DNA from: a virus
IMG/VR virus record: IMGVR_UViG_3300042549_007519
Span: 6,174-70,173 of that record
DNA length: 64,000 nucleotides
Strand: one strand, 5' to 3'
Part shown: positions 1-64,000 of the stretch, piece by piece
How positions within the stretch are numbered: position 1 is the first letter of the stretch
Layout of the letters: the number at the start of each line of letters is the position of its first letter
Notes under the pieces: generated by a model
Seen by the model: the letters and a program-made list of their open reading frames with translations, nothing else
Database searches by the model: none
Told to the model about the DNA's origin: nothing
Program-made: the position numbers and the translations under genes

Positions 1-1
1 T

Positions 2-85
2 TATTATGAGATAACAGAAAACATAACCGACAAAGACCAAGTGATTTTTGTATTTAAAGGAAATATTTATGGAAGTAGAATTTAA
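2..85 (+). CDS. 3' end of a gene truncated by the window edge
   Basis: Frame 2 open from the edge (YYEITENITDKDQVIFVFKGNIYGSRI*); the stop overlaps the next gene. Confidence 0.5.
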   Translation, partial: YYEITENITDKDQVIFVFKGNIYGSRI

Positions 86-386
86 AAAATTACCAAGCAC
101 ATACGCTAAAGTCAAGTTTTTACTTGACAAAATGCCTGATTTGAGATTCGATTCAGATAAAACTATTTTTACCTACTATTTTTATGAGTTAGGTATGGAT
201 AAAATTAACGAAATGAGTGGGTATGATGTATTTACTTATTTCAATAGCAAATACACAGAAAAAACCGCTAAAATAGATAGTATATCGAGAGCAAGAAGGC
301 TAATACTTCAAAGGTTTCCAGAATTTAAAGCAAAACCTACTGAAGAAGAACCTAAAACATTATTCAAAGTAAAAAATCATGATTAA
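69..386 (+). CDS. hypothetical phage protein
   Basis: ORF 48..386; ATG at 69 is the likelier start. Confidence 0.6.
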   Translation: MEVEFKKLPSTYAKVKFLLDKMPDLRFDSDKTIFTYYFYELGMDKINEMSGYDVFTYFNSKYTEKTAKIDSISRARRLILQRFPEFKAKPTEEEPKTLFKVKNHD

Positions 387-411
387 TTTTTTGTAAAACC
401 AAAAAACATTC

Positions 412-435
412 GTAGTTTTGATACGAACTTTAAAA
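412..435 (+). promoter_or_regulatory. Bacteroidota-type promoter (TAnnTTTG) followed by shared GAACTTTAAAA element
   Basis: TAGTTTTG at 412-419 and GAACTTTAAAA at 425-435; same architecture at four minus-strand sites. Confidence 0.6.
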
Positions 436-445
436 CTTAATTAAA

Positions 446-748
446 ATGCAAGTTACCTTAATTACAACCGAAGGAGAAATTAAAAAAGTAAATATTAAAT
501 CTTTTAAAGATGCGAAACACTTTGTTTCAAAAGATTTTTACGAAAGTCCTATTGAAATGTTAACAATGGATGATGGTATATTAATGTTATTAGACGAAGA
601 AGGCAAATTAAAGGGATTAAAATTTAATCAAGAAGCTACTCGTAGAGCTAAAGATGATAATTTAATTTACCCAAGCGACTTTATAGCTGGAAACGTTATA
701 ATTGTTGATGATGTAGATGAGTTTGATAGTTTGGATTACCAAGAATAA
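446..748 (+). CDS. DUF3846-like phage protein
   Basis: LLDEEGKLKGLKFNQEAT...DFIAGNVII pattern. Confidence 0.65.
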   Translation: MQVTLITTEGEIKKVNIKSFKDAKHFVSKDFYESPIEMLTMDDGILMLLDEEGKLKGLKFNQEATRRAKDDNLIYPSDFIAGNVIIVDDVDEFDSLDYQE

Positions 749-775
749 AAAAAGAGGTGCGGAAACACCCCTTTT
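747..775 (-). terminator. intrinsic terminator, best on minus strand
   Basis: minus: AAAAGGGGTG-TTTCCG-CACCTCTTTTTTT; the stem is fully paired only on minus (G-U wobble). Confidence 0.65.
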
Positions 776-823
776 AATTTTCCAAGAAACTTTAATAACG
801 ACACTAATGGATAAAAGTGTAAT
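747..823 (-). ncRNA. candidate ~75-nt small RNA
   Basis: TATATTTG at 836-829, ACACT/AGTGT hairpin and strand-matched terminator; no ORF on this strand. Confidence 0.4.
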
Positions 824-908
824 TTCAACAAATATACAATTGTTTCAATTATAATGTTTTTCTATAAATTAATTTATTCAAAACAAAAACCAAATAAAAT
901 AGTTTACT

Positions 909-1199
909 TTGAAAACAAGATTTTATAAATACTTTTTTTTAGGTCTTGAAAAGCCAATTATAATGGAAGCTGAAAGCAAAAACGATGCAGACCAAATGCT
1001 TGTTGAATTGCAATACAAATCTAAAACTCCAATAGATATTAATAGACTTATAGATGTTCGTGTAGAAACGCCAATAGCAGGTATTTCAACTCGAAAAAGA
1101 AATGACATAAGTTACGTTTGGGTCGGCAAAGAATATACTCGAAATGGATGGCTCGAACAAGAAGAATACGATAAAATAAATAACTTGAACAAAAAATAA
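909..1199 (+). CDS. hypothetical phage protein
   Basis: ORF with TTG start, abuts the exonuclease gene. Confidence 0.6.
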   Translation: MKTRFYKYFFLGLEKPIIMEAESKNDADQMLVELQYKSKTPIDINRLIDVRVETPIAGISTRKRNDISYVWVGKEYTRNGWLEQEEYDKINNLNKK

Positions 1200-1200
1200 A

Positions 1201-1983
1201 ATGAAAATCTCTCAATCATTCGTAAAAGAATACAGTAAGTATAAACAAAAAAAAGCCTGCGGTTTACAAGTCAAAGCAAAGTATGTAGATGGTATTAAAT
1301 TTCCATCAACCCCTACAATGGAATTGGGTAATTTTTTTGAGTTCATGGCGACTGGGTGCTTACCGAGAACTGGCGAAATACCTACTCCAGAAATGGTTTA
1401 CAAAGGTACTGCAAAAGAGAAATTAGCAACTGATTATGAAAGAGCCAATGCAAGTGCCGAGTTCTTTAAAAAAGTAGTTGACCGATACAAAATTGAAATC
1501 CTTGAAACTGGAAAAATAATCACTAAAGAAAACCGAACTGGCATTTTAGATATAGTGGCTAAATTTCAAAATAGGTTATGCGTTATTGATTTAAAGTATA
1601 GCGGACTATTAGAGGACAAATGGAATGAGTTAGGGTGGGAAACTGAATCTTTGCCTTATAAAGATAATTTAATGATACAAGCGGTACACTACACTATTCT
1701 ATTAGCCGAAGTATGCGAAGTAGATTATGAGGATATTGACTTTTATTTTTTCATATTCAATTCAAAAGACCCAGAGGATGCTAAAATCATTAAAATAAAT
1801 ATTGACCCTGATGTTTATGAAAGTCATTTAGAAGCGGTTGACAAAATTTATGAAGAAGTGGTTTTAAATAATCACAACTTTAAGGCTTACCCAAGTCTAA
1901 AACTTTGTAATAGTTGTCCGCTTACTGATTGTAAACACAAAATAACTGTTCCAAATATAGAACAAGTCTATTATACGATATAA
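1201..1983 (+). CDS. PD-(D/E)XK exonuclease (RecB/Cas4-like), RecT partner
   Basis: GILDIV..VIDLKYS..QAVHY motifs; N-terminal Cys plus C-terminal CxxC-x4-C; upstream of RecT. Confidence 0.75.
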   Translation: MKISQSFVKEYSKYKQKKACGLQVKAKYVDGIKFPSTPTMELGNFFEFMATGCLPRTGEIPTPEMVYKGTAKEKLATDYERANASAEFFKKVVDRYKIEILETGKIITKENRTGILDIVAKFQNRLCVIDLKYSGLLEDKWNELGWETESLPYKDNLMIQAVHYTILLAEVCEVDYEDIDFYFFIFNSKDPEDAKIIKINIDPDVYESHLEAVDKIYEEVVLNNHNFKAYPSLKLCNSCPLTDCKHKITVPNIEQVYYTI

Positions 1984-2231
1984 TGATAAATGAAAGAGAA
2001 ATAGATTATGCAATTAGTTTAATTCAAGCAGATATTCAATACTATATTCGTTATAAATCTCAATTAAAAAAGTTTACAGCTGATAATAGAAGTGATATAT
2101 CTAAAGCAAATATGATTAAGATTTTTTCAGAAATAGAAAAGATAACATTGCATATTCAAAAACTTAAAAACCAAGAACAAGAACTTTTAAAACTTTTAGA
2201 TAAAATTTACTATGGAAACAACACCGATTAA
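1983..2231 (+). CDS. hypothetical coiled-coil protein
   Basis: ORF translationally coupled to its neighbours. Confidence 0.55.
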   Translation: MINEREIDYAISLIQADIQYYIRYKSQLKKFTADNRSDISKANMIKIFSEIEKITLHIQKLKNQEQELLKLLDKIYYGNNTD

Positions 2232-3066
2232 CAACGCCCCTGCTCCGAAAAGAGAATTATCATTGATTGATAAGTTTTCTCAAACTATGGGTATTTATGA
2301 GCAAAAGAACCTTGCAGAACTACTTCAAAATTCAAGTTTTACTCCTGCCAAGTTTAAGCAAGTAGTGATTACTGAAATTAAGAAAAATGTAAAATTGCAA
2401 GAAGCTTTTTTGAAAAATCCAGCAAGTTTGTTCGCAAGTATATTACATTGTGCTGAACTTGACCTTTCTCCAAGTCAAATGATAGGCGAATTTTTCTTTA
2501 TTCCTTTCAAAGATACCATAACACCAGTATTAGGATATAAAGGTCTTATAACGCTTCTATTGAGGTCGGATAAAATTAAGAAGATTTGGACTGAAGTAGT
2601 TTATGAAGAAGATGACTTTATTTACGAAATGGGTTTAGAGCCAAAATTAGTACACATACCTAATCATGATGCAGATAGAAGTAACTCTAAAATAAAATTT
2701 GTGTATGCTTGTGCTAAATTAGAAGATAATGAAGTTACTTTTAAGGTAATGTCAACTAAAGAGGTAAAAGGTGTTATTAATACCCTTAAAGTTTCAAATG
2801 AATTATACTTTAATGACAAAAAAGACCCAGAGAATTGGATGATTAAAAAAGTGGTTTTAAAACAATTAGCTAAAACGCTACCTAAACAAGATGACCGATT
2901 GAAAAAAGCTATTTCTACCGATGATAATGTTGAAGGTGGAAGCTATTTAATCATAGATGATAATGATAACGTTAGAATGGTGCAAGGGAATATAATAGGT
3001 ACGAGAAAAAATAGCCTTTATAATGCCTTGAATACAAAAAACGAAGCTGAACTAATTAGTGAATAA
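2212..3066 (+). CDS. recT: RecT-family ssDNA annealing recombinase
   Basis: SLFASILHCAELDLSP, FFIPF, LGYKGLITL, VVYEEDDF, WMIKKVVLKQLAKTLP motifs. Confidence 0.9.
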   Translation: METTPINNAPAPKRELSLIDKFSQTMGIYEQKNLAELLQNSSFTPAKFKQVVITEIKKNVKLQEAFLKNPASLFASILHCAELDLSPSQMIGEFFFIPFKDTITPVLGYKGLITLLLRSDKIKKIWTEVVYEEDDFIYEMGLEPKLVHIPNHDADRSNSKIKFVYACAKLEDNEVTFKVMSTKEVKGVINTLKVSNELYFNDKKDPENWMIKKVVLKQLAKTLPKQDDRLKKAISTDDNVEGGSYLIIDDNDNVRMVQGNIIGTRKNSLYNALNTKNEAELISE

Positions 3067-3086
3067 TTTTTATTACATTTGCTATT

Positions 3087-3190
3087 CAGATTTTGCTTTC
3101 TGCAAAGCCAAAACACCTGACCTATTTCAAACTTATTTTAAATTAAATTGTTAAGAAAAAAAATGACCGAGTAAAATCGGTCTTTTTTTT
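3087..3190 (+). ncRNA. candidate ~100-nt small RNA
   Basis: TACATTTG at 3074-3081, hairpin near 3090-3113, terminator; no ORF. Confidence 0.3.
3165..3190 (+). terminator. intrinsic terminator at the convergent junction (probably bidirectional)
   Basis: GACCGA-gtaaaa-TCGGTC-T8 with an upstream A-tract. Confidence 0.8.
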
Positions 3191-3193
3191 ATT

Positions 3194-3535
3194 TTATATT
3201 TTTATAGAGCCACCTATATAATTATTACTGAACATGTATATTGTAGTTCCAGAATAGGTAAAAATACCAACATTAAGAGTATTTAAAGCATCTACATATC
3301 CTTGAATAGTTGCAGTAACATTATTGAAAAAATATTGTAACAATGTAGATGGAGCTGAAACACTATAATATCCGAAAACCCAAGTAGAAGTAGTAAAAGT
3401 TTCTCCTGACATATCAAACTCGTAAACAGTTTTTATATTGTTTAAAGCATTTGGGTCTTGAATAACTCCTAATATAGAAATTGGTAATTCTGAAGGAACA
3501 TTATTTGTTATTTTTAAATTTATAGCTGTTATCAT
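3194..3535 (-). CDS. beta-rich putative structural protein, weakly similar to the MCP N-terminal part
   Basis: INLKITN..ISILG and C-terminal GSIKI resemble MCP IVDITS..FEVLG and GSITI. Confidence 0.5.
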   Translation of the reverse strand: MITAINLKITNNVPSELPISILGVIQDPNALNNIKTVYEFDMSGETFTTSTWVFGYYSVSAPSTLLQYFFNNVTATIQGYVDALNTLNVGIFTYSGTTIYMFSNNYIGGSIKI

Positions 3536-3996
3536 ATTTTATTTTTTCTAATTAAATAAGTTACAAATATGCCTATTAAAACTATTGAACCCCACTTAAA
3601 TACTTGGTTGCTTACTAATTTTTTGTCAGTTACAAAGTTTACATAATGCTCACAATTAAAATTTATAAAGTCATATTTATAACCTTTCAAAGCTTCATAC
3701 ATTTGGGTCAAGTCCTTACTTCCTAAATTAGTTTTACTTACTGAAATAATATCTTTTCCTTTTATGTAACTTTCAAGCGGTTCACAAATTAGATTGCCAC
3801 CATTTGAATTTATTTTATCGGTTTGCAAATGATAAATATAAAGGCTATCTCCTTGTTTTTCTACAATTGCATAATGATATAATATTGGCAAAATATCTAC
3901 TTTCAGTTTGATTAAATCCCCAGTTTCAAGTTTAGATATTGTATGCTCTCTATTTTGTATTTTAATTTCGTTTAAATCACTTAAATTATATGACAT
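3532..3996 (-). CDS. LRAT-like (permuted NlpC/P60) protein with C-terminal TM
   Basis: HYAIV, IYH, YDFINFNCEHYV motifs; likely start MSYNL at 3996. Confidence 0.75.
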   Translation of the reverse strand: MSYNLSDLNEIKIQNREHTISKLETGDLIKLKVDILPILYHYAIVEKQGDSLYIYHLQTDKINSNGGNLICEPLESYIKGKDIISVSKTNLGSKDLTQMYEALKGYKYDFINFNCEHYVNFVTDKKLVSNQVFKWGSIVLIGIFVTYLIRKNKI

Positions 3997-4426
3997 CTTT
4001 AAATTGTTTAAAAAAATCATTATCAAAAAAAGAAGTTGCAGAAACATAATCTCTTAATGCAAGTTGATTAACATAAATACTCATATAAATAGATTCATTT
4101 GGCAAAACATTTATATCAAAAGTAGTCTGTCCATTTAAAACAACATCATCTTTTGACATTTTAAAAAAAACTGATTTTTGATATTGATAAGGGTCAACAG
4201 TTGGTTTTTGCTCAAACGATTTTATATAACCATTAACATCATATTTTTCTACTTTAAAACCATTTAATATTTGAGAATTTGAATTGGCTTTCATGTATAT
4301 TCCATCAACTCCATAAACAAAACTACCCATAGAATTTAAAATAGATTCATAGGAAGTTCCATCGGTACTTACTACCGAAATTACACCATTTGTGTATGTG
4401 GTCGTTGTTGCAACTACTGTTCCCAT
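3986..4426 (-). CDS. capsid-protein paralog (putative minor capsid protein)
   Basis: SYESIL..QIL..DVNG..PTVDPYQYQ aligns with MCP NYREML..QVL..DANG..PTIDPYQQQ. Confidence 0.7.
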   Translation of the reverse strand: MGTVVATTTTYTNGVISVVSTDGTSYESILNSMGSFVYGVDGIYMKANSNSQILNGFKVEKYDVNGYIKSFEQKPTVDPYQYQKSVFFKMSKDDVVLNGQTTFDINVLPNESIYMSIYVNQLALRDYVSATSFFDNDFFKQFKDVI

Positions 4427-4430
4427 TTTA

Positions 4431-4778
4431 TTATTTTTCTACTTCTTCTTCAGCAACTACACTACCTTTTTTATTCATAGCTTTTAATAACCCTGTTTTT
4501 TTAGATATAAGCACTTTAACTCCATTTTCTTTTAAAATAATAGCACTTAATTTATCTAATTCAGCTTTATTTTCGCCAGAATTAATAGCTTCACGCATTG
4601 CTTGAAGTCCTACAACGGCATTTTCTTTTTCTTTTTTTACATCTTCAGTAGCTTCTTTTGGCTCTGCATATTTATTGTTAACAGATTTTTCCGCATTGTC
4701 TTTTTTAGGCTTAAATATCCATATTAATCCTAAAGCCACACCTAATGTTATCAATAATGTTTTTACTTCTTTATTCAT
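4431..4778 (-). CDS. membrane protein, N-terminal TM
   Basis: LLITLGVALGLIWIF then KPKK. Confidence 0.7.
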   Translation of the reverse strand: MNKEVKTLLITLGVALGLIWIFKPKKDNAEKSVNNKYAEPKEATEDVKKEKENAVVGLQAMREAINSGENKAELDKLSAIILKENGVKVLISKKTGLLKAMNKKGSVVAEEEVEK

Positions 4779-5188
4779 CGTTTTTTTAATTTTATAAGCA
4801 TTAAAACGTATATTAAAACACCTATTCCAATTCCTGCGTAAAGATACTTTTTTTTATTATCATCTTCTGAAATAAGTTTTTCTATTTTTGCTTTGTCAAT
4901 ATATTGAAAAACAATTTTTTGTCTTTCTAATTCGCTACTTACTTGTTGAACTTTTTGCAACAATTCCGCTTGCTTTTTAGCATCTAATTGAGAAATTTCT
5001 TTTTCAAATCTTTTTTGGTCTTTTTTAGCTGATGAAGCAAAAGCAATTTGAACAACAGTAGTCGCAACAAATGAAATAGCTTCAGAATAGCCACCTAAAC
5101 CACCGCCTTTTGCTCCGCTTGTAGCACTCGAACCAACTCCGCTTGTAGTTGATTTAGCACCGCCTAATATCCCATCAAATAATCCCAT
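4775..5188 (-). CDS. membrane protein, Gly-rich N-terminus, coiled coil, C-terminal TM
   Basis: YLYAGIGIGVLIYVLMLI-KLKKR. Confidence 0.7.
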   Translation of the reverse strand: MGLFDGILGGAKSTTSGVGSSATSGAKGGGLGGYSEAISFVATTVVQIAFASSAKKDQKRFEKEISQLDAKKQAELLQKVQQVSSELERQKIVFQYIDKAKIEKLISEDDNKKKYLYAGIGIGVLIYVLMLIKLKKR

Positions 5189-5190
5189 TA

Positions 5191-5535
5191 CTATTGTTTT
5201 TTATAACTTCCACCTATTAAAGCTACTCCATAAATTAATGAAATTCCCAATCCACTACCTGCTACATAAATCCATGTGTCTTTTAGCCTTTGAGTACTTT
5301 CCTTTTGAAGTGCAATCTTATATCCCAACAAAGAATCAGCAAGTATTTTTGTTCTTTCTGTTTCTCCAAGTAATTTTAATTCTTCGTATTTAAGTTTTTC
5401 TTGCGAGGTTAAGTTTGCCAAAAACATTGCTTTTTGTAATTCTCTTTGTTTTTTAGCTTCTTTTTTAGCCTTTGCTCCACCTATAACACTTGTTATGACT
5501 GAAACACCTATTCCTGCTACTGCTACATAACTCAT
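5191..5535 (-). CDS. membrane protein with two hydrophobic segments, similar layout to 4775..5188
   Basis: hydrophobic N-terminus, coiled coil, WIYVAGSGLGISLIYGVALIG. Confidence 0.7.
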   Translation of the reverse strand: MSYVAVAGIGVSVITSVIGGAKAKKEAKKQRELQKAMFLANLTSQEKLKYEELKLLGETERTKILADSLLGYKIALQKESTQRLKDTWIYVAGSGLGISLIYGVALIGGSYKKQ

Positions 5536-5541
5536 TTCTTG

Positions 5542-6024
5542 TTATTTTAATTGTTTATAATTATCATATTCCTCAAATGAAGAAACTACAAATTTTTCTT
5601 CTAACTTATCTATGTTTTCTTCTCCATCTGGATTAGGATGCACATTTACAAAAACAGAATCTTCAACTGCAACTACAACTCTTTTTGTTCCTGCTGGGGA
5701 TTTTCCATAACAAGGTGCAACCATTTCTTGAACTCCGTTTTCAGTACATAACATTAATTTGCCTTTCAACAAAAAAAATGCGTGGTCGTGCTTATGAATT
5801 TTACCAATAGCAAAAACGCCTTGTTTTAAAAAAATTTCTCTTACATAAATACCATCACAAAAAGTATGAGTTAATGGTAAAGCTTCTGAATTACCAATAA
5901 TAACATCTGGAGAACCACTATTTATTAATAGTTTTTCAAGATATTCAACTTGTTCATGAAAATTTGAGCCATCTTGGTTAAAAAAAACATCGCTTTCTTT
6001 GGTTGCTATTTCTTGGTTTGTCAT
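5542..6024 (-). CDS. cupin-fold phage protein
   Basis: HTFCDGIYVRE..GKIHKHDH..PAGTKR..NVHPNP. Confidence 0.7.
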   Translation of the reverse strand: MTNQEIATKESDVFFNQDGSNFHEQVEYLEKLLINSGSPDVIIGNSEALPLTHTFCDGIYVREIFLKQGVFAIGKIHKHDHAFFLLKGKLMLCTENGVQEMVAPCYGKSPAGTKRVVVAVEDSVFVNVHPNPDGEENIDKLEEKFVVSSFEEYDNYKQLK

Positions 6025-6025
6025 T

Positions 6026-6637
6026 TTAACCTATTTTATTAATTGTCAAAGTAGCCGATGGACTATCTGGTTTGCCAGAAGTACCAGCAGTAGCACTTAA
6101 TTGAACATCACTACTATTTGTAAAACCATAAAAATATAATTGTTCTGTACCATCTAATTCTAAAGTAATATTATAATTAAATAAAATAAAAACATCTGCA
6201 TTTAATTTATATATTTTATTTGAATCGCTAATGTTATCATTTGCATTTTGCATCCAAATATTAACTTGTCTTAACGAAGCATCTTTATTGTTTAATTGTA
6301 AAGACAAATTAAAATTATAAATTCCTGCTTCTGAAACAGTTATTTTTCTATCAGCATCAGTAATTGTTATACCATTTCGTACTATTAAATTCCCAAATGA
6401 TAATACTATATTATTTGTTGCATTAAAAACTTGGTTTTGTCCGCTTAAAGCATATAGATATATATAATCTGTTGTTGGTGGTGTAGGTGGTATTACAATA
6501 TAATCGCTTAAATCTTGGACATTTCCCCTAACATCTTTGACTTTCATTACATCATCATCTCCATCAACAAAAATAGCCAAGCTATTCCCATCTGGCGATT
6601 TTATATTGTTTGCACTTGATTTTGTTACATTTCCCAT
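6026..6637 (-). CDS. putative spike/receptor-binding protein with C1q/TNF-like head
   Basis: ITVSEAGIYNFNLSLQL; PPTPP linker; N-terminus shared with 6643..7188. Confidence 0.6.
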   Translation of the reverse strand: MGNVTKSSANNIKSPDGNSLAIFVDGDDDVMKVKDVRGNVQDLSDYIVIPPTPPTTDYIYLYALSGQNQVFNATNNIVLSFGNLIVRNGITITDADRKITVSEAGIYNFNLSLQLNNKDASLRQVNIWMQNANDNISDSNKIYKLNADVFILFNYNITLELDGTEQLYFYGFTNSSDVQLSATAGTSGKPDSPSATLTINKIG

Positions 6638-7191
6638 TTTTTTTATAAAATTTGATATACGCCACAAATATCAAAGTGGCTTGTTATTGTTGTTGCACCT
6701 ACTGGCGTATTAAATTTCCAATTCAAATCAGTTGTACTTCCAGAATAATATAATTTGTGTATTGTTGAACTAATTGACAAATCTGTAATGCCTGCAATGT
6801 GATATAACGAATTACCAGTTGTTTGGTGTAGTGTTCCATTTGCTTGTCGCATTGTTTCTACGCTTGCAAAAGGTAATGTTATTTGATATTGACCAGTACC
6901 AAAATTAGTACAGTCAGCAAAATCAACATAAACTCTAAAAAAACAAATGTTTGGAGCTATCATAGTATAAGAGCCTGTTGCTGTTACACCATCCAATGTT
7001 CCAGAAGCATCTGTAAACAAAGGATTAAATGATTGTGATGAAGGATTTACATAATCGCTTAAATCTTGCACATTTCCCCTAACATCTTTAACCTTAATTG
7101 TATTGTCATCTCCATCTACAAAAATAGCCAAACTATTCCCATCTGGAGATTTTATATTGTTTGCACTTGATTTTGTTACATTTCCCATTTT
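6500..7191. repeat. ~140-bp near-identical direct repeat (6500-6640 / 7051-7191)
   Basis: encodes the shared MGNVTKSSANNIKSPDGNSLAIFVDGDD...DLSDY. Confidence 0.9.
6643..7188 (-). CDS. putative spike/receptor-binding protein
   Basis: same 47-aa N-terminus; head with GSYTMI..FRVYVDF..GTGQYQITLPF, typical of fibre tips. Confidence 0.6.
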   Translation of the reverse strand: MGNVTKSSANNIKSPDGNSLAIFVDGDDNTIKVKDVRGNVQDLSDYVNPSSQSFNPLFTDASGTLDGVTATGSYTMIAPNICFFRVYVDFADCTNFGTGQYQITLPFASVETMRQANGTLHQTTGNSLYHIAGITDLSISSTIHKLYYSGSTTDLNWKFNTPVGATTITSHFDICGVYQIL

Positions 7192-7501
7192 AGCTAAATA
7201 TTTTATCCCAATACCTTAAAACAAATCCATAAAGAATACCAACAACTGTTACACCACCTATGATTTTAGCTTTATAAGACTTATCTTCTTCAATATATTT
7301 CCTATGCTCATTAACTTGCTCTACAAGTCCTTTCTGACCATATTCCTTATTGCCTATTACTGTTTGGTTTAATTTTATTAATGAAATTTCCATTTCATTT
7401 AGCTTTCCATTCATTTTAGTCAACATATCTTTTATAAAAGTCATATCGCTTTCTGGAACGCTAATCATAGATTCTTTTTTACTTGCTCTTTCTATTGCCA
7501 T
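7190..7501 (-). CDS. coiled-coil protein with C-terminal TM
   Basis: IIGGVTVVGILYGFVL. Confidence 0.65.
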   Translation of the reverse strand: MAIERASKKESMISVPESDMTFIKDMLTKMNGKLNEMEISLIKLNQTVIGNKEYGQKGLVEQVNEHRKYIEEDKSYKAKIIGGVTVVGILYGFVLRYWDKIFS

Positions 7502-7502
7502 T

Positions 7503-7928
7503 TTACAATCCTAATTTTTCTAAATGCTTGGATAACGGAACTACTTTAATTTTTTTCAAAGGTTTGTTTTCTTCAATTTGATAAAAACCTAAACCTACGC
7601 CTTGTTTTTTATTGTTATCTTCATATTTGAAAATAAAGCAACAAACTTGACTTACATTAGTTTCGCTTTCTTCAGCACATTCAATTAAACTTTTTTTCAA
7701 AAAAGGACTTGCTAAAGCTTCATAGCCAAACATATCCAATTTTTTGTCCATAATTTGTAAAAACCTAACTTCTTCTTCTTCAATATAGTTTTTACACATT
7801 TTGTAAATCACACTACCATTTGGGTCATCTGATACTTTAATCTGAACCTCAAGGTCTTTTAAACCATAATTTTTAGCATATTTTTCAATACCTGTAAACA
7901 TGATTTTTTTAACAATTCCTTCAATCAT
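7503..7928 (-). CDS. hypothetical protein
   Basis: ORF within the operon. Confidence 0.6.
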   Translation of the reverse strand: MIEGIVKKIMFTGIEKYAKNYGLKDLEVQIKVSDDPNGSVIYKMCKNYIEEEEVRFLQIMDKKLDMFGYEALASPFLKKSLIECAEESETNVSQVCCFIFKYEDNNKKQGVGLGFYQIEENKPLKKIKVVPLSKHLEKLGL

Positions 7929-7962
7929 TATTTTGTATTTTAAGTTTCTTGATTCAAAAATA

Positions 7963-8526
7963 CTATTTTATTCCCAATGCTTGAAACACTTTTGAATATT
8001 TATCTTTAAGTTTTTGATATTTTTCTCCAAAACCATATTCAGAAATTAAATCACTTGAATAATTAAATTTCTCTTTGTTGAATGTAATTGTAGAATTTAC
8101 GTTCATAAAAACAATTTTTACAACTCCCTCAACTTCAATGTCAATTGGTTTTTGTTTCAATACATTATTTAAAAAAGAAGGTAAACTTTCTTTTAAATCA
8201 TTAACGTTTATAATTCCAACTCCAGTTACTTCAAATGAACTATTTGGCTCAATTATAGTTTGTTTTTTAGACACTACATCTGAAAACTTTTTACCATTGT
8301 AGAATAATTTTAAATCAAATGAATTAATTATTAATTTGAAGTTTGACTTATTAGTTATTTCAATAGTTGCACTTACTTTTACATCGTTACCGCTAATACC
8401 TAAATACTTGAAATTCTTAATTTTATAATCGTATTTCATTGCCAAATCAACTTGGTATTTGAAGTATCTATATAATCCAAAACCAGCCAATCCAATTCCA
8501 CCTATTATTAATGCTTTTTTTAACAT
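7963..8526 (-). CDS. LEA_2/WHy-like beta-sandwich protein with N-terminal TM
   Basis: IEITNKSNFKLIINSFDLKLFYNGKKF..IEPNS pattern. Confidence 0.7.
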   Translation of the reverse strand: MLKKALIIGGIGLAGFGLYRYFKYQVDLAMKYDYKIKNFKYLGISGNDVKVSATIEITNKSNFKLIINSFDLKLFYNGKKFSDVVSKKQTIIEPNSSFEVTGVGIINVNDLKESLPSFLNNVLKQKPIDIEVEGVVKIVFMNVNSTITFNKEKFNYSSDLISEYGFGEKYQKLKDKYSKVFQALGIK

Positions 8527-8530
8527 AATT

Positions 8531-9088
8531 TTATTTTTTTGCTATTATATACAATCCAACCAATAACACCAACGAACCTAATCCAATGTAAAGATATTGC
8601 TCTTTATAACTCGAAGGCAAAACATTTGATTCTGATATTGTTGACTTTCCAGTTAATATTTCAGCACTTTCAACTAACCTCTTATATTCAATGTCATTTC
8701 TACAATCTAAAGTTGAAAAAAGTTTTTCTAATCTTAAAATGTAGTATGGTAATAATTGTTCTCCCAAAACCCTTCCTAAATATTGTTTTTTGTTAGGTGT
8801 TTCATTTCTATATTTTTGTGGCAAGCTTTTATTTATATGCTCTATAAATGAATTTAAAAGTTTTTTTATAGATTCTGGTTGTGTAGATTCTAACATAGTA
8901 TAACCTCTCAACTTTTCAGCTTTTAAATAAGCTAAATCATCTTTTGCTTCTTTTATGTTTGCATCTATTTTTATACAATTTTTCTCAAAAGCAGAATATT
9001 TTTTTTCCAACTCTTGTTTTAAAAAAATAGTTCTTAAATCTTGGCTTGCAATACCACTATCATATAAAAATTGTAAATCAATTGCCAT
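8531..9088 (-). CDS. membrane protein, C-terminal TM, Cys pair; paralog of 11192..11560
   Basis: NC...DC and YIGLGSLVLLVGLYII. Confidence 0.65.
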   Translation of the reverse strand: MAIDLQFLYDSGIASQDLRTIFLKQELEKKYSAFEKNCIKIDANIKEAKDDLAYLKAEKLRGYTMLESTQPESIKKLLNSFIEHINKSLPQKYRNETPNKKQYLGRVLGEQLLPYYILRLEKLFSTLDCRNDIEYKRLVESAEILTGKSTISESNVLPSSYKEQYLYIGLGSLVLLVGLYIIAKK

Positions 9089-9288
9089 TACTTTTTCTTT
9101 TTAACGATTACTTTTAAAACAAGTATAGATAAAACACTTATACCCAAAATAATTCCAAAACGAATTACTTTTTGTTTTTGAATTTCAGAACTTTTGTCTT
9201 GTTTTTTAAATTCTTCTTCTTGAGTATTTAAAAAATCATCTATTCTTGAAACTGCTGTTGGGTCATATATTAAACCTTGCTTTTCCAT
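9088..9288 (-). CDS. small membrane protein, C-terminal TM
   Basis: FGIILGISVLSILVL-KVIVKKKK. Confidence 0.7.
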   Translation of the reverse strand: MEKQGLIYDPTAVSRIDDFLNTQEEEFKKQDKSSEIQKQKVIRFGIILGISVLSILVLKVIVKKKK

Positions 9289-9289
9289 T

Positions 9290-9877
9290 TTATTTTTCTT
9301 TTTTGAAAATTAAATAAGCACCAACTGCTCCCACAATTAAAATCCAATATGGAAAAGGTTTTTTCTTTTGACTTAATGCTGTTTCTTCAGTAGCTCCTGC
9401 TCCACCACCTCCACCACCAGTTAAACTACCTAAAAAAGCACCTAAATTTGGCAATATAGTAGTTGTATTGGTTGTAGTAGTAGTGCTTGTATTTGTAGGT
9501 GTTCCTAAATTTGGTTCAACAATTTGACTTGTTCCTGTTGTTGACGTTGACATACATTTAGTCATAAATTCCTTTTTAGAACTTTCCATTTCCTCATTAC
9601 TTCCAAATTTAACAACTGAAGAATATTCTTCCCATTTTTTTAAACACTCTGGGTACATACCACCTTGAATAGTAGTATCAGTTGCTTTTGGCGGTTTTGT
9701 ATCTGGGTCAATTCCTAATGGCGGAGGACTATAAACTGGTTTTGGGTCTGTAACTAAACTTGTTGATTGACCTACACTAACGCCTAAATCATCATTTACT
9801 GTTAATACATTTAAACCAGAACCACCAGTAGTTGTTTGGTTGTCTAACATATCTGCTGTCATTCCTTTTGGTATCAT
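9290..9877 (-). CDS. Thr/Gly/Pro-rich membrane protein with Cys-pair module and C-terminal TM
   Basis: ECLKKW..EFMTKC; FPYWILIVGAVGAYLIF. Confidence 0.7.
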   Translation of the reverse strand: MIPKGMTADMLDNQTTTGGSGLNVLTVNDDLGVSVGQSTSLVTDPKPVYSPPPLGIDPDTKPPKATDTTIQGGMYPECLKKWEEYSSVVKFGSNEEMESSKKEFMTKCMSTSTTGTSQIVEPNLGTPTNTSTTTTTNTTTILPNLGAFLGSLTGGGGGGAGATEETALSQKKKPFPYWILIVGAVGAYLIFKKEK

Positions 9878-9893
9878 ATATTTATATTTTAAA

Positions 9894-10433
9894 TTATTTT
9901 TCTAATGTAAATCCTGCTGGCTCTACTACTTTTCTAATCTTATCTTTCAAAGCACCATCTCCAATTTCTAATTCATTGTTTAACCATGTGATTAAATCAA
10001 CATTTGTACTGCCAATCCATGAATCTGGAAGATACCATTTTTCACTTGGAGTACCACCATTTACAGTAGAATATGAACGCTTGCCAAAAGCATTATAAAC
10101 CATTTTAAAATCCTCTGGCTTAATTTTTGAAAAAACAGTACTTATTGTGCCTTTATCAGTACCCCAAGTATAGTTAAATGCTTCAAAAAGATTTTCTGCA
10201 TAGTTTTTAGCGGTTTGATTACTTATGGTAGTTTTTTCTGTATCAATATCTTGTTCAACAAATTTGCCACCAGATATATTTTCTCCACTTATACCCCCTT
10301 TTAATCTTTTTACTACTGCAATACCAATTATAACAACGGCAATAGCTCCACCTATATAAAGTAATGGTTTTTTATTGGTTGCAATAAATTCTCCTGTTTT
10401 AGAAGTCGCTTGATTAATATTGAATTTACTCAT
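9894..10433 (-). CDS. membrane-anchored annexin-like repeat protein
   Basis: N-terminal TM; AENLFEAFNYTWGTDKGTISTVF...DLITWLNNEL resembles the annexin repeat consensus. Confidence 0.55.
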   Translation of the reverse strand: MSKFNINQATSKTGEFIATNKKPLLYIGGAIAVVIIGIAVVKRLKGGISGENISGGKFVEQDIDTEKTTISNQTAKNYAENLFEAFNYTWGTDKGTISTVFSKIKPEDFKMVYNAFGKRSYSTVNGGTPSEKWYLPDSWIGSTNVDLITWLNNELEIGDGALKDKIRKVVEPAGFTLEK

Positions 10434-10438
10434 ATCTA

Positions 10439-10711
10439 TTATTTTAAAGCTGTTCCACCTTGAGTTCTATAACTTTTGCCATTATAAACAAAAGTATTTT
10501 TGTTTTCTAAAATAGCATTTGCCCACACTCCCAAAAAAGCATCTTCAAAGGTAGAAATAACATTTCTATCTTTGTGTTTTGCGTTTTCAATTATTATGTT
10601 AATGCTATCTTCTTTTGTCAATACTTTAACTTTCTTAAATTCTTTGTAAGCTAAATAACCTCCAACTCCTAATATTGCTAATGCAATCCAAACGTATGCT
10701 TTATTTTTCAT
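10439..10711 (-). CDS. membrane protein, N-terminal TM
   Basis: AYVWIALAILGVGGYLAY; FVYNGKSY. Confidence 0.7.
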   Translation of the reverse strand: MKNKAYVWIALAILGVGGYLAYKEFKKVKVLTKEDSINIIIENAKHKDRNVISTFEDAFLGVWANAILENKNTFVYNGKSYRTQGGTALK

Positions 10712-10722
10712 TTTTTATAATT

Positions 10723-11190
10723 TTAAAGTTTAACTAAAACTCCATTTGTTGTTCCTTTGTACTCATAACCCAATTTTAATAAATCGTCTTTTAATTTATT
10801 TATTGCTGATGGATATGTGTTTATTGACGAGCATGGCTTAAAAATTTCAGGTCGACAAAAATCAATTTGTGATTGTTTAATAGCACTCATTTTTTCAAAT
10901 TTTTTTATCTTAAATACAATGTCATTTGCTTTATCTAAATCTTCTTGACCTTGAATTGTTGGTGCTTTTGTTGTTGGTGTAACTATACCACCTGTTGATA
11001 ATGGCGGTATTTCGCTATCAATTGTACTTGTACTACCACTTGTTGTTGTAGGTGTTGTTGCACTACTTGTTGTAGGTGTTGCACTACCACTTGATAACGC
11101 TTCTTTTTTATCTTTTTTAGTAAAGTAAAGATAAGCACCAACTCCTATCACTAAAATACCACCTCCTATAATTAATACTTTTTTGTTCAT
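10723..11190 (-). CDS. membrane protein, N-terminal TM, Ser/Thr-rich linker
   Basis: VLIIGGGILVIGVGAYLYF; SSGSATPTTSSATTPTTT. Confidence 0.7.
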   Translation of the reverse strand: MNKKVLIIGGGILVIGVGAYLYFTKKDKKEALSSGSATPTTSSATTPTTTSGSTSTIDSEIPPLSTGGIVTPTTKAPTIQGQEDLDKANDIVFKIKKFEKMSAIKQSQIDFCRPEIFKPCSSINTYPSAINKLKDDLLKLGYEYKGTTNGVLVKL

Positions 11191-11191
11191 T

Positions 11192-11560
11192 TTATTTTCT
11201 ATTTGTAATTAATATTATACCTGCTCCAGCTAAAACAATTCCTATACCAATGTAAACACGTTTATTTCTTTCTTTTATGCTCTCGCTTTCAATTCTGATT
11301 TTGTCTATTTCTTGATACTTATTGGCAATTTCAGAAACTTGTTCTATTTTTTTATTACCTAATACCACTTCACAATTTATTTTAGCAAAATAATCATTAA
11401 GTTCTTTTAGCCTTTGGTCTAAAACAGCCATTTCTCCAGAATCCATTTTTAAAGCATAATAAGACTTTTCATTAATTACTTTATTAATGGTTTTCTCCAA
11501 CAACAAACAATTATCTGTGTAAGGGAAAAATTTTCTTATATCTGCTATTGACCTTGCCAT
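11192..11560 (-). CDS. membrane protein, C-terminal TM, Cys pair
   Basis: DNC..INC; VYIGIGIVLAGAGIILI. Confidence 0.7.
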   Translation of the reverse strand: MARSIADIRKFFPYTDNCLLLEKTINKVINEKSYYALKMDSGEMAVLDQRLKELNDYFAKINCEVVLGNKKIEQVSEIANKYQEIDKIRIESESIKERNKRVYIGIGIVLAGAGIILITNRK

Positions 11561-11572
11561 TACTTCAATAAA

Positions 11573-12082
11573 TTAAAAACCTAAACCTAATGGATTAAAA
11601 TCAACGCTTGAAGTTCCTTTTGCTGGCAATGCTTTTGTTTTAATCACAAATATTTGATAAAAATCTTGAGTAACTTGACCATTTTTATAGTCGTTACTCC
11701 ATAAATTATAATCTATTATTCTTCTATCATTTGCATATTCTTGCATTTGTTTAACTGCTGATTCAGTTTTAGCACCAAAAGAACCATCTGTAACTAATTT
11801 AGGACTTGCATAACCATTATCATTAAGCCATTTTTGTAAAGTAAGTACATTACTACCTTTAGAACCATTTTTTAAAGGATATGAAGCAACTGGCAAAACA
11901 GAAGCTGTTGTTTTAGGCTTTGTAGTATTACTTTTTGTTTCTTCTTTTTCTTCCTCTGTAGTTCTATCTGGTGTACTAATTCCCATTGGTTTTGCTTTTG
12001 TTGCAAATTTGTAAACAAAATATGCTCCAATTCCTATTACAGCAAATGCTCCAATAAATAAATTTCTGTTATTTTTTTTCAT
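11573..12082 (-). CDS. membrane-anchored peptidoglycan-binding protein (PG_binding_1)
   Basis: N-terminal TM; LKNGSKGSNVLTLQKWL..DGSFGAKTESAVK. Confidence 0.85.
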   Translation of the reverse strand: MKKNNRNLFIGAFAVIGIGAYFVYKFATKAKPMGISTPDRTTEEEKEETKSNTTKPKTTASVLPVASYPLKNGSKGSNVLTLQKWLNDNGYASPKLVTDGSFGAKTESAVKQMQEYANDRRIIDYNLWSNDYKNGQVTQDFYQIFVIKTKALPAKGTSSVDFNPLGLGF

Positions 12083-12401
12083 TATAAATTTGTTTTAATG
12101 TTATTTCTTTTACTTTTTTAGCTTCATTTAAAGCCTTTTCTGTCATAGAACCAAATATTCCATCAATTCCATCGCCATCTGCTCCAGAAGTTCCTAAATC
12201 ATATCCTAATTCATCTTTTAAGATACGTTGCAATTCAAACACCTCTGCACCTTTAGAACCTTTAACTAAAATTAAGTTTTCATCAAGTAAACTCAACTGC
12301 TCGGCACTTGGTTTGCTTAATCTTTTGTATAATCTATTAGCAAGGTATAACGCCCCTAATACTGCTACTCCAATTAATATGTTTTTTGTTGTTTTGTTCA
12401 T
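12069..12401 (-). CDS. membrane-anchored peptidoglycan-binding protein (PG_binding_1)
   Basis: N-terminal TM; LVKGSKGAEVFELQRIL..DGIFGSMTEKAL. Confidence 0.85.
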   Translation of the reverse strand: MNKTTKNILIGVAVLGALYLANRLYKRLSKPSAEQLSLLDENLILVKGSKGAEVFELQRILKDELGYDLGTSGADGDGIDGIFGSMTEKALNEAKKVKEITLKQIYNEKK

Positions 12402-12419
12402 ATTCTTAACTATTTATTA

Positions 12420-12935
12420 TTAACATGGTGCTTTTATACACATAATTTGACCGAATGATTTTACTGGTTCATTAAAAATAGTACCATTTACCATTTTAGT
12501 TTTAAATCCTTTTATCTCATTTGTTATACTTGGATTTTTTGCTAAAAATAAAGAACTTTCATCTGTCAATTTAATGTCATTTGAATCTGTTTGTTGCGAC
12601 ATTACCAATAAGTAAATATTTATAATTGAATTTGTATCATTATCGCTTTTTGAATATTTTTTAACTAATTGTTCTAAAGAAACATACATATTGCCATAAT
12701 TCAATTTTGGTTCAAAAAACTCTTTCATATCATGATGTTGATATTTTGGATTTTTACCATCTTGATATTTTTCATTTAAGTAAGAAACTATTTTTTTTGC
12801 TCCATCTGAAATTAAATTAGTTTTTGGTGTATCTGTAATTATATTTGTATCAGATTTTTTATTCTTATTCCAAAAGTAAAGTCCTGCAATAGCACCTACT
12901 CCCAATAGTCCGTATAATATGTTTTTGTTTTTCAT
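12420..12935 (-). CDS. membrane protein, N-terminal TM, C-terminal CIKAPC
   Basis: first 27 aa identical to 12954..13283. Confidence 0.7.
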   Translation of the reverse strand: MKNKNILYGLLGVGAIAGLYFWNKNKKSDTNIITDTPKTNLISDGAKKIVSYLNEKYQDGKNPKYQHHDMKEFFEPKLNYGNMYVSLEQLVKKYSKSDNDTNSIINIYLLVMSQQTDSNDIKLTDESSLFLAKNPSITNEIKGFKTKMVNGTIFNEPVKSFGQIMCIKAPC

Positions 12936-13292
12936 AGTTATTTTTATTTTAAATTATGCTGGAGGGTACATTCCATAATCTACTTTAGGTCTTGCATTTA
13001 ACCAAATAGAAAATTCATTTTCTAATTTAAACTCTTTAATTTTTGCATTTGCCAAAGCTTTTTCTTTTTCATTATTTTTTTCCCATTCTCGAGGTGGTGC
13101 AACCCCACCTTTCCAACTATTAATTGCTTTATTAAATAAACTTATTTTTTCTTGCTCACTAATAATTGACACTTTTTGTTCTTGCGAGGTTAAATCTTTT
13201 GGTTTTTTATTCTTATTCCAAAAGTAAAGTCCTGCAATAGCACCTACTCCCAATAGTCCGTATAATATGTTTTTGTTTTTCATAGTTATTTT
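12855..13292. repeat. 90-bp identical direct repeat (12855-12944 / 13203-13292)
   Basis: covers the start region and TM anchor of two adjacent genes. Confidence 0.9.
12954..13283 (-). CDS. membrane protein, N-terminal TM
   Basis: MKNKNILYGLLGVGAIAGLYFWNKNKK. Confidence 0.7.
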   Translation of the reverse strand: MKNKNILYGLLGVGAIAGLYFWNKNKKPKDLTSQEQKVSIISEQEKISLFNKAINSWKGGVAPPREWEKNNEKEKALANAKIKEFKLENEFSIWLNARPKVDYGMYPPA

Positions 13293-13981
13293 GGTTGTTT
13301 TAAAAATTCATTATAAGCATTTAAAAATTCAGCAGTTGTAATTCTTGCTGGTTGAACTCCCCCTATTCCATTAGTAGAAAAAGATTGCTTATATAAATCT
13401 GGAGCAATAAAACTTAACATTCCTACGTTTCCACCTTTATAGTATCTTGTATTAAAACCATTCGACTTAATTGTAAATTCACTTGGTGTTTTACTTAATT
13501 CTTGAGAGTTTAAATTTAATGGCATAACATTTGGTGGCATTTGCGTTAACGTTGGATTTGGCTCAACCGCCACCTTTTGTCTTGGCTCTTGTTTCGGCAT
13601 ATTTTTTCGGTCATATTCGATACTTAATTGATAAGCCAACAACGGTGCTAAACCACCAACAACCATTCCTAATGTAGTAGATTTTTTCATGTTTTTAGCA
13701 ACGTATCTACCTACAACTGCACCTACAATTATATAAGCACCTAACCTCATCGGTCTTTCAAAACTCCAACCTCCTTGTTTACCAAAAACCTTATCAGTTA
13801 AACCACTATAACTCATTTGTGAAGCTTCTTGTAACAAAGCTTGTTGTTTAGCTAATTCTAATTGAGCTTGTTGTTGGTTAGACTTTTGTGGTTTTGGTGC
13901 AAAATCACTACCTCCTACTACGCCTGTATTACTTGTAATAAGCAAATCATTAATCCATTTTGAATCTTGAACTACTTTCAT
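13286..13981 (-). CDS. membrane protein with glycine-zipper hairpin
   Basis: LGAYIIVGAVVG and LGMVVGGLAPLLAY. Confidence 0.65.
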   Translation of the reverse strand: MKVVQDSKWINDLLITSNTGVVGGSDFAPKPQKSNQQQAQLELAKQQALLQEASQMSYSGLTDKVFGKQGGWSFERPMRLGAYIIVGAVVGRYVAKNMKKSTTLGMVVGGLAPLLAYQLSIEYDRKNMPKQEPRQKVAVEPNPTLTQMPPNVMPLNLNSQELSKTPSEFTIKSNGFNTRYYKGGNVGMLSFIAPDLYKQSFSTNGIGGVQPARITTAEFLNAYNEFLKQPK

Positions 13982-13993
13982 AATCTTATTTTT

Positions 13994-14782
13994 TTATCTT
14001 AATACCATATTTTTTTTCTCAAAGTCCATTACGAACTTCTCAATAATTTTCATTCTGTTTAAATTTTGCTGACTATCGCTTTCTTTAAACACTTCGTAAA
14101 AGGCTTGTAAGCCTTCAATTCTTGGATAACCCAAGCCTAAATAAATCAAAAGTCCATTAATGTCGGCTTCTGATTCATTGTCAATATCATCATTAACGTA
14201 AAAGTGGCTAAATTCATGGCACAATATGGCGAACCTCATCGGTACGGTATATTTGTCAAAGTATTTTTTAGCAACTTGTATTCTTCCTGTTACTCTCGAA
14301 ATACGAGCAGGTGTTGTCATTTCTTTGCCAGAATTTGAACTAACAATAACTGGTAAGTATTCAATAAGAAACTGACCATTATCAGACTGATATGTCTTAT
14401 TAGCCGATAAATTAGGAGCGTTATAAGCGAACCTTTGAGCAAAATCAACAAAATTAGCAACCACAACATTTTTAATATCGACAACATCTAATCTTTTTTC
14501 TAATGGTGTTTTATTTACTTCTAAAATACTTATATTTTTTTCTTGAGCCTTTGGCAAATTACCTACTCTTTTATCGTAAACTGAAATGATTACGTTTTCC
14601 GAAGTCATTGGCAATCTAACATAAAAAGTTTGTTGACCTCTTACAGTTGCCCATCTATCGGTAAAAATAATGTTTGGCTTATCTTCTGCGTATATTTTAA
14701 TAGTAACTTCACATGGTTGGTTTACCGCTACCTTTATAACCAAGCACATTTCATCATATCTGGTATTTAGTCTGTAATTCAT
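13994..14782 (-). CDS. zincin-like metallopeptidase (candidate virion maturation protease)
   Basis: FAILCHEFSH followed by ESEAD; embedded in the structural block. Confidence 0.7.
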   Translation of the reverse strand: MNYRLNTRYDEMCLVIKVAVNQPCEVTIKIYAEDKPNIIFTDRWATVRGQQTFYVRLPMTSENVIISVYDKRVGNLPKAQEKNISILEVNKTPLEKRLDVVDIKNVVVANFVDFAQRFAYNAPNLSANKTYQSDNGQFLIEYLPVIVSSNSGKEMTTPARISRVTGRIQVAKKYFDKYTVPMRFAILCHEFSHFYVNDDIDNESEADINGLLIYLGLGYPRIEGLQAFYEVFKESDSQQNLNRMKIIEKFVMDFEKKNMVLR

Positions 14783-15096
14783 TTACCTTGTTTTTTATAA
14801 ATTTTATAAGCTATACCACCTAAAATTAACATAACAGATGCTATAATTACTATTTTATCTAATCCAACTTTATTTGGAACAATATTAGATTTGTTGTTTT
14901 TTAAAGTTTCTTGAATTAACTTTTGATTATCAGTCAATTCTTTTTCAGAATCAAATGAGTTAAATTCCATTAGTTGTTTATTTGGCAAAAATCTACCTTT
15001 GTCTTTTTCTCTTTGCAACCACCCTTTAAAATTTAAAGTACTTCCGCTTTCTTTCCAAAGTTGATTTGCACTTTTACCTAAATCTATATTTTCCAT
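14779..15096 (-). CDS. membrane protein, C-terminal TM
   Basis: IVIIASVMLILGGIAY. Confidence 0.7.
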   Translation of the reverse strand: MENIDLGKSANQLWKESGSTLNFKGWLQREKDKGRFLPNKQLMEFNSFDSEKELTDNQKLIQETLKNNKSNIVPNKVGLDKIVIIASVMLILGGIAYKIYKKQGK

Positions 15097-15100
15097 TTTA

Positions 15101-15229
15101 TTATTTTTTTGTTTCTTGTTCCATTTCGTTAATCACATCTTGTCTTGGTTTTAAAAAGCCAAAGTATAGATAGATTAATCCACCTATACTCAAACTTGTT
15201 AACGCAATGCCTATATATGACTTTTTCAT
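15101..15229 (-). CDS. 42-aa membrane protein (below ORF-track cutoff)
   Basis: MKKSYIGIALTSLSIGGLIYLYFGFLKPRQDVINEMEQETKK fills the intergenic gap. Confidence 0.7.
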   Translation of the reverse strand: MKKSYIGIALTSLSIGGLIYLYFGFLKPRQDVINEMEQETKK

Positions 15230-15230
15230 T

Positions 15231-15551
15231 TTATGCTTTTTTAGGTCTTACCGAAGTTATGCAAGCATCTCCATCTGCACAACCACCAAATTTAGCAAAA
15301 TAAGTTGTTCCGTTTGGTCTTTCACATACTTTACAACCTAAACCATAAGCACCTCCATTTGCATTTGAGTAACCACTCATTTTTGAATAACCACTCATTG
15401 CTGAATAACTATCACTCATTGGAGTTCCTTCTGGCTTTACCGCACTTGAACAAGTTGAACAAGTTGATTTTTTCTTCATTTTATCCCAATAGTAATACAA
15501 AGCAATAGCTCCAACAGCTAATAATCCGTACATTAATTTTTTATTTTTCAT
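15231..15551 (-). CDS. Cys-rich membrane protein, N-terminal TM, YSxMSG repeats
   Basis: CSTC, CKVC..C..C; YSAMSG-YSKMSG-YSNANG. Confidence 0.7.
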   Translation of the reverse strand: MKNKKLMYGLLAVGAIALYYYWDKMKKKSTCSTCSSAVKPEGTPMSDSYSAMSGYSKMSGYSNANGGAYGLGCKVCERPNGTTYFAKFGGCADGDACITSVRPKKA

Positions 15552-15561
15552 AATACTTTTT

Positions 15562-15789
15562 TTATTTATTTTCCATTCCGCTTAATTTCCATGCTAAATA
15601 CCAAATAGCTATTCCACTACCTGCTACTAAATAAGGATTTGTTTTATTCTTTTTTTCTAATTCAGTTTCTTTGTCTTTAAAAATTTGATAGCCTACATAA
15701 ATAGGTATGGCAAATGTCAAACCTATAAATGTTAAAGATGCAACTCCTTGAGAAACTGATTTTACCGAATATTCACTTTTTTTACTCAT
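15562..15789 (-). CDS. small two-TM protein
   Basis: two hydrophobic segments. Confidence 0.7.
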   Translation of the reverse strand: MSKKSEYSVKSVSQGVASLTFIGLTFAIPIYVGYQIFKDKETELEKKNKTNPYLVAGSGIAIWYLAWKLSGMENK

Positions 15790-15801
15790 CTTTTTAAATA
15801 A

Positions 15802-15960
15802 TTATTTTTGTGCAGTTTTCCAAGCTCTACCTACAACCCAAACAGTTGCAAACAATACAGCTACACTAACACTAATACCAACAACTCTTTTTACTAAATC
15901 GTCTTTTTTTTCTCCAGCAAAACCACTATTCGTTGGACTTACATTATTCATTACTTCCAT
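15802..15960 (-). CDS. 52-aa membrane protein (below cutoff)
   Basis: MEVMNNVSPTNSGFAGEKKDDLVKRVVGISVSVAVLFATVWVVGRAWKTAQK. Confidence 0.7.
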   Translation of the reverse strand: MEVMNNVSPTNSGFAGEKKDDLVKRVVGISVSVAVLFATVWVVGRAWKTAQK

Positions 15961-15979
15961 GTCTTTTAATTTTAAATGA

Positions 15980-16090
15980 TTACTCTTGAGATTTTTTCCA
16001 ACCTTTACCTACAACATAGGCATATCCGTAAACTACCGCTAAAGATAACGCTAATCCTACAATTCCTAAAACTAAACTTGGTTTTTTCAT
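15980..16090 (-). CDS. 36-aa membrane protein, paralog of 15802..15960
   Basis: MKKPSLVLGIVGLALSLAVVYGYAYVVGKGWKKSQE. Confidence 0.7.
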   Translation of the reverse strand: MKKPSLVLGIVGLALSLAVVYGYAYVVGKGWKKSQE

Positions 16091-16107
16091 AATATTTTTT
16101 CTTTAAA

Positions 16108-16659
16108 TTAATATAAATCTACTACTACAACATCTGCTCGAACATAAACATCTTTTCTTGAGTCATAAAGAGTTCTACCACCAAAACCCGAGTAATAAAA
16201 CATTTTTTCACTAAAAGAAGGATTATAACCTTTATTGCTTATTAAAAACCAAATGTTTTTTCCATCAGTTCCTCTGACAACATTTTCAACTTTTCCAACA
16301 TAAACTCCTTTGTTTTTAAGAGTTAATGCTATGTTATCATTAAGTCCATTATTAACGTAAGCGGATTCTCTTAAATTAACACCTTTTTCAAATGTATAAA
16401 TATTTTTTCCAACTAAATATTTTTTTAATTCAGTTAAATTACCGTTTTTCATTAAAGCTTGATAATCTTTAACTTTTATAATTTTTTTTGGTCTATTTAC
16501 AATATTTTGTAATTCATTTCCGCTTGCATTATTAAAATCAAAATCCACTTCGGATTCTTTATCAAATACTTTTTCTTTTTTTTTATTTACAAAATAAAAA
16601 CCAGCACCTATTAAGCCTAATGCAACTAAAGAGCCTATTAATATTTTTTTGTTTTTCAT
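16108..16659 (-). CDS. membrane-anchored protein with SH3b-like domain
   Basis: N-terminal TM; GVNLRESA..WF..YVRADVV. Confidence 0.55.
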   Translation of the reverse strand: MKNKKILIGSLVALGLIGAGFYFVNKKKEKVFDKESEVDFDFNNASGNELQNIVNRPKKIIKVKDYQALMKNGNLTELKKYLVGKNIYTFEKGVNLRESAYVNNGLNDNIALTLKNKGVYVGKVENVVRGTDGKNIWFLISNKGYNPSFSEKMFYYSGFGGRTLYDSRKDVYVRADVVVVDLY

Positions 16660-16681
16660 TTTTTTATAATTTTAAGTTAAA

Positions 16682-17251
16682 CTATTTTTTTACTAATCTA
16701 TAAACTACATAACCTACTCCTAATAACAAAGCAATATTTATTAAATTTTTGTTGTTTTTTGGCGTTGAGTTATCATTAGAGCCAACAGATACTACATCTT
16801 TAATTTTATCAACTATTGTAGTTTCTTCAACTACATCTTTCGGTAAATTATATTCACTAAAAGCACCGAAATTGCCCATAAATCCAAATGGTCTTTTTAT
16901 TGCTAATTTATTTTCTTCTTCCGTTGTCATGGCATAATTATTACCATTATGTTTTTTTAAAGAATAAAAAATATCGTTTTGTAATGTTCCTTTTTGATTA
17001 GTTTTAATTACTTGTATTGAGTCGCCTTTTTTTATACTGAAAAGCATATCTCGAGGACATCCCATACACATATTTTGTATTAAAGATTGTCTACTAAAAT
17101 CTTTTTTAGCAATAGTATCTATAACTTCTTGTTTAGATTCCATAATCATATTTGGCTCTGCTCCTTTATAACCAGACTTTATCATATTCTTTTTTTGTTG
17201 TTGAATATTGTCATTAAGGTTAATTAAATTTGGCTCTACTATATTACTCAT
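16682..17251 (-). CDS. membrane protein, C-terminal TM
   Basis: LINIALLLGVGYVVY; CMGC. Confidence 0.65.
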   Translation of the reverse strand: MSNIVEPNLINLNDNIQQQKKNMIKSGYKGAEPNMIMESKQEVIDTIAKKDFSRQSLIQNMCMGCPRDMLFSIKKGDSIQVIKTNQKGTLQNDIFYSLKKHNGNNYAMTTEEENKLAIKRPFGFMGNFGAFSEYNLPKDVVEETTIVDKIKDVVSVGSNDNSTPKNNKNLINIALLLGVGYVVYRLVKK

Positions 17252-17257
17252 AACTAA

Positions 17258-17473
17258 TTATTTTTTATTAACAATCATAGCGGTTGCAACACCGCCAACA
17301 ATAGCTCCAGTAAGACCCGAAGCGTAAATATTATATTTCTTATAATAACCTACCATAAGACCAATAACAAGTCCTGTAACAGCACCATTAATAGATGCTT
17401 TTGAAGTGTGCATAAACAACTCTCGTTTGTCTTTGTCCACTATGTTTTTAGCTTCTTCTAAATAATTTTGCAT
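17258..17473 (-). CDS. glycine-zipper two-TM protein
   Basis: GAVTGLVIGLMVG; GLTGAIVGGVA. Confidence 0.7.
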   Translation of the reverse strand: MQNYLEEAKNIVDKDKRELFMHTSKASINGAVTGLVIGLMVGYYKKYNIYASGLTGAIVGGVATAMIVNKK

Positions 17474-17477
17474 ATTA

Positions 17478-17795
17478 CTATTTTTTTACAGCTAAATATA
17501 CAACTAATCCTAAAATAACTACTCCACCTACACCAAGACCGATGTAAAGACCAGTATTGCTTTTAGTTGGCGTTCCTGCTCCTTGTTTTAAAGCTTCTAA
17601 TTTTGCTAACTCGGTTTGTTGATTCAGTTGAGCGATTTGTATTTGTTTATCGGCTAAAGCTTGTGCATTATTAGCTTCTCCTTTAGCGTTTTGTTTTACT
17701 TGATTATTTACAATCAAACCAGTTCCTAAACCTAATAAGCTACCTATGGCATTTCCACCAGCTTCACTACTTATAAATTGACTAAATACACTCAT
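17478..17795 (-). CDS. membrane protein, C-terminal TM
   Basis: GLYIGLGVGGVVILGLVVYLAVKK, shared with 18011..18619. Confidence 0.7.
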   Translation of the reverse strand: MSVFSQFISSEAGGNAIGSLLGLGTGLIVNNQVKQNAKGEANNAQALADKQIQIAQLNQQTELAKLEALKQGAGTPTKSNTGLYIGLGVGGVVILGLVVYLAVKK

Positions 17796-17798
17796 ATT

Positions 17799-18008
17799 TT
17801 ATCTATTACGTTCTATTAAATCACTAAAGTCTTTTAAAAAACTTGGCGAATCTACCAACCCATCAATTGTTGCACTTACTAATTGTTCAGAAGTATAGTT
17901 TTGAGCATCAATTGTTACTCCATTTTTATTAAGCAACATTGCCACTTCTTGTGGGAAAAAAGCAACTGTTACACCTACTATTTTAGTTGTTGAATTTAAA
18001 GCATCCAT
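17799..18008 (-). CDS. small protein similar to the N-domain of 18011..18619
   Basis: LLNKNGV..SPSFLKD versus LLRRNGV..SESFKKE. Confidence 0.65.
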   Translation of the reverse strand: MDALNSTTKIVGVTVAFFPQEVAMLLNKNGVTIDAQNYTSEQLVSATIDGLVDSPSFLKDFSDLIERNR

Positions 18009-18010
18009 AA

Positions 18011-18619
18011 CTATTTCTTTTTAGCTATTACATAAACCAACACACCTACTAAAGCCAACCCTCCAATACCAAGACCAATATAAAGACCTACATTGCCTTT
18101 GTCTTTATCTTTCTCAATCTCTTTTATCTTGACCTCATTATCTGATTCTTTAGCTACGGTATCTGCTTCTTTTGACCTTGTACTATACTCTTTATCTTTT
18201 AAATAACCTTCTCCTAATTTAAAAAGTTTGTCAACAATACTACCAACAGTAGTATCTCCAAAATCTTTTTTAGGTTTTGCATTAGTTGTTGTAGAAGTTG
18301 TTTCGTTTGTTGTTTGTGGTATATACTTGTTTGTATAACTTAAATTTGAAGAAACTTGAGGTAAACTACCAAAAGGACTTGAAGTACTAAAATTAGCAAA
18401 AGCACCATCATTACTTTCAGCCATTAAAACCCCCATAAGCAAAATCGCTTCTTTTTTAAAAGATTCTGATTTTTGCATTGCTTTTAAAATGGTATTTGTC
18501 AACACTTCGTTTGAAATATTAGTATTAACCAATACACCATTTCTTCTTAACAATCCTAAAAATTTATCTTTATTTGTTCTTACTAATTCAAGTAAGATTT
18601 GTCCGAAATTATTTTCCAT
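18011..18619 (-). CDS. membrane protein, C-terminal TM
   Basis: GLYIGLGIGGLALVGVLVYVIAKKK. Confidence 0.7.
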   Translation of the reverse strand: MENNFGQILLELVRTNKDKFLGLLRRNGVLVNTNISNEVLTNTILKAMQKSESFKKEAILLMGVLMAESNDGAFANFSTSSPFGSLPQVSSNLSYTNKYIPQTTNETTSTTTNAKPKKDFGDTTVGSIVDKLFKLGEGYLKDKEYSTRSKEADTVAKESDNEVKIKEIEKDKDKGNVGLYIGLGIGGLALVGVLVYVIAKKK

Positions 18620-18622
18620 AAA

Positions 18623-18997
18623 TTATTTTTTTATCATTAATGCTGTAAAAATAAACAAAGCTGAAACTAAAATCATTACGTTTGTTTGTTGAGCAATTAC
18701 ATTAGAACTTGAATTTTCTTTTTCTTTTGCTACTTCATTACTTCCGTTAACATTTAAAAAGCTTTCATTTTTTCTTGAATTACAATTACAATTTGTATCT
18801 GTATTAGAAAACAATTCCAATATAATATTTTTATCTGGGTGGTTATCCATTATTTTTTTCAAAGCAGGTTCTCCTTCTTTGGCTACTAATTGCGATAACC
18901 CCATATCTGGAGTGTTAGCGTGTTCATATCCAAAAGATTCAATTATACCTTGAGTTAAAATTGGATTACTTTCAGCCACATATTTATATACATCCAT
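18623..18997 (-). CDS. membrane protein, C-terminal TM
   Basis: HPDK, CNC, FLNVNG, VMILVSALFIFTALMI. Confidence 0.7.
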   Translation of the reverse strand: MDVYKYVAESNPILTQGIIESFGYEHANTPDMGLSQLVAKEGEPALKKIMDNHPDKNIILELFSNTDTNCNCNSRKNESFLNVNGSNEVAKEKENSSSNVIAQQTNVMILVSALFIFTALMIKK

Positions 18998-19014
18998 GTT
19001 TTTATTTTTTTAAT

Positions 19015-19053
19015 AAAAAAAAGGACAAGACGAATTAATCAATCTTGCCCTTT
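19015..19053 (-). terminator. intrinsic terminator after the putative MCP
   Basis: minus: AAAGGGCAAGA-loop-TCTTGTCCTTTTTTTT. Confidence 0.75.
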
Positions 19054-19095
19054 GTTTCAATTATACATTAATTCGTTGCTTACAACAATATCAAA

Positions 19096-19797
19096 TTAAG
19101 CTTTTAATCTAATAGTTTGTCCATTAACAACATTTGGACTTCCGAATTGTTTAGCAACAGAGTTACCACCTAATGCACGAGCCAAGTTTATGTTATCAGC
19201 AGGGTAGAAGTATAATTTAACAGTTGCGTTAGCAAGAACTTGACGAATAATCAATTTCGTGAAACCATCAATTCTGTACGCATACTTCATTGCGATAATA
19301 TTTGTTTGTTGCTGATATGGGTCAATTGTAGGCACTAACGTTTTTTGTGCTAAATTACCATTTGCATCTTTAGTGTTAACCGAAATAGTTTCTAAAACTT
19401 GGTTAGCAGTTGCAGACTGAATGTAAGTTAAACCAACTGAATATGGTTGATTCATAAATTGGTATAACATTTCACGATAATTAATATCAGAAATTCCAGA
19501 AGAAATTGTAATTGAACCAATTACTAAATTTCCACCAGCAGTAAATCCAGCGTTGTTGATGTATTGGTATGAACCTAATACTTCAAAGTTAGCAACAGCA
19601 GAACCAGATGTAGATGTAATATCTACGATATAAGGTTGAGAAGTTGGAGCTGAACCACCGCCCATATCTCCACCAGCGTTTCTGAAGAAATCATCTCCAG
19701 TGAATGATAAATCATTATCAATAAATCCATCTGCATTTGCAAAGCTTTCCATTGCATTTCTTTGAGCAGACGCTAAATATTTTCTTACGTTTGACAT
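19096..19797 (-). CDS. putative major capsid protein (beta-rich, possibly single jelly-roll)
   Basis: soluble and beta-rich; codon usage looks high-expression; own promoter and terminator; paralogs in the window; near the packaging ATPase. Fold is inferred. Confidence 0.65.
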   Translation of the reverse strand: MSNVRKYLASAQRNAMESFANADGFIDNDLSFTGDDFFRNAGGDMGGGSAPTSQPYIVDITSTSGSAVANFEVLGSYQYINNAGFTAGGNLVIGSITISSGISDINYREMLYQFMNQPYSVGLTYIQSATANQVLETISVNTKDANGNLAQKTLVPTIDPYQQQTNIIAMKYAYRIDGFTKLIIRQVLANATVKLYFYPADNINLARALGGNSVAKQFGSPNVVNGQTIRLKA

Positions 19798-19850
19798 AAT
19801 ACTTTAATTTTTATAATTTTTAATTTTGTTTTTAAACTCTTTTAGCTTTA

Positions 19851-19979
19851 TTAAGCTTGTGCATCCATAGGAACAAGTGTTTTAGTTGACATATACTTTT
19901 TTTCAATAGCATTTGCTAACAATACACCTGCAACTACAACCGCAACACCTTTCAATAATGACACTAATTCTTTTTGCAT
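19851..19979 (-). CDS. 42-aa membrane protein co-transcribed with the MCP (below cutoff)
   Basis: MQKELVSLLKGVAVVVAGVLLANAIEKKYMSTKTLVPMDAQA. Confidence 0.75.
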   Translation of the reverse strand: MQKELVSLLKGVAVVVAGVLLANAIEKKYMSTKTLVPMDAQA

Positions 19980-20044
19980 TTCAGAATGTTTTTTTTAGTT
20001 AAACTTATTTTTTGTGATAATTGTTTACAGAAACAATAACAATT

Positions 20045-20052
20045 CAAAGATA
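20045..20052 (-). promoter_or_regulatory. -7 promoter element for the MCP unit
   Basis: TATCTTTG just downstream of the lysis-operon terminator. Confidence 0.55.
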
Positions 20053-20058
20053 TAATAC

Positions 20059-20088
20059 AAAAAAAAAAGCTCGTAATAAAACGAGCTT
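20059..20088 (-). terminator. intrinsic terminator after the lysis genes
   Basis: minus: GCTCGT-TTTATT-ACGAGC-T10. Confidence 0.75.
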
Positions 20089-20119
20089 AATATTCCGAAC
20101 TAAAATAATTTAAAAAAGT

Positions 20120-20524
20120 TTACTTAAAGAGTAAATACCCCGAAAGTCCTATGGATAGTATAGTTGTAGCTTTCCAAAACACATTATTAATTTTACTTTT
20201 GTATAATTGTTTTTTTGTATTTGATAAGTTTTCATCACTAATTTCAAGCAATTTATCTTTGCCTTTGACTATTTTATCAAGGTTAATGATTTGATTTTTA
20301 TTGTTTTCTATTATACTATCTTTGATAATTAACTTATCATTAAGCAATTTTATATTTTGATTAACTATTTTTAGCTCCTCTTTACACTCATCGCCTTTTA
20401 CCAAGTCAATAGCAATTTTTCTTGCAGTTGCAGTATCTATAACAACTTTATTTTTTGTATCTGTCTGCGAAAAACTTCTCCCACATAACAGCATCATAAG
20501 ACTTAAAAGAATTAATTTTTTCAT
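20120..20524 (-). CDS. spanin-like lysis accessory protein
   Basis: signal peptide, coiled coil, C-terminal TM; overlaps the upstream gene in Rz/Rz1 style. Confidence 0.5.
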   Translation of the reverse strand: MKKLILLSLMMLLCGRSFSQTDTKNKVVIDTATARKIAIDLVKGDECKEELKIVNQNIKLLNDKLIIKDSIIENNKNQIINLDKIVKGKDKLLEISDENLSNTKKQLYKSKINNVFWKATTILSIGLSGYLLFK

Positions 20525-20816
20525 TTGTTTTATTTTTTAAAATATCAATATTTTTGTTGTTTCTCGAAATATTACTATCTATTTTGATTAGCATTTTTTC
20601 ATAAGTAGCTATTTTTTCAGATAGTTTTTTATTCTCTTTTTCGTATTTTTCAATATCAGATTTAATTTCTTTAACTTCATTTTTTATGAATTTACTATTA
20701 TCAAAACTTGATTTAGTAAAAGTAAATTGTGTTATATTAATTATTATCAATAAAATTATAAATAATAATGACAAAATGATATAACTTTTTTTAGTGTCTT
20801 TTTCAAAGTTTAACAT
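20448..20816 (-). CDS. i-spanin-like protein
   Basis: N-terminal TM plus coiled coil directly after the endolysin. Confidence 0.55.
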   Translation of the reverse strand: MLNFEKDTKKSYIILSLLFIILLIIINITQFTFTKSSFDNSKFIKNEVKEIKSDIEKYEKENKKLSEKIATYEKMLIKIDSNISRNNKNIDILKNKTNEKINSFKSYDAVMWEKFFADRYKK

Positions 20817-20839
20817 AAGTGTAAGTTTTTTCGTTGTTA

Positions 20840-21313
20840 TTAATCTTTTATCTGAAAGTGCATCCAATCATAATTTCTTTCCCTACCTAAAGATATAAAA
20901 CCATGCTTGTAAAATATATCAATCATTGGTTTGTATTCAAGTCTTGCAAATCTTGCTGTTCTTGATGTTTCTCTTAATTTATTTCTTTCTGGGTCTAAAT
21001 CAATACAAATTCCCCAAGCATGAGTACTCCAATCAGAACCATTTCTCATAGCTCTAAAATTAAAACACCCACCAAACAAATCAATTCCTAATTCAACTAA
21101 TTTATCGTATCCATAATAATCTAACAAATCATTAAAAACAGCTAAAAATTTATCAGCCACAAGTTTATGACAACGCATTGTGTTTATTTTAGTGTTTTTA
21201 TCCCAAGCTAAACGCATAGGGTATGGAAGCTTTATAGATACTAAATACGAGCCGTTTTGATTTGGCTTTCCATATTTTTTTATTATTTCTTTCGTATTAA
21301 TTATTTTGTCCAT
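20840..21313 (-). CDS. endolysin, peptidase M15 family
   Basis: FNFRAMR..WSTHAWGICIDLD..DWMHFQ. Confidence 0.9.
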   Translation of the reverse strand: MDKIINTKEIIKKYGKPNQNGSYLVSIKLPYPMRLAWDKNTKINTMRCHKLVADKFLAVFNDLLDYYGYDKLVELGIDLFGGCFNFRAMRNGSDWSTHAWGICIDLDPERNKLRETSRTARFARLEYKPMIDIFYKHGFISLGRERNYDWMHFQIKD

Positions 21314-21533
21314 TTTTTACTTTATAAAGTTCTTTTACAATTTCAGTAAATCCTTGAATAGCAACATAACCAGTTGCTACAATAGTCCAATTATCTCCAT
21401 CTAATTTTCCATCAAATAAACCAACCGAAGCAATGATTAAAACCATTAGCTTTCTGGAAATCCAATTGTTTAAAAATTTATCTATTCTTTGTCCAGCGGA
21501 CTTCCTTATGTTTTCTATTCTTTGTTTTGTCAT
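21297..21533 (-). CDS. holin-like two-TM protein
   Basis: SRKL plus two TMs, directly upstream of the endolysin. Confidence 0.7.
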   Translation of the reverse strand: MTKQRIENIRKSAGQRIDKFLNNWISRKLMVLIIASVGLFDGKLDGDNWTIVATGYVAIQGFTEIVKELYKVKNGQNN

Positions 21534-21539
21534 GATTAA

Positions 21540-22358
21540 TTAAAAATAATATTTCATCATTCTATCTTTATGGAACTTAACCGCATCAGCAGGTGTAAAT
21601 TTCTTTTTACCACCCAATAAATCTTTTTGTTGTAACATAGGTGTTATTAGTTTTCTGTAATTGTGTGATATGTATTCTTCAATAATTGGTTCGATTTTTT
21701 TCATATCAACTCCTTTTATTTTTTCATCATCAATATCCACATATACAAATACTCTTTGGTTATCGTGTTCATGATATTCTTTGTTGGTATATAGCTCAAC
21801 TATTTTAAACATTTCATACTTATCTTCAAACTTATTTCTATGTTTGTCAACACTATCTGTATTTTTGTGAAACCTCATCCAATTCAAATTCTGCCATATT
21901 TTTGGAGAAACCCTTCCAATTGACTGAAAATGTAATATAATGTCTGTATCAGTATGTCTATTTGTTACAATAGCACCAACAAGGTCATTTGGTAAATAAT
22001 CAGAAATATATCTATTAATATCTTCAATAAGTAAAAGTCCATTACGATAATCAAAAAGCACTTTAAAAAGTACTTCTTGAATATCGTTAACAGTTAATCT
22101 TTTTCCGTTATCGTGAAAAGGTCTAATCCTTCTAATTTCTATTTTAGGGTGCATTGAGAATTTCTGAACATCTGCTAAACTTAACGCTTTAATATCTTCA
22201 TACTCATCGTTAACATCAAGTATAAGCACACGTCTTGGCTTTACTCCCTTTGCAGGATTACCCATTACATATTGCTGAAGCATACGTTTAGTAGTAAAAG
22301 TTTTTCCACAACCCTTACGACCAACCGCTACTCCTAATTTTGGCTCTCTTTCTTCCAT
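21540..22358 (-). CDS. FtsK/HerA-superfamily (A32/P9-like) genome packaging ATPase
   Basis: Walker A GRKGCGKT, Walker B LLLIED, NRH-x-x-hhhhh-Q motif (TNRHTDTDIILHFQS); ~270 aa with no nuclease domain. Confidence 0.8.
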   Translation of the reverse strand: MEEREPKLGVAVGRKGCGKTFTTKRMLQQYVMGNPAKGVKPRRVLILDVNDEYEDIKALSLADVQKFSMHPKIEIRRIRPFHDNGKRLTVNDIQEVLFKVLFDYRNGLLLIEDINRYISDYLPNDLVGAIVTNRHTDTDIILHFQSIGRVSPKIWQNLNWMRFHKNTDSVDKHRNKFEDKYEMFKIVELYTNKEYHEHDNQRVFVYVDIDDEKIKGVDMKKIEPIIEEYISHNYRKLITPMLQQKDLLGGKKKFTPADAVKFHKDRMMKYYF

Positions 22359-22360
22359 AA

Positions 22361-23014
22361 TTATTTTTTTAACCACGCTAAAAATTTTTTAAATCGTGTT
22401 TTTTTGGATTCTGAATTATTTAATTTTGGGTATAAATATATTTCAACTCTTGTTTTAGGATAAATTTCTTCTAAAACTAATTTAGTAAAACCATCTATTC
22501 CATAAGTATAATTCATATTAATTTGACAATCCATTATTTTTGATGGATATGGCGTTATAGTAGGTACTAATGTCTTTTGTGCTGAATTACCATTTGCATC
22601 TTTTGTTTGAACTTTAATAACACTTAAAATCTGATAAGGAGTAGTTGATTTAATAATAGTTAAACCAACAGTAAAAGGATGGTTCATAAATTGATACAAC
22701 ATTTCACGATAGGATACATTAGAAAATTTATTAGGTCTAATTTTTATTGAACCAAATTCCATATTACCTTCTAAATCATAAAATGGTTTACTAATGTTTT
22801 CATAAGACCCAAAAAAATCAATATTTTCTAAAATTTCATCTCCAATATTATCTATAATTATAGAGTATGGCTGACCTAATTCAGATTCTTCAACAAATTC
22901 TTTATATTTTTTAGGTATAAAAAATAATATAAACAATTTTAATTTTCTTAAAATACTATTTAAAAAGTTTGATACTAAACTTTTTTCTCTGATTGATAAT
23001 TTATTTTTTTTCAT
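22361..23014 (-). CDS. close paralog of the putative MCP with different termini
   Basis: YREMLYQFMN, TKDANGN.AQKTLVPTI, IDGFTKL shared with 19096..19797. Confidence 0.8.
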   Translation of the reverse strand: MKKNKLSIREKSLVSNFLNSILRKLKLFILFFIPKKYKEFVEESELGQPYSIIIDNIGDEILENIDFFGSYENISKPFYDLEGNMEFGSIKIRPNKFSNVSYREMLYQFMNHPFTVGLTIIKSTTPYQILSVIKVQTKDANGNSAQKTLVPTITPYPSKIMDCQINMNYTYGIDGFTKLVLEEIYPKTRVEIYLYPKLNNSESKKTRFKKFLAWLKK

Positions 23015-23016
23015 TT

Positions 23017-23427
23017 TTAAAGAATATTTATTTTTAATTTTTCTTCCAATTCATTTTTTTCTAATTTTTTCAAAATATCATTTTTAGCTTTTTCTAAAAT
23101 TCCTAATAATTCAAAAGAATTAAATCCAGTATTTTGTATGTTTAAAGTTGTAAATCCATCTTTTTCTACTAATGCAATCGTGTAAGCTTTAACAATCATT
23201 TTAAAATCATTATTTGGATTATTAAATTCATTATTTGAATAAAAGTTGAAATCGTAATTTAAAAATTTTTGTAATTTACAAATGATAGTATAACTAATTA
23301 TTTCGCTATCAATAATTTTACGAAAAGTTGGTCTGGTTATTTCTAAAAACTCTGCAACTTCAGAATTTTTAATCCTTCTTGACTTTAAAAAATCTTTTAA
23401 AGTGTTACCCATGTGTGTTTTGTTCAT
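23017..23427 (-). CDS. XRE-like HTH protein
   Basis: LKDFLKSRRIKNSEVAEFLEITRPTFRKI. Confidence 0.7.
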   Translation of the reverse strand: MNKTHMGNTLKDFLKSRRIKNSEVAEFLEITRPTFRKIIDSEIISYTIICKLQKFLNYDFNFYSNNEFNNPNNDFKMIVKAYTIALVEKDGFTTLNIQNTGFNSFELLGILEKAKNDILKKLEKNELEEKLKINIL

Positions 23428-23451
23428 AATAAATACTATATAAAATTATAT

Positions 23452-23790
23452 TTATATTTTTGGACTTAATAACATTTTTTTATTAACTCTTTTTTCTATA
23501 TATTGCATTACATCATCATAAGTTGTTTCAGACAAATCTATCAAAGGAGAAAAACAATTTGAATTATAAAAAATATATTTTTTTGCTATTGTTTTTTTAC
23601 CACAATATCTACAAGTAATAAAACCATTATATTTTTTAAAATCATAAGAAATACCTATATCTATTGTTAATTCACTACCAATACAACAACCTGTGTTAAT
23701 CTCTTTAATAAAAAATTCATCTCCCTTTTTAAAATCTAATTGAGAGTGATTTTTAATAGCAACAATTTTTTGCCCTACAAAAAAATCCAT
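23452..23790 (-). CDS. hypothetical protein with CxxC
   Basis: FFVGQKIVAIKNH; CC..CRYCG. Confidence 0.6.
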   Translation of the reverse strand: MDFFVGQKIVAIKNHSQLDFKKGDEFFIKEINTGCCIGSELTIDIGISYDFKKYNGFITCRYCGKKTIAKKYIFYNSNCFSPLIDLSETTYDDVMQYIEKRVNKKMLLSPKI

Positions 23791-23795
23791 AATAA

Positions 23796-23820
23796 TTTTA
23801 GCACTTGCCCTTGCAATCGG
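23796..23820 (-). promoter_or_regulatory. conserved leader motif CCRATTGCAAGGnnAAGTGCTAAAA, copy 1
   Basis: three copies, each exactly 10 nt before an ATG. Confidence 0.7.
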
Positions 23821-23888
23821 TTTTAAAGTTCAAAGCAAATGTAATAATGTTTTTTGGTTTTATAAAATTATTTTACCATTTTTTAACA

Positions 23889-24947
23889 TTATTTTCTTGG
23901 TTTTCTTGTTGTAGTAGCTCTTTTTTTACGAGTTGGTTTTTCTAATCCACTCTCTTTTGCTATTTTATCTATACCAGCTAAAATCTCTGGGTCGCCAAAT
24001 GTAGGCATATTATCCGCTACTACTTTTTCTTCTTTAAAACCTCCTCTATCGTTCAAAATAGAATAAACTCCATCTTCAACTTCTTCTGGCTCAAAGAACT
24101 CAACTTGCGTATCTAAATTAGTAGCAGGTTTTTGTTTTTTAGGTTTTTTTACAACTTCTTCTTGAACTACATCGCTTATGTTTTCGGTAAATTCTGAACT
24201 TGATTGTGTTTGAACTGGTTCTTGTTTTACTTCTGTTTCTGCTGTTGGTCTTGGTGTTCTATTGTATGTGTTTTGCTCTCTAATTGCTAAAGTGTTTTCT
24301 CTTAAAGAATCTAAAATACCATTGGCTGTTTTTCTTAACATAAAAGCTTGTACTCCTTTCGCTCCAAAATCGGTAGCAAAATAATACATAAGCAATTGTT
24401 CATCGGTCATACCAATACCACGTTTTTTGAAAACTCTTTCTAAAGGTGGTTTTACTTTTTCTTTAAATTCGTCTGAAACTGAAAAAGCATCTTTGATACT
24501 ATCATTATATTCTCTTGCAAACTCTTTAACGCCTAAACTTCCTGCTTCTGTTGGTATTTCTATACTTGGGTCAATTTCTCCTTCAGCAATAAGTCTGTCT
24601 AACTTGCCTTCTGAAATTTCTGGTAGCTTTCCTAAAAATCCACAACCTTTTTCATATATGTCAAGGGTCATTTCAGCCATCATTTTAGCACCCATTGTTT
24701 TTTCTTTACCATCTAACTCGCTATAACTTTGGTTAAACGGTCTTTCTGGTTCGGATTCAGCTCCTTCTTCATCAAAATCATTAAAACTTGGTGGTTGAAA
24801 AGAAGGTTCTTGTAAATCCTCAAAAACTTGCGTATCTGCAATATGATGTTGAGTATAAGTACGCTGTTTTACTGGTGCATCTAATGGAGAAAAATCATCA
24901 ATTATCTCTACTTGTGGTTCTGTTGTGTTAAATGTTTCTTGGCTCAT
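23889..24947 (-). CDS. acidic protein of unknown function (possible assembly factor)
   Basis: long ORF, acidic N-terminus, basic C-terminal tail. Confidence 0.6.
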   Translation of the reverse strand: MSQETFNTTEPQVEIIDDFSPLDAPVKQRTYTQHHIADTQVFEDLQEPSFQPPSFNDFDEEGAESEPERPFNQSYSELDGKEKTMGAKMMAEMTLDIYEKGCGFLGKLPEISEGKLDRLIAEGEIDPSIEIPTEAGSLGVKEFAREYNDSIKDAFSVSDEFKEKVKPPLERVFKKRGIGMTDEQLLMYYFATDFGAKGVQAFMLRKTANGILDSLRENTLAIREQNTYNRTPRPTAETEVKQEPVQTQSSSEFTENISDVVQEEVVKKPKKQKPATNLDTQVEFFEPEEVEDGVYSILNDRGGFKEEKVVADNMPTFGDPEILAGIDKIAKESGLEKPTRKKRATTTRKPRK

Positions 24948-24957
24948 TTTTATAATA

Positions 24958-25389
24958 TTAATTATTTTCTATTTTTAGTAAAATATTATCTAATTTAGAT
25001 AGCATTTTTTTTTCAAAAGGATGTGTCCTACTCATTTCTTCTACTTCTTTTATAAGCGTAGATATTACAGTAAAAGACTTTTTAGTTACAAAATGTATTT
25101 TATTATAATCAAAATTATATTTTTTGTATAAAATAAAAAACACAAAACCTAAAGCGTACCTTCTATTGTTTTTTCTTATTGTGCAATAAAATTCATCGGT
25201 AGTCATTTGGTATTCATCACAAACAATTAAGATTAATTGTTTTGCTTTGTTGTATTCCTCTTGCGTTATCTCTTTGTGTGTTTTCCTTATGTCTTTCAAA
25301 AACTCGGTAAGTTTAGCCACTCCAACAATTTCTGCGGTAGAGCCAACTTCTTTCAGCATTTTTGATATATCTAAATTTTCTTGGTTCAT
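24958..25389 (-). CDS. protein with DnaA C-terminal-like HTH
   Basis: ILIVCDEYQM..RK..R....FILYKKYNFDYNKI pattern. Confidence 0.45.
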   Translation of the reverse strand: MNQENLDISKMLKEVGSTAEIVGVAKLTEFLKDIRKTHKEITQEEYNKAKQLILIVCDEYQMTTDEFYCTIRKNNRRYALGFVFFILYKKYNFDYNKIHFVTKKSFTVISTLIKEVEEMSRTHPFEKKMLSKLDNILLKIENN

Positions 25390-25393
25390 TTAG

Positions 25394-25786
25394 TTACACT
25401 TTTAAGTAGTTATCTATTATATCCTTTGTCATGTCAAAATTCCAACTAAAAACCGCCATATAACCTTTCTCTTTGAGTTTGTTAATTGCTTCTAATTGGT
25501 TTTTTAAATGGTCGTCTTTTGATGCCTTTATTTGCCCATCTTTTTTGAAAGGTGTTTCTACTTTCAGCTCAATAAACAAACCGCTATATCCGTTTCTTGG
25601 CTCTAAAATTAATAAATCTGGACAAGAAAAACCACTTTTTTGTATTTTTTTATTTCGACTTGCTTGTGCAGGTGTTAATTTTAAACTTGCAATAGTGTCT
25701 GACAAATAAAGAATATCTTGATATTGGTAGCTTAAATATCTGCAAATTGAAGCTTGCAATTCAAACTCTGGTTGTTTTTTACTCAT
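25394..25786 (-). CDS. VRR-NUC nuclease
   Basis: EFELQ..PDLLILEPRNGYSGLFIELK..Q. Confidence 0.85.
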   Translation of the reverse strand: MSKKQPEFELQASICRYLSYQYQDILYLSDTIASLKLTPAQASRNKKIQKSGFSCPDLLILEPRNGYSGLFIELKVETPFKKDGQIKASKDDHLKNQLEAINKLKEKGYMAVFSWNFDMTKDIIDNYLKV

Positions 25787-26427
25787 ATACCATATTTTTT
25801 AGCAAACTCTTTATGTTTCAGTATTTTTTCTCCGACCTCTTTAGCGAAGTCATTATCTGAAGGAAAATGCAAACCTAAATTAACTCTACTTTCAGCAATA
25901 TCTTGAATAATTGATTTTGCAAACTTGTAATGTGTTGGGTGTGTATTTCCTATTACATTAAGCATTACATAAGCTTGTAATGTATGACCCGAAGGAAAAG
26001 AACTTGAATTTGCCGTAAAGCTTTCGTAAGGAAATAACTTTAACTGATAATAGTTTGCCAATTGATAAGGTCTTGGTCTATTAAAGTTAACTTTTAATTT
26101 AGCAATTAAAGGATTAATATCGCTTTCGATACTTGAACATATTTCTTCAACATCAATCCCTTTTTGCTTAAATATAGTTACTAAACTTTGAATCAAACTT
26201 CTATCGTATGATTTATACCTTTTTAAATAAATTTCGTTTTCTGGTTGTTGCAATAATGAAATACCATGTACGACTTCATTTAATTCTTCTTTGGTTAGTT
26301 CAGAATCATTTAAAGGCATTTGTTCGCTTTTAAGTTCTTCAAATAGGCTATCCACTAAACCTTTTTGATTTAAAAGCTCTAATATCTTTTGTGTTGGGTT
26401 TCCGTAAGTTACTTGGTTTAACTCCAT
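25783..26427 (-). CDS. PAP2-family phosphatase
   Basis: K-x6-RP (KVNFNRPRP), SFPSGH, SRVNLGLHFPSD. Confidence 0.9.
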   Translation of the reverse strand: MELNQVTYGNPTQKILELLNQKGLVDSLFEELKSEQMPLNDSELTKEELNEVVHGISLLQQPENEIYLKRYKSYDRSLIQSLVTIFKQKGIDVEEICSSIESDINPLIAKLKVNFNRPRPYQLANYYQLKLFPYESFTANSSSFPSGHTLQAYVMLNVIGNTHPTHYKFAKSIIQDIAESRVNLGLHFPSDNDFAKEVGEKILKHKEFAKKYGI

Positions 26428-26429
26428 AA

Positions 26430-26750
26430 TTATTTAGTTAATAAACAACTACTCATAAATTCTGATTTTGCTTTTAGCATAGCTTCTTCCGATGCGTATC
26501 TTGCAGTTGAAGAAAAATCATTCCATTTTTTCTCACATTCAGCTTGTTTTGGATTTACTAAATTTTCTACTGCACCTGTAACAGTTCCTACTGCACCGCT
26601 AATAACACTTCCTGCTCCAGAAACAATTTCTTCTGCTCCAGTTTTCACATCGCTTACTGCGTTGCTTTTCTTTTTAAATAAGTCTTTTTTAAAGACTAAA
26701 TAACCAATAGCTAATCCGCTACCAATTAATAATAAATCTTTTGCTTTCAT
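26430..26750 (-). CDS. membrane protein, N-terminal TM, Cys-pair module shared with 9290..9877
   Basis: ECEKKW..EFMSSC. Confidence 0.7.
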   Translation of the reverse strand: MKAKDLLLIGSGLAIGYLVFKKDLFKKKSNAVSDVKTGAEEIVSGAGSVISGAVGTVTGAVENLVNPKQAECEKKWNDFSSTARYASEEAMLKAKSEFMSSCLLTK

Positions 26751-26758
26751 AGTTTTAA

Positions 26759-26896
26759 TTATTTTGCTTTGTAAACAGTTAAACCTGTTTTTGTTTTTGA
26801 AGCAACGTATTTTTTTCCGTTATATTCAAATGATTCTGCTTTACTTTTTTTAGCTTCCAACATTGCTTTGAAATACCCATTTTGCTCTTTTGCCAT
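26759..26896 (-). CDS. 45-aa basic protein, possible DNA-binding core protein (below cutoff)
   Basis: MAKEQNGYFKAMLEAKKSKAESFEYNGKKYVASKTKTGLTVYKAK. Confidence 0.65.
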   Translation of the reverse strand: MAKEQNGYFKAMLEAKKSKAESFEYNGKKYVASKTKTGLTVYKAK

Positions 26897-26914
26897 AATT
26901 TCTAATATTTAATT

Positions 26915-27247
26915 TTAAGTTGTTTCGTATTTTTTACCCAATGCTTTTTTAACATTGTATTTAACTTCTTCAATATCCCCACTCATGTTTTCAAACTCAT
27001 CTGCGTTTGGTTGTTCGTCTAATTTCTTTATAGCTTTTCTGTAATAGAAAATACCATAAATTGACAAAGTAACAAGCAATGCACTTATCACAATATCTTT
27101 AATGTTCATTTTTCCACTTGTTATACTTCCCATAGCTCCACCATCTGAATAACTTGTTTCAACTGTTGGTGCTGGTGTGGTTTCAACAACTGGTGCTGGT
27201 GCTGGCGTACTTGTAGCTTCTACTGGCGGTGTTGTTTGTCCTTCCAT
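26915..27247 (-). CDS. membrane protein with Pro/Thr-rich N-terminus
   Basis: YSDGG motif; central TM. Confidence 0.7.
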   Translation of the reverse strand: MEGQTTPPVEATSTPAPAPVVETTPAPTVETSYSDGGAMGSITSGKMNIKDIVISALLVTLSIYGIFYYRKAIKKLDEQPNADEFENMSGDIEEVKYNVKKALGKKYETT

Positions 27248-27852
27248 TACTCTATTGTTTTAAAAATTTTACCTTGATTTAAGTTATGGACTACTTCAAA
27301 ATTATTTTGAGCCATAACTTCTACTATTTGATTCCAACCATAAAATAATTTATGTGTACCAAAGTAACCATCCCAATCTTCTCCATCATCGCTTAATGGT
27401 GCTTCAAAGTAAATATATTTTACTCCTTTACAATATTTTGCTAATGCGTCAAAATGCTCGTTACTTAAATGCTCTATAAAGTGAGTAGCAATTACAATAT
27501 CACATTTTGGTCTATCATTATCATTAAACCAATCAAATTTTGATGGAAAAATATATTTGAATTTTGGGTCTTTGCATTTTGTTTTTTCAATAGCTGACTT
27601 GCATATTTCTATTCCAGTCCAACTATTAATTTCATATTCTTTCAAAGCGGTTTCACATAAATCTGCTTTCCAAGTTCCAAACTCTAAAACATCTGCATTT
27701 TTTTTACCTAATTCTAATAGGATTTTTACGTTTTCATAGTTATAATGTGCTTGGTCTGGATATAATTCTTCCAATTTGTTATGGTATTCCACTTGCTCGT
27801 CAATACTCATTGTGTCATACTTATTTCTCCAATCATCAAATTCGTTTGTCAT
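27247..27852 (-). CDS. class I SAM-dependent methyltransferase
   Basis: VLEFG..WTGIEI..DIVIATHFIEHL. Confidence 0.75.
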   Translation of the reverse strand: MTNEFDDWRNKYDTMSIDEQVEYHNKLEELYPDQAHYNYENVKILLELGKKNADVLEFGTWKADLCETALKEYEINSWTGIEICKSAIEKTKCKDPKFKYIFPSKFDWFNDNDRPKCDIVIATHFIEHLSNEHFDALAKYCKGVKYIYFEAPLSDDGEDWDGYFGTHKLFYGWNQIVEVMAQNNFEVVHNLNQGKIFKTIE

Positions 27853-27853
27853 A

Positions 27854-28267
27854 TTATTTTTTTTTAATTGATATTAATATCAAAGCTAAACCCAATAATC
27901 CAAAACCACCTGCATAAGCATATTTATTTTTAGTCAAATGCACTTTTAATTTGCTTTCTTCTGGTGTTGTTTTAGTATTTTTAGGTTTAGTTCCTGTAAT
28001 TACAATTTCATCCAATTCTGTTGCCGATTCTTGTAAGGTTATCTTTTTATCTTGTAATTGATTAGTTGTAAAAGTTTGTTTTGTAAATCCAATATAACTT
28101 ACCTCAAAAACATCTGTTCCCAAAAGACTATCGCTTTCTAAACTGAAGTTACCATCAAAGTCTGTTGTCGTTCCAACCTTTCCAGATTTAGAACCACTTC
28201 TTAATGTTATGTTTGCACCCATTAAAGGCACATTATCTATATCTACTATTTTACCGCTAATTTTCAT
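27854..28267 (-). CDS. CarboxypepD_reg-like (SusC N-terminal type) domain with C-terminal TM
   Basis: ISGKIVD..PLMGANI..GTTTDFDGNFSL..VSYIGF..LDEIVITG. Confidence 0.85.
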   Translation of the reverse strand: MKISGKIVDIDNVPLMGANITLRSGSKSGKVGTTTDFDGNFSLESDSLLGTDVFEVSYIGFTKQTFTTNQLQDKKITLQESATELDEIVITGTKPKNTKTTPEESKLKVHLTKNKYAYAGGFGLLGLALILISIKKK

Positions 28268-28413
28268 TATGCTTTTCCGTTTAATCTTTTAATGGTGTAG
28301 TAATTTACTATTGCACCTAATGTAAATGACACAATTCCAACTACAACAAATACAGTCGATAAATGTTTGTGTACTTGTGTATTTTTTTCTTGTTTATTTT
28401 CTTGTTCTAACAT
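28267..28413 (-). CDS. 48-aa membrane protein (below cutoff)
   Basis: MLEQENKQEKNTQVHKHLSTVFVVVGIVSFTLGAIVNYYTIKRLNGKA. Confidence 0.65.
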   Translation of the reverse strand: MLEQENKQEKNTQVHKHLSTVFVVVGIVSFTLGAIVNYYTIKRLNGKA

Positions 28414-29059
28414 ATATGTATGCACCTCCTAATGCGATTAATCCAATTCCTAAAACTAATGCTAATTTATTACCTGTTGACAAAGCGTAAGGCTTGTTCA
28501 GTACATAAAAAGCATCTAATCTATTAAGCCACCCTTTAAGGTTTTTTGGTTGATTTAAAGCCTTGTATTTACTTGCTCTAAAATCATATAGTTTTTCAAA
28601 CAATTCTGGTGTTTGACCCTTTTTATCTAATTCATTAACGTAAGCCACTATTTGACCTATATTGTTAAATGTTTTGTTATAGCTTGATTTGAAAAATTGT
28701 TTCAAAAAATTTGTTGCTCCTCCTACTCCACTTCCCCAAGCCATTTCTACAAAAGTATTTGCAATAGCTTGATTTCTTACTTCATCTCCTTTCATTGGAT
28801 TCCAATACCCTTGCTTGTATATTTTCCCCCAAACATCATCTGGCATATTTAAAAAATTTGAACAAGAAGCACTATATCCTAAACTTGAAGCATTAGAACT
28901 AAATGTTGACCAAGTTACTCCTTTATTGGTGTGATATGGTTGTCCATTTGAACCATTACCGCAAGGCGATGGATTTCTACTCGCTGTATCTGTTGTAGCG
29001 GAACTTTTTCCGCCTTCTTTTGATTTAATAAATGATATTATGTTTCTATAATCTGCCAT
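28394..29059 (-). CDS. GH108 lysozyme with C-terminal TM (virion-associated muramidase candidate)
   Basis: EGG..D..TNKGVT..IYKQGYW..WGSG..GWLNR; C-terminal TM. Confidence 0.85.
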   Translation of the reverse strand: MADYRNIISFIKSKEGGKSSATTDTASRNPSPCGNGSNGQPYHTNKGVTWSTFSSNASSLGYSASCSNFLNMPDDVWGKIYKQGYWNPMKGDEVRNQAIANTFVEMAWGSGVGGATNFLKQFFKSSYNKTFNNIGQIVAYVNELDKKGQTPELFEKLYDFRASKYKALNQPKNLKGWLNRLDAFYVLNKPYALSTGNKLALVLGIGLIALGGAYIYVRTRK

Positions 29060-29352
29060 TACCATAAAATTTTATCAGCATAATATCCATTTGAACCAAC
29101 TTTATGTCGGTCTTTTTCATGCCTTTCTTTATACAATTTTCTACGCTTGTATGCGTAACCTTTTTCGTAATACCCTTTTTTTTCTTTTTCAAGATATGTA
29201 GGGTAGTCATTCATTCCTCTCGCTCCAATGCTTGCTATCTTCTTACCATTTTTAAAAACATCTATTTTTTTCAAAAGGTTGGTAGATGGTTTAATAACCA
29301 CCCCCAACTCTTTTGCCTTTCTAAAGCTATATGGTAAAATTTTGTAAGCCAT
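29059..29352 (-). CDS. basic viral protein, DUF5754-like
   Basis: KKIDVF..IGARGMNDYPTY..RRKLYKERH..ADKILW. Confidence 0.6.
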   Translation of the reverse strand: MAYKILPYSFRKAKELGVVIKPSTNLLKKIDVFKNGKKIASIGARGMNDYPTYLEKEKKGYYEKGYAYKRRKLYKERHEKDRHKVGSNGYYADKILW

Positions 29353-29507
29353 TACATATTATCTATTATTTCGTTTGCTTCATCTAACGAAACTACTTTA
29401 ACATCTTTTTTCATTTCCAAAAATCTTTGAAGTGTGAAAAAAGATAATGCTGATATTACTCCTAAACCAAGTATTACAACCGAATATTTTATAAACTTAT
29501 TTCCCAT
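29352..29507 (-). CDS. 51-aa membrane protein (below cutoff)
   Basis: MGNKFIKYSVVILGLGVISALSFFTLQRFLEMKK... Confidence 0.65.
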   Translation of the reverse strand: MGNKFIKYSVVILGLGVISALSFFTLQRFLEMKKDVKVVSLDEANEIIDNM

Positions 29508-29509
29508 AA

Positions 29510-30055
29510 TTATTCTATTTTACCAAATCCTAAAATATTTCTAACTCTACCTACATTACGTTTCATTTTGCTTAAATAATATTCTCTTGTTGTTTGGTCG
29601 TCATAACCAGCATCGTGAATTAATAAAATTTGTTCTTCTGGAGTTTTGGCGTTTAATCTTGCTTTTTCATATCTTTTTGATTTTAGATTATCAATAAATC
29701 CTTTTACTCCTTCTTCATAATTTTTCCATTTTGCCCATTTCCCAGTTGAAGATTGATAAAAATCTTTGTGAATGTTTGAATTATATCTTACACCACCAAA
29801 ATTATTACCATTCATAAAAATATTACTTCTTCCAAAAAAACTTTCAGTCATAGACATAGGTATTACAGCACTTAAAAACAAGCCACTACCTTTTACCTCT
29901 TTTGCAAACATTTTACCATATTTAGCTATAAAATACTTAACTTTTGCATCAGGTTCTCCCATAGTAGAAAATGTACTAAATGGCAATGAATCCATATATT
30001 TAATTAACTCCTCATTGGTTAATTTATCTAATTCAGATTTAGTTTTTACAGCCAT
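29510..30055 (-). CDS. GH73 glucosaminidase (FlgJ-like)
   Basis: ESFFGRS..NNFGGV..RY..AGY. Confidence 0.8.
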   Translation of the reverse strand: MAVKTKSELDKLTNEELIKYMDSLPFSTFSTMGEPDAKVKYFIAKYGKMFAKEVKGSGLFLSAVIPMSMTESFFGRSNIFMNGNNFGGVRYNSNIHKDFYQSSTGKWAKWKNYEEGVKGFIDNLKSKRYEKARLNAKTPEEQILLIHDAGYDDQTTREYYLSKMKRNVGRVRNILGFGKIE

Positions 30056-30067
30056 TTCTTTTATTTT

Positions 30068-30469
30068 TTATCTATTATTTTTAAATATGTTTATTGCTCC
30101 TATACTGGCAACAAGCAACACACTTCCGATAATCAAAGCAGTAATTCCACCAGAAGATTTTTCTTTTTCTTCAACGATAGGCGTTTCTACTGAATTTGGT
30201 TTTTCTTCTCCTTTTGGTTTTTGAATAGATTTTGTTTTTTCTTCTAACAAGTCCTCTAAATCTTCAATTAAATCATCTTCATAGTCATTTACATAATCTG
30301 TAATTTCTTCTAAAGATTCTTTTAATTCTTCATCATCTGGATTAGCTCTTAATTCACTTTTAGCTAAATCTAATCTTTGATGTAAATTCTTTAAACCATC
30401 TAATCTTTTACCAATAGGTGCTGTTACCTTATTGTCCAATTTCTCTAACAAAATTTTAATTTTATCCAT
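30068..30469 (-). CDS. acidic coiled-coil membrane protein, C-terminal TM
   Basis: GGITALIIGSVLLVASIGAINIF. Confidence 0.7.
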   Translation of the reverse strand: MDKIKILLEKLDNKVTAPIGKRLDGLKNLHQRLDLAKSELRANPDDEELKESLEEITDYVNDYEDDLIEDLEDLLEEKTKSIQKPKGEEKPNSVETPIVEEKEKSSGGITALIIGSVLLVASIGAINIFKNNR

Positions 30470-30537
30470 TTTTTTTCGGTATTTATTTAAGTTATTTTAA
30501 GTACAAATATAATAAATTTTAATTATAATATAAGTTA

Positions 30538-30735
30538 TTATGGAAATGGTGTGTATTCAATCCTTTCTAACTCATTTAATTGGTCGTGGATTGGCTGAAA
30601 TGGTTCGTATGTAAGTGCATCAAGTGTCATAAACCATTTACCTGCTCCATCTTTTACAAACTCTAATCTACAAGCACCATTTGTGTACCCATTTAAAGCA
30701 TTGTATTGTTCTGTATTTGGATGTAAAACTATCAT
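30538..30735 (-). CDS. small partner protein of the spike-like gene
   Basis: ORF abutting 30737..31528. Confidence 0.55.
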   Translation of the reverse strand: MIVLHPNTEQYNALNGYTNGACRLEFVKDGAGKWFMTLDALTYEPFQPIHDQLNELERIEYTPFP

Positions 30736-30736
30736 A

Positions 30737-31528
30737 TTATAAAGAATTTATATAATTTTCAAAAGCATTTACATAAGCTGTGTTTTCAGCAATTAAAGAC
30801 GCTCCCATTGAGTACATAGATATTCTATTATGAGCTGAATAAGTAATTCCAGACTTTAATATATATTGTGATATATTTGGTAAAGATGCTGAACCTGTGT
30901 TAGTAGCAGTAGCTGAAGTGGTTGCATTAAAAAGAGTTAAATCAGTATTACTTGTTCTATGTATAGACTTCATACCTCTTGTACCTGTATAACTAAAAGC
31001 TGGAGAAATTGTAGTAATTCCTTGATTAATTCTATTATTCCCAGTACCTCCACTTCTTTGTATATTGTTATTATTAACAGTATCGTTACCATCTAATGGT
31101 CCTGTTTGACCTACGGTAGCAGAATACAAATAAACATATCTACTTGCATTTGTGGCTTGATAATTATTAGTTCCAATAGTAGGAATAAAAGTTGTATCAA
31201 TGTAAGCAGTTGAACCATTACCTAATAACCCCTGATTAGATGTAAAAGTTAAAGGATTAATTAAAGTTGCTAAATATGAATTTGGATTTTTCCAATTTAT
31301 CCTTCCAAAATCAACTCCACTTGATGAATCATAAGCAAAAACATAGAACACATCAAGTTTGTTCCATATACCACCTGCCTTTAAAGCTAAAACTAAATCG
31401 TTTTGTTTTATTTGTTGAGAATCTGGAGGTAATGTATATCCAAGTGCAACAGCTTTATTCAATACAGCTTGATAATCTGCATCAAACGAGCTATTTTGTC
31501 CTTGTCCTGCTCCTAATAATGTTAACAT
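30737..31528 (-). CDS. putative spike/fibre protein (lectin-like beta domain)
   Basis: DADYQAVL..LKAGGIWNKLD..GNGSTAYIDT; Asn/Thr-rich. Confidence 0.55.
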   Translation of the reverse strand: MLTLLGAGQGQNSSFDADYQAVLNKAVALGYTLPPDSQQIKQNDLVLALKAGGIWNKLDVFYVFAYDSSSGVDFGRINWKNPNSYLATLINPLTFTSNQGLLGNGSTAYIDTTFIPTIGTNNYQATNASRYVYLYSATVGQTGPLDGNDTVNNNNIQRSGGTGNNRINQGITTISPAFSYTGTRGMKSIHRTSNTDLTLFNATTSATATNTGSASLPNISQYILKSGITYSAHNRISMYSMGASLIAENTAYVNAFENYINSL

Positions 31529-31529
31529 A

Positions 31530-32189
31530 TTATGCGAAAGTTAAATTAACAATCACATCTCCTGCTCCAACCGCACCTGTATCAGCAGTTGCCGAACCAC
31601 TTGTAATTGCGATACCAATCCCTAAAGGAAAATTAACTCCCATTGAAAAAGGAATAGCAACCCCAGCTCCTTGCGTATTAGCTGGTACTGGAATAGTCAT
31701 TAAAGGCTCATCAGTTCCTACTGTTGGTGCAGTTGCTTTACTATAAATTTTTAAGTATCTAACAGTACTTGTCAAACCAATTGCAATTATAGAATATAAG
31801 TTACCACCACTTGCTTTTACAACATTTGCATTTGTAGAAGCAGTAGATATTAATTTGTAAGCGGTTGTTCCATTTGCTCCAGTATTGTTTGGTCTTGGAC
31901 TAACTGGTACTGGAGATGCAGAAGTTGAACTTGTTCCAAAATAAGTTGAAGCAAATGTCAAAAAAGAAGATAAAGTAAAAGGTGTTCCTGTTGAATCTTC
32001 ACAATCCGATAAAAGTCCTTCAAAAACAGTCAAGTTGTTACCTTGAGCTGTATTAAACAATACTACTCTTGGAGCAGTTTCATACAAACTAATACTTTGT
32101 AAACCAATATATAGCGTTGGTAAGTACAACACATTTGTTGCTCCTACCGATATTTGTAAAGTTGAATTTACTATTGTAAATTTTGCCAT
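31530..32189 (-). CDS. putative structural spike/vertex protein
   Basis: two beta-rich domains with SPVPVSPRP linker; VKASGGNLY..YLKIY..GIGIAIT. Confidence 0.55.
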   Translation of the reverse strand: MAKFTIVNSTLQISVGATNVLYLPTLYIGLQSISLYETAPRVVLFNTAQGNNLTVFEGLLSDCEDSTGTPFTLSSFLTFASTYFGTSSTSASPVPVSPRPNNTGANGTTAYKLISTASTNANVVKASGGNLYSIIAIGLTSTVRYLKIYSKATAPTVGTDEPLMTIPVPANTQGAGVAIPFSMGVNFPLGIGIAITSGSATADTGAVGAGDVIVNLTFA

Positions 32190-32280
32190 AATTATTTTTT
32201 TTATTTTAAAGTGTAAATATACTATTTTTTTTAAAATCAAGGCGTTAATGTATTTCAATTAACACCTTGACTTAATTTTA

Positions 32281-35200
32281 CTATTTATTACGCATTTGCT
32301 CGTTTGCACGTTTCAATGCACTTTGCCAACTTTCGCCATCTTTACGAATTTGTTTTGCTAATTGCATAGCACCACCTCTTTTAGTTTTGCCACCGCCTGA
32401 CATCTTACTATCGTACTTCGCTTTCTGACTTCCTGCAATTTTATTACCTACTTCTTTTGCTTCGGCTTTGTCATAAGTCTTACCATACTCTTTTTGATAT
32501 TTTGGTTCTACCTTTTTGCCTTCAAAATTTTTGGCTATTGCAGTTGCTTTTTCCTTGAAAGTGGTTTTTCCACCGCCTTCAAATTTTTTATTAAATGACT
32601 TCAAAGCACTTTTTTCAACCCAATATCCGTTTGATGGCTTCACAACTTTTAAGTCTTTACCATCGTCATAATGAACTTCTTTTACATATCTTTTAGCTAT
32701 GTAAACATAATCATTTTTAATTTTACCTCCGCCTTTATAAAGGTTAACTCCGTTTAAAACTTGGCTTGGTAAAAAAACCATTTCTTTACCATCTTTAACA
32801 ATAGTAATTGTTGCTATTTTACCTTTAGGAACATAATTAGTTGATTTTAACTTTGAACTACCAGAAACACTAATTACGCTTGGATTAGAAACATAATTTC
32901 TTTTTTTAGGGTCTGCATAGTTTTTTTCTCTCCATTCTTTTTCTGTTTTAGTCATTTCTGGCTCATAATAACCATTCCAAACTAAAAACTCATTAAACAA
33001 GTGCCAATTCTCATCAGTATAGAAGTCATAATCCTCTTGGTCAAAACTGCCTTTTCCAACTCCCTCTTTTTGTAGCATTTCCTCAACACCTTCTGCATAA
33101 TCTTTTAGCATTTTATCGCTATTTCTTATATCAGAACCAGATTCAGCACCAATTTTATCCCAAACATCAGCTTCTTTATTACCTAATTTTTCAAGATATT
33201 CGTTTCTTAATTCTTTTGGACTTTTTTTAGTTTCTGCTTTTTTATAATTTTTTATTGAATCTGGAACTTCTACATTTGCATTTTCAATTAATTTTATAGC
33301 ATTTTCTTTTGTTATTTTACCATCTTTAATTCTTTGAGTAAATTCTCCAACTTCAATACTTTTTAACAAACGATTTTTTAAGTCTGGAAAACTTTTAAAT
33401 ACTTCTTTTGACAATGGTTTACCTTGATTCAAATAATATTTAATCATACTTTCGTAAGTAAAAGTTGTATCGTATTTTTTAGTGAAATTAACAAATTCTT
33501 TCCATTTTTCTATTTCTGATTTTGTTGCTCCCTTACTTTTAGCTTGTTCAAGATTTGTATATTGATACTTCATGCGTTTAGCATGACTTAAAAGTTCTTC
33601 TTCCTTTATTCTAATTCTTTCATATTCTTTTCTTGACATTTCCCAAACTTGTTTGTCGCCAACTCCACCGCCAGTTGCAAAAAGACCTCTTTTGTAAGCA
33701 TCACGAATACTTGGGTCTATTTCCCCACTATCTAAAAAGTCTTTAGCTTCTTGAAGGCTATCAAACTCAACATCATTTGCGTAGTATTTTTTATAATTAG
33801 GCTCATACATAATTTCGCTATCTTTATACTCTATAAAAGACACTTCTCCGCCAGTTGCGTAGTTATCATTATATTTTTCAAATTTATACTTGTCAATTTT
33901 TTTATAAATATCAACTACTCTTTGATGCAATTTTGAGTTTTTTTGTTTTAATATTTTAAGTTCTTTTTTAAAGTTTTCTGTTTGTGAATAATCATATCCA
34001 TCGTATAAACCATACAAATAATTAGTTAATCCTCTTGGCGTATCACTTTCAGATAAAACATCTAAAATTTCTTCTCTTGTTTCTGAATCCATTTGTGCCT
34101 GTCGGTCAAATCTTCTAATTTCTCCACCACCAGCATAAACTTGATTTTGAAAATTTCCAAAATTAGGGTCGGTCATAAAACCGCCTTCTGCATACCCATA
34201 ACCTCGTCTATGTGGTTTGTCTTTTGAGTAACGAACTTCGTAATCTTCACTATGGTTTAAGTATTTTCTATCTCTTATTCTTCCTCCTTTATCAAAAGGT
34301 AATTGCGGTACATCTCCTCTATAACCATTTGCTAAATTAACGTAAATAATATCGCCACTTTTAGTTTTTACTTTTTGTACGCGACTTGACATAGTTTTAA
34401 TGATTTGGTCGCCTTGTTTTAATCCATGATTACCAAGTGAGCCACCTTCTGCAAAAGATTTTGGTGCATTATCTACAATATATTTTAAAGCTTCATCTTT
34501 TGTTTCAAATTCTTTTAATCCAAAATTAACTGAATTATCAAATTTTCTAACACTTACAGCAGTAAAATCTTCAAGTTCTACATCATAAACAATTTTACCA
34601 ATTTTAAGTCCATTTACATATACCCCATATCTTGTTGGCATACCTAAACTTTCGTTATAATGTTCTTCATCTACAATAACATATTTACCTTTTTCCATCA
34701 TTACACCTTGCTTATCTCTTAACCAAGAAGGTAAATTACCTCCATAATTAAAAGCCAAAGCTTCTGGACTTGCACCATGCATTTCTCTTAATTCTCCAAA
34801 AGACTTATTACCACCTTGTTGAGTTTTTATTGCTTTTACTCTACCATCTTCAGATAAGTCAATTTCTTCATCTAATGTTTCAACGTAAACGCCTTTTTCT
34901 GCGTAGCCACCATCAGCAAACAATTCCCCACTCGACATTGCACCAGTTTCTCCAACTAATGTAGTGTAGTCCATATCTAAACCTCTTGCAAGCGGTGTTT
35001 CTGGAGTTCCTATAATTGTACCACCATCGGCATATTTTAACGCATTTAAAGAAATTCTTAAAACTTCATTTATTTTTGAAACCGTTTTTTGTTGTAAAGC
35101 ATATTTTAGATTATCTTTTGTAATTCTTTTTTGAATTTCTTCTCCAGAATAATCATCCATATTGTTTATAAGATTCTGAATTGGCTCTCTCTTTTGTGAT

Positions 35201-35925
35201 ATTGTTTTTAAACTAATTATATAATTAATTTGAGAAGAAATAAATTTATTAAATCTTTCTCTATCTACTCCACCGCCATTCTCTAAATAAGCATTTTTAA
35301 ACCCACCTACATCTACTCTATTGGCTCTGTTTTCGTAATATACATTACCATCAGCTGATACTCTTTTACCTCTTGGCAAAGCACGTCTTTGAGCATCTTT
35401 AGCTAAATTAGAACTTCCTGCAAGTTTTTTATACTCTTTGTTTCTACGAACCATTGCCAATAACTTGTCGGTTTCAGTTCTTACTTTCTTTTTAGTTTCA
35501 GTAGTATCTGACTTCATCATTTTAGAAGCACGTTGTTTAGCTTGTTCCCAACTTTCTCCATCTTTACGAATTTCTTTTGCTATTGAGAAAACGCTTTTTT
35601 TCTTTGCAGTAGCTTTTGGCTCAACTTTTGGTGTTTTGGTTTCACTTGTTGAAGTCTTTTTTTCTCTTGCCTTGCGTGGTGCTTTTTCCTTTTTTTCTTC
35701 GGCTTTAGCTTCTGCTTGCTCCTCTTTTTTTTCAGCTACTTCAAGTGCCTTTTCTACTTTTTCTTCTATTTCTTTGACTTCTTCTTTTACCTCCGTAGCA
35801 GTCATAGTTTCATCGGTTTTAATTTCCGATTCTAACTTTTTAATCTCTGCACGAATTTTGTCTTTCATGTTGTCTGGAATAAACTTGTTATCCAACGACT
35901 TTTTTAATTTTTCTAATTTTTCCAT
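32281..35925 (-). CDS. large polyvalent/polyprotein-like virion cargo protein
   Basis: 1214 aa; about 13 Phi-x-x-G-G motifs; duplicated IRKDGESW module near both ends. Confidence 0.7.
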   Translation of the reverse strand: MEKLEKLKKSLDNKFIPDNMKDKIRAEIKKLESEIKTDETMTATEVKEEVKEIEEKVEKALEVAEKKEEQAEAKAEEKKEKAPRKAREKKTSTSETKTPKVEPKATAKKKSVFSIAKEIRKDGESWEQAKQRASKMMKSDTTETKKKVRTETDKLLAMVRRNKEYKKLAGSSNLAKDAQRRALPRGKRVSADGNVYYENRANRVDVGGFKNAYLENGGGVDRERFNKFISSQINYIISLKTISQKREPIQNLINNMDDYSGEEIQKRITKDNLKYALQQKTVSKINEVLRISLNALKYADGGTIIGTPETPLARGLDMDYTTLVGETGAMSSGELFADGGYAEKGVYVETLDEEIDLSEDGRVKAIKTQQGGNKSFGELREMHGASPEALAFNYGGNLPSWLRDKQGVMMEKGKYVIVDEEHYNESLGMPTRYGVYVNGLKIGKIVYDVELEDFTAVSVRKFDNSVNFGLKEFETKDEALKYIVDNAPKSFAEGGSLGNHGLKQGDQIIKTMSSRVQKVKTKSGDIIYVNLANGYRGDVPQLPFDKGGRIRDRKYLNHSEDYEVRYSKDKPHRRGYGYAEGGFMTDPNFGNFQNQVYAGGGEIRRFDRQAQMDSETREEILDVLSESDTPRGLTNYLYGLYDGYDYSQTENFKKELKILKQKNSKLHQRVVDIYKKIDKYKFEKYNDNYATGGEVSFIEYKDSEIMYEPNYKKYYANDVEFDSLQEAKDFLDSGEIDPSIRDAYKRGLFATGGGVGDKQVWEMSRKEYERIRIKEEELLSHAKRMKYQYTNLEQAKSKGATKSEIEKWKEFVNFTKKYDTTFTYESMIKYYLNQGKPLSKEVFKSFPDLKNRLLKSIEVGEFTQRIKDGKITKENAIKLIENANVEVPDSIKNYKKAETKKSPKELRNEYLEKLGNKEADVWDKIGAESGSDIRNSDKMLKDYAEGVEEMLQKEGVGKGSFDQEDYDFYTDENWHLFNEFLVWNGYYEPEMTKTEKEWREKNYADPKKRNYVSNPSVISVSGSSKLKSTNYVPKGKIATITIVKDGKEMVFLPSQVLNGVNLYKGGGKIKNDYVYIAKRYVKEVHYDDGKDLKVVKPSNGYWVEKSALKSFNKKFEGGGKTTFKEKATAIAKNFEGKKVEPKYQKEYGKTYDKAEAKEVGNKIAGSQKAKYDSKMSGGGKTKRGGAMQLAKQIRKDGESWQSALKRANEQMRNK

Positions 35926-35942
35926 AATATGGGTTAGTTATT

Positions 35943-37907
35943 TTAATTTAACATTTCTAATATTTCTAAAGCTTCCTCAACTTCTTGTTTTTCATCGTCA
36001 GGCAAAGTTTCTAACAACATTTTAAGCGTTTCTATTGCTTCTTGTAATTCGTTTGGCTCTACTTCTTTATTTTCAATAGCAGGCACAATTTCAGCAGTAG
36101 TTTCTTTTATTTCTTCTACTACTTTTTTCATTTGCAATTCAGCACTAAAAAAGTCTTTATTTTCTTGTAAAAATTGTTCAATCAAAGGTTTAATTTTTGA
36201 GTTGAAATTTTCTTTGTTTACAAAAACTTCTTGGTTTGCTATTTTTTCTGGAACAGAAAAGTTACCATAACCATATACTATTTCTACATCATCGCCATAC
36301 TTTTGCATTACAAAATATTGTTGCATTGCTCTTGCAAAACATTCCTTTGTAGCATTGATATAATCAGTTTGTTGCTCTTTTGGTTTATTTAAGTTATTTC
36401 TAAACGTAAAAGCAATTACACCAGCAGTAGATTCAAAGTTATCAGTTTCCCAACGCTTACCATTTTTTTGACCTAATTTATTATCAATAAAGTGTGCCAA
36501 TTCGTGAGCAAAAGTAGAGTTAAATTGAATTTCTCCATACTTATCAGAAACGGCAATAGTTCCCATGCTTGGAATATAAACTCCAACCGCTTTTTGAGCA
36601 AAAACTAACTTCTTACCAGTATGAGAAATTTTCATATTGTTTTGAATAAATTCGTCTTTTAAGTTACCAAACACTTTGCTAATTTCAATTAAACCTTGTT
36701 CGATTTGCTGTGTTTCAGATGCGTTAATTTTATCCCCATTTTGTCTTTTTACCAACACTCCATAATCGGCATACAAATAGTTTTCGGTATTAGATTCTCC
36801 AAATGAAGTTTCAATAGCCGTTTTATAGTTTTCAGACATTTCTTCTCTTTGAAATTCAATATCCTTAAACTTGTATTCCATCATTTCTCTAAAATCTCTC
36901 CAATATTTAAAAACTAATGGGTGTGCATAAGCTCCAACAGATTTTTCTCCTATTTTTAATCGAGTTGTTTTATTAGAAGCAGTTCTTAAAAATTCTGGAT
37001 TAATAAAGACATTATACATATCGTGAAAAGATGAGTACATTCTATCTTCTCTTAATGCTGTTTTAATTTTTTCTGCACCATAAACCTTATATGCAGGCGA
37101 TAATTTTTCTTTTTCACTTAAAGGTAAATCAATCCATTCTTGCTCGGTATATTTTTTCTGTAAAGCTTTGCTTATAGAATAATAAAAACCTTTTTGGGAA
37201 TAATGTTTTTCTCTACGTTCTAAAGGCAATGAAAAATAATACTCTTTTGATTTTTCTGTTTTTTGGTCAGCTTTTTTCTTATTAACCGCTTTAAGTTTAG
37301 TTAAATAGTATAAGCTAATCAAAACTAATTGGTCAAGAGTTACTAAAAACACTTGCGATTGATTTTCAAAAGTACTATATTGATAGTCTGAATAAGAAAC
37401 TACATAGGTATCATTTGTATATCTAATTGCATCTAAAATAGTACCTCTTATTCTAAATTTTTCTTCATCAATTAAAGGAATATATGCAGGTGCAGGGTCA
37501 ACTAAAATTGTTTCTATGTCAAATATAATTTTGTCTGTATTTACATTTCTAAAATCAGGAACACCTTTGTAAACTTTTCCTGTTTTGTCCTCAAATTCAA
37601 CAACAGTACCGCCATTTGAAATTGCTTTTAGTTGATTATCAATATTTTTTAATTGATTTGTTTTAATATTAACTAAAGCACTAATAGCTCCTCTTTTGTT
37701 CATTATAACTTCACGTTGTTTCCATTCAGCAATAGATGAATATTCGACTTTTAAAACTTCATCTTCATCTTTAAGTTTTTGAATTTCAGTTGCAATCGCT
37801 TCTTTTTGATTAGAAAAATCCAATAAAACTTTTTCAGCAAATTCCTTTGCCATTTTAGTTGCTAACTCTAATTCTTCTTCGGTTAGTATGTCTTTTAATT
37901 CTTTCAT
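35943..37907 (-). CDS. large polyvalent protein with zincin (MPTase/LPD1-like) domain
   Basis: FAHELAHFID..ECFARAMQQY. Confidence 0.7.
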   Translation of the reverse strand: MKELKDILTEEELELATKMAKEFAEKVLLDFSNQKEAIATEIQKLKDEDEVLKVEYSSIAEWKQREVIMNKRGAISALVNIKTNQLKNIDNQLKAISNGGTVVEFEDKTGKVYKGVPDFRNVNTDKIIFDIETILVDPAPAYIPLIDEEKFRIRGTILDAIRYTNDTYVVSYSDYQYSTFENQSQVFLVTLDQLVLISLYYLTKLKAVNKKKADQKTEKSKEYYFSLPLERREKHYSQKGFYYSISKALQKKYTEQEWIDLPLSEKEKLSPAYKVYGAEKIKTALREDRMYSSFHDMYNVFINPEFLRTASNKTTRLKIGEKSVGAYAHPLVFKYWRDFREMMEYKFKDIEFQREEMSENYKTAIETSFGESNTENYLYADYGVLVKRQNGDKINASETQQIEQGLIEISKVFGNLKDEFIQNNMKISHTGKKLVFAQKAVGVYIPSMGTIAVSDKYGEIQFNSTFAHELAHFIDNKLGQKNGKRWETDNFESTAGVIAFTFRNNLNKPKEQQTDYINATKECFARAMQQYFVMQKYGDDVEIVYGYGNFSVPEKIANQEVFVNKENFNSKIKPLIEQFLQENKDFFSAELQMKKVVEEIKETTAEIVPAIENKEVEPNELQEAIETLKMLLETLPDDEKQEVEEALEILEMLN

Positions 37908-37913
37908 TATTTA

Positions 37914-40900
37914 TTAATTTAAAGGCGTTCTAATTGGCTCAAAAGTTAGTTTTTTACCTAACGCACCACCAAACTCATAACTATCTTCTTTAAGCATATT
38001 TAAAATTTCTAATGCTTCGTAAATTTCTTTTCTTTGCTCCTCGTTTTCTTCAATTTCAGCCAACATCAATAAAGTTTCAATAGCTTCTCTAACTTGTTCT
38101 CTTTCTACGTTTACAGCTTCTTTTTTCGCTTTAGCTACCTTTTTAGGTTGTTGCTTTGTTTTTTCCTCTGGCAAAGTCTTTTTGTAGTCTATTGCATCAA
38201 TTGGGAAAATATAAGGACTAAAAGGCTCGGTAAAATAACATTCAACTTCCGTATCGGTTATTGTATCTAACATTACTTGAAATAAATTTTTACCAAAAGC
38301 AAAATATTGATTTTCTTTAAATTCGTCTTTAACTGGCATTAATAAAAACACAGATTTGTCTAAACTTATAGTTGAATCAACTTGCTGATAATTAAAATCA
38401 ATTTCGCATAATTCAATTTTATCTACATATTCTAATTGCTTATTATATCCTAAATCGTTATTTGCTTTTAAAAATAAACTATTGCCTTCGTTTGTAAAAG
38501 TTAATACCGAATTTTTATTGTATTTTTCAATAAATTTTTGTGCTTTCTCGCTATTCAAACAATTATTCATAGCAACATGGTCAAAAACTATTTTTTTTGT
38601 ATTATATCGTGTTATAATTGCATCAACATTAGAGTATCTACCTTCAATAGTTCTTGCAACAAAATCAATGTTTTCTGCTTCAATAAATATATTAGCCTTA
38701 CTAAATTTAAAGTGTAACGAACCATCTGCTAACTCAACAAATTGCTTCAAAAAATTTACTGGCAAAATGTATTCTAATTCTCTATCGTCTTTTTCAAATT
38801 CACAATATTCGGTAACATTTATTTTGCAAAGTGTATGAGCATTAGTGGTTACTAAAAACAATTGGTTATCACTTGTTTTTTTGATACAAATACCTGTTTG
38901 TTTCGGTCTTAATTCATCTTTACCTACTGACAATAACAATTTGTCTAAATAGAAATCAAATACTTCGCTAAAAGTTATAAATTCAAAAGCAGTCGGCTTG
39001 CCCTTAACTTCTCCTAAATAATTTTGTTCATTAACTTCATTTTTATTAAAAACCCTTTCGCTTGGAAAATCCTCAATAGGTTCTATTGTGATAAAAGGAT
39101 TTTTTTTATAAAATTCATAAATCCCATCAGGTGCTTGTACGTTTTTAATTTTAATTTCGGTTTCTAAATTAGAAACGGTCAATACTTTATTTTCTATTTT
39201 GGCAAATTGTAAAATAGGTAATTGAATTTTAGAATTTTTATTTAAAAATGATTGTACTAAATCCGATTCTTTATCATCAAGTAACATATTGGATTCATAT
39301 TGCATTTTAAATTCTGCAATAGAGCCATCTGCATTATGAATTTCATTATCGTTGAAATCGAAATATACTTTAATCTCTCTATCATTTCCATATTTAAAAT
39401 TGTCAACAGCTCCATAGCCTTCAAAATCTTTTACTAAAGTTGGCATAGTAAGCAATATTTCATCACTTCCTAATTCATAGTTTTTATTAGGTGTAAATAT
39501 AACCCCTCTGCTTGGATAAGAAATGAAAGCATATACTTCTTTATGTCCTAATTTTAATAATGTAGTCAGTGTAGTTATTAAATATTTAGCATTTAACCCT
39601 ATTTGATTGTCATCTCCATATCTAAAAACAACTTGAAATGTAGTTTGATTTGTGTAATTAACAGCAGTTTTAGTGTATTGCAATAACTTATAAATATCTA
39701 CTAAATAAGATGTGCCTGCATCTTCTTTTTTAGGTATTACATTTTCATATTTTGCATACGCTTCATTAATTAAAAGAGGTTGACTTGGATTTGTTTTTTT
39801 TACTTTATTTATATCATAAACACCATTATACTTCTCATTTGGATAAGGTAACGTAATTAAAATAAGTGCATTGGTAGCCGTAATACCATTTTCATCAAAA
39901 TTAACTCCTGTTAAACTTGGTCTAACATTATCATCATCTTTATATAAATATGGTTGAATTATAGTTTCTAATCCTTTATCAATAGGATTATTAATAAAAG
40001 GTACTTTTTTAGTTTTTGTAATATTTTTAAAAATACTTGGCACTTTACTCCATTCGTAAACTTTACCACTTAAAGTTTGACCGCCATTTTTATACACATC
40101 AGCCATAAAACCGCCTTCATCAAAAGCAAGTCCGTTTTCCATACCTACTTGTCCATCTGCTTCCATATCTAAAACATCATTATAGTTGTTTAAATCTCTT
40201 GAAGGATGGTCGCCTTTTTTGGATTTTTCAGCTAAATTCATTTGACCGCCATTATTATATTTAACATTTACAACTTTATGAAAATCATTATTATCATCAT
40301 TTATAGCATAGCCGTTATCGTGAAGCCAATATTTCATTAATTCAACATCTGAAAAATAACTTGTTCTTTCGTCTTTAGTAAATTCAACTTCATTACTTAT
40401 ATGCCCAAAAATAACATCATTACCGTTTTTTTTGCAATAATCGTCTAAATACTTTAGTGTTTTCTTGCCTAAACCATTAAGTCTATTTTCTTTTGTTATA
40501 TACAAAGTTTGAATATAAATTGGATTTTTACATTCTATACCATATTCTTTTGCATGAGTTGACGTAGTTTTATAAAATTTTAAATCAATTTGACCTTCTT
40601 TAATTAGCTTTTCTATTTCTCCGACATTATCGTACTCATGCTCACACCCACAATTGCTTATTTCTTGCATAATTTCATAATCAGTCATAGTTTTACCACC
40701 ATAATTGTATGAACTACCATTGAAATAAATTTCGCCACCATTCTCTAATGAAACACCACCGCCTTTTTCGTTGATTTTAGACAATATTTCTCTATTGGTT
40801 AGCATTTGTCCTTCAAACTCTCTTTTGGTTTGGTCTGCAACCGCTGGAGCAGTAATAATTACTTCCCCACCTTGTACCTCAATTGGTTGTCCAGTAGATT

Positions 40901-41063
40901 TATTAACACCTTTTATTCCACCTTCTTTATGTAGTTTGCCAACAAAATAACCACCTTCAGTTCCTTTATCATGAATTATTGTTTGACCCTCTCTTTTGCC
41001 GACTAAAACACCGCCTGCTGGAGAGTTTTTTGCTTTTTCTTCGGTTATTGTATCTTTTTTCAT
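37914..41063 (-). CDS. large polyvalent protein with GNAT-like and beta-clamp-like domains
   Basis: RLNGLGKKTL (GNAT motif A); KDELRPKQTGI..VTTNAHTL..RTIEGRYSNV and DNVRPSLTGV..ATNA (DnaN-like). Confidence 0.65.
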   Translation of the reverse strand: MKKDTITEEKAKNSPAGGVLVGKREGQTIIHDKGTEGGYFVGKLHKEGGIKGVNKSTGQPIEVQGGEVIITAPAVADQTKREFEGQMLTNREILSKINEKGGGVSLENGGEIYFNGSSYNYGGKTMTDYEIMQEISNCGCEHEYDNVGEIEKLIKEGQIDLKFYKTTSTHAKEYGIECKNPIYIQTLYITKENRLNGLGKKTLKYLDDYCKKNGNDVIFGHISNEVEFTKDERTSYFSDVELMKYWLHDNGYAINDDNNDFHKVVNVKYNNGGQMNLAEKSKKGDHPSRDLNNYNDVLDMEADGQVGMENGLAFDEGGFMADVYKNGGQTLSGKVYEWSKVPSIFKNITKTKKVPFINNPIDKGLETIIQPYLYKDDDNVRPSLTGVNFDENGITATNALILITLPYPNEKYNGVYDINKVKKTNPSQPLLINEAYAKYENVIPKKEDAGTSYLVDIYKLLQYTKTAVNYTNQTTFQVVFRYGDDNQIGLNAKYLITTLTTLLKLGHKEVYAFISYPSRGVIFTPNKNYELGSDEILLTMPTLVKDFEGYGAVDNFKYGNDREIKVYFDFNDNEIHNADGSIAEFKMQYESNMLLDDKESDLVQSFLNKNSKIQLPILQFAKIENKVLTVSNLETEIKIKNVQAPDGIYEFYKKNPFITIEPIEDFPSERVFNKNEVNEQNYLGEVKGKPTAFEFITFSEVFDFYLDKLLLSVGKDELRPKQTGICIKKTSDNQLFLVTTNAHTLCKINVTEYCEFEKDDRELEYILPVNFLKQFVELADGSLHFKFSKANIFIEAENIDFVARTIEGRYSNVDAIITRYNTKKIVFDHVAMNNCLNSEKAQKFIEKYNKNSVLTFTNEGNSLFLKANNDLGYNKQLEYVDKIELCEIDFNYQQVDSTISLDKSVFLLMPVKDEFKENQYFAFGKNLFQVMLDTITDTEVECYFTEPFSPYIFPIDAIDYKKTLPEEKTKQQPKKVAKAKKEAVNVEREQVREAIETLLMLAEIEENEEQRKEIYEALEILNMLKEDSYEFGGALGKKLTFEPIRTPLN

Positions 41064-41064
41064 T

Positions 41065-41691
41065 TTACCCTATTAAAAATTTTAAATAATCTGGAGTACC
41101 ACTTTCTGTAATACCGCCTTTATTGTATCTTATATCGTTATTGTCTTTGTCAAAAGTTGTGTTCGTTCCATCTCCCAACTTAATTTGTTCTGAATAATAT
41201 GCCACAATTTCTTCCGCCCTATCAACTCCTTGTTCAAAATTAAAATCCTTTTCCCAATTAGGATAAACAACTACCCCATCATAACCTTCGTCTTTTAAAT
41301 CATCTGATTTTAATTCATAATTTCTGTATGAAGATTCTTTAAAATAAGGATTTTTTATATTTAAAAAACAATTATATTCAAATTCTCCATACCTATCTTG
41401 ACCTACATTTGGCGTAAAATAAAATCCTTTTCCATAAAAACCACCATCTGTCGTACTTCCGATTCTATATTCGTCAAATTCAAAAAATTCATTTGGACTA
41501 TTATGCACACAAATTAATGGCTCTCCATTTTCATCAATTATTTTTGAAACTCCATAGTAATCTTTAGTTTTATATGCTTCTTCCCAATCGCCAAACCATT
41601 GTTTAAACTCTTTTGTTCTTACAAGATTATATATTTCAGTAAAATATAAACCACTTGGCTTACCATTTGGTGCTAATAATTCTTTTTTCAT
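41065..41691 (-). CDS. ADP-ribosyltransferase-like (polyvalent-protein ART type)
   Basis: VRTKEFKQWFGDW..DENGEPL..H..GKGFYFT..GYDGV..EIVAY..QIK. Confidence 0.7.
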   Translation of the reverse strand: MKKELLAPNGKPSGLYFTEIYNLVRTKEFKQWFGDWEEAYKTKDYYGVSKIIDENGEPLICVHNSPNEFFEFDEYRIGSTTDGGFYGKGFYFTPNVGQDRYGEFEYNCFLNIKNPYFKESSYRNYELKSDDLKDEGYDGVVVYPNWEKDFNFEQGVDRAEEIVAYYSEQIKLGDGTNTTFDKDNNDIRYNKGGITESGTPDYLKFLIG

Positions 41692-41692
41692 T

Positions 41693-42262
41693 TTACCCTA
41701 TTAAAAATTTTAAATAGTCTGGAGTACCACTTTCTGTAATACCGCCTTTATTATATCTTATATCGTTACTTTTTGAATCAAATGTAGTGTTAGTGCCATC
41801 GGCAAGTTTTATTTGGTTAGAATTATATATATTAATATTAAATTTAGGAGCTAATTTATTTTTATATTTACCTGACCAATCAACATTATAAACATACGAA
41901 TCATATCCCAAATCATCATAATCATCACGATTTTCTGAATCAAATGTAATATTAAAAGATTTTATAAAATATTCTTTTGATTTTCCATAACTTCCTGCCA
42001 ATTCTTTTTGGTTTGTAAACCAATGACCAACTCTTACTGATTTATCATTTGGAAAACGTTCTTTAAATATGTTGAATTTTTTATCAGTTCCATGATAAAC
42101 TACAAGTGGCTCTCCATTTTCATCAATAACCTTACTGGCATTTTCTGGGTCGTTTTCCCAATCCCCAAACCATTTTTTAAATTCTGGTGTGCGGACTAAT
42201 TTATATTGTTCAGCAGTCAAATTGCTCGGTTTACCATTTGGTGCTAATAATTCTTTTTTCAT
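41693..42262 (-). CDS. ADP-ribosyltransferase-like (polyvalent-protein ART type), tandem paralog
   Basis: VRTPEFKKWFGDW..DENGEPLVVYHGT..WFT..NQIKLADGTNTTF. Confidence 0.7.
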   Translation of the reverse strand: MKKELLAPNGKPSNLTAEQYKLVRTPEFKKWFGDWENDPENASKVIDENGEPLVVYHGTDKKFNIFKERFPNDKSVRVGHWFTNQKELAGSYGKSKEYFIKSFNITFDSENRDDYDDLGYDSYVYNVDWSGKYKNKLAPKFNINIYNSNQIKLADGTNTTFDSKSNDIRYNKGGITESGTPDYLKFLIG

Positions 42263-42418
42263 GAAACATCAATATTTTTTTCAAATGTATAAAATTCTAT
42301 TGTAATCTAAAAATCATATTATTTATAATATGCAACATAATTTATTCAAATGTAGGCATTTAATATTTTTTTACTACATTTGTTTCTAATAAATTTATTA
42401 ACTTAAAAAATTTTAATC

Positions 42419-42535
42419 ATGGGTGCAGGATTTTTCGACATCAAAAGTGCTAATTATTTAGGTGGAGTAAATTTGCATAACACAGTTACGATTGCGTTAT
42501 TAGCATTTTTAGTTTACAAAACAGTTAAGAAGTAA
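42419..42535 (+). CDS. 38-aa membrane peptide in a stand-alone plus-strand unit
   Basis: MGAGFFDIKSANYLGGVNLHNTVTIALLAFLVYKTVKK; TACATTTG at 42375-42382; terminator downstream. Confidence 0.7.
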   Translation: MGAGFFDIKSANYLGGVNLHNTVTIALLAFLVYKTVKK

Positions 42536-42550
42536 TTTCTTTACTTTAGC

Positions 42551-42584
42551 AAAAAAAAATCCCACCTAATTGGTGGGTTTTTTA
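42551..42584. terminator. bidirectional intrinsic terminator
   Basis: A-tract, CCCACC-taatt-GGTGGG, T-tract. Confidence 0.8.
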
Positions 42585-43091
42585 TTAAATATGAGTCCAA
42601 TTTATTTTTTCTATAATTCTTAATATTGTAATTCTGCTTACTCCATACTTTTTTGATAAAGACATTTTGGTTTCAGAAAAACCTATTTTTCTTATTTCTA
42701 AAACTTGTTCTTCAGTAAGTTTGCATTTATGATGCTTAATTCCTTTTTGGTCTTTTAATCCAATTTCAATAGCGTGTTTCATATTTTCTTCATTAGTACA
42801 CCATTCTAAATTTTCAACTCTATTGTCAATTTTAATTCCGTTTATATGGTTAACTGTTTTTTTATTCAAAGGATTATCAATAAAAGCCAAAGCAACTAAT
42901 CTATGTTCAGTAAAATAATTATTATTACCATTTTTAGACAAAACTCTTTTTACATACCCATACCTATCAATACTTCTACCAATTAACCTTTCTTCAAAAA
43001 CTCTTTCGCTAACTAAACGTTTAACATTACCTAAATTTGACACTTTATATAATCCTTCAAAACCAACTATGTCTTTCCAAATTTCTTCCAT
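42585..43091 (-). CDS. NUMOD4-HNH homing endonuclease
   Basis: EIWKDIVGFEGLYKVSNLGNVK; HRLVALAF..VNHINGIKIDNRVENLEW. Confidence 0.95.
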   Translation of the reverse strand: MEEIWKDIVGFEGLYKVSNLGNVKRLVSERVFEERLIGRSIDRYGYVKRVLSKNGNNNYFTEHRLVALAFIDNPLNKKTVNHINGIKIDNRVENLEWCTNEENMKHAIEIGLKDQKGIKHHKCKLTEEQVLEIRKIGFSETKMSLSKKYGVSRITILRIIEKINWTHI

Positions 43092-43110
43092 AATTTTATA
43101 AAAAAGTAAA

Positions 43111-43194
43111 GCTCCTACAAATCCAAACGCACTCGACCTCGTTCTTCATTGTAAGAGCCAATATTTTTAAGTTACAAATTGTCGAGTGGTAACT
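43111..43194 (-). ncRNA. structured 5' leader (kissing-loop) of the HNH gene
   Basis: two hairpins whose loops carry complementary CACTCGAC and GTCGAGTG; TATATTTG at 43208-43201. Confidence 0.6.
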
Positions 43195-43219
43195 ACTTGA
43201 CAAATATAATAAAAATTTT

Positions 43220-43480
43220 TTATCTCCAAGTAATATATTTAACTAAAGCCATTTGAGCATCAACAATTTTATTGAAAGCGTTTGTTCTAAAAACATTTGC
43301 TTCCCAACTTTGCGTTACTTTACCATAATCGCTTTTTTCTAACTCTGCTTGTTGTAGCAAATCTAAAGCATCAGCCATTAGTTGTTTAGCTTTGTTTACT
43401 TTGTCATCTCCAGAGGGATTAAATGTTAATCCTACTGCTTTTTCCCCGAATGTCATTTCTCTTTGTACTTGATTTTCCAT
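43220..43480 (-). CDS. conserved small phage protein (possibly Acb2/Tad-like nucleotide-sponge family)
   Basis: TFGEKAVGLTFNPSGDDKV..K..A..AQMALVK.ITW; family assignment tentative. Confidence 0.5.
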   Translation of the reverse strand: MENQVQREMTFGEKAVGLTFNPSGDDKVNKAKQLMADALDLLQQAELEKSDYGKVTQSWEANVFRTNAFNKIVDAQMALVKYITWR

Positions 43481-43485
43481 ATTAT

Positions 43486-43510
43486 TTTTAGCACTTAACC
43501 TTGCAATCGG
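43486..43510 (-). promoter_or_regulatory. conserved leader motif, copy 2
   Basis: CCGATTGCAAGGTTAAGTGCTAAAA, 10 nt before ATG 43480. Confidence 0.7.
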
Positions 43511-43528
43511 TTTCTTGGTTATTTTTTA

Positions 43529-43942
43529 TTAAGTTAAGTTGTTCCCTTGATTTTTTCTTCTCAAATAATCTTTTTTATAATTTCCTTCATGTTGTTTAAT
43601 TTTACAAATTGATATAGCCTTAACTGTTTTTTTAGCTATTTTTTTTGTTTTTTTCAAAATTATTTGTTGAAAATCTTCACTACAACTATCGAATATAAAT
43701 TTATTTAATTCAAAATGTAATTCTGGCTTTTTACTTGGTTTAGGTATTCTAAAATCTGAAGGTATTTTTATTTCATCTAAAACATCTTCCATAAAATCTA
43801 TATTAGAACAATTAAAATAAACCCATCTTAAATATTTATGTTTTTTAAGGTTTATCATTTCTTGAACTGATAAATCTGAATATTGTCCAAATTTCAGAAC
43901 TGATTTTCTTGTTAGTTTTCTTAATAAAGTAACATCAGACAT
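43529..43942 (-). CDS. hypothetical protein
   Basis: LKFGQY..YLRW motif. Confidence 0.6.
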   Translation of the reverse strand: MSDVTLLRKLTRKSVLKFGQYSDLSVQEMINLKKHKYLRWVYFNCSNIDFMEDVLDEIKIPSDFRIPKPSKKPELHFELNKFIFDSCSEDFQQIILKKTKKIAKKTVKAISICKIKQHEGNYKKDYLRRKNQGNNLT

Positions 43943-43944
43943 TT

Positions 43945-45228
43945 TTAGATAAGTTTTATAATTATCTGTTCAAACTTTTTAGTAATATCTTTCCAGTTCC
44001 ATTTTGTAACATGGTTGTAGGCTTTTAGAACAATAGCATCTACTTGAGATAAAACTTCATCTGTTTCATTTTGCAAGTTATAAACAATACCACATACTTG
44101 AGCTACTTCTTCTGGATTAGATATAAATCTAATTTTTTCAGCATCATTTACAAATACTGCTCTTTGCATAAACTTAAAAGTAAAAGCATTATTCCCATTA
44201 TCTGTAATTTCAGTAATAGAAGTATGTTTTGGAGCTACTACAAGCTTTTTAGTTGCCATAGCTTCACAAATTGTAAGACCCCAACCTTCAGCTGTTGTAG
44301 TTGTAATAAAACAATCAAAAGTGTTATAGATTTTATTTAATTCGGATTCGGAAATTTCATTATTTTCATCAAAACTACTTGAGTGAGGAAAAAATATATC
44401 TTTACCTAATTCCAGACCTAACCTTTCAGATAATCTAAAACAATCTATACCCATTCTGTCTTTTGGATTACAATGTAGGTACAAAACTGCATCGGCTTGA
44501 CTTGTATGTTTAAACATAGCAAAACCAATCATAAGCGTTGCCATATCCTTTCTTGCGGAATTACGATTCACGCTACCAAACACAAAAACATCATCTCGAC
44601 CAAAAATAAGTTTTTTGGTTTCACGATTTTCAAGCTCAAAAGGTATAGGGTAAAACACTTCGGTATCTATTCCATGTGGAATTACTTTAATATTTTTCCA
44701 AATAGATTCTGATATAAGTGGTTTTAGAACTGCCTTTGCATATTCTGTATATGTAATGACTTCATCAAATAAATTAAGCACTTCGCAATCGCTTTGTATT
44801 GGCTCACTATCTATTGGAGTATATAAGACATACTTGGTTTTCTTTTTGTTGGCTTTAACACGCTCTTTTTTCACGTTTGTCAATTGCTCTCTTATTGAGT
44901 TTAAAACTTCAATGTCGTTTAATGCGAAAAACACATCAAAATCGTGTGAATATAAAATTCTCAAAAGTTCTAATCTGGCATAACCATCTTTTTTTTCATC
45001 AATCGCCAAACAAGGTAATACCATTACGTTGTCTTTGTAATTATATGGTTTTTCAGATGAATCATTAATTGCCAATATTGTGATATTGAAATTTTTATTT
45101 TTGCTCCAACTATTAATAAGTTGTTTCGATACATTACCGAAACCAGTTGTGCAATTGAAATCTCCGTAAAAAAGTAAATTAACTACTTTGTCGGCTTTTT
45201 TTGTTCTTGGACTGTGTACTACTTTCAT
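43945..45228 (-). CDS. GT-B (GT4) glycosyltransferase
   Basis: TGFGNV, IPHGIDT, NRNSARKD, EGWGLTICEAMA. Confidence 0.9.
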   Translation of the reverse strand: MKVVHSPRTKKADKVVNLLFYGDFNCTTGFGNVSKQLINSWSKNKNFNITILAINDSSEKPYNYKDNVMVLPCLAIDEKKDGYARLELLRILYSHDFDVFFALNDIEVLNSIREQLTNVKKERVKANKKKTKYVLYTPIDSEPIQSDCEVLNLFDEVITYTEYAKAVLKPLISESIWKNIKVIPHGIDTEVFYPIPFELENRETKKLIFGRDDVFVFGSVNRNSARKDMATLMIGFAMFKHTSQADAVLYLHCNPKDRMGIDCFRLSERLGLELGKDIFFPHSSSFDENNEISESELNKIYNTFDCFITTTTAEGWGLTICEAMATKKLVVAPKHTSITEITDNGNNAFTFKFMQRAVFVNDAEKIRFISNPEEVAQVCGIVYNLQNETDEVLSQVDAIVLKAYNHVTKWNWKDITKKFEQIIIKLI

Positions 45229-45230
45229 TT

Positions 45231-46045
45231 TTAGTTTTTTTCGTAAATTTTAATTCCAAATAATTTAAAATATTTAGTTGGCTCGTGAAAAAGGGAAATA
45301 CTAACACGATATTTTAGATGATGAAAACCATTTTCATCTTTTACCATAATGCCAAAACTTGGTGTTAAATTTTCTTCATTTATTACAGCACCTGTTATCG
45401 GAAGTTCTATCATTGTCTTATCCAAACTTTCTTGAATAGTTTGAATCAATACTTCTGGAATTTGTGTATCAAAAATTCCTTTTGATTTAAAGGTTTTTTT
45501 ATCAAATAATTCTACTTTGTAAGTTTCCATTTTTTTATTTGTTTTTAAATTCTAATTGTGGTTGATTTTCTACCATTTCATTTATGATTTTAGATAATAA
45601 TTCTAAAGCTTCTATGTCCGCAATACGATGCTTAGCTATAACCTGTAACACATTACTAATTTTGTAATTTATAGATTTTAAAGTATCTACACCTTCATCG
45701 TAGGTTATAGCATCTTCTACTTCTTCTACTAAATCAATTACTAATTGACTATAATTACCCATTTTATAAAAAATGTTGTGGCTTAATTGCTCTAATGTTT
45801 CCATATTATTTGTTTTTGTTTAGGTTTATTAAAAAATAGACACAAGTTACTATTGTTAGCCACATTGCAAAGTTCAACATATCAATAGATACTTTATCAA
45901 AAAATATTTCAATTGGATTTGTAGCTTTTAAATGCCATCCTTCATATATTAAAAAGAATATTGTTTCTAATAACCAAACAAAAGTTCCTACAATCCAAAA
46001 AATTCTTGCTAATTTCCAAATAGTTTTTAATTCTTCTTTTTCCAT
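45231..46045 (-). CDS. three short hypothetical genes (45231..45530, 45535..45804, 45806..46045 two-TM)
   Basis: closely packed ORFs. Confidence 0.55.
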
Positions 46046-46048
46046 ATC

Positions 46049-46888
46049 TTATTTGTTTTTAAATTGTTCAAACCATTTTTTTATATTTCCAACGCTATTT
46101 AATTTACCTTCATTGGCTAACGAATAATCATATTCCATTAAAATTTCAATAATCTCTACTTCACTATAACTTTGTTGTTGCTTTTCCATTTCTTTGGCTT
46201 GTTCAATTGCTTTATTTAAAAATAATCTATTTCCGTGAGGCATTGGATTTTTTCCTAATTCATTTTCTAACCATTCTACTGCTGTTTGTTTCATAACTAA
46301 ACTATTACCATAATCTTTTGATTTTTGTTTAGTTTCTTTTGATGTTTCAGCCATTATTCTATCTTTAGTTGATTGTTTTGGTATGATTATTTTATAACTC
46401 CAATATCCAACTTTTTCAGTAAGTTGAGTTCCCTTTCTATATTTAGGATTAGCTTCAAAAATACTTTCAACCTCAACCTCCTCACAACTCGAATTCTTCA
46501 CAAACCATTCCAAAAAATCATCATCAATCTTTTGTACACCATCTTTAATTAAGTCTTGGTCTGTTGTTAGAATGATTTTATTGCAAAATCCTGAAAATAC
46601 TGCTTTTATAAGTTTATTTGATTTGCTATCGTATTTTAAAATAGATTTATTTATTGGTTCATAAAACCAATCACCTTCTTTAATTTCTTCTGAATTAGTG
46701 ATGTAGATGTTTTGAGGTTTAAATCCATTATTAAGTGCTTTTTGTAAGCCCCAAAAATCAGCACCACTAACTTTTCCATCGTTAATATACATACCGTCAA
46801 TTTCTTTTTGGTAACAAAAAGATTTGTGGAATGAATTAAAAATCAACCTACTTGGTTTATCTGTTGGTAACAGGAATAAGTTTTTCAT
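46049..46888 (-). CDS. mosaic hypothetical phage protein containing an MKQTAVEWL module
   Basis: paralog of 59833..60432 (KIILTTDQDLIKDGVQ.IDD.FLEWFVKN) plus internal MKQTAVEWL. Confidence 0.7.
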   Translation of the reverse strand: MKNLFLLPTDKPSRLIFNSFHKSFCYQKEIDGMYINDGKVSGADFWGLQKALNNGFKPQNIYITNSEEIKEGDWFYEPINKSILKYDSKSNKLIKAVFSGFCNKIILTTDQDLIKDGVQKIDDDFLEWFVKNSSCEEVEVESIFEANPKYRKGTQLTEKVGYWSYKIIIPKQSTKDRIMAETSKETKQKSKDYGNSLVMKQTAVEWLENELGKNPMPHGNRLFLNKAIEQAKEMEKQQQSYSEVEIIEILMEYDYSLANEGKLNSVGNIKKWFEQFKNK

Positions 46889-46901
46889 ATCTTATTTATT
46901 T

Positions 46902-47288
46902 TTAAAATAATTCTTTACAATATTTCCATTCTATAACTTTCTCTCCATCTTCAAAAGTTTTACTACCACTAAATGAACACCATTTATTATCATAATAAAC
47001 AACTTCGTACCATTGAGATGAACCTAAATCGTTTTGATGAGATATTTTAGCTAAAATAGACTCTGATTTGTTAGGAATTTGCTCAATCGTTTCCTGTTTA
47101 GATATTACTTCATTACCCATTTCAACTAATTTTTCCCAATTAGCTAATGATAATGATAATTCTTGAGCATCGTTTTCCACAACAACCCAATGCTCTACAT
47201 CTGATTTTTCTAATGAAAAAGAAAGTGTAGATTCAAATTCGCTTTCGTCTGAAAACTGCTTTACTGTTTGTGTTTCTGTTATTAACAT
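46902..47288 (-). CDS. hypothetical protein
   Basis: first ORF after the repeated promoter. Confidence 0.6.
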   Translation of the reverse strand: MLITETQTVKQFSDESEFESTLSFSLEKSDVEHWVVVENDAQELSLSLANWEKLVEMGNEVISKQETIEQIPNKSESILAKISHQNDLGSSQWYEVVYYDNKWCSFSGSKTFEDGEKVIEWKYCKELF

Positions 47289-47297
47289 CGTTATATA

Positions 47298-47344
47298 TTT
47301 TAAAGTTCAAGTCAAAAGTATAAAATATTATTTTAAATAACAAA
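47298..47344 (-). promoter_or_regulatory. repeated phage promoter
   Basis: 36 bp identical to 58492-58527; TTTG..TACTTTTG..GAACTTTAAAA. Confidence 0.75.
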
Positions 47345-47398
47345 TATTATTTAAAATGTTTTTTATTATATTAGATAAGTTTTATTTAATATAATATT

Positions 47399-48067
47399 TT
47401 AGTCAATTCCTTGCTCTCTATTATCAGATAAACTCATAACATGATAAGTAGGTGGGTGGTTAATTGCTTTGGCGTGTGTTCCGAATTTCATCATGTTTTG
47501 AATAAGCTCAAAATCATGCCCATAGAATTCATTGTGCATAGGCATTGTTTTTAGGAACTCGGTTCTAATCATTAATTCACTATGTCCAATCATTCCATAT
47601 TGTAATTGTGCTATTCTATTTGCTCGTCTTGGTGCTACATAGCTATCAAAGTACATAAAATCATAATTAGTATTTTCAATAGCGGATAAATAATTCTCAA
47701 AATGATTTGGTAAAATAATATCATCGTTGGCGAAAAAAGTAAAATACTTACCTCTGGCAAGTTTGATATTTTCATTTGTTATGTAGTAACCATGACCGCC
47801 CTTATTCTCTTTGTTGTTGGTAATGATTAGTTGGTTTCCTTTTGCATTGCAATCCTTAACAATATCAGCAAAATAATTACTATCTATGAAGTCTTGCATT
47901 ATAGGACAACCATCTCCAGTAACAAGTGCTTCCCAATCGTTTGCTGTTTGGTTTGCAATACATTCAATTGCTCTTATAGTTCCAATTTTTCTGCCGAAGC
48001 AAGGCATTGAAATAGTCAACCTAAATTCAGTTGAAAAGTAATTGTGGTTAGTGCATGGGTTATTCAT
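47399..48067 (-). CDS. GT-A (GT2) glycosyltransferase
   Basis: ISMPCFGR..RAIECI..DG..ARGKYFTFFANDD. Confidence 0.85.
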   Translation of the reverse strand: MNNPCTNHNYFSTEFRLTISMPCFGRKIGTIRAIECIANQTANDWEALVTGDGCPIMQDFIDSNYFADIVKDCNAKGNQLIITNNKENKGGHGYYITNENIKLARGKYFTFFANDDIILPNHFENYLSAIENTNYDFMYFDSYVAPRRANRIAQLQYGMIGHSELMIRTEFLKTMPMHNEFYGHDFELIQNMMKFGTHAKAINHPPTYHVMSLSDNREQGID

Positions 48068-48287
48068 AGCCTTTTTGTTTTTTAAAATCTTTTAATAATT
48101 CTTTTATCTTATTTTTAAGATATAACTCGTAAGTAGGTTTATCTACACTATATATTAATTTTTCTAACCATTCGCCAAAATCAATAGCAAATTCATCTAC
48201 TATTTTTTCACAATCACTCAATAATGGTTCTTGCATACCTCCAAACTCAATTGGAACTAAATTGTTAAATTTATCTTTTAATCTCAT
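48060..48287 (-). CDS. hypothetical protein
   Basis: DEFAIDFGEWL motif, related to part of 55940..56503. Confidence 0.55.
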   Translation of the reverse strand: MRLKDKFNNLVPIEFGGMQEPLLSDCEKIVDEFAIDFGEWLEKLIYSVDKPTYELYLKNKIKELLKDFKKQKGYE

Positions 48288-48378
48288 AACTTTTATTTTT
48301 TAATATAACCTGCTAAAACGAATTTTCCGTAAACCCATTTGTAATAAGGAATTAAATCTTCTTTCATTGTTTTGTTAT

Positions 48379-49104
48379 TTATAAATATGGATTAAATTCT
48401 GCATCATAGGTATCACACATTTTATCAAATTCCGCACAAATATCCAATACCATTTCGTAACTCCATTTTAATTTTTGATAATCGTTTTCTTTTATGTATT
48501 TAGCTGGACTTCCTACATAAGTTCCAAAACATTGCGGACTAACTTTTTTAGTAACTATTGTACCCATTCCTATCATGGAATAAGAGCCTATTTTAGAGTA
48601 TTGGTGGCAAATACTACCTAATCCCATATTTACTCCTTTCCCAAGCAAAGAATGACCGCCAATAAGCACATTGCAACTAATAGTACAGTTATCGTGTATA
48701 TTGCTGTCGTGTCCTACGTGAGAACCTCTTAACATTGTGATATTATCTCCTAACATTGTAGGCTGATAACAACCTGCATTAATGGTTACATATTCACGAA
48801 AAACATTGTTATTGCCAATGTAAGTTCCTTTGTTTTTTTTACCAAAAAATTCTCTATGCTCTGGCTCGTTACCAATAGAGCAAAAAGGCTCAAACACATT
48901 ATTATTACCAATGAATGTTTTACCTTGAATTACCACATAAGCACCAATTTTATTGCCTTTTCCTATTTTAACGTTATTACCAATTATAGCTGTTGGATGT
49001 ATATCGTTATCGTTTATAATTTGCAAAAACCTTTTTGATGGATTTTTACCTATTTCAGTAGTTGTGGTGTAATATTGTTTTTGAAATGGTGTCAAGTCGT
49101 TCAT
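48379..49104 (-). CDS. LpxA-like hexapeptide-repeat acyltransferase
   Basis: IHPTAII, IGNNNVFREYVTINAG, SHVGHD, HQYSKIG. Confidence 0.85.
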   Translation of the reverse strand: MNDLTPFQKQYYTTTTEIGKNPSKRFLQIINDNDIHPTAIIGNNVKIGKGNKIGAYVVIQGKTFIGNNNVFEPFCSIGNEPEHREFFGKKNKGTYIGNNNVFREYVTINAGCYQPTMLGDNITMLRGSHVGHDSNIHDNCTISCNVLIGGHSLLGKGVNMGLGSICHQYSKIGSYSMIGMGTIVTKKVSPQCFGTYVGSPAKYIKENDYQKLKWSYEMVLDICAEFDKMCDTYDAEFNPYL

Positions 49105-49201
49105 GTCGCTTTATATTAAATGGATTAATGTTACTATAAGTAAAACAACCATTAACCATGCAATTATTTCGTTTATAATATCTTGTTTATTGTATTTCAT
49201 T

Positions 49202-49840
49202 TTACTTATTAAATTTAGTTGTAAATTTTTCTTCATTTGGTAAACCGCCCCACATATTTATATAGTTTTGTCTATACTCCATAAAGCGATTATTCAATGA
49301 AGGGTCTTTTGCTATGGTCATCGAGTTACGATATACAATTGGATTTAAAAAAGAAGTGTTAAGTCGCTCTATATTCAACAATCTCATACGATAACAATAA
49401 TCGTTGTCGTTGTAGTAATTTGGAAAATACTCTTGATTAAATTCGCCTATTTTTTTATATCCTTCAACACTTAAAATAAAACTACACCAATTCATTAATG
49501 AGTTCATAAAAGGTATTTCTATGTTTTGTTTTATAAGTAATTTAATTTCGTGTTCATTTCTACCTAAATACACATCATCGTTTAAAATAAGCACATGAGT
49601 AGCACCTATTTTTTCTGAATAATCCATTAACATATTCCAACTTCCAGAAACATTTAGATTTTGCTCTGGTCTATAAATCATAAAGTTTTCTTCACGAGTT
49701 ATAATATCTTGTTTTCCGTTGTCGCAAATTGCAATATGCGTGTTTTTAAAATCCTCAAAGTATTTAGCCAAAGCATCGTTAAGAAGGTCGGCTCTATTTA
49801 TTGTTGGTATTGCTACCACTAATTTAATTTCTTTTTCCAT
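49202..49840 (-). CDS. GT-A (GT2) glycosyltransferase
   Basis: IPTINR..DNG..ILNDD..YYNDNDY. Confidence 0.85.
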   Translation of the reverse strand: MEKEIKLVVAIPTINRADLLNDALAKYFEDFKNTHIAICDNGKQDIITREENFMIYRPEQNLNVSGSWNMLMDYSEKIGATHVLILNDDVYLGRNEHEIKLLIKQNIEIPFMNSLMNWCSFILSVEGYKKIGEFNQEYFPNYYNDNDYCYRMRLLNIERLNTSFLNPIVYRNSMTIAKDPSLNNRFMEYRQNYINMWGGLPNEEKFTTKFNK

Positions 49841-50067
49841 TACCATTTATTTATTGGACATTTTTCGTCTTTATATTTTATTTTCTGATTAACAATACAA
49901 CTACATTTTTCACAAACTCCAGTCAGTTTACCAATTCCATCTTCGTCAAAGTGCATTTGGAATATACAATTGTTACAAACGTCAAGTCTTTTTTGGGTTA
50001 CTTCTTCAGTAACCTTACCAATCGAATCGCCTTTTAAAAATTTAAAAGCATCAAACAACAAGCTCAT
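49840..50067 (-). CDS. small Cys-rich metal-binding protein
   Basis: RLDVCNNC..CEKCSC..KCPINKW. Confidence 0.7.
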   Translation of the reverse strand: MSLLFDAFKFLKGDSIGKVTEEVTQKRLDVCNNCIFQMHFDEDGIGKLTGVCEKCSCIVNQKIKYKDEKCPINKW

Positions 50068-50105
50068 ATTCTTTCTGGGTCGTTAATTTTAACTTTTGAT
50101 ACAGT

Positions 50106-50480
50106 TCATTTATTTTTAGAGTTCATATTTAAAATTAGGTCAATTTGTTCATAAACAACTTGGTTCAATTCTTTTAAAGAAAAAACAAAATCTTTTTCTG
50201 AAATATGGTCGTTTTTTCTTAATAAAAATAAAGTGAATTTTGCCTTTTCTAATTGTTTAGAAAACTTGTAAGGAAGTAAAAATCCTTGATTAAAAAGGTG
50301 TTTTTGTAAGCATATTTTTGGTGCAAAAACAACGTTAATATCTATATCTACATTTGAATCTTTTTTTGACAAATCTTCTAATAATTGCAAAGATACAATC
50401 CTACCTTTTTTGCTCTTAATCATTTGTAGCTTATTCAATTCGTACTGCTCTTGGTATGAGCCTAAATTTAAGTTTTTCAT
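50106..50480 (-). CDS. hypothetical protein
   Basis: ORF within the operon. Confidence 0.55.
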   Translation of the reverse strand: MKNLNLGSYQEQYELNKLQMIKSKKGRIVSLQLLEDLSKKDSNVDIDINVVFAPKICLQKHLFNQGFLLPYKFSKQLEKAKFTLFLLRKNDHISEKDFVFSLKELNQVVYEQIDLILNMNSKNK

Positions 50481-50484
50481 GGTT

Positions 50485-51342
50485 TTATAGTTTTATATAT
50501 TTAAAAATGTGTTCTATTATTGGTAAAGTCCAACCATCTCCGAGTAATGAAGCTGCTTTTTTAGTTGAAAGTATATCACAATAGTTGTCAGGAAATCCTT
50601 GAAGTCTGCATATTTCAATTTTATTTAGAGTTCTAACTGATTCGTTATCTAAATATATAATATTAATAAATTCTCTTGAAGCTCTTTTTTTAATGCTTTC
50701 TTGACTACTGCAAATTCTACTTTCACTTTCTAATAATGCAAGTGCTTTTATTCTTTTAACTTCGCCATCAGTAATAATATCTTTTAAAAATATTTTTTTA
50801 TCTTTTGGTTGTGGAATATCAGTTACTAAATCAAACATTGTTTTTTTTGTTTTTATATTTGACCAATAGTATCTATCTCTTAATTGTGCGGTTAATAAAC
50901 TTGAATTAATACGAACTGGATAAACTCCTAAAGCTCTCGACATAATTCCAACATCTAATTTACTTGCACTACCTACATTTTCTTGTAGGAATAAAATGCT
51001 TGAATTTAATGATTTAATGTATTCTAATATTTCTACAAAAGTGAAAAATAAAGAAGATTTTTTACCATTAATTCCTGCTCTTTTTTCAGCACCACTTAAA
51101 TCTTGACAAGGACTTCCGCTTAAAACTAAATCAATACTTTTCCAATCAATATCCCACTCTCTCCATTTTGTAACATCTCCAACTTGGATAGTGTCAGGGA
51201 AATGGTGTTGTGTTAATTCAATTGCGTATGGTTTGATTTCGCTTGAATAGTATTTTTCTACTTTAATACCTACGTTTTCTAATGCTTGACGACCAGTATT
51301 CATACCATTAAACAAACTCAATACATTTATTTTTTTATCCAT
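50485..51342 (-). CDS. C5 DNA cytosine methyltransferase
   Basis: SLFNG, GSPCQ, ENV, QLRDRYYW, RLQGFP, LGDGW. Confidence 0.95.
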   Translation of the reverse strand: MDKKINVLSLFNGMNTGRQALENVGIKVEKYYSSEIKPYAIELTQHHFPDTIQVGDVTKWREWDIDWKSIDLVLSGSPCQDLSGAEKRAGINGKKSSLFFTFVEILEYIKSLNSSILFLQENVGSASKLDVGIMSRALGVYPVRINSSLLTAQLRDRYYWSNIKTKKTMFDLVTDIPQPKDKKIFLKDIITDGEVKRIKALALLESESRICSSQESIKKRASREFINIIYLDNESVRTLNKIEICRLQGFPDNYCDILSTKKAASLLGDGWTLPIIEHIFKYIKL

Positions 51343-51367
51343 TATTATTATTTTGTGTTTTTTGGTT

Positions 51368-51670
51368 TTACAATATTTCGCCAGTTTCCAAATCTACTAT
51401 TAACTGCGGACTTTTCTTTTCTGTTATTTTAATTAAGTCAATTTGAGCCGTAGTGTAATATTTATCGTTGAATTTTTTTGAGTACAAATGATAATTTATT
51501 TTTACTGAATCGCCAACCTCTAATCCAATTTGATTAATAAGTCTTTTAGGTTCATCATAAGCGGAAAAACAAATAGGTAAGTAAGCGTTATTCCATTTTT
51601 TACGAATAACAACTTGAGTAGTCCAATCGTTAGATTTTATTATACTTATTACCTTTCCTGTTTCTACCAT
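51368..51670 (-). CDS. OB-fold ssDNA-binding-like protein (DUF3127-like)
   Basis: GKVI..GDSVKINYHL.SKKFNDKYYT; acidic tail. Confidence 0.6.
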   Translation of the reverse strand: MVETGKVISIIKSNDWTTQVVIRKKWNNAYLPICFSAYDEPKRLINQIGLEVGDSVKINYHLYSKKFNDKYYTTAQIDLIKITEKKSPQLIVDLETGEIL

Positions 51671-51711
51671 AATATAATATAGTTTATCATTTCAAATATA
51701 AAATATTTTAT

Positions 51712-52545
51712 TTAATAATCAATCATTTCGTATTTTAATTTTTCAACAACTTCCTTAATATCAACTTGTTTTAGCCAAATATTAATAACATATTCCCTTG
51801 CGTACTTTTTAATTTTATCTTCTTCTTCAAAGTTTAAATCAGAAAGGGTTTTATAACTATGGTGCTTAATAGTAGCTTCCATATATTTTTTCTTTTTTTC
51901 GTCTGAAAACCTCTTTTTACCATAATCAATTGCTTCATCTGACATTTCTTTAGGTATCTTAATTAGTTTATTATATCGAATAAAAGAATAAAGCACATCT
52001 CCAGTATCTATATAGGTTTCTTTACTTATGGTTTCTTTTGCGTGATACAATAGTTTTTTAAAGTTTTCAAACCTTTCTTTTTTGTCAATTGGCTTTGGTT
52101 TTTCGTTTTCAATTTTTTGCAATTCTTCACGAACTTTGAATAAAACCTTAAACTTATAATCTTGGTAAGCGTGAAGGACTTTCGAGCAATAAATAACGCT
52201 TAAATTTCCGTAATGCTCGGCATCTGTTTCTAATCTTGCATTTACCAATAGAGTAATCATTTCTTTAATATCAACATCATTAAAGTTTGGGAAACTCTCT
52301 TTAATGTAGTTTGCTATCGTATTTAAGTCTATTGCTTCTGGCTGTTTTGCTCCAGAATATTTTGCCCATTTAGTTATTAAAGCGTTCATCAACAATAAGT
52401 CTTTTTCTGTTGAATATTCTTTAAATTTTTTATTAACTAAACTTGCGTTATATATATCTACTTGAGTTGAGCTAACGTTTTTAATTTGAGTAGGATTAAC
52501 TACTTGTACCCCAACCGAGTTTTGTTGCTTCACTAACTTGTTCAT
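51712..52545 (-). CDS. replication-associated protein (helicase-loader position)
   Basis: overlaps the initiator gene; HYGNLS motif. Confidence 0.5.
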   Translation of the reverse strand: MNKLVKQQNSVGVQVVNPTQIKNVSSTQVDIYNASLVNKKFKEYSTEKDLLLMNALITKWAKYSGAKQPEAIDLNTIANYIKESFPNFNDVDIKEMITLLVNARLETDAEHYGNLSVIYCSKVLHAYQDYKFKVLFKVREELQKIENEKPKPIDKKERFENFKKLLYHAKETISKETYIDTGDVLYSFIRYNKLIKIPKEMSDEAIDYGKKRFSDEKKKKYMEATIKHHSYKTLSDLNFEEEDKIKKYAREYVINIWLKQVDIKEVVEKLKYEMIDY

Positions 52546-53131
52546 AAGCTATTTCTTGGTTTGTTTTTTTTGTTACGTTTTGATTCAAATAACTATCGAA
52601 TTTATTTCCGAATAAAGTTTCTGGTCTTAAAAATTTCTGAAAATCAGTTCCCATCCACTCATTAGATTTATTATCAATAACTTTATAAAAATCTTCAATC
52701 TTATATCCAGACTTTAATCTTGCGTTAATGAAAGTTCTATAAGAGTTAGTTTCTGATTTATACCCTGTTCCTGCTTTTTGATTTAGATAAGATATTATGC
52801 TTTCATAAACCTCATTCATATTAATTTCAGATTCAGCTTTTTTGGTTTCTTTTTCTTTTTTTGGTTTTACTACCTTTTTTAAAGAAATTACTTTTTCTTG
52901 ATAAATTGACAACCTACCTGACTTTAATTGAATTGGTATGTTTGGTATTTTATCTTCCCACGTTTTTAGTCCAAATGAAATAATTCTGTAATACTGGGTT
53001 TTAGAAATATTTAATCTTCTACTTACAATAGCTTCGTTTTTTTCTTCTAATTGAAATAAAATTGGCAACCATACATCGTAGTATATTTTACCTTTTTTAA
53101 ATAATATTTTTAAAAAACTGACAAACTCCAT
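52496..53131 (-). CDS. phage replication initiator with conserved phage C-terminal domain
   Basis: IISYLNQKAG..INARL..VIDNK..W..FLRPETLFGNKFDSYLNQ. Confidence 0.85.
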   Translation of the reverse strand: MEFVSFLKILFKKGKIYYDVWLPILFQLEEKNEAIVSRRLNISKTQYYRIISFGLKTWEDKIPNIPIQLKSGRLSIYQEKVISLKKVVKPKKEKETKKAESEINMNEVYESIISYLNQKAGTGYKSETNSYRTFINARLKSGYKIEDFYKVIDNKSNEWMGTDFQKFLRPETLFGNKFDSYLNQNVTKKTNQEIAYEQVSEATKLGWGTSS

Positions 53132-53133
53132 AA

Positions 53134-53361
53134 TTAATCCACTATATCGTCAATTGAAACATCTAATGCGTTTGCAATTAATATCGCTGTATTAATGTGA
53201 TAGTTGGTTCTTTTACCATTGACCATTTCATTCAAGATATACATAGAAACTTTGTTCCCATTGTTTTCTTTTATGATAAGTTCGTATAAGTCTTTTTGCG
53301 ACATTCCACGTTTAGCTAATATCTGATACAGCTTTGTTACTTTTTTTTCTATTATCGGCAT
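53134..53361 (-). CDS. XRE HTH regulator
   Basis: GMSQKDL..NGKR..IANALDVSIDDI. Confidence 0.85.
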   Translation of the reverse strand: MPIIEKKVTKLYQILAKRGMSQKDLYELIIKENNGNKVSMYILNEMVNGKRTNYHINTAILIANALDVSIDDIVD

Positions 53362-53365
53362 ATTA

Positions 53366-53963
53366 TTAAATTTTAAAGGTGTCTAATGCTTTTATGTAAT
53401 CTTTAGTTTTTTGAATTTCGTTATAAACTTCTAAAAACTTTTTTTCTCCGTTAGTAACTAAAAAATCAGCCACTTTAGTTTGTATTTCATTATATTTCTT
53501 TTGGTTTTGGTGTCTGAATAAATATTCAGCCATTTCTTTCAAAACATCAAAAGTTACTGCTTTTGCATTATAGTCCATTTTTGAAGTATTTATAAGTTTT
53601 GGTTAATTTGTCAAACGCTATTTTCATACCTCTTTTGTATCTTAAAAAATAAATCTTTTTAGCGTAATATTGTTTTTCTTTTCTTGACATTTCTTTTGTT
53701 TCAAGAACTCCATTATTCATTAGATACAGTCTTAATTGAGCTGAAGAAAGTCTTGGGTCGATTACAAGTTTTTTTGGTCTTGGCTGTGGAATACAACTAT
53801 CTAATTTATTAGATATTTCTTCATGAATTACTTTAATTTCATTAACTGATTTTTGCACTTCTGAAATTTGTTCAGCTTCTTGTTTTAATAGCTGTTCTGT
53901 TTTTTCTACATCTGGCGTTCTTGTTCCAAAAAGCCAGTTAATAAATCTAAAAATTCTTTTCAT
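53366..53963 (-). CDS. two hypothetical genes (53366..53578, 53568..53963)
   Basis: packed ORFs after a TAnnTTTG promoter near 53997-54004. Confidence 0.55.
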
Positions 53964-54030
53964 AATTTAGTTATTTTATTTAATAATAATTTTTATCAAA
54001 AATATACTTTATTATTTTAAATACAAAATA

Positions 54031-54990
54031 TTATTTAAGAGATTTTAAAGTATTTTCAATAGCTTTTCTTAATGGGTCTGGAATGATAAATTTTAAGCAA
54101 GTTTCAAGGGTTGCTTTCATCTCGTTATTCTGTTGCTTTAATAGTTCTATTTCAGATAACTGTTTTTTGTGGTTGTCAGAAATAGTTTGAAATACAATAG
54201 TTTTTTTATTAACCTTTTCTACTTGTTTTTCAGCTTTAACAACTTGTTTTTGCAACTCGGCATTTTGCTTTGCCAATAATTCCTTTTGCTCATCATCTTG
54301 TTTTTTTCGGTCAACTAACCTATTGAATATTTCTTGGAATTGTTCTTCAGTAGTATCTGCATATAAAACATCATCTTCGTTTACAATAAAAAAAGAATAG
54401 GGTGCTAATTTCATTCTTCTTTCTGAATATAACTTGGCTCTTTTTTCTGTTTCCTCTTGCTCTAATCTTATTTGCTCTTGCTCTTTTTGATATTTTTCAA
54501 ATGAAAATTTAGCTCCATTCAAAATAGTTGTAAAAGCAACTTCGGACATAGTACTTAAATCAAAAGCATCTAAATCTAAAACTTGTAAATATGGTTTTAG
54601 TAATTCTAATCGGTCTGCTTTAAGTTTTGCTTTTCTTAATTGCTCTTTGGTTTCCACATATTTTTCTTGAATAGCTAAATGCTCCTCTGCTGGTTCTATA
54701 ATCATAAATAATCTTTTGGCAAGGCTATCTATAAACCTACCTTCTAACAAAGATTGCTCTTTTAGGCGTTTGCGTGTTTTTTCAATTTCAACTCTCTTTG
54801 CTTTAAGAAGTAATCTACCTTCTTTAGCTTGTTGCATTAACTCAACTTGGCTTTCATCGGTAACTTCTATTTCGTATGCTTTTTTGTTCCATTCGTTAGC
54901 AATATCTTCATATTCTTTGAATTTGCTATCTATTGATAATACTACCTCTCTTGGTAATCCGTTTTCCATTAGTTCTTGTTCTTGGTTCAT
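54031..54990 (-). CDS. long coiled-coil phage protein
   Basis: RVEIEKTRKRLKEQSL..GRFID..IEPAEEHL. Confidence 0.65.
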   Translation of the reverse strand: MNQEQELMENGLPREVVLSIDSKFKEYEDIANEWNKKAYEIEVTDESQVELMQQAKEGRLLLKAKRVEIEKTRKRLKEQSLLEGRFIDSLAKRLFMIIEPAEEHLAIQEKYVETKEQLRKAKLKADRLELLKPYLQVLDLDAFDLSTMSEVAFTTILNGAKFSFEKYQKEQEQIRLEQEETEKRAKLYSERRMKLAPYSFFIVNEDDVLYADTTEEQFQEIFNRLVDRKKQDDEQKELLAKQNAELQKQVVKAEKQVEKVNKKTIVFQTISDNHKKQLSEIELLKQQNNEMKATLETCLKFIIPDPLRKAIENTLKSLK

Positions 54991-55002
54991 TTTTTTTAGT
55001 TT

Positions 55003-55943
55003 TTAAAGTGTATTTTTTTTTATTATCTTTTTAGCAATTCCTTTCATGCTTTCTGGGTCTTTAGCGTATGCTTTAACAATCATATCTAATTCTTCCCAAT
55101 CTATAAAAATAGCTCTTGAAAGAGTTTGAAGAATTTTATCCAAACTTTCAAAAATTTCAGCTACTCTTTTGCTATCTACATCATCTACTTTGTCAAATTC
55201 TTTTACCTCTGCTCTAATTAACGCTAATATGAATGGTTTTCCATACTTCTTTATATCTGCTTTATAGTATTGAGTGTGTTTGAGAATTTCGTTATTATGA
55301 AGTGCAAATTGACTTGATATTATTGATTTTGCTAATGCTGTTTGAAATGCTATTTTAGAATGTTCTTTTGCTGTTAATTGTTCTGTTTTCATAATTTTTT
55401 TCCACAAGTTTGACAATGTTCTATATCAAATTTCAATATAAAATGTTCTTTTTGTAATTCGTGATATTTTTTTATTGATTCAATGTATCTACAAGCATTT
55501 TTAAAATCAAATTCTGGCGACCAGTTTTGAATACGCTCCATCTTTTTTTCTAAAGATTTAAGTTTTTGTTTTGGTGTCATATTTTATTTATAAATTTTAA
55601 TTGCCAATAATTATTTGTAAAATCAGCGAATAAACTTAATTTATTAATAATTTCAAATCCAAATGTATCTATTAAGTATTCCGCAAATTGTTCTGATTTA
55701 ATTTTAAAAAGTTCATCACTCATTTCAATACCATCCATTAAGTGTATTCTTTTGATAATGTATTCTTTTTGTTCAATTGGTGTCATACTAATTAATTTCT
55801 TGAATGTATCTTATTTTTAATGTTGGAGCAAATCTTCTAAAACTCTTATAAGCATGGTCAAAATCAACTGCTTCCACTTCAGTTTCTAAATCTTCCCATT
55901 GGTCATTTTTGTACTTCCAATAACCTACTAACCATTTTTTCAT
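55003..55943 (-). CDS. cluster of short hypothetical genes (55003..55416, 55389..55580, 55577..55786, 55788..55943)
   Basis: overlapping stop/start junctions; the last is 51 aa, below cutoff. Confidence 0.55.
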
Positions 55944-56503
55944 TTTAGCTTATTAATTTGTTTGTTCGACAATCTTTTTTCTTCTAAATAAAAATCCATT
56001 AAAGAATGAATATTTACTGGATTTTTTCGGCTTACACCTATTCTGCTTTCTCCATAATAATTACCATTTTCGTCTTGCTGAACTTGGTACTCTTTCCACA
56101 AAGCAAAGTCTTTTGCAAACTCTTTAACCACTTCTAACAATTCTCTTTCTTTTGTCTTATCTGAAGCATTAGCACCAATCCATGCTCCTATCTTATCTTC
56201 TATGTTTGACATTTTTTTTGTTGGTGTGTTTGTTGGTTTATATTTACGATTACGTTTTAAGTATTTTCCTATTTCATAATTACTTATAAATTGTAATTCA
56301 TTTTTAAGGTTAGGATAATACTTTTGAATTTCAAATATTGTTTGTATTCCAACTTTTCTAAATTTACCCAACTTAACAACAGATAACTCATCCATGTAAG
56401 TATAATGTTCGTTTATAAAAATTAAAGAATTTTTAGTACGAAGTGATATAAATGGTTGATTAATAAAATCTAAAATAGTCATTCTTTTTTCTATATTTTC
56501 CAT
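55940..56503 (-). CDS. protein with RNA polymerase alpha-CTD-like N-terminal domain
   Basis: ISLRTKNSL..LGKFRKVGIQTIFEI resembles LSVRxxNxL..LLKxxNxGxKSxxEI. Confidence 0.5.
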   Translation of the reverse strand: MENIEKRMTILDFINQPFISLRTKNSLIFINEHYTYMDELSVVKLGKFRKVGIQTIFEIQKYYPNLKNELQFISNYEIGKYLKRNRKYKPTNTPTKKMSNIEDKIGAWIGANASDKTKERELLEVVKEFAKDFALWKEYQVQQDENGNYYGESRIGVSRKNPVNIHSLMDFYLEEKRLSNKQINKLK

Positions 56504-57252
56504 TACTCCTTAATTACATCCTTATTAAAATAGTCATTAATTTTACGTTTTGTTTCTTTTGAGAAAGTGTTTTGTCTTAAAACCCAATCAACATACTTCA
56601 TATCTGTTTCAATAGGTTTATGTGCGTTTTTACCGAAGCTCCAACAAACTTTTCCTTCTTCATTAAAATACATTTTATTACATAAGTCATATCGTTTTTT
56701 TTGTCGGTAAAAGTTTTCCATTTCTTCTGGAGTAACTTCTTCTTTGCCATCGTATTGGTGGAATAGTATTTCAAGCGTTGCATTTACATCGGCTAAAGCA
56801 CTATGGGCATCTTTTAAATCATTTCCAGTATATCTTTTGTAAACATCTGAAAGTTTAGTAGGTCTTAATAGTTTTTCAATTCTATAAACATCTACTGTAT
56901 TAAGTTCCCAATCGCCAAAAATAATATTGCATCTTGAAAATTCTTCAACCAAAAGCGGTATGTCGTAGTTATCGGAATTAAAACCAGCTATATCACAATC
57001 TTTAAAAAAGTTATATAATGATTTTGATAATTCAATAAACTTTGGAGCATTAGCTACTTTTTCATCTGTAATACCATGCACATCACTTGCTTCTTTTGGA
57101 ATAGGTATTGTTGGATTAATCAAAGTACACTTTTCGGTTCTATTGCCATCAAGGTCAATTTTAATACAAGCTATTTCAACTATTCTTGCCGTTGAAACAT
57201 CTAATCCAGTCGATTCTAAATCGAAAAATATTAAAGGTCTTTTAAGTATCAT
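56503..57252 (-). CDS. DEDDh 3'-5' exonuclease (DnaQ-like)
   Basis: FFDLESTG, GFNSDNYD, AHSALADV. Confidence 0.92.
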   Translation of the reverse strand: MILKRPLIFFDLESTGLDVSTARIVEIACIKIDLDGNRTEKCTLINPTIPIPKEASDVHGITDEKVANAPKFIELSKSLYNFFKDCDIAGFNSDNYDIPLLVEEFSRCNIIFGDWELNTVDVYRIEKLLRPTKLSDVYKRYTGNDLKDAHSALADVNATLEILFHQYDGKEEVTPEEMENFYRQKKRYDLCNKMYFNEEGKVCWSFGKNAHKPIETDMKYVDWVLRQNTFSKETKRKINDYFNKDVIKE

Positions 57253-57262
57253 TTTAAAAAAA

Positions 57263-58242
57263 TTAAGAGTTTAACTTTATGTGTTTTTTAATCCATTTTA
57301 TTCTTGGCTTTATGTCTGTTTCTTTCCAATAATAAGCACTATTTCTACTTCTGAAAGCACTCAAACTACTCCACTTACTTGGTCTATTATCTGTAATATA
57401 ATTCAGCAAAAGTCGTCTTTCTTCCCAAGTTATTTTATCAGAATATTGTAATCCAGAAACAAAACCACATAAACCAGAATAAAAATATTTTTGATTTTCT
57501 AAAGTTATTTGTAAAAGTTCTTTTATACTTCGCATATTATTTAATTTTCTTCATTTTTAATTTATAAGGGAAGTGGGAAAGAACTATTGGCAGACCTTTA
57601 AAATATCTACATCTACCATCTTTTGTAAACCACATATTTTGTTTATTTTCAAATTTCACAAAAAGCACAAAATCGTTATTATTATTAATAAATTTTTTTA
57701 TAACAATTCCTTTTATTTTTCCCCAATAAACAACATCTCCTTCTTCAAATTGGTTCTTTTTTTTCTTTTTAGGGTTTGCAATCTCTCTCTCTTTTTGTAC
57801 GGCTAAATTAATTTTATCATTTAACTCTTTTACTTTATTAATTGGTAAATCTGATTTTAGTCCAATGGTTATTATTTCTAAATTACCCATTAATTCTTCT
57901 CTAAATTCTGGTGTAAAAATTTCCATTTTATTTGTTTTTAGTGTTTAAAAAATATAGTTCGTGATTAATTCCTTCTCTCTTTTGAATTTGGTTTTTTTCT
58001 TGTAAATATTCCAAAGCTTGTTCTATTTCTTCAAAAGAAAAAAAGCTTCTCAATTGTATAATAGAAAGTCCATTATCTCCATTGGTTACTTTGTGGTTTT
58101 CTCTAACTTTTTTAAGAAGGTTTTTTTTGAGAAAATAAGAAGTGAGTTCTTCATCTGGAATATGATTTAATAGTTTTGTGTAAAAAGAGTTTTCTTCTAC
58201 TGAAATTACTTCTCCATCTACTGTTATAAATTCTTGTATCAT
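57263..58242 (-). CDS. three hypothetical genes (57263..57535, 57537..57926, 57928..58242)
   Basis: packed ORFs; the last looks winged-helix-like. Confidence 0.55.
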
Positions 58243-58491
58243 ATTTTAAAAATTATAGAAATTATAACTCTTAATAAAAAGTAAAGTGCAACAAGCATTA
58301 TAATAGCATTGTATATTTTTTGTGTTTTTTTCATTAACTTAAAAGTGTATGTATTTGAAGTTCGTTTAAATATGACAAAGCAATTGGAGTTTTAAAATGC
58401 AATCTTTTATTTTTGTTCGCATAAATAGCGTGTTGCTTTATATAGATTTTTTCAATAATTGACAATTCAAAATATTTTTTCATCTTTTCAG

Positions 58492-58537
58492 TTTTAAAGT
58501 TCAAGTCAAAAGTATAAAATATTATTTATAATACAAA
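58492..58537 (-). promoter_or_regulatory. repeated phage promoter
   Basis: 36 bp identical to 47298-47333. Confidence 0.75.
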
Positions 58538-58559
58538 ATATTATATTAAATAATTTATA

Positions 58560-58940
58560 TTATTTGTAAAATTCTATCAACCAACCTTGAGCAATTATAA
58601 TTCTTAACATTTCAGATTCGTCAAATAATTGAATTAAAACTTCATCTCCAGAAGAAACATCTATTGCTTTAATTAATTGTGTCTTATCTCCATCAGTTGT
58701 TTCAACTTTTTCAACATTACCATAAGGCTTGTATTTAATTGTTTTACCATCTTGGTAATACAAACATATATATCCAGTATTCTTTTCATTAAAAACAACC
58801 AATAGGTCTGTTCTTTGTAATTCCATAATAACACCATCTTCTTTTGTGTTATATGACTTATATGTTTTTGTGAAAGTTTCTTTTTGTGCATAGTTTGTAA
58901 ACGATACAAACAATAACGCAATTAATAATAGTTTTTTCAT
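58560..58940 (-). CDS. secreted/periplasmic protein
   Basis: MKKLLLIALLFVSFTNYA-Q Bacteroidota-type signal peptide. Confidence 0.7.
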   Translation of the reverse strand: MKKLLLIALLFVSFTNYAQKETFTKTYKSYNTKEDGVIMELQRTDLLVVFNEKNTGYICLYYQDGKTIKYKPYGNVEKVETTDGDKTQLIKAIDVSSGDEVLIQLFDESEMLRIIIAQGWLIEFYK

Positions 58941-58944
58941 AATG

Positions 58945-59127
58945 TTATTTGTTAAATGTTTCGTTGTAGTATTGCTCTGCTGTATCCATTGATATTTTAT
59001 TATAAGCTTCAATAATCTGTTGCTTTTCCATTTCTTTGGCTTCTTTTAAAAATTTTGCCATATTTTCATAAATATAGTTTTCTTTATGTAGTTTTTTATA
59101 TAACCATTCTACTGCTGTTTGTTTCAT
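58945..59127 (-). CDS. MKQTAVEWL-family small protein
   Basis: paralog of 59584..59829. Confidence 0.7.
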   Translation of the reverse strand: MKQTAVEWLYKKLHKENYIYENMAKFLKEAKEMEKQQIIEAYNKISMDTAEQYYNETFNK

Positions 59128-59145
59128 ATCTTATTTCTTTTTAAA

Positions 59146-59550
59146 TTAAATGTCTTTTAAATATTGTTCGTGTTCTTCTTTTGAATTAACTTCATCAGGC
59201 AATAAATCCCTTGTAAGTTCTGAAGCCATTTCAGCAAATAATATAGTTAAATGACTTTCAAAAAATAAACCCAAACATGTTACAGATTCGTCTTCTTCAC
59301 TATCTTCAACAGGAGTAATTCTGAAAACACAGTATCTTCCTCTATTTTTATAAGGATAACTATCTTCATCTTGTTTTGTAATTAAGATACATCCATCCTC
59401 ACCTAAATTATCCCATTCTTTTTTATTCATAAAAGCAGGGTTATCTTGTGTAGGAATTTCATTGAATGTTTTATCAATGAAATTTACAATTTGTAATTTT
59501 CTCATTTCTTTTTCAATTACATCGTGTAATTTTTCTTTTGTTGCACTCAT
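59146..59550 (-). CDS. hypothetical protein
   Basis: preceded by leader motif copy 3. Confidence 0.6.
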   Translation of the reverse strand: MSATKEKLHDVIEKEMRKLQIVNFIDKTFNEIPTQDNPAFMNKKEWDNLGEDGCILITKQDEDSYPYKNRGRYCVFRITPVEDSEEDESVTCLGLFFESHLTILFAEMASELTRDLLPDEVNSKEEHEQYLKDI

Positions 59551-59555
59551 AATAT

Positions 59556-59580
59556 TTTTAGCACTTATCCTTGCAATTGG
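59556..59580 (-). promoter_or_regulatory. conserved leader motif, copy 3
   Basis: CCAATTGCAAGGATAAGTGCTAAAA, 10 nt before ATG 59550. Confidence 0.7.
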
Positions 59581-59583
59581 TAT

Positions 59584-59829
59584 TTATATTTTTTTAAAAA
59601 TTTCGTTGTAGTATTGTTCATTACTCCCATCTATATAACATTTAGGAGTTTCGCCATATTCTGCATAAGTAGAATCGTGACCATCTTGTCTTGCATCAAT
59701 TATCTGATTTTTTTCCATTTCTTTGGCTTGATTATATAATTCATTTGCTTGAACAGAATTAAAAGCATAACCATCCATTAATAAATTATCCATTTGTTCT
59801 TCTAACCATTCTACTGCTGTTTGTTTCAT
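59584..59829 (-). CDS. MKQTAVEWL-family small protein
   Basis: MKQTAVEWL..AKEMEK.QII.A..EQYYNE.F. Confidence 0.7.
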   Translation of the reverse strand: MKQTAVEWLEEQMDNLLMDGYAFNSVQANELYNQAKEMEKNQIIDARQDGHDSTYAEYGETPKCYIDGSNEQYYNEIFKKI

Positions 59830-59832
59830 ATC

Positions 59833-60432
59833 TTATTTATTTTTAATTTTTTCAAACCATTCTTCAGCAATTTTTTCAAAATTAATTGCAACATTATAAT
59901 TTAACTTTAACATTCTTGCAAATAATTTAATTTTACCAAGAACCTGTTCCTCGCTATACATATTCTTGTCTTGTTGTTCTTCTTGTGGGATGTTGATTTT
60001 GTATTTATTTTTCACTGGATAAATAGGATTAAATTGAGTATGTTTTTCATCCCATTCTTTATCAATCTTATATGATTCAATATCAACAAACTCACAAGTA
60101 GGATTCTTAACAAACCATTCTAAAAACTCATCATCAATAGCTTGTACACCATCTTTGATTAAGTCTTGGTCTGTTGTAAGTATGATTTTTTTTGGATTAG
60201 CAAATTGAACGTGAGATAATTTATAATTTTTTTTTAATGAATTATTACTATCTGTAAACCAATCTCTTTCTTTAATTTCTTCATCATTAGTGATGTAGAT
60301 GTTTCTACCTTCTACCCAAGTTCCAGAACCATTATATTCCATAGGTAAGTCTGAAAATCCAAGATTACGATTAAGTTTGTGAAACCACAATCTACTTGGT
60401 TGTAATGTTGGTAATATGTGTATGTTTTTCAT
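59833..60432 (-). CDS. hypothetical phage protein, paralog of 46049..46888
   Basis: shared LPT.PSRL, NIYIT, KIILTTDQDL blocks. Confidence 0.7.
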   Translation of the reverse strand: MKNIHILPTLQPSRLWFHKLNRNLGFSDLPMEYNGSGTWVEGRNIYITNDEEIKERDWFTDSNNSLKKNYKLSHVQFANPKKIILTTDQDLIKDGVQAIDDEFLEWFVKNPTCEFVDIESYKIDKEWDEKHTQFNPIYPVKNKYKINIPQEEQQDKNMYSEEQVLGKIKLFARMLKLNYNVAINFEKIAEEWFEKIKNK

Positions 60433-60434
60433 AA

Positions 60435-60671
60435 CTAAAAATTAAAATATTTTAAAATTAAAACTCCGACTACTGAACCACAACCTGCACCAAAGGCATA
60501 AGTTAGTTTTTGATTTAAAGTAGATATAGCAACTCGGCTTACATTAAACGCCCAAAGAAGGCTAATAAGAAACGAAGCAATAAATATACCCACTATGTAA
60601 CCTTTTGTTATTAAAATGGTGCTTATAGCAACTAATCCTATTTGAAAGAATGATTGAAAGAATATTTTCAT
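60435..60671 (-). CDS. small three-TM membrane protein
   Basis: hydrophobic; YAFGAGCG. Confidence 0.7.
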   Translation of the reverse strand: MKIFFQSFFQIGLVAISTILITKGYIVGIFIASFLISLLWAFNVSRVAISTLNQKLTYAFGAGCGSVVGVLILKYFNF

Positions 60672-60709
60672 AATAAAATTCGATTAACCACCATCGAGAG
60701 GATTAAGAA

Positions 60710-61213
60710 TTATTTTACTTCAACTATTTTACTGTTTGTTATAACTCTTATAAAAAAGTTCTTTTTTTCATCTACTGGATTGTTTTGAAATTCTGCATAT
60801 TCATATCCATTAACAAATCGAACTAATTTTACTTTAGATTCAGATAAGCTTTTTAAATCTTCATCTGTAAAGTCAAAATAAGAAGTTCCATCACAATTAA
60901 AACTATTCCAAGAATCTAATGTAATTACTTTGTCGTTTTCTAAAAGAAAATAAAGTTTGCTTTTTTCTACACAAGAACTACCTACAACTGATTTTACAAT
61001 TACAGATTGTAAAATCAATTTATTATCTTGAAACTTAAAATTAGGACTTATTGTAAATCCTTTTGTTTTTTCTTTGTTTGCAATAATCATTTTTTCAGTT
61101 GGTAAATAATACTCGTTTTTTGTTATTTCATCAATTTCATGTTCTACAACATACTCTTGAGCATTAGAAAATAAACCTTGTAATAAAACCGCGATAACCA
61201 ATAATTTTTTCAT
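60710..61213 (-). CDS. secreted/periplasmic protein
   Basis: MKKLLVIAVLLQGLFSNA-Q signal peptide. Confidence 0.7.
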   Translation of the reverse strand: MKKLLVIAVLLQGLFSNAQEYVVEHEIDEITKNEYYLPTEKMIIANKEKTKGFTISPNFKFQDNKLILQSVIVKSVVGSSCVEKSKLYFLLENDKVITLDSWNSFNCDGTSYFDFTDEDLKSLSESKVKLVRFVNGYEYAEFQNNPVDEKKNFFIRVITNSKIVEVK

Positions 61214-61279
61214 TTTGTTTTTGTTTTTATAATTAATATTAAAGTTTACGATTAGCCTATACATCGAGAGGTGTTATTA

Positions 61280-62131
61280 TTAATAAACTAATTCAGATAA
61301 TGTTTTAAAAGCGGAATTGTTTTTTTTATATCCAGAACCAACCATTACGTTTTCAAGTTGATTGTTTCTTTTTATGTCAGCGTGATTAGTTTTCCAAGTT
61401 ACTGCATTAAACAAACCCCAAATAGTTTCTCCATGTGAAGCCAACTCACTATCTAAAATTTGTTTAAATTTAGCTATGTCATTTACTTTTCTTGTAGAAA
61501 AATCCTCAATTGGCTTATCAATATCTTCTTCTTTTAAATCAAACAAATCAGCTATAACAAGTTTGATAGCTTTATTGCTGATTTTAGTATCAGCCATTTT
61601 TTGATAAATTTCCATAACTTCATTTTCTGCTAATAAAATTTCTCTAACTTGTTTTCTTGCTATTCCTAATCTTTCTGAAGCCGAAGTAGTATGTCTGAAT
61701 TTTTGTACTTCCTTCATTGCTTTGTAAAAAGTATTTTGACAAACAACTACTGTATTAGAAAAACCAAAACCAATAGAAGAAGAACCATCATGCGAATTAA
61801 GAATAGTAACAAAACGCTTAACCTCATCGTTAGCAACTTGAATAGGTTTTATTTCAGATTGATAAAAAACTTTTTTACCATTGAATAACATACCGCCCCT
61901 ATGTTTTTCGCTTATTTCTTCAGTAGTAGCAATTAGTGTTTCTGCTACTTCAAAATTGTGCATTGGCTCATATTGTTTACCAATAGTTCCAAGCCATAAA
62001 TTGTTATCATTTCTGAACATACCATAAGATTCAGTTGATAATCCGTTTTCTGTAACAAGTGGTAATTTGTTTACAGTCCAGTTAGTAGCTGTTTGCTCTA
62101 ACAATTCAAAAGTTTGATTTTGTAAATCCAT
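61280..62131 (-). CDS. DUF932-family phage/plasmid protein
   Basis: LNSHDGSS..VVCQNT..RHT..TIWGLFNAVT. Confidence 0.85.
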   Translation of the reverse strand: MDLQNQTFELLEQTATNWTVNKLPLVTENGLSTESYGMFRNDNNLWLGTIGKQYEPMHNFEVAETLIATTEEISEKHRGGMLFNGKKVFYQSEIKPIQVANDEVKRFVTILNSHDGSSSIGFGFSNTVVVCQNTFYKAMKEVQKFRHTTSASERLGIARKQVREILLAENEVMEIYQKMADTKISNKAIKLVIADLFDLKEEDIDKPIEDFSTRKVNDIAKFKQILDSELASHGETIWGLFNAVTWKTNHADIKRNNQLENVMVGSGYKKNNSAFKTLSELVY

Positions 62132-62146
62132 TTTTTTATAAAGATT

Positions 62147-62190
62147 AAAAGTTCATAGCAAAAATATAAAATATTATTTAAAATACAAAT
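62147..62190 (-). promoter_or_regulatory. repeated phage promoter driving the first early operon
   Basis: TTTG..AAATAATATTTTATATTTTTG..GAACTTTT. Confidence 0.65.
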
Positions 62191-62747
62191 TATTATAAAA
62201 AATATACTATTCTTTTTATTTATAACTTTACTTTATTTTGATAAGAAATATTTATAGTTTGTATTTTTTATCATTTTTTTTTATTTTTTAATCATTGATG
62301 ATAAAGCATATAAAAAACCTTGCGAACACCAATAAAATCAATACTTAACAAAGATTGAAATTACTCAAGAAAACGTGTTTTTTTTGAAAAAAATGTTCAA
62401 AAATGAACGTTTTTTGAACGTTTTTGACACTTTTTTGATTTTTTTTGCTGTTTTTAGCGTTTTTTACGTTTTCATCTAAAACGTTTTTTAATCTTTGTTA
62501 GCACCAATAAAATAAGGCTCTAACAAAGATTGTTGTATTCGATGATTTAAAAAATTTTTTTTTGATTTTTTTGGAGCAAAAGCTTGTTTTCTGCATAAAT
62601 AATTTATCGTTTATCAATAAATTTTCACATTTTTTCTTATAATTCAACAAAACCACTAATTTTTCCCACCCCAGTTCCAAATCAGTCCCAAAAAAGTCCC
62701 AAAAGTTTCCCAAATAAATAGGTTATTTGTTTGATAATGAGTTTAAG

Positions 62748-62801
62748 TTAGTTCCAAATTAGTCCCAAATTAGTCCCAAATTAGTCCCAAATTAGTTCCA
62801 A
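62748..62801. repeat. 11-bp tandem repeat TTAGTYCCAAA x5
   Basis: read directly; degenerate copies also at 62671-62714. Confidence 0.9.
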
Positions 62802-62856
62802 CTTTGTATCAAAACCCACACGAAACTACCCAGTTCCATTTTACAGAATAAAAATA

Positions 62857-63004
62857 GTTTAGTTTACTCAACGAAACCGTTTAGTTTACTCAACGAAAAT
62901 TGTATTTCACTCAACGAAACCCACTACCGACCCACCCACCAGAGCCAACAATTTCAGTCTATACCCTTAAAAATGTTTTTAAATTTCAGTCTATACCCTT
63001 AAAA
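62857..63004. repeat. paired direct repeats GTTTAGTTTACTCAACGAAA (x2 plus partial) and AATTTCAGTCTATACCCTTAAAA (x2)
   Basis: read directly. Confidence 0.85.
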
Positions 63005-63117
63005 CTACCCTAAACAATACCCTAAACACCCCCATTTCCAAGCTTTATATATGTAACTGCATATAAATAGCCACAATCCCTTTATAATCGTTGTATTTGC
63101 GTATATTCTGACCCATC

Positions 63118-63173
63118 TGACCACTTATTTGACCACTTATTTGACCACTTATTTGACCACTTATTTGACCACT
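63118..63173. repeat. 12-bp tandem repeat TGACCACTTATT x4.7
   Basis: read directly. Confidence 0.9.
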
Positions 63174-64000
63174 CATATCCTTACTGCCCTACCTACCTAA
63201 CTACTGCACCAGTTCCAAACCCACCAGAACCCACTAAACGAGCCATTTCCAGAATGATTTAGGCATTTATTTTCATGTACTCTTGCATATATAAAAACAA
63301 GGCATTACATTTGCCTTATGGGATTTTGATTTCAAAGTGTTCAGTCCACTTTGAGTAGATTTTTTATTAATAATACAATACCCACCCAGCATCTACAAAT
63401 CTTCGGAATTGCGTGTGTTATAAAGGTTTTAAAGTTCAAGTTCAACAGTTACTTCACAAAGTCTGGGTGGTTATTTTTTCAAATTGATGTCAAGTTTTTT
63501 GTCATAGTTGCCTTTTTAAATTTTTATCATTGAATTAAGCCGTTTTTACGGCTTTTTTTGTACCCAAACAATACAGAATACCAAACAACCTACAAAATAG
63601 CCTAAAACCCAACAAAACACAGCTTTTCGGCTATATCTACACAATACCAAAACATACAAAAAGCAAACAAAACCCTTTTGACTTAAAATAAGGCGATTTA
63701 AGAGGTTATTTTTAGTTAAGTGATATACTTGTACCAAAATGAGGTAAAAAGTTAATCAGAGTTAAAAAAAAGGGCGTTTGTGCATATAGATATAGTTATA
63801 TTTAATTCTGCAAATGTGAATAGTTCGTAATTCATGTATAATCTTAAAAACCCAGTTTGAGTATATTTCAGCAAGTGAGTTTTTTGTGTTAATCAGCAAG
63901 TCAGTTTTATATTTTTTTTTGGGGTGCATATTTTTTTTTTGGGAGTGATGTTTTTTTTGACAAAGAAATTCTACAAAGAAATTCAGATGTGATATTTGGG

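What the first reader, a model, noticed from the sequence alone, without database searches (positions are those of the whole stretch)
3194..42535. Large tailless, membrane-containing Bacteroidota phage: A32-like ATPase, small capsid protein and ~40 membrane proteins
Seen: a stand-alone ~270-aa P-loop ATPase with Walker A/B and the RH..Q signature, and a 233-aa beta-rich protein with its own promoter/terminator and paralogs. About 31 short TM-anchored ORFs lie in 3.5-20 kb and about 8 more in 26-42 kb. No terminase, portal, HK97 capsid, tape-measure or tail genes appear anywhere in a 39-kb structural-looking block. Established: FtsK/HerA-type packaging ATPases (PRD1/PM2 P9, poxvirus A32) go with jelly-roll capsids and internal membranes, and known bacterial examples have much smaller genomes and fewer membrane proteins. 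Inference: a >64-kb tailless lipid-containing virus whose replication and early genes resemble those of tailed phages, possibly an undescribed lineage.
Basis: partly seen in the sequence, partly recalled or inferred. Interest (0 to 1): 0.93.

Follow-up and report, generated by a model that had tools for sequence, protein, structure and literature searches.

The report
Large tailless-type Bacteroidota phage lineage
This roughly 70-kb lake-water virus of Flavobacteria-like bacteria carries the DNA-packaging motor, a jelly-roll protein and the many membrane proteins typical of small tailless lipid-containing phages, but in a genome several times larger than any known bacterial example.

Summary
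The window is 64 kb of a 70,173-bp virus contig.

- **ATPase:** the 272-aa ATPase (21540-22358, minus strand) gives a confident model (pLDDT 96.9). Its nearest solved structure is the STIV2 B204 genome-packaging NTPase (VIA Z 18.2; next is HerA at 15.8). It is the only convincing Walker-A protein among my 136 ORFs.
- **233-aa protein:** it folds as an eight-stranded jelly roll, sits between two terminators, is the most conserved protein of the block, and has two paralogs. The fold matches are generic (Z 7 or below), so a capsid role is inferred, not shown.
- **Membrane proteins:** 29 of 65 ORFs in the block have a hydrophobic segment, against 0 of 20 and 5 of 51 elsewhere in the genome.
- **Tailed-phage genes:** no terminase, portal, HK97 capsid or tail-tube profile matches here, in 10 relatives, or in 4 bacterial genomes carrying integrated relatives.
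- **Host:** Bacteroidota is supported.

Most likely this is an undescribed, abundant lineage of large non-tailed, membrane-containing phages (about 0.6). Virion architecture is untested.

The parts
21540..22358 (-). g64: 272-aa stand-alone FtsK/HerA-superfamily ATPase, the proposed genome-packaging motor
   Evidence: Walker A, Walker B and the RH..Q motif are conserved in 29 sequences. AF2 pLDDT is 96.9. Foldseek ranks 1-15 are all B204 chains, best E 4.7e-10. VIA gives Z 18.2 to 4kfr_A, against 15.8 for HerA. The profile hits 4kfr at E 6.6e-4 over residues 8-176. Apart from a likely spurious match in g33, it is the only Walker-A ORF of 136.
23889..24947 (-). g68: 352-aa acidic protein with a basic C-terminal tail, the conserved upstream partner of the ATPase; proposed packaging accessory or adaptor
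   Evidence: It lies next to the ATPase in the relatives. A homolog precedes the ATPase in the Fluviicola chromosomal element (hhalign probability 98.7%). Complex prediction gave weak support only: score 0.45, best control 0.01.
19096..19797 (-). g58: 233-aa jelly-roll protein, the best candidate for the major capsid or capsomer protein
   Evidence: AF2 core 53-200 is a beta sandwich with pLDDT 73-90. Fold matches are generic jelly rolls with Z at most 7.0. Identity to relatives is 66-95%. At least 1,961 family members exist.
19851..19979 (-). g59: 42-aa single-TM peptide in the same terminator-bounded unit as g58
20067..20088 (-). terminator-like hairpin upstream of the g59-g58 unit
   Evidence: sequence read
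19014..19050 (-). GC stem plus T-run directly downstream of g58
   Evidence: read directly from the sequence; not listed by the scan
22361..23014 (-). g65: 217-aa paralog of g58, immediately downstream of the ATPase
   Evidence: 47% identity over 152 aa, E 1e-43. No separate copy was detected in G002 or G005. A tandem second copy is present in L031.
3986..4426 (-). g23: 146-aa short paralog of the g58 jelly roll; possibly a vertex or penton protein (inference)
   Evidence: blastp E 3.6e-5; hhalign probability 94%, E 1e-7, with a shared PTxDPYQxQ motif; conserved in G002 and G005
5542..6024 (-). g27: 160-aa protein with a receptor-binding-type domain shared with 'short tail fibre' proteins of podophages
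   Evidence: phrog_12032 at 6e-31 and phrog_24280 at 2.6e-22; tblastn 34% identity to Ralstonia phage RSK1 and Firinga fibre proteins
6026..7188 (-). g28 and g29: two ORFs sharing a 47-aa N-terminus (91% identical) with different C-termini; replaced by 870-1,450-aa ORFs in relatives; likely host-recognition spikes
3194..32258 (-). Block of 65 ORFs, 29 with a predicted TM segment; single C-terminal anchors are frequent
   Evidence: The genome-wide count is 14 single C-terminal and 13 single N-terminal anchors at threshold 1.6.
13994..14782 (-). g45: 262-aa protein with an HEFSH (HExxH) motif, part of the conserved core
   Evidence: motif read directly; conserved at 45-94% in 27 ORFs and in distant relatives
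20840..21313 (-). g62: M15-family peptidase (endolysin)
   Evidence: phrog_6584 at 1.2e-90; 79.5% identity to the Flavobacterium columnare phage FCV-1 M15 peptidase; 166 phage records matched, 146 of them Flavobacterium phages
25783..26427 (-). g71: PAP2-type phosphatase, part of the conserved core
   Evidence: A PAP2 Pfam hit occurs in this ORF group (5.3e-9). Assignment to this ORF rests on my reading of the PSGH and SR..H..D motifs. Conserved in distant relatives.
28394..30055 (-). g78 (GH108-type lysozyme with a C-terminal TM) and g81 (glucosaminidase-type), with small ORFs between them
   Evidence: Pfam hits occur in this ORF group. The mapping to these ORFs is my own reading of the sequences.
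32281..42262 (-). g86-g90: three large proteins (1214, 654 and 1049 aa) and two ART-PolyVal proteins; a polyvalent-protein-like module, greatly expanded in relatives
62679..63122 (.). Two blocks (62679-62785 and 63003-63122) that are inverted copies of the first 280 bases of the contig, which lie outside the window
   Evidence: 99% over 120 bp and 91.6% over 107 bp. The 878 bases beyond them have single-copy depth in Logan contigs.

Best explanation
The window is most of the genome (about 70 kb) of a virus of Bacteroidota, probably Flavobacteriia-like lake bacteria. It most likely builds a non-tailed particle of the PRD1, PM2 or STIV type.

**Proposed mechanism (inference).**
- A shell is built from jelly-roll proteins. 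g58 would be the major one. g65 and g23 would be a second capsomer protein or a vertex paralog.
- The shell assembles on a membrane vesicle loaded with about 30 small virus-coded, mostly single-pass membrane proteins.
- The single FtsK/HerA-type ATPase g64 pumps the DNA into the preformed particle at a special vertex. Its conserved partner g68 and small TM proteins would assist.
- Spikes with exchangeable C-termini (g27-g29, g84-g85) recognise the host.
- Several wall hydrolases (M15, GH108-type, glucosaminidase-type) serve entry and lysis.
- Large polyvalent proteins (g86-g90) are probably delivered with the DNA.

**Shown.** The ATPase fold and its nearest neighbour; the jelly-roll fold of g58 and its paralogy; the enrichment of membrane ORFs; the lack of detectable tailed-phage genes; the conserved core; the host link.

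**Inferred.** The capsid role of g58, the internal membrane, the absence of a tail, and the packaging mechanism.
For: **1. ATPase.**
- AF2 model pLDDT 96.9.
- Foldseek PDB ranks 1-15 are all STIV2/STIV B204 packaging NTPase chains (best E 4.7e-10). The next rows are Zot at 4.4e-7 and VirB4 at 2.6e-6.
- VIA against 48,161 chains: 4kfr_A Z 18.2, rmsd 2.8, 186 of 204 residues aligned. Below it are HerA 15.8, VirB4 15.2, TrwB 12.9 and FtsK 10.9. No terminase is in the 50 rows shown.
- An 81-sequence profile hits B204 at E 6.6e-4 across Walker A to the RH..Q motif.
- Pfam DUF87 (HerA) is matched by 38 of 81 family members.
- 652 representatives at 50% identity belong to the family; the 150 listed are mostly stand-alone proteins of about 260-340 aa, with some shorter fragments.

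**2. Only candidate motor.** It is the only convincing Walker-A ORF among 136.

**3. g58.**
- Jelly-roll core. Viral penton and capsid jelly rolls are among the best VIA rows: PR772 chain O Z 6.1, phiCjT23 chain J Z 5.8, FLiP capsid protein 5.0, PM2 2w0c_L 4.9.
- Bounded by terminators.
- The most conserved protein: 76-89% identity against 57-74% for the ATPase in G002 and G005.
- At least 1,961 homologs, with longest contigs repeatedly 66-72 kb.

**4. Gene order.** The order g68, ATPase, (g65), g58, g57 ... g45 is kept down to 34% ATPase identity.

**5. Membrane ORFs.** 29 of 65 in the block. The genome fraction is 25%, against 10% for tailed FCV-1, 32% for PRD1 and 37% for PM2.

**6. Tailed-phage hallmarks absent.**
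- PF03237: 0 of 5 relatives.
- PF03354: 0 of 5 further relatives.
- PF05065 and PF04860: 0 in the own genome.
- PF03237 and PF05065: 0 of 4 bacterial genomes holding integrated relatives.
- PHROG and Pfam scans of 121 of my 136 ORFs in G000 and 10 large ORFs of G005 gave none.

**7. Virus, not plasmid.**
- Three kinds of wall hydrolase, and an endolysin 79.5% identical to that of Flavobacterium phages.
- A receptor-binding-type domain.
- Integrated relatives in Fluviicola, Parvicellaceae and Crocinitomicaceae genomes with a g58-like gene. In both Parvicellaceae chromosomes a tyrosine integrase lies about 12 kb past that gene.
Against: - **g58 fold matches are generic.** The best Z is 7.0 to the AlgX carbohydrate-binding module. 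TNF/C1q, nucleoplasmin and picornavirus-type capsid proteins score alike, and Foldseek PDB has no hit at E <= 1e-3. BFVD's best rows are minor tail, fibre and C1q-like proteins. So g58 could be a spike or decoration protein.
- **No double jelly-roll capsid protein was found.** No Pfam capsid family of any kind matched.
- **Only 2 of about 136 proteins were folded.** Divergent HK97 capsid, portal or tail proteins often escape sequence profiles.
- **Sequence comparison with PRD1 P9 and PM2 P9 is weak.** hhalign probabilities are 6% and 45%. Pfam Pox_A32 was not among the hits.
- **Zot and TrwB families are matched** by 9 and 3 of 81 family members.
- **Completeness is not proven.** The contig has no terminal direct repeat, and some relatives exceed 100 kb without reaching either replication arm.
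- **No expression, particle or lipid data exist.** No RNA run was listed.
Confidence: 0.6

Rival explanations
1. It is a tailed phage (Caudoviricetes) whose head, portal and tail proteins are too divergent for sequence profiles. The HerA-like ATPase would then have another role and g58 would be a fibre, decoration or accessory protein.
For: - BFVD rows for g58 are minor tail, fibre and C1q-like proteins.
- g27 matches 'short tail fibre' families.
- Several ORFs of at least 300 aa have no family hit: g114, g86, and large ORFs of G005.
- The replication genes are of tailed-phage type.
Against: - No terminase by two Pfam families in 10 relatives, or by PF03237 in 4 host genomes. No PHROG terminase other than the ATPase's own weak phrog_2666 match.
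- g64 is the only convincing Walker-A protein, and it is B204-like.
- Only 4 ORFs exceed 400 aa. They carry glycosyltransferase, protease-like and clamp-like domains or none.
- The membrane-ORF fraction is 2.5 times that of a tailed Flavobacterium phage.
Confidence: 0.13
2. It is a virus with the HerA-type motor but a different, undescribed particle, for example enveloped or pleomorphic with many anchored surface proteins. In that case g58 is a major envelope-associated or spike protein rather than a shell protein.
For: - About 30 membrane ORFs is far more than PRD1 or PM2 need.
- 14 ORFs in the genome have a lone C-terminal anchor.
- No double jelly-roll capsid protein was found.
- The g58 fold is as close to lectin and TNF-like domains as to capsid proteins.
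- Three glycosyltransferases and a PAP2 phosphatase are encoded.
Against: As far as I recall, B204/A32-type ATPases are known only from viruses that fill a preformed icosahedral shell. Three jelly-roll paralogs beside the ATPase recall the ATPase-plus-two-capsid-gene block of sphaerolipoviruses (also recalled).
Confidence: 0.17
3. It is not a virus but another mobile element, such as a conjugative or vesicle-transferred plasmid, wrongly filed as viral. The ATPase would then be a DNA-transfer ATPase of the VirB4, TrwB or HerA kind.
For: - VirB4, TrwB and HerA are the next structural neighbours (Z 12.9-15.8).
- TrwB and Zot Pfam families are matched by a few family members.
- ART-PolyVal polyvalent proteins also occur on conjugative elements (recalled).
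- Integrated copies sit in chromosomes.
Against: - No relaxase, VirB4 or coupling-protein family appeared in any scan.
- The ATPase is 272 aa with no TM or DNA-binding domain.
- Endolysins, a receptor-binding-type domain and a hugely conserved jelly-roll protein are present.
Confidence: 0.05

Closest known systems
STIV and STIV2 (Turriviridae) B204 genome-packaging NTPase, and the wider A32/PRD1-P9 class of FtsK/HerA packaging ATPases
   Same: Small stand-alone ATPase. The fold matches best (Z 18.2, rmsd 2.8, 186 of 204 residues, 17% identity). The Walker A, Walker B and R-H...Q motifs align.
   Different: It has an extra helical C-terminal part of about 55 aa (residues 218-272). The host is bacterial, not archaeal. 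It gives no Pfam Pox_A32 hit and only weak similarity to PRD1 and PM2 P9. The genome is about 4 times larger than STIV's (STIV size recalled).
Tectiviridae and Corticoviridae (PRD1, PM2) and the metagenomic double jelly-roll phages of Yutin et al. 2018
   Same: Packaging ATPase next to jelly-roll structural genes. The share of small membrane ORFs is similar (25% here, 32% and 37% there). Virion-type lysins are present. A penton-sized jelly-roll paralog exists.
   Different: No double jelly-roll capsid protein was found. No protein-primed polymerase or terminal protein is present; the genome encodes a DnaD-like initiator and a DnaQ-like exonuclease instead. The genome is about 70 kb or more, against 'roughly, between 7 and 18 kb' (passage read in PMC5894146). 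PRD1 is 14.9 kb and PM2 10.1 kb.
Sphaerolipoviridae and related Helvetiavirae (P23-77, SH1, HHIV-2)
   Same: As I recall, these have a conserved block of an A32-like ATPase followed by two single jelly-roll capsid genes and an inner membrane. Here the ATPase is followed by g65 and g58, which are single jelly-roll paralogs.
   Different: Their capsid proteins were not among the 50 best VIA rows. The second paralog was not detected in 2 of the 2 relatives read in full, G002 and G005. Their hosts are Thermus and haloarchaea, and their genomes are about 17-31 kb (recalled).
Flavobacterium phages FLiP and phiCjT23 (Finnlakeviridae)
   Same: Bacteroidota host, lipid-containing and tailless. phiCjT23 chain J and the FLiP capsid protein appear among the g58 fold rows (Z 5.8 and 5.0).
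   Different: They are ssDNA viruses of about 9 kb without a packaging ATPase (passage in PMC5894146; abstracts listed). No sequence similarity was found.

Membership tests
A32/B204/P9-type genome-packaging ATPases (FtsK/HerA superfamily) | P-loop ATPase with Walker A, Walker B and the arginine...glutamine motif after the Walker B strand | tested here: met
   GRKGCGKT, LLLIEDIN and NRH..D....HFQS are invariant or nearly so in 29 and 81 sequences.
A32/B204/P9-type genome-packaging ATPases (FtsK/HerA superfamily) | Nearest solved structure is a viral packaging ATPase rather than HerA, FtsK, VirB4 or a terminase | tested here: met
   4kfr_A Z 18.2 against HerA 15.8, VirB4 15.2 and FtsK 10.9. Foldseek ranks 1-15 are all B204 chains.
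A32/B204/P9-type genome-packaging ATPases (FtsK/HerA superfamily) | Small stand-alone protein of about 200-280 aa without nuclease, TM or extra domains | tested here: met
   272 aa with no TM segment. The listed family representatives are mostly about 260-340 aa.
A32/B204/P9-type genome-packaging ATPases (FtsK/HerA superfamily) | Sequence-profile membership (Pfam Pox_A32; similarity to PRD1 or PM2 P9) | tested here: inconclusive
   Pox_A32 is not among the Pfam hits at E <= 0.01. hhalign gives probability 6% to PRD1 P9 and 45% to PM2 P9. The profile hits B204 at E 6.6e-4.
A32/B204/P9-type genome-packaging ATPases (FtsK/HerA superfamily) | Packages DNA into a preformed capsid | not testable with these tools
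   Needs biochemistry or genetics.
Double jelly-roll capsid viruses (Bamfordvirae, Tectiliviricetes) | [quoted passage not shown] | tested here: inconclusive
   No capsid Pfam or PHROG family matched in 66 block proteins. The one candidate folded is a single jelly roll. The other proteins were not folded.
Single jelly-roll capsid viruses with inner membrane (Helvetiavirae-like) | ATPase gene followed by two single jelly-roll capsid genes | tested here: inconclusive
   g65 and g58 follow the ATPase here. No second copy was detected in G002 or G005. The capsid role is unproven, and P23-77/SH1-type capsid proteins are not in the 50 best rows.
Membrane-containing virion | Lipid in the particle and virus-coded membrane proteins | tested here: inconclusive
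   Membrane ORFs are enriched: 29 of 65 in the block, and 25% of the genome against 10% for a tailed phage. Lipid itself cannot be tested here.
Caudoviricetes (tailed phages) | Large terminase subunit | tested here: not met
   PF03237 0 of 5, PF03354 0 of 5 and PF03237 0 of 4 genomes. The only convincing Walker-A protein is B204-like. The sole PHROG 'terminase large subunit' hit is the ATPase's own, phrog_2666 at 1.7e-7. The same label is used for PRD1 and PM2 P9 in the phage records.
Caudoviricetes (tailed phages) | Portal, HK97-fold capsid protein, and tail tube, sheath or tape measure | tested here: inconclusive
   PF04860 and PF05065 give 0 in the own genome. PF05065 gives 0 of 4 host genomes. 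No PHROG structural family matched except a fibre-type domain. Sequence profiles miss divergent members, and the folds of most proteins were not predicted.
Conjugative elements (type IV secretion) | Relaxase, VirB4 and coupling protein | tested here: not met
   None appeared in any Pfam or PHROG scan of this genome or of the Fluviicola locus. There is a single small ATPase only.

The most novel reading that the evidence does not exclude
This is a member of an abundant, so far undescribed lineage of large (about 70 to over 100 kb) non-tailed, membrane-containing dsDNA phages of Bacteroidota.
- Their shell would be built from single jelly-roll paralogs and filled by a B204/A32-type ATPase. That would make them by far the largest bacterial members of the jelly-roll and inner-membrane virus world.
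- Replication is host-type rather than protein-primed.
- The particle would carry about 30 virus-coded membrane proteins.
- Temperate relatives sit in cultured Fluviicola.
Probability: 0.45. Interest if true: 0.92.

Novelty: new variant of a known kind. Interest (0 to 1): 0.82.

Why it matters
Known bacterial viruses with jelly-roll capsids and inner membranes have small genomes, 'roughly, between 7 and 18 kb' for the metagenomic double jelly-roll set (passage in PMC5894146). Large genomes of this architecture are otherwise known from eukaryotic giant viruses.

A 70-100-kb bacterial lineage with the same packaging motor would have several consequences:
- It would break the size limit seen so far in bacteria.
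- It would show that the motor-plus-membrane design scales up in bacteria.
- It would add an abundant lake-water virus group: at least 1,961 homologs of g58 and 652 ATPase representatives. Tail-centred and terminase-centred virus classification overlooks such a group.

The integrated relative in the cultured strain Fluviicola chungangensis MAH-3 makes the question directly testable at the bench.

Tried and rejected
- **tblastn against isolated phages.** The ATPase and g58 against 50,697 phage records gave no match. The tool may leave out very near records.
- **ESM Atlas for g58.** It holds no model, and feature scores were 0.83-0.84, below the usable level.
- **PDB profile search with the narrow 29-sequence ATPase alignment.** Only P-loop-level hits appeared: ClpB 0.01, HerA 0.038. 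The wider 81-sequence alignment was needed.
- **'Linear genome with long terminal inverted repeats'.** I first held this because IMG/VR labels G005 and G008 as ITR and G000's left end is an inverted copy of 68852-69295. I dropped it for three reasons.
  - Both 'ITRs' are exactly 123 bp, which looks like an assembler overlap.
  - The 878 bases beyond the right copy in G000 have single-copy depth.
  - No protein-primed polymerase was found.
- **'Invertible segment with an invertase'.** Not supported: the phrog_125 hit covers only an HTH part of a 116-aa ORF.
- **Circular permutation test using G006.** Uninformative: its first 39 kb begins near g102 and its right end lies near g28, with no sign of either replication arm.
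- **RNA evidence.** No RNA holder was listed.
- **Laid contigs.** They gave no physical-end signal beyond contigs stopping within 4 bases of the window's end in two runs. Those runs may be the source sample.
- **Complex prediction of the ATPase with g68.** Weak support only: score 0.45, best control 0.01, partner pLDDT at least 58, runs agreeing in at least 78% of contacts. The tool says such a pass is more often wrong than right unless the pairing was likely beforehand.
- **The 340-aa ORF after the ATPase in the Fluviicola locus.** It is not g58-like (hhalign probability 0.2%). The g58-like gene there is the 238-aa ORF upstream.
- **P23-77, SH1 or HHIV-2 capsid proteins.** They did not appear among the 50 best VIA rows for g58.
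- **Literature.** Four searches found no description of such a lineage. I saw only search listings and abstracts, plus passages of PMC5894146. Supplements were not opened.

Full report
**What the window is.** The window is bases 6174-70173 of a single 70,173-bp virus contig, G000. GC content is about 29% and no tRNA gene is present. My greedy ORF set holds 136 ORFs. Twenty on the plus strand form a left arm. From window 3194 onward nearly everything is on the minus strand.

**The ATPase.**
- The ORF at 21540-22376 most likely starts at the ATG at 22358, giving 272 aa, because homologs begin there.
- Walker A (GRKGCGKT), a following strand ending in DVNDEY, Walker B (LLLIEDIN) and NRH..D....HFQS are invariant or nearly so in 29 relatives.
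- Pfam gives only a weak HerA-type match (DUF87, 2e-5). PHROGs gives phrog_2666 'terminase large subunit' at 1.7e-7. The phage records of PRD1 and PM2 carry the same label on their P9 packaging ATPases.
- A full HMMER search with the profile found 652 representatives at 50% identity (E <= 1e-3), 248 of them at E <= 1e-30. The 150 listed are mostly stand-alone proteins of about 260-340 aa, with some shorter fragments.
- An 81-sequence profile of this family hits HerA over the P-loop region only (E 5e-5). It hits the STIV2 and STIV B204 packaging NTPases over residues 8-177 (E 6.6e-4 and 1.6e-3).
- The AF2 model is very confident, pLDDT 96.9.
- In Foldseek, ranks 1-15 are all B204 chains (best E 4.7e-10). 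The next rows are Zot at 4.4e-7 and VirB4 at 2.6e-6.
- An all-against-all VIA search of 48,161 chains puts B204 first: Z 18.2, rmsd 2.8, 186 of 204 residues. Below it are HerA 15.8, VirB4 15.2, DndH 15.1, TrwB 12.9 and FtsK 10.9. No terminase is in the 50 rows shown.
- A regex for Walker A finds only this protein and one likely spurious match among 136 ORFs.
The margin is 2.4 Z units.

**The 233-aa protein (g58).**
- Neither Pfam nor PHROGs matches it.
- With a 30-sequence alignment, AF2 gives an N-terminal helix (2-20), a disordered linker, a beta sandwich (53-200, pLDDT 73-90) and a disordered tail.
- Foldseek against the PDB finds nothing at E <= 1e-3. The weak rows are TNF/C1q domains, picornavirus-like capsid proteins and carbohydrate-binding modules.
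- VIA gives Z 6.8-7.0 for the AlgX carbohydrate-binding module. It gives 6.1 for PR772 chain O, which by its size of 124 aa is probably the penton protein (my inference). It gives 6.0 for a nepovirus capsid, 5.8 for phiCjT23 chain J and about 5 for the PBCV-1, FLiP, faustovirus, PM2 and STIV proteins. By the tool's own note, Z below 8 may reflect only a common arrangement.
- BFVD's best rows are minor tail, fibre and C1q-like proteins at E about 2e-4.
- The fold is therefore a jelly roll, but the fold alone does not say 'capsid'.

**Context for g58.**
- It sits, with a 42-aa TM peptide, between a strong hairpin terminator (20088-20067) and a GC stem with a T-run (about 19050-19014).
- It is the most conserved protein of the genome: 76% and 89% identity to G002 and G005, against 57% and 74% for the ATPase.
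- It has two paralogs in this genome: g65 directly after the ATPase, and the short g23.
- Its family has at least 1,961 members, whose longest contigs cluster at 66-72 kb.

**Membrane ORFs.**
- With a simple hydropathy scan, 29 of 65 ORFs in window 3194-32258 have a hydrophobic segment. The left arm has 0 of 20 and the rest of the genome 5 of 51.
- Genome-wide, 14 ORFs have a lone C-terminal anchor.
- The same pipeline gives 10% for the tailed Flavobacterium phage FCV-1, 32% for PRD1 and 37% for PM2. It gives 25%, 34% and 30% for G000, G005 and G002.

**Absence of tailed-phage genes.**
- PHROG and Pfam scans of 66 proteins of the block gave no terminase, portal, capsid, tube, sheath or baseplate family. 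The exceptions are a weak tape-measure hit (E 0.005) and g27's 'short tail fibre' domain.
- Eighteen left-arm proteins, 37 right-arm proteins and 10 large ORFs of G005 also gave none. For the 37 right-arm proteins only the 25 best of 48 PHROG families were shown. I rescanned 10 of them singly.
- Six-frame searches found no PF05065 or PF04860 in G000.
- They found no PF03237 in 0 of 5 relatives and no PF03354 in 0 of 5 other relatives.
- They found no PF03237 or PF05065 in 0 of 4 bacterial genomes with integrated relatives. The controls matched in 3-5 of 14 reference genomes.
- These profiles can miss divergent proteins, and I could fold only two proteins.

**What else the block encodes.**
- An M15 endolysin 79.5% identical to that of Flavobacterium columnare phages.
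- Families found in the block scans: GH108, glucosaminidase, PAP2, VRR-NUC, a methyltransferase and PG-binding domains. My assignment of these to single ORFs rests on reading the sequences.
- An HExxH protein (g45), and sets of ORFs with shared N-termini and different C-termini (g28/g29; g42/g43/g48).
- Upstream lie three large proteins and two ART-PolyVal proteins. Relatives have 10-20 kb of such large ORFs with MoxR-like ATPase and anti-restriction domains.
- The arms hold RecT, a DnaQ-like exonuclease, a DnaD-like initiator, methyltransferases, an HNH nuclease and three glycosyltransferases. No protein-primed polymerase was seen.

**Relatives and host.**
- IMG/VR holds 36 loci with g58 at 38-95% identity, 35 of them at 66% or more, on contigs up to 102 kb.
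- 69 of 136 G000 ORFs have a tblastn match in G005 (72.5 kb), and 54 of 136 in G002 (102 kb). Both are collinear with G000.
- G002 covers only g111 to g20, and G006 begins near g102 and ends near g28. Some members must therefore exceed 100 kb.
- In 19 loci from species-representative genomes and MAGs, the module PAP2, g68, ATPase, g58, g57 ... g45 ... g32, g31 is kept down to 34% ATPase identity. g58 was seen by tblastn in 9 of the 19; several of the others are short contigs.
- Copies inside chromosomes occur in Fluviicola chungangensis MAH-3, in two chromosomes of a Parvicellaceae MAG, in a Crocinitomicaceae MAG and in Glaciecola amylolytica.
- The g58 profile finds a homolog in 3 of those 4 genomes, 10-37 kb from the ATPase. 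hhalign confirms the Fluviicola one at probability 95%.
- In both Parvicellaceae chromosomes a tyrosine integrase lies about 12 kb past the g58-like gene.
- This, together with the endolysin, supports a Bacteroidota host and temperate relatives. The MAG labels of other phyla may be binning errors; I did not test that.

**Genome ends.**
- G000's first 280 bases are an inverted copy of 68852-69295.
- G005 and G008 carry 'ITRs' of exactly 123 bp, which looks like an assembler overlap at an inverted repeat.
- Logan contigs show single-copy depth for the last 878 bases.
- I therefore do not claim terminal inverted repeats. The topology is open.
- Completeness is suggested by recurrent contig sizes of 66-73 kb and by G007 breaking at the same place. 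It is not proven.

**Partner of the ATPase.** g68 precedes the ATPase in all relatives read, including the chromosomal ones. A complex prediction gave weak support only (0.45 against 0.01 for the best control).

**Verdict.**
- The motor, the jelly-roll paralogs, the membrane-protein load and the lack of any terminase point to a PRD1, STIV or sphaerolipovirus-like way of building a particle. The genome, however, is 4-10 times larger than in known bacterial examples (7-18 kb in the passage of PMC5894146).
- Four literature searches found no description of such a lineage. I saw listings and abstracts only.
- The capsid role of g58, the lipid content and the lack of a tail remain inferences. I put the main reading at about 0.6.

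Noticed in passing
window 62679-63122, and G000 1-280 (outside the window, L044): An inverted repeat in two blocks (120 bp at 99%, 107 bp at 91.6%) links the contig's left end to a site 878 bp from its right end. Relatives G005 and G008 end in inverted repeats of exactly 123 bp, and G008's looks like part of a tRNA gene. The function and the genome topology are unexplained.
   Followed up: partly
window 32281-42262; G005 11.8-25.1 kb (L040, L041); G002 21.6-45.5 kb: A module of very large 'polyvalent'-type proteins: a DNA pol III beta-like domain inside a 1049-aa protein, a metalloprotease-like C-terminus, and two ART-PolyVal ORFs. In relatives it also has a MoxR-like ATPase and an anti-restriction domain. 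It varies from 10 kb to over 20 kb between genomes.
   Followed up: partly
L080 (Fluviicola chungangensis contig8) and L081 (Glaciecola amylolytica chromosome): The integrated relatives in a Bacteroidota isolate and in a strain labelled as a gammaproteobacterium are syntenic and about 75% identical at the DNA level over several kb. Both loci have about 36-37% GC. This suggests recent transfer across phyla, or a mislabelled or contaminated record.
   Followed up: no
window 43945-45228, 47399-48067, 49202-49846: Three glycosyltransferase-like genes lie in the early or replication region and are conserved in relatives at 54-67%. Their target (DNA, lipid, capsid or host surface) is unknown.
   Followed up: no
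window 12420-12935, 12954-13283, 15231-15551: Three ORFs (g42, g43, g48) share a 40-55-aa N-terminus (42-66% identical) and then diverge, like g28/g29. They look like families of proteins with a common anchor and exchangeable heads.
   Followed up: no
window 46049-46888 and 59584-60432: g98 (279 aa) is a paralog of g128 plus g127 (37% over 216 aa, and 51% over 43 aa), as if one copy were split into two ORFs. Homologs sit near the ends of G005 and G007.
   Followed up: no
window 60010-60411: Summed depth of lake-metagenome contigs rises 10- to 40-fold over the neighbouring bins here, with many short alternative joints. This is a stretch shared with many other genomes or a hypervariable spot inside g128.
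   Followed up: no

What the first reader, a model, noticed from the sequence alone, without database searches (positions are those of the whole stretch)
43111..43208. Kissing-loop RNA leader on the HNH homing endonuclease gene
Seen on the minus transcript, just after TATATTTG: hairpin 1 AGUUAC-[CACUCGAC AAUUU]-GUAACU, and hairpin 2 GCUCUUACAA...UUGUAGGAGC enclosing AACG-[AG GUCGAGUG]-CGUU. The two loops are perfect 8-bp complements, and hairpin 2 is followed by a U-rich tract about 20 nt before the ATG. Inference: a structured cis-regulator or attenuator restraining the nuclease, or an RNA component travelling with the mobile HNH unit.
Basis: partly seen in the sequence, partly recalled or inferred. 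Interest (0 to 1): 0.7.

Follow-up and report, generated by a model that had tools for sequence, protein, structure and literature searches.

The report
Kissing-hairpin leader RNA on mobile nuclease gene
A phage homing-nuclease gene carries its own roughly 100-base leader RNA made of two hairpins whose loops pair with each other; this pairing is kept in relatives with different loop sequences, and the second hairpin looks like a built-in transcription stop that probably keeps the nuclease at a low level.

Summary
On the minus strand a Bacteroidota-type -7 box (43208-43201) is followed by hairpin 1 (43194-43170) and a two-tier hairpin 2 (43158-43111). Their loops hold perfectly complementary 8-mers. 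A U-run (43110-43100) and the ATG (43091) of an I-HmuI-like NUMOD4-HNH gene follow. Seven close relatives keep every pair (244/244 cells). One relative has a compensatory G-C to U-A change in the loop-loop helix. A covariance model recovers three more distant leaders with unrelated loop sequences. Across these 11 leaders the loop-loop helix is 88/88 Watson-Crick, with double changes at 6 of 8 positions, and 15 of 22 stem pairs covary. In all, 19 of 118 distinct HNH upstream regions show this layout, with 12 different loop pairs. The leader begins at the promoter box, moves with the HNH gene, occurs once per genome, and is better conserved than the coding sequence. Rfam 15 has no match, and five searches found no description. 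Function is inferred, not shown. Hairpin 2 has the A-tract/stem/U-tract anatomy of an intrinsic terminator, so the best reading is a constitutive attenuator clamped by a kissing hairpin. It is a new RNA motif of a known general kind.

The parts
43201..43208 (-). Bacteroidota-type -7 promoter box TATATTTG (fits TAnnTTTG / TAHHTTTG); predicted transcript start at 43196
   Evidence: Sequence. The motif definition and the G at -5 rule come from passages of PMC6847099. The box is kept in all 8 close leaders. Other such boxes in the window sit 19-84 nt from their ATG (8 of 9 at 19-45), while this one sits 109 nt away. The transcript start is inferred, not mapped.
43170..43194 (-). Hairpin 1: 6-bp stem (43194-43189 / 43175-43170) with a 13-nt loop; the loop 8-mer at 43188-43181 directly follows the 5' stem strand and 5 unpaired nt follow it
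   Evidence: The stem pairs in 8/8 close leaders. 4 of 6 pairs change on both sides across 11 leaders.
43159..43169 (-). A-rich single-stranded linker (11 nt) that can pair with the U-run after hairpin 2
   Evidence: the constrained folds pair it with the U-run in the window's family and in L009, L042, L022, L211 and L209.
43111..43158 (-). Hairpin 2: outer stem of 10-12 bp, a 4x4 internal loop (43148-43145 / 43124-43121, tandem G-A potential), an inner 5-bp stem and a 10-nt loop; the 8-mer at 43137-43130 directly precedes the 3' stem strand
   Evidence: 100% of cells pair. 7 of 11 outer and 4 of 5 inner pairs change on both sides.
43130..43188 (-). Loop-loop (kissing) helix: 43188-43181 pairs with 43137-43130, 8 Watson-Crick pairs
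   Evidence: There is a compensatory change in L001. 88/88 cells are Watson-Crick with 4 sequence types, and 1 of 2000 partner shuffles reaches this. There are 12 distinct loop pairs in 19 leaders.
43100..43110 (-). U-rich run directly after the G+C-rich base of hairpin 2 (the tail of the terminator-like element)
   Evidence: A comparable run directly follows hairpin 2 in every listed class member, but the detector had asked for a T-run within 40 nt.
42585..43091 (-). NUMOD4-HNH_3 homing endonuclease gene, 168 aa, I-HmuI-like
   Evidence: ORF; PF07463 E 5.2e-12, PF13392 E 9.8e-9; PDB 1u3e, E 3.4e-12.
42561..42577 (-). Simple intrinsic terminator after the HNH gene (6-bp G+C-rich stem, then a T-run)
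43195..43203 (-). Segment A: 9 nt overlapping the end of the -7 box that can pair with the loop-1 8-mer in an alternative 5' hairpin; it would exist only in transcripts coming from upstream
   Evidence: The MFE fold uses it. 90.3% of 72 cells pair, with one double change, but 59 of 500 shuffles do as well. It is not seen by eye in L009 or L022. Its status is unresolved.

Best explanation
The stretch is the 5' leader RNA of a self-contained mobile cassette made of promoter, leader, HNH homing endonuclease gene and terminator. SHOWN BY COMPARISON: the RNA forms a hairpin 1 that would start 2 nt after the predicted transcript start and a long two-tier hairpin 2, and their loops pair in an 8-bp kissing helix. 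All three helices are maintained by compensatory change, and the leader moves with the gene. INFERRED: hairpin 2, preceded by an A-tract and followed at once by a U-run, acts as an intrinsic terminator placed between the cassette's own promoter and the start codon. Most transcripts would then stop as an RNA of about 95 nt, and only read-through would make nuclease mRNA. This would keep a DNA-cutting enzyme at a low, context-independent level. Because the loop-loop helix is perfectly Watson-Crick in every member, it is most likely a constitutive clamp. It would lock the large apical loop of the terminator hairpin to the 5' hairpin, making the fold fast, compact and indifferent to whatever sequence lies upstream after the cassette lands in a new site. 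It is unlikely to be a ligand-sensing switch. The unpaired nucleotides are placed as pseudoknot stereochemistry requires (2 nt on the 5' side of loop 2, 4-6 nt on the 3' side of loop 1). That would allow one coaxial stack of hairpin 1, the kissing helix and the inner stem of hairpin 2. The 11-nt linker is too short for a straight hairpin 2, so the conserved 4x4 internal loop probably acts as a bend.
For: Structure: 244/244 cells pair in 8 close leaders, and 7 pairs switch between Watson-Crick and G-U, which is meaningful only on the sense RNA strand. In 11 model-homologous leaders 98.8% of 240 cells pair, 15 of 22 pairs change on both sides, and 0 of 500 shuffles reach any measure. The loop-loop helix is 88/88 Watson-Crick, with 6 of 8 positions compensatory. 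The class comprises 19 of 118 distinct upstream regions with 12 loop pairs, against 1.0% of shuffles and 2.1% of natural controls. One of the natural-control hits is a second HNH gene. Loops defined by plain MFE folding give a complement of at least 7 nt in 4 of 42 regions, against 0.35% of 861 non-cognate combinations. Selection: the leader core is 86-98% identical against 73-86% for the ORF in 7 of 7 relatives. A relative's contig has 0 differences in 43106-43205 and 24 in 43206-43400. Cassette: homology starts at the promoter box with different upstream neighbours. There is one copy per genome. An HNH gene is present in only 5 of 18 related loci. In L201 a terminator-like hairpin with a T-run lies about 27 nt upstream of the box (seen by eye), so that cassette must use its own promoter. 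Terminator reading: A-tract, stem with a G+C-rich base, then an immediate U-run, in the window and in all listed members. The leader is unusually long for this phage. Precedent: 5'-proximal intrinsic terminators in T4 mobE and segF, with about 30% termination reported for mobE (passages of PMC2988022). Perfect kissing loops usually form without cofactors, whereas a bulge makes them ligand-dependent (passages of PMC10907184). Long terminator stems resist antitermination (abstract of PMC10325885).
Against: No transcript ends, termination assay or expression data exist for this element, so the function rests on anatomy and analogy. The simple terminator scan did not call hairpin 2, because its loop limit of 3-8 nt excludes a 10-nt loop and a two-tier stem. 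Contigs from two RNA libraries (X1 record 7, X3 record 21) run from the leader into the ORF. If they are RNA, termination is at most partial; they may also be DNA carry-over. My detector demanded a T-run within 40 nt, so the universal U-run is partly built in, and the attempt to test it without that demand was confounded. Other NUMOD4-HNH genes manage without this leader: L348, L349 and L351, four named Bacteroidota phages and 45 of 48 genome-contig loci. It is therefore not required for carrying such a gene. What the kissing helix adds to termination is pure inference; it could as well weaken termination or serve RNA stability or translation.
Confidence: 0.5

Rival explanations
1. The short RNA is the product. 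Promoter, kissing-hairpin RNA and terminator would form a small-RNA gene of about 95 nt carried by the cassette. The RNA would act in trans or as a partner of the nuclease, and HNH mRNA would arise only as read-through.
For: A promoter followed by a compact structured RNA and a terminator-like end is the anatomy of an sRNA gene. The leader is more conserved than the protein-coding part in 7 of 7 relatives. L003 keeps an intact leader although its HNH gene is cut to 122 residues.
Against: The loops, the only long single-stranded candidates for target pairing, are complementary to each other and differ freely between relatives. This fits an internal structural role, not a conserved external target. 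The leader was never found apart from an HNH gene. The one extra copy of the 8-mer in the window lies in coding sequence and is compatible with chance.
Confidence: 0.15
2. It controls mRNA stability or translation, not transcription. The 5'-terminal hairpin and compact fold would protect the mRNA from 5'-end-dependent decay. [quoted passage not shown]
For: Hairpin 1 would start 2 nt after the predicted +1. The linker and U-run can pair, and this competes sterically with a stretched linker (inference). In Flavobacterium, initiation is tuned by structure near the start codon and by upstream adenines (abstract and passages of PMC6847099). The start codon has A at -3 and -6.
Against: The start codon and the 8 nt before it are outside every conserved helix, unlike the T4 hairpins that bury the ribosome site. 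A stem with a G+C-rich base followed at once by a U-run is the signature of termination and is not needed for stability or translation.
Confidence: 0.17
3. It is a conditional switch. The kissing helix, or the alternative 5' hairpin formed by segment A with loop 1, would change with temperature, with a protein such as the HNH enzyme itself, or with the promoter used. Expression would then differ between read-through and cassette-initiated transcripts, as for T4 I-TevI.
For: The MFE fold of the longer RNA uses segment A in place of hairpin 1. Segment A co-varies with loop 1 in L001, and 90.3% of cells pair. T4-type endonuclease genes use exactly such promoter-dependent alternative folds, and I-TevI represses its own promoter.
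Against: Support for segment A is weak: 59 of 500 shuffles do as well, and one position is unpaired in 6 of 8 sequences. It is not visible in L009 or L022 (by eye). In L201 a terminator-like hairpin sits just upstream, so read-through transcripts should be rare there. The kissing helix has no bulge or mismatch in 88 cells, the opposite of ligand-dependent kissing loops. No aptamer-like family matches.
Confidence: 0.13
4. It is a DNA-level element. The two 8-mers would be an inverted repeat bound by a dimeric protein (an operator), or part of the nuclease's recognition or recombination site.
For: The 8-mers are a perfect inverted repeat with no G-U pairs in 88 cells, so they read the same on both strands. 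I-TevI binds an operator at its own promoter.
Against: Each 8-mer sits exactly in the loop of a hairpin whose stem covaries and uses G-U pairs, which have meaning only in sense-strand RNA. Twelve unrelated repeat sequences would need twelve co-evolved protein specificities. The placement of unpaired nucleotides follows RNA pseudoknot geometry (established knowledge, recalled).
Confidence: 0.04
5. It is a chance inverted repeat in an AT-rich spacer with no function.
For: A loose detector finds such pairs in 37% of shuffled AT-rich sequences.
Against: all point the other way.
Confidence: 0.01

Closest known systems
5'-proximal intrinsic terminators and regulatory hairpins of T4-family free-standing homing endonuclease genes (mobE, segF, segB, I-TevI)
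   Same: Both place a structured RNA or terminator at the front of a phage homing endonuclease gene and are thought to hold nuclease expression down. Both have their own promoter logic, and downstream phage genes have their own promoter (passages of PMC2988022; the window's downstream box at 42289).
   Different: The T4 terminators are simple hairpins inside the 5' coding region, and the T4 hairpins bury the ribosome site. Here the element is wholly in the untranslated leader, the start codon is free, and two hairpins are joined by a covarying 8-bp loop-loop helix, for which I found no report in this gene class.
Cobalamin riboswitch L5-L13 kissing loop
   Same: In both, a loop of an upstream element kisses the apical loop of the downstream regulatory hairpin of the same leader (passages of PMC10907184).
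   Different: The riboswitch has a large ligand-binding aptamer, and its interloop helix carries a 1-2 nt bulge that makes it ligand-dependent. Here there is no aptamer (no Rfam match) and the helix is perfect in 88/88 cells.
int-alpA RNA (Rfam RF02996)
   Same: It is a structured leader found here directly upstream of other NUMOD4-HNH genes (L229 45.0 bits, L260 44.0 bits, gathering score 35.8). In Rfam's consensus it also ends in a stem followed by a U-run. The same gene family therefore carries at least two kinds of structured leader.
   Different: It has a different fold, a three-way junction closed by one long stem with no loop-loop pairing. The window's leader does not match it at E up to 10. 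Its function is not discussed in the main text of PMC5737381, and the supplements were closed.
Fully complementary kissing hairpins such as ColE1 RNA I / RNA II or TAR / TAR* (recalled, not from a call)
   Same: These are stable loop-loop helices of 6-7 Watson-Crick pairs stacked between two stems. Some class members (L211, L208, L216) have 6-8-nt loops that are almost entirely paired.
   Different: Those complexes form between two molecules, and in ColE1 between sense and antisense RNAs. Here both loops are in one RNA, 43 nt apart. Whether pairing occurs within or between molecules was not testable.

Membership tests
Kissing-loop (loop-loop) RNA tertiary interaction | Two separate hairpins whose terminal loops share about 5 or more contiguous Watson-Crick complementary bases | tested here: met
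   8 complementary bases, each in the loop of its own stem.
Kissing-loop (loop-loop) RNA tertiary interaction | Complementarity maintained by compensatory change in relatives | tested here: met
   88/88 cells Watson-Crick, 4 types, 6 of 8 positions changed on both sides, 1 of 2000 partner shuffles. 12 loop pairs in 19 leaders.
Kissing-loop (loop-loop) RNA tertiary interaction | Physical formation of the loop-loop helix, within one molecule and not between two | not testable with these tools
   This needs chemical probing, native gels or a solved structure. The steric argument from the numbers of unpaired nucleotides is inference.
Intrinsic (Rho-independent) terminator | Stem-loop with a G+C-rich base followed immediately by a U-run | tested here: met
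   The stem base GCTC/GAGC is followed by an 11-nt run with 9 T. The same holds in the listed class members. The simple scanner did not call it because of its loop and stem rules.
Intrinsic (Rho-independent) terminator | A-tract upstream of the stem | tested here: met
   The linker holds five consecutive A and pairs with the U-run in the folds.
Intrinsic (Rho-independent) terminator | RNA 3' ends at the U-run, with termination in vitro or in vivo | not testable with these tools
   Only assembled contigs of public runs were available, and these cannot show RNA ends.
T4-type translational hairpin control of homing endonuclease genes | [quoted passage not shown] | tested here: not met
   The ATG and the 8 nt before it lie outside all conserved helices.
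T4-type translational hairpin control of homing endonuclease genes | A promoter inside the structure, so that long and short transcripts fold differently | tested here: inconclusive
   Segment A overlaps the box and can replace hairpin 1 in longer RNAs, but covariation support is weak.
Riboswitch with a kissing-loop expression platform | A conserved ligand-binding aptamer | tested here: not met
   No Rfam family matches the leader at E up to 10 in the window or at E up to 1 in 11 class loci. Hairpin 1 is a plain 4-7-bp hairpin.
int-alpA RNA (RF02996) | Score at or above Rfam's gathering score of 35.8 bits | tested here: not met
   No match on the window's leader. The family is found on other HNH leaders.
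HNH-associated guide-type RNAs (HEARO / omega RNA of IsrB; name recalled) | Match to the Rfam model, with an IsrB-type protein next to it | tested here: not met
   No Rfam match. The protein is a 168-aa NUMOD4-HNH_3 enzyme related to I-HmuI.
I-HmuI-like HNH homing endonuclease (the gene served by the leader) | NUMOD4 and HNH_3 domains above Pfam cut-offs, and similarity to a solved homing endonuclease | tested here: met
   46.2 bits (cut-off 23.4) and 35.2 bits (cut-off 24.8). PDB 1u3e at E 3.4e-12. Sporadic presence among related phages.

The most novel reading that the evidence does not exclude
This is a previously undescribed family of cassette-borne RNAs in phages with Bacteroidota-type promoters. 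In this reading, a promoter-proximal small RNA of about 95 nt is locked into a rod-and-fold-back shape by an 8-bp intramolecular kissing helix. It travels with homing endonuclease genes and is itself the selected product. It could be a portable, context-proof clamped terminator module that lets a nuclease gene land anywhere without being over-expressed. It could instead be an RNA that works with or against the nuclease during homing. Either would be a new design principle for how selfish nuclease genes tame their own expression.
Probability: 0.2. Interest if true: 0.8.

Novelty: new variant of a known kind. Interest (0 to 1): 0.62.

Why it matters
Homing endonuclease genes must be expressed enough to spread but not enough to harm the phage that carries them. 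The known solutions come almost entirely from T4-like phages of Proteobacteria. This element is a different solution, from phages that carry Bacteroidota-type promoters; hosts of that phylum lack Shine-Dalgarno sequences. It is a compact leader with a covarying intramolecular kissing helix joined to a terminator-like hairpin, carried inside the mobile unit. For RNA biology it is a clean, small, pseudoknotted motif with strong natural covariation that no curated family covers. It is well suited to testing how a loop-loop clamp affects terminator folding. For genome annotation it marks the 5' boundary of a class of mobile cassettes. As a part for synthetic biology, a context-independent attenuator for Bacteroidota would be useful. 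The finding also shows that NUMOD4-HNH genes carry at least two unrelated structured leaders (this one and int-alpA). That points to a general need for RNA-level control in this gene family.

Tried and rejected
A loose detector (any 7-mer) was useless: 64 of 118 real regions against 867 of 2360 shuffles. It was replaced by the strict one.

Defining loops by MFE alone leaves only 42 of 118 regions with two hairpin loops. It misses the window's own family because the MFE prefers the alternative 5' hairpin.

The test of whether a T-run follows hairpin 2 without asking for it was confounded, because the fold absorbs the U-run into an A:U extension. The usable part is 38 of 118 real regions against 113 of 3540 shuffles without the T demand.

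Rfam gave no match on the leader. The only nearby hits are weak leader-peptide models on the 3' terminator.

An exact search for the 8-mer pair in viral contigs returned 117 stretches, of which only 2 are homologous leaders. A degenerate pattern for hairpin 2 found only the 3 already known relatives.

Four named Bacteroidota phages have HNH homologues but no room for the leader. Genome and MAG contigs gave 3 of 48 detector hits, none convincing.

Public runs held only small shares, as assembled contigs. These show no RNA ends, no strand and no new loop variants. Parts of the stretch without cover mean nothing.

The glycosyltransferase as a single query found no relatives; an alignment did.

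The second 8-nt detector hit in the window (6657-6710) lies inside a coding region.

A K-turn reading of the internal loop was rejected because the loop is symmetric 4x4 (sequence; K-turn rules recalled). No relation between linker length and hairpin-2 height was seen by eye.

One paper reading failed on a term with an apostrophe and was not repeated.

No complex or structure prediction was run, because no protein-RNA claim is made.

Full report
OBSERVATION. On the minus strand the spacer between an 86-aa ORF (43220-43480) and a 168-aa ORF (42585-43091) reads, in order:
- TATATTTG (43208-43201);
- six bases;
- hairpin 1: AGTTAC / 13-nt loop / GTAACT (43194-43170);
- an 11-nt A-rich linker (43169-43159);
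- hairpin 2 (43158-43111), built of a 10-bp outer stem, a 4x4 internal loop, a 5-bp inner stem and a 10-nt loop;
- a T-rich run (43110-43100);
- eight bases and the ATG.

The first eight bases of loop 1 (43188-43181) and the last eight of loop 2 (43137-43130) are exact reverse complements. The ORF is a NUMOD4-HNH_3 protein whose closest solved relative is the homing endonuclease I-HmuI (1u3e, E 3.4e-12).

IS IT MORE THAN CHANCE? Within the window the 8-mer occurs three times on either strand, against 0.11 expected. The third copy is in coding sequence. The fold is moderately better than shuffles (z = -2.35). These numbers alone would not carry the claim, because in AT-rich DNA a loose search for complementary loops succeeds in 37% of shuffles. 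The case rests on relatives.

RELATIVES. Searches with the HNH protein gave 80 viral loci, 80 metagenome loci and 51 genome-contig loci. Seven distinct relatives with 64-83% protein identity carry an alignable leader.
- In that alignment all 244 of 244 cells of the proposed structure form standard pairs, against at most 42% when partners are slid.
- Seven pairs alternate between Watson-Crick and G-U. These changes are neutral only in RNA of the sense strand.
- L001 has a G-C to U-A double change in the loop-loop helix.
- The set is too shallow for the shuffle control (71 of 500).

I therefore built a covariance model. It recovered L042, L009 (E about 1e-6) and L022 (E 2e-4), whose loops share no sequence with the window's.
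- Over these 11 leaders the nested helices pair in 98.8% of 240 cells.
- 15 of 22 pairs change on both sides.
- 0 of 500 shuffles reach any of the five measures. The caveat is that the alignment is fitted to the model.
- The loop-loop helix, counted in its own register, is Watson-Crick in 88 of 88 cells, with four sequence types and double changes at six of eight positions. Non-cognate partners give 3-7 pairs, and 1 of 2000 partner shuffles equals the observed value.

A WIDER CLASS. A strict detector asked for a 7-mer with at least 3 G/C, each copy in the loop of its own hairpin, and a T-run after the second hairpin.
- It fires on 24 of 118 distinct HNH upstream regions.
- It fires on 59 of 5900 shuffles.
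- It fires on 21 of 1024 upstream regions of other ORFs in the same loci.

One of those 21 is a second NUMOD4-HNH gene with an L025-type leader. After setting aside five hits of another or doubtful architecture (L035, L260, L075, L213, L228), 19 leaders with 12 different loop pairs remain. L208 and L216 show the same plan with 6-nt loops that differ from each other in a compensatory way (by eye). Loops defined by plain MFE folding, blind to loop-loop pairing, give a complement of at least 7 nt in 4 of 42 usable regions, against 0.35% of 861 non-cognate combinations.

THE LEADER BELONGS TO THE MOBILE UNIT.
- Homology between the window and each close relative begins 1-24 nt upstream of the TATATTTG box, whereas the upstream neighbours differ. 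The 86-aa ORF is adjacent only in the window, lies 467 nt away in L003 and about 1300 nt away in L204, and is absent in L200.
- A relative's contig shows no difference across 43106-43205 and 24 differences across 43206-43400.
- The leader core is more conserved than the coding sequence in 7 of 7 relatives (86-98% against 73-86%).
- It is single-copy in the window's own 70-kb record and in four other records, always at the HNH gene.
- Among 18 related loci found through the neighbouring glycosyltransferase, only 5 hold an HNH gene. Three of those hold another HNH lineage that has no such leader.
- Four named Bacteroidota phages with HNH homologues have no room for it.

PROMOTER AND 5' END. TATATTTG fits the Bacteroidota -7 element TAnnTTTG. 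In Flavobacterium johnsoniae the G lies at -5 (passages of PMC6847099). That puts the predicted start at 43196, two bases before hairpin 1. Similar boxes stand before other genes of the window at 19-84 nt from the ATG (8 of 9 at 19-45), whereas this one is 109 nt away. In L201 a terminator-like hairpin with a T-run lies about 27 nt upstream of the box (by eye), so that cassette must rely on its own promoter. The start site is inferred, not mapped.

WHAT IT PROBABLY DOES. Hairpin 2 has a G+C-rich base followed at once by a U-run and preceded by an A-tract that can pair with the U-run. This is the standard anatomy of an intrinsic terminator, placed here between a promoter and its only gene. The simple scanner missed it because it allows loops of 3-8 nt only. 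T4-family homing endonuclease genes are known to carry 5'-proximal terminators (mobE, segF), promoter-dependent hairpins and autorepression, all thought to limit nuclease expression (passages of PMC2988022).

I therefore read the leader as a constitutive attenuator. The kissing helix is perfect in every member. Perfect kissing loops generally form on their own, while a bulge makes them ligand-dependent (passages of PMC10907184). That favours a structural clamp over a sensor.

The unpaired bases are placed as pseudoknot geometry demands: two on the 5' side of loop 2 and four to six on the 3' side of loop 1 (rules recalled). This would allow a continuous stack of hairpin 1, the kissing helix and the inner stem. 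With a straight hairpin 2 the 11-nt linker could not span the distance, so the conserved symmetric internal loop with tandem G-A potential probably bends. These last steps are inference.

Contigs from two RNA libraries run from the leader into the ORF. That would fit partial termination, but it proves nothing because contigs show neither ends nor strand.

RIVALS. The short RNA could itself be the product. The fold could serve stability or translation. An alternative 5' hairpin (segment A with loop 1) could make read-through and cassette-initiated transcripts fold differently. The 8-mers could be a DNA operator. The evidence for and against each is set out under the rival explanations. None is excluded except chance.

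KNOWN FAMILIES AND NOVELTY. No Rfam 15 family matches the leader in the window (E up to 10) or in 11 class loci (E up to 1). Full-text searches found no description. The main texts of two large motif surveys do not mention HNH; their supplements were closed. Other NUMOD4-HNH genes carry a different, known leader, int-alpA RNA. The element is thus a new RNA motif of a known general kind: a structured 5' leader of a homing endonuclease gene with a terminator-like hairpin. It is distinguished by a strongly covarying intramolecular kissing helix. Its structure is well supported, and its function is a reasoned guess that simple experiments can test.

Noticed in passing
L229:2415-2481 (+), L260:2413-2480 (+); similar by eye in L035, L011-L013, L327: A different structured leader stands directly upstream of other NUMOD4-HNH genes. 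It is the Rfam family int-alpA RNA (45.0 and 44.0 bits, gathering score 35.8). This gene family therefore carries at least two unrelated leader RNAs.
   Followed up: partly
window 43478-43525, 23788-23835, 59548-59595 (minus-strand sense): A 48-nt element, 73-100% alike, is repeated three times and ends at the ATG of small minus-strand ORFs. One copy lies just upstream of the 86-aa ORF next to the finding. Several copies also occur in relatives (L201, L204, L002, L003). It looks like a shared promoter or leader module.
   Followed up: partly
window about 42427-42543 (+): A small ORF of about 38 aa with a hydrophobic stretch lies on the opposite strand between the HNH terminator and the next genes. 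It converges on the same terminator, and the region is conserved together with the right flank of the cassette in L001, L002 and L201.
   Followed up: no
window 41065-41691 and 41693-42262 (-): Two tandem paralogous genes with the ART-PolyVal domain (ADP-ribosyltransferase of polyvalent proteins; E 6e-11 and 6e-15) lie just downstream of the cassette. Their first 148 nt are 85% alike. The downstream promoter-like box at 42289 is 19 nt from the first ATG.
   Followed up: no
window 47298-47369, 53982-54053, 58492-58563, 62144-62215: A four-copy family of 72-nt AT-rich intergenic repeats contains TAnnTTTG boxes in minus-strand sense, 22-33 nt from an ATG. It is probably a set of related promoters.
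   Followed up: partly
L003:3001-3369: The HNH gene of this relative is cut to about 122 residues (the C-terminal third is replaced), yet its leader is intact and carries only pair-preserving changes.
   Followed up: partly
L229:4288-4342 (-): A match to RAGATH-31 RNA at 62 bits lies below its gathering score of 71.8, on a contig that also carries an int-alpA leader.
   Followed up: no
window 12855-12944 and 13203-13292: Two 90-nt copies, 100% identical and 348 nt apart, with a third copy at 71% (15471-15560). They cover the starts of small minus-strand ORFs.
   Followed up: no
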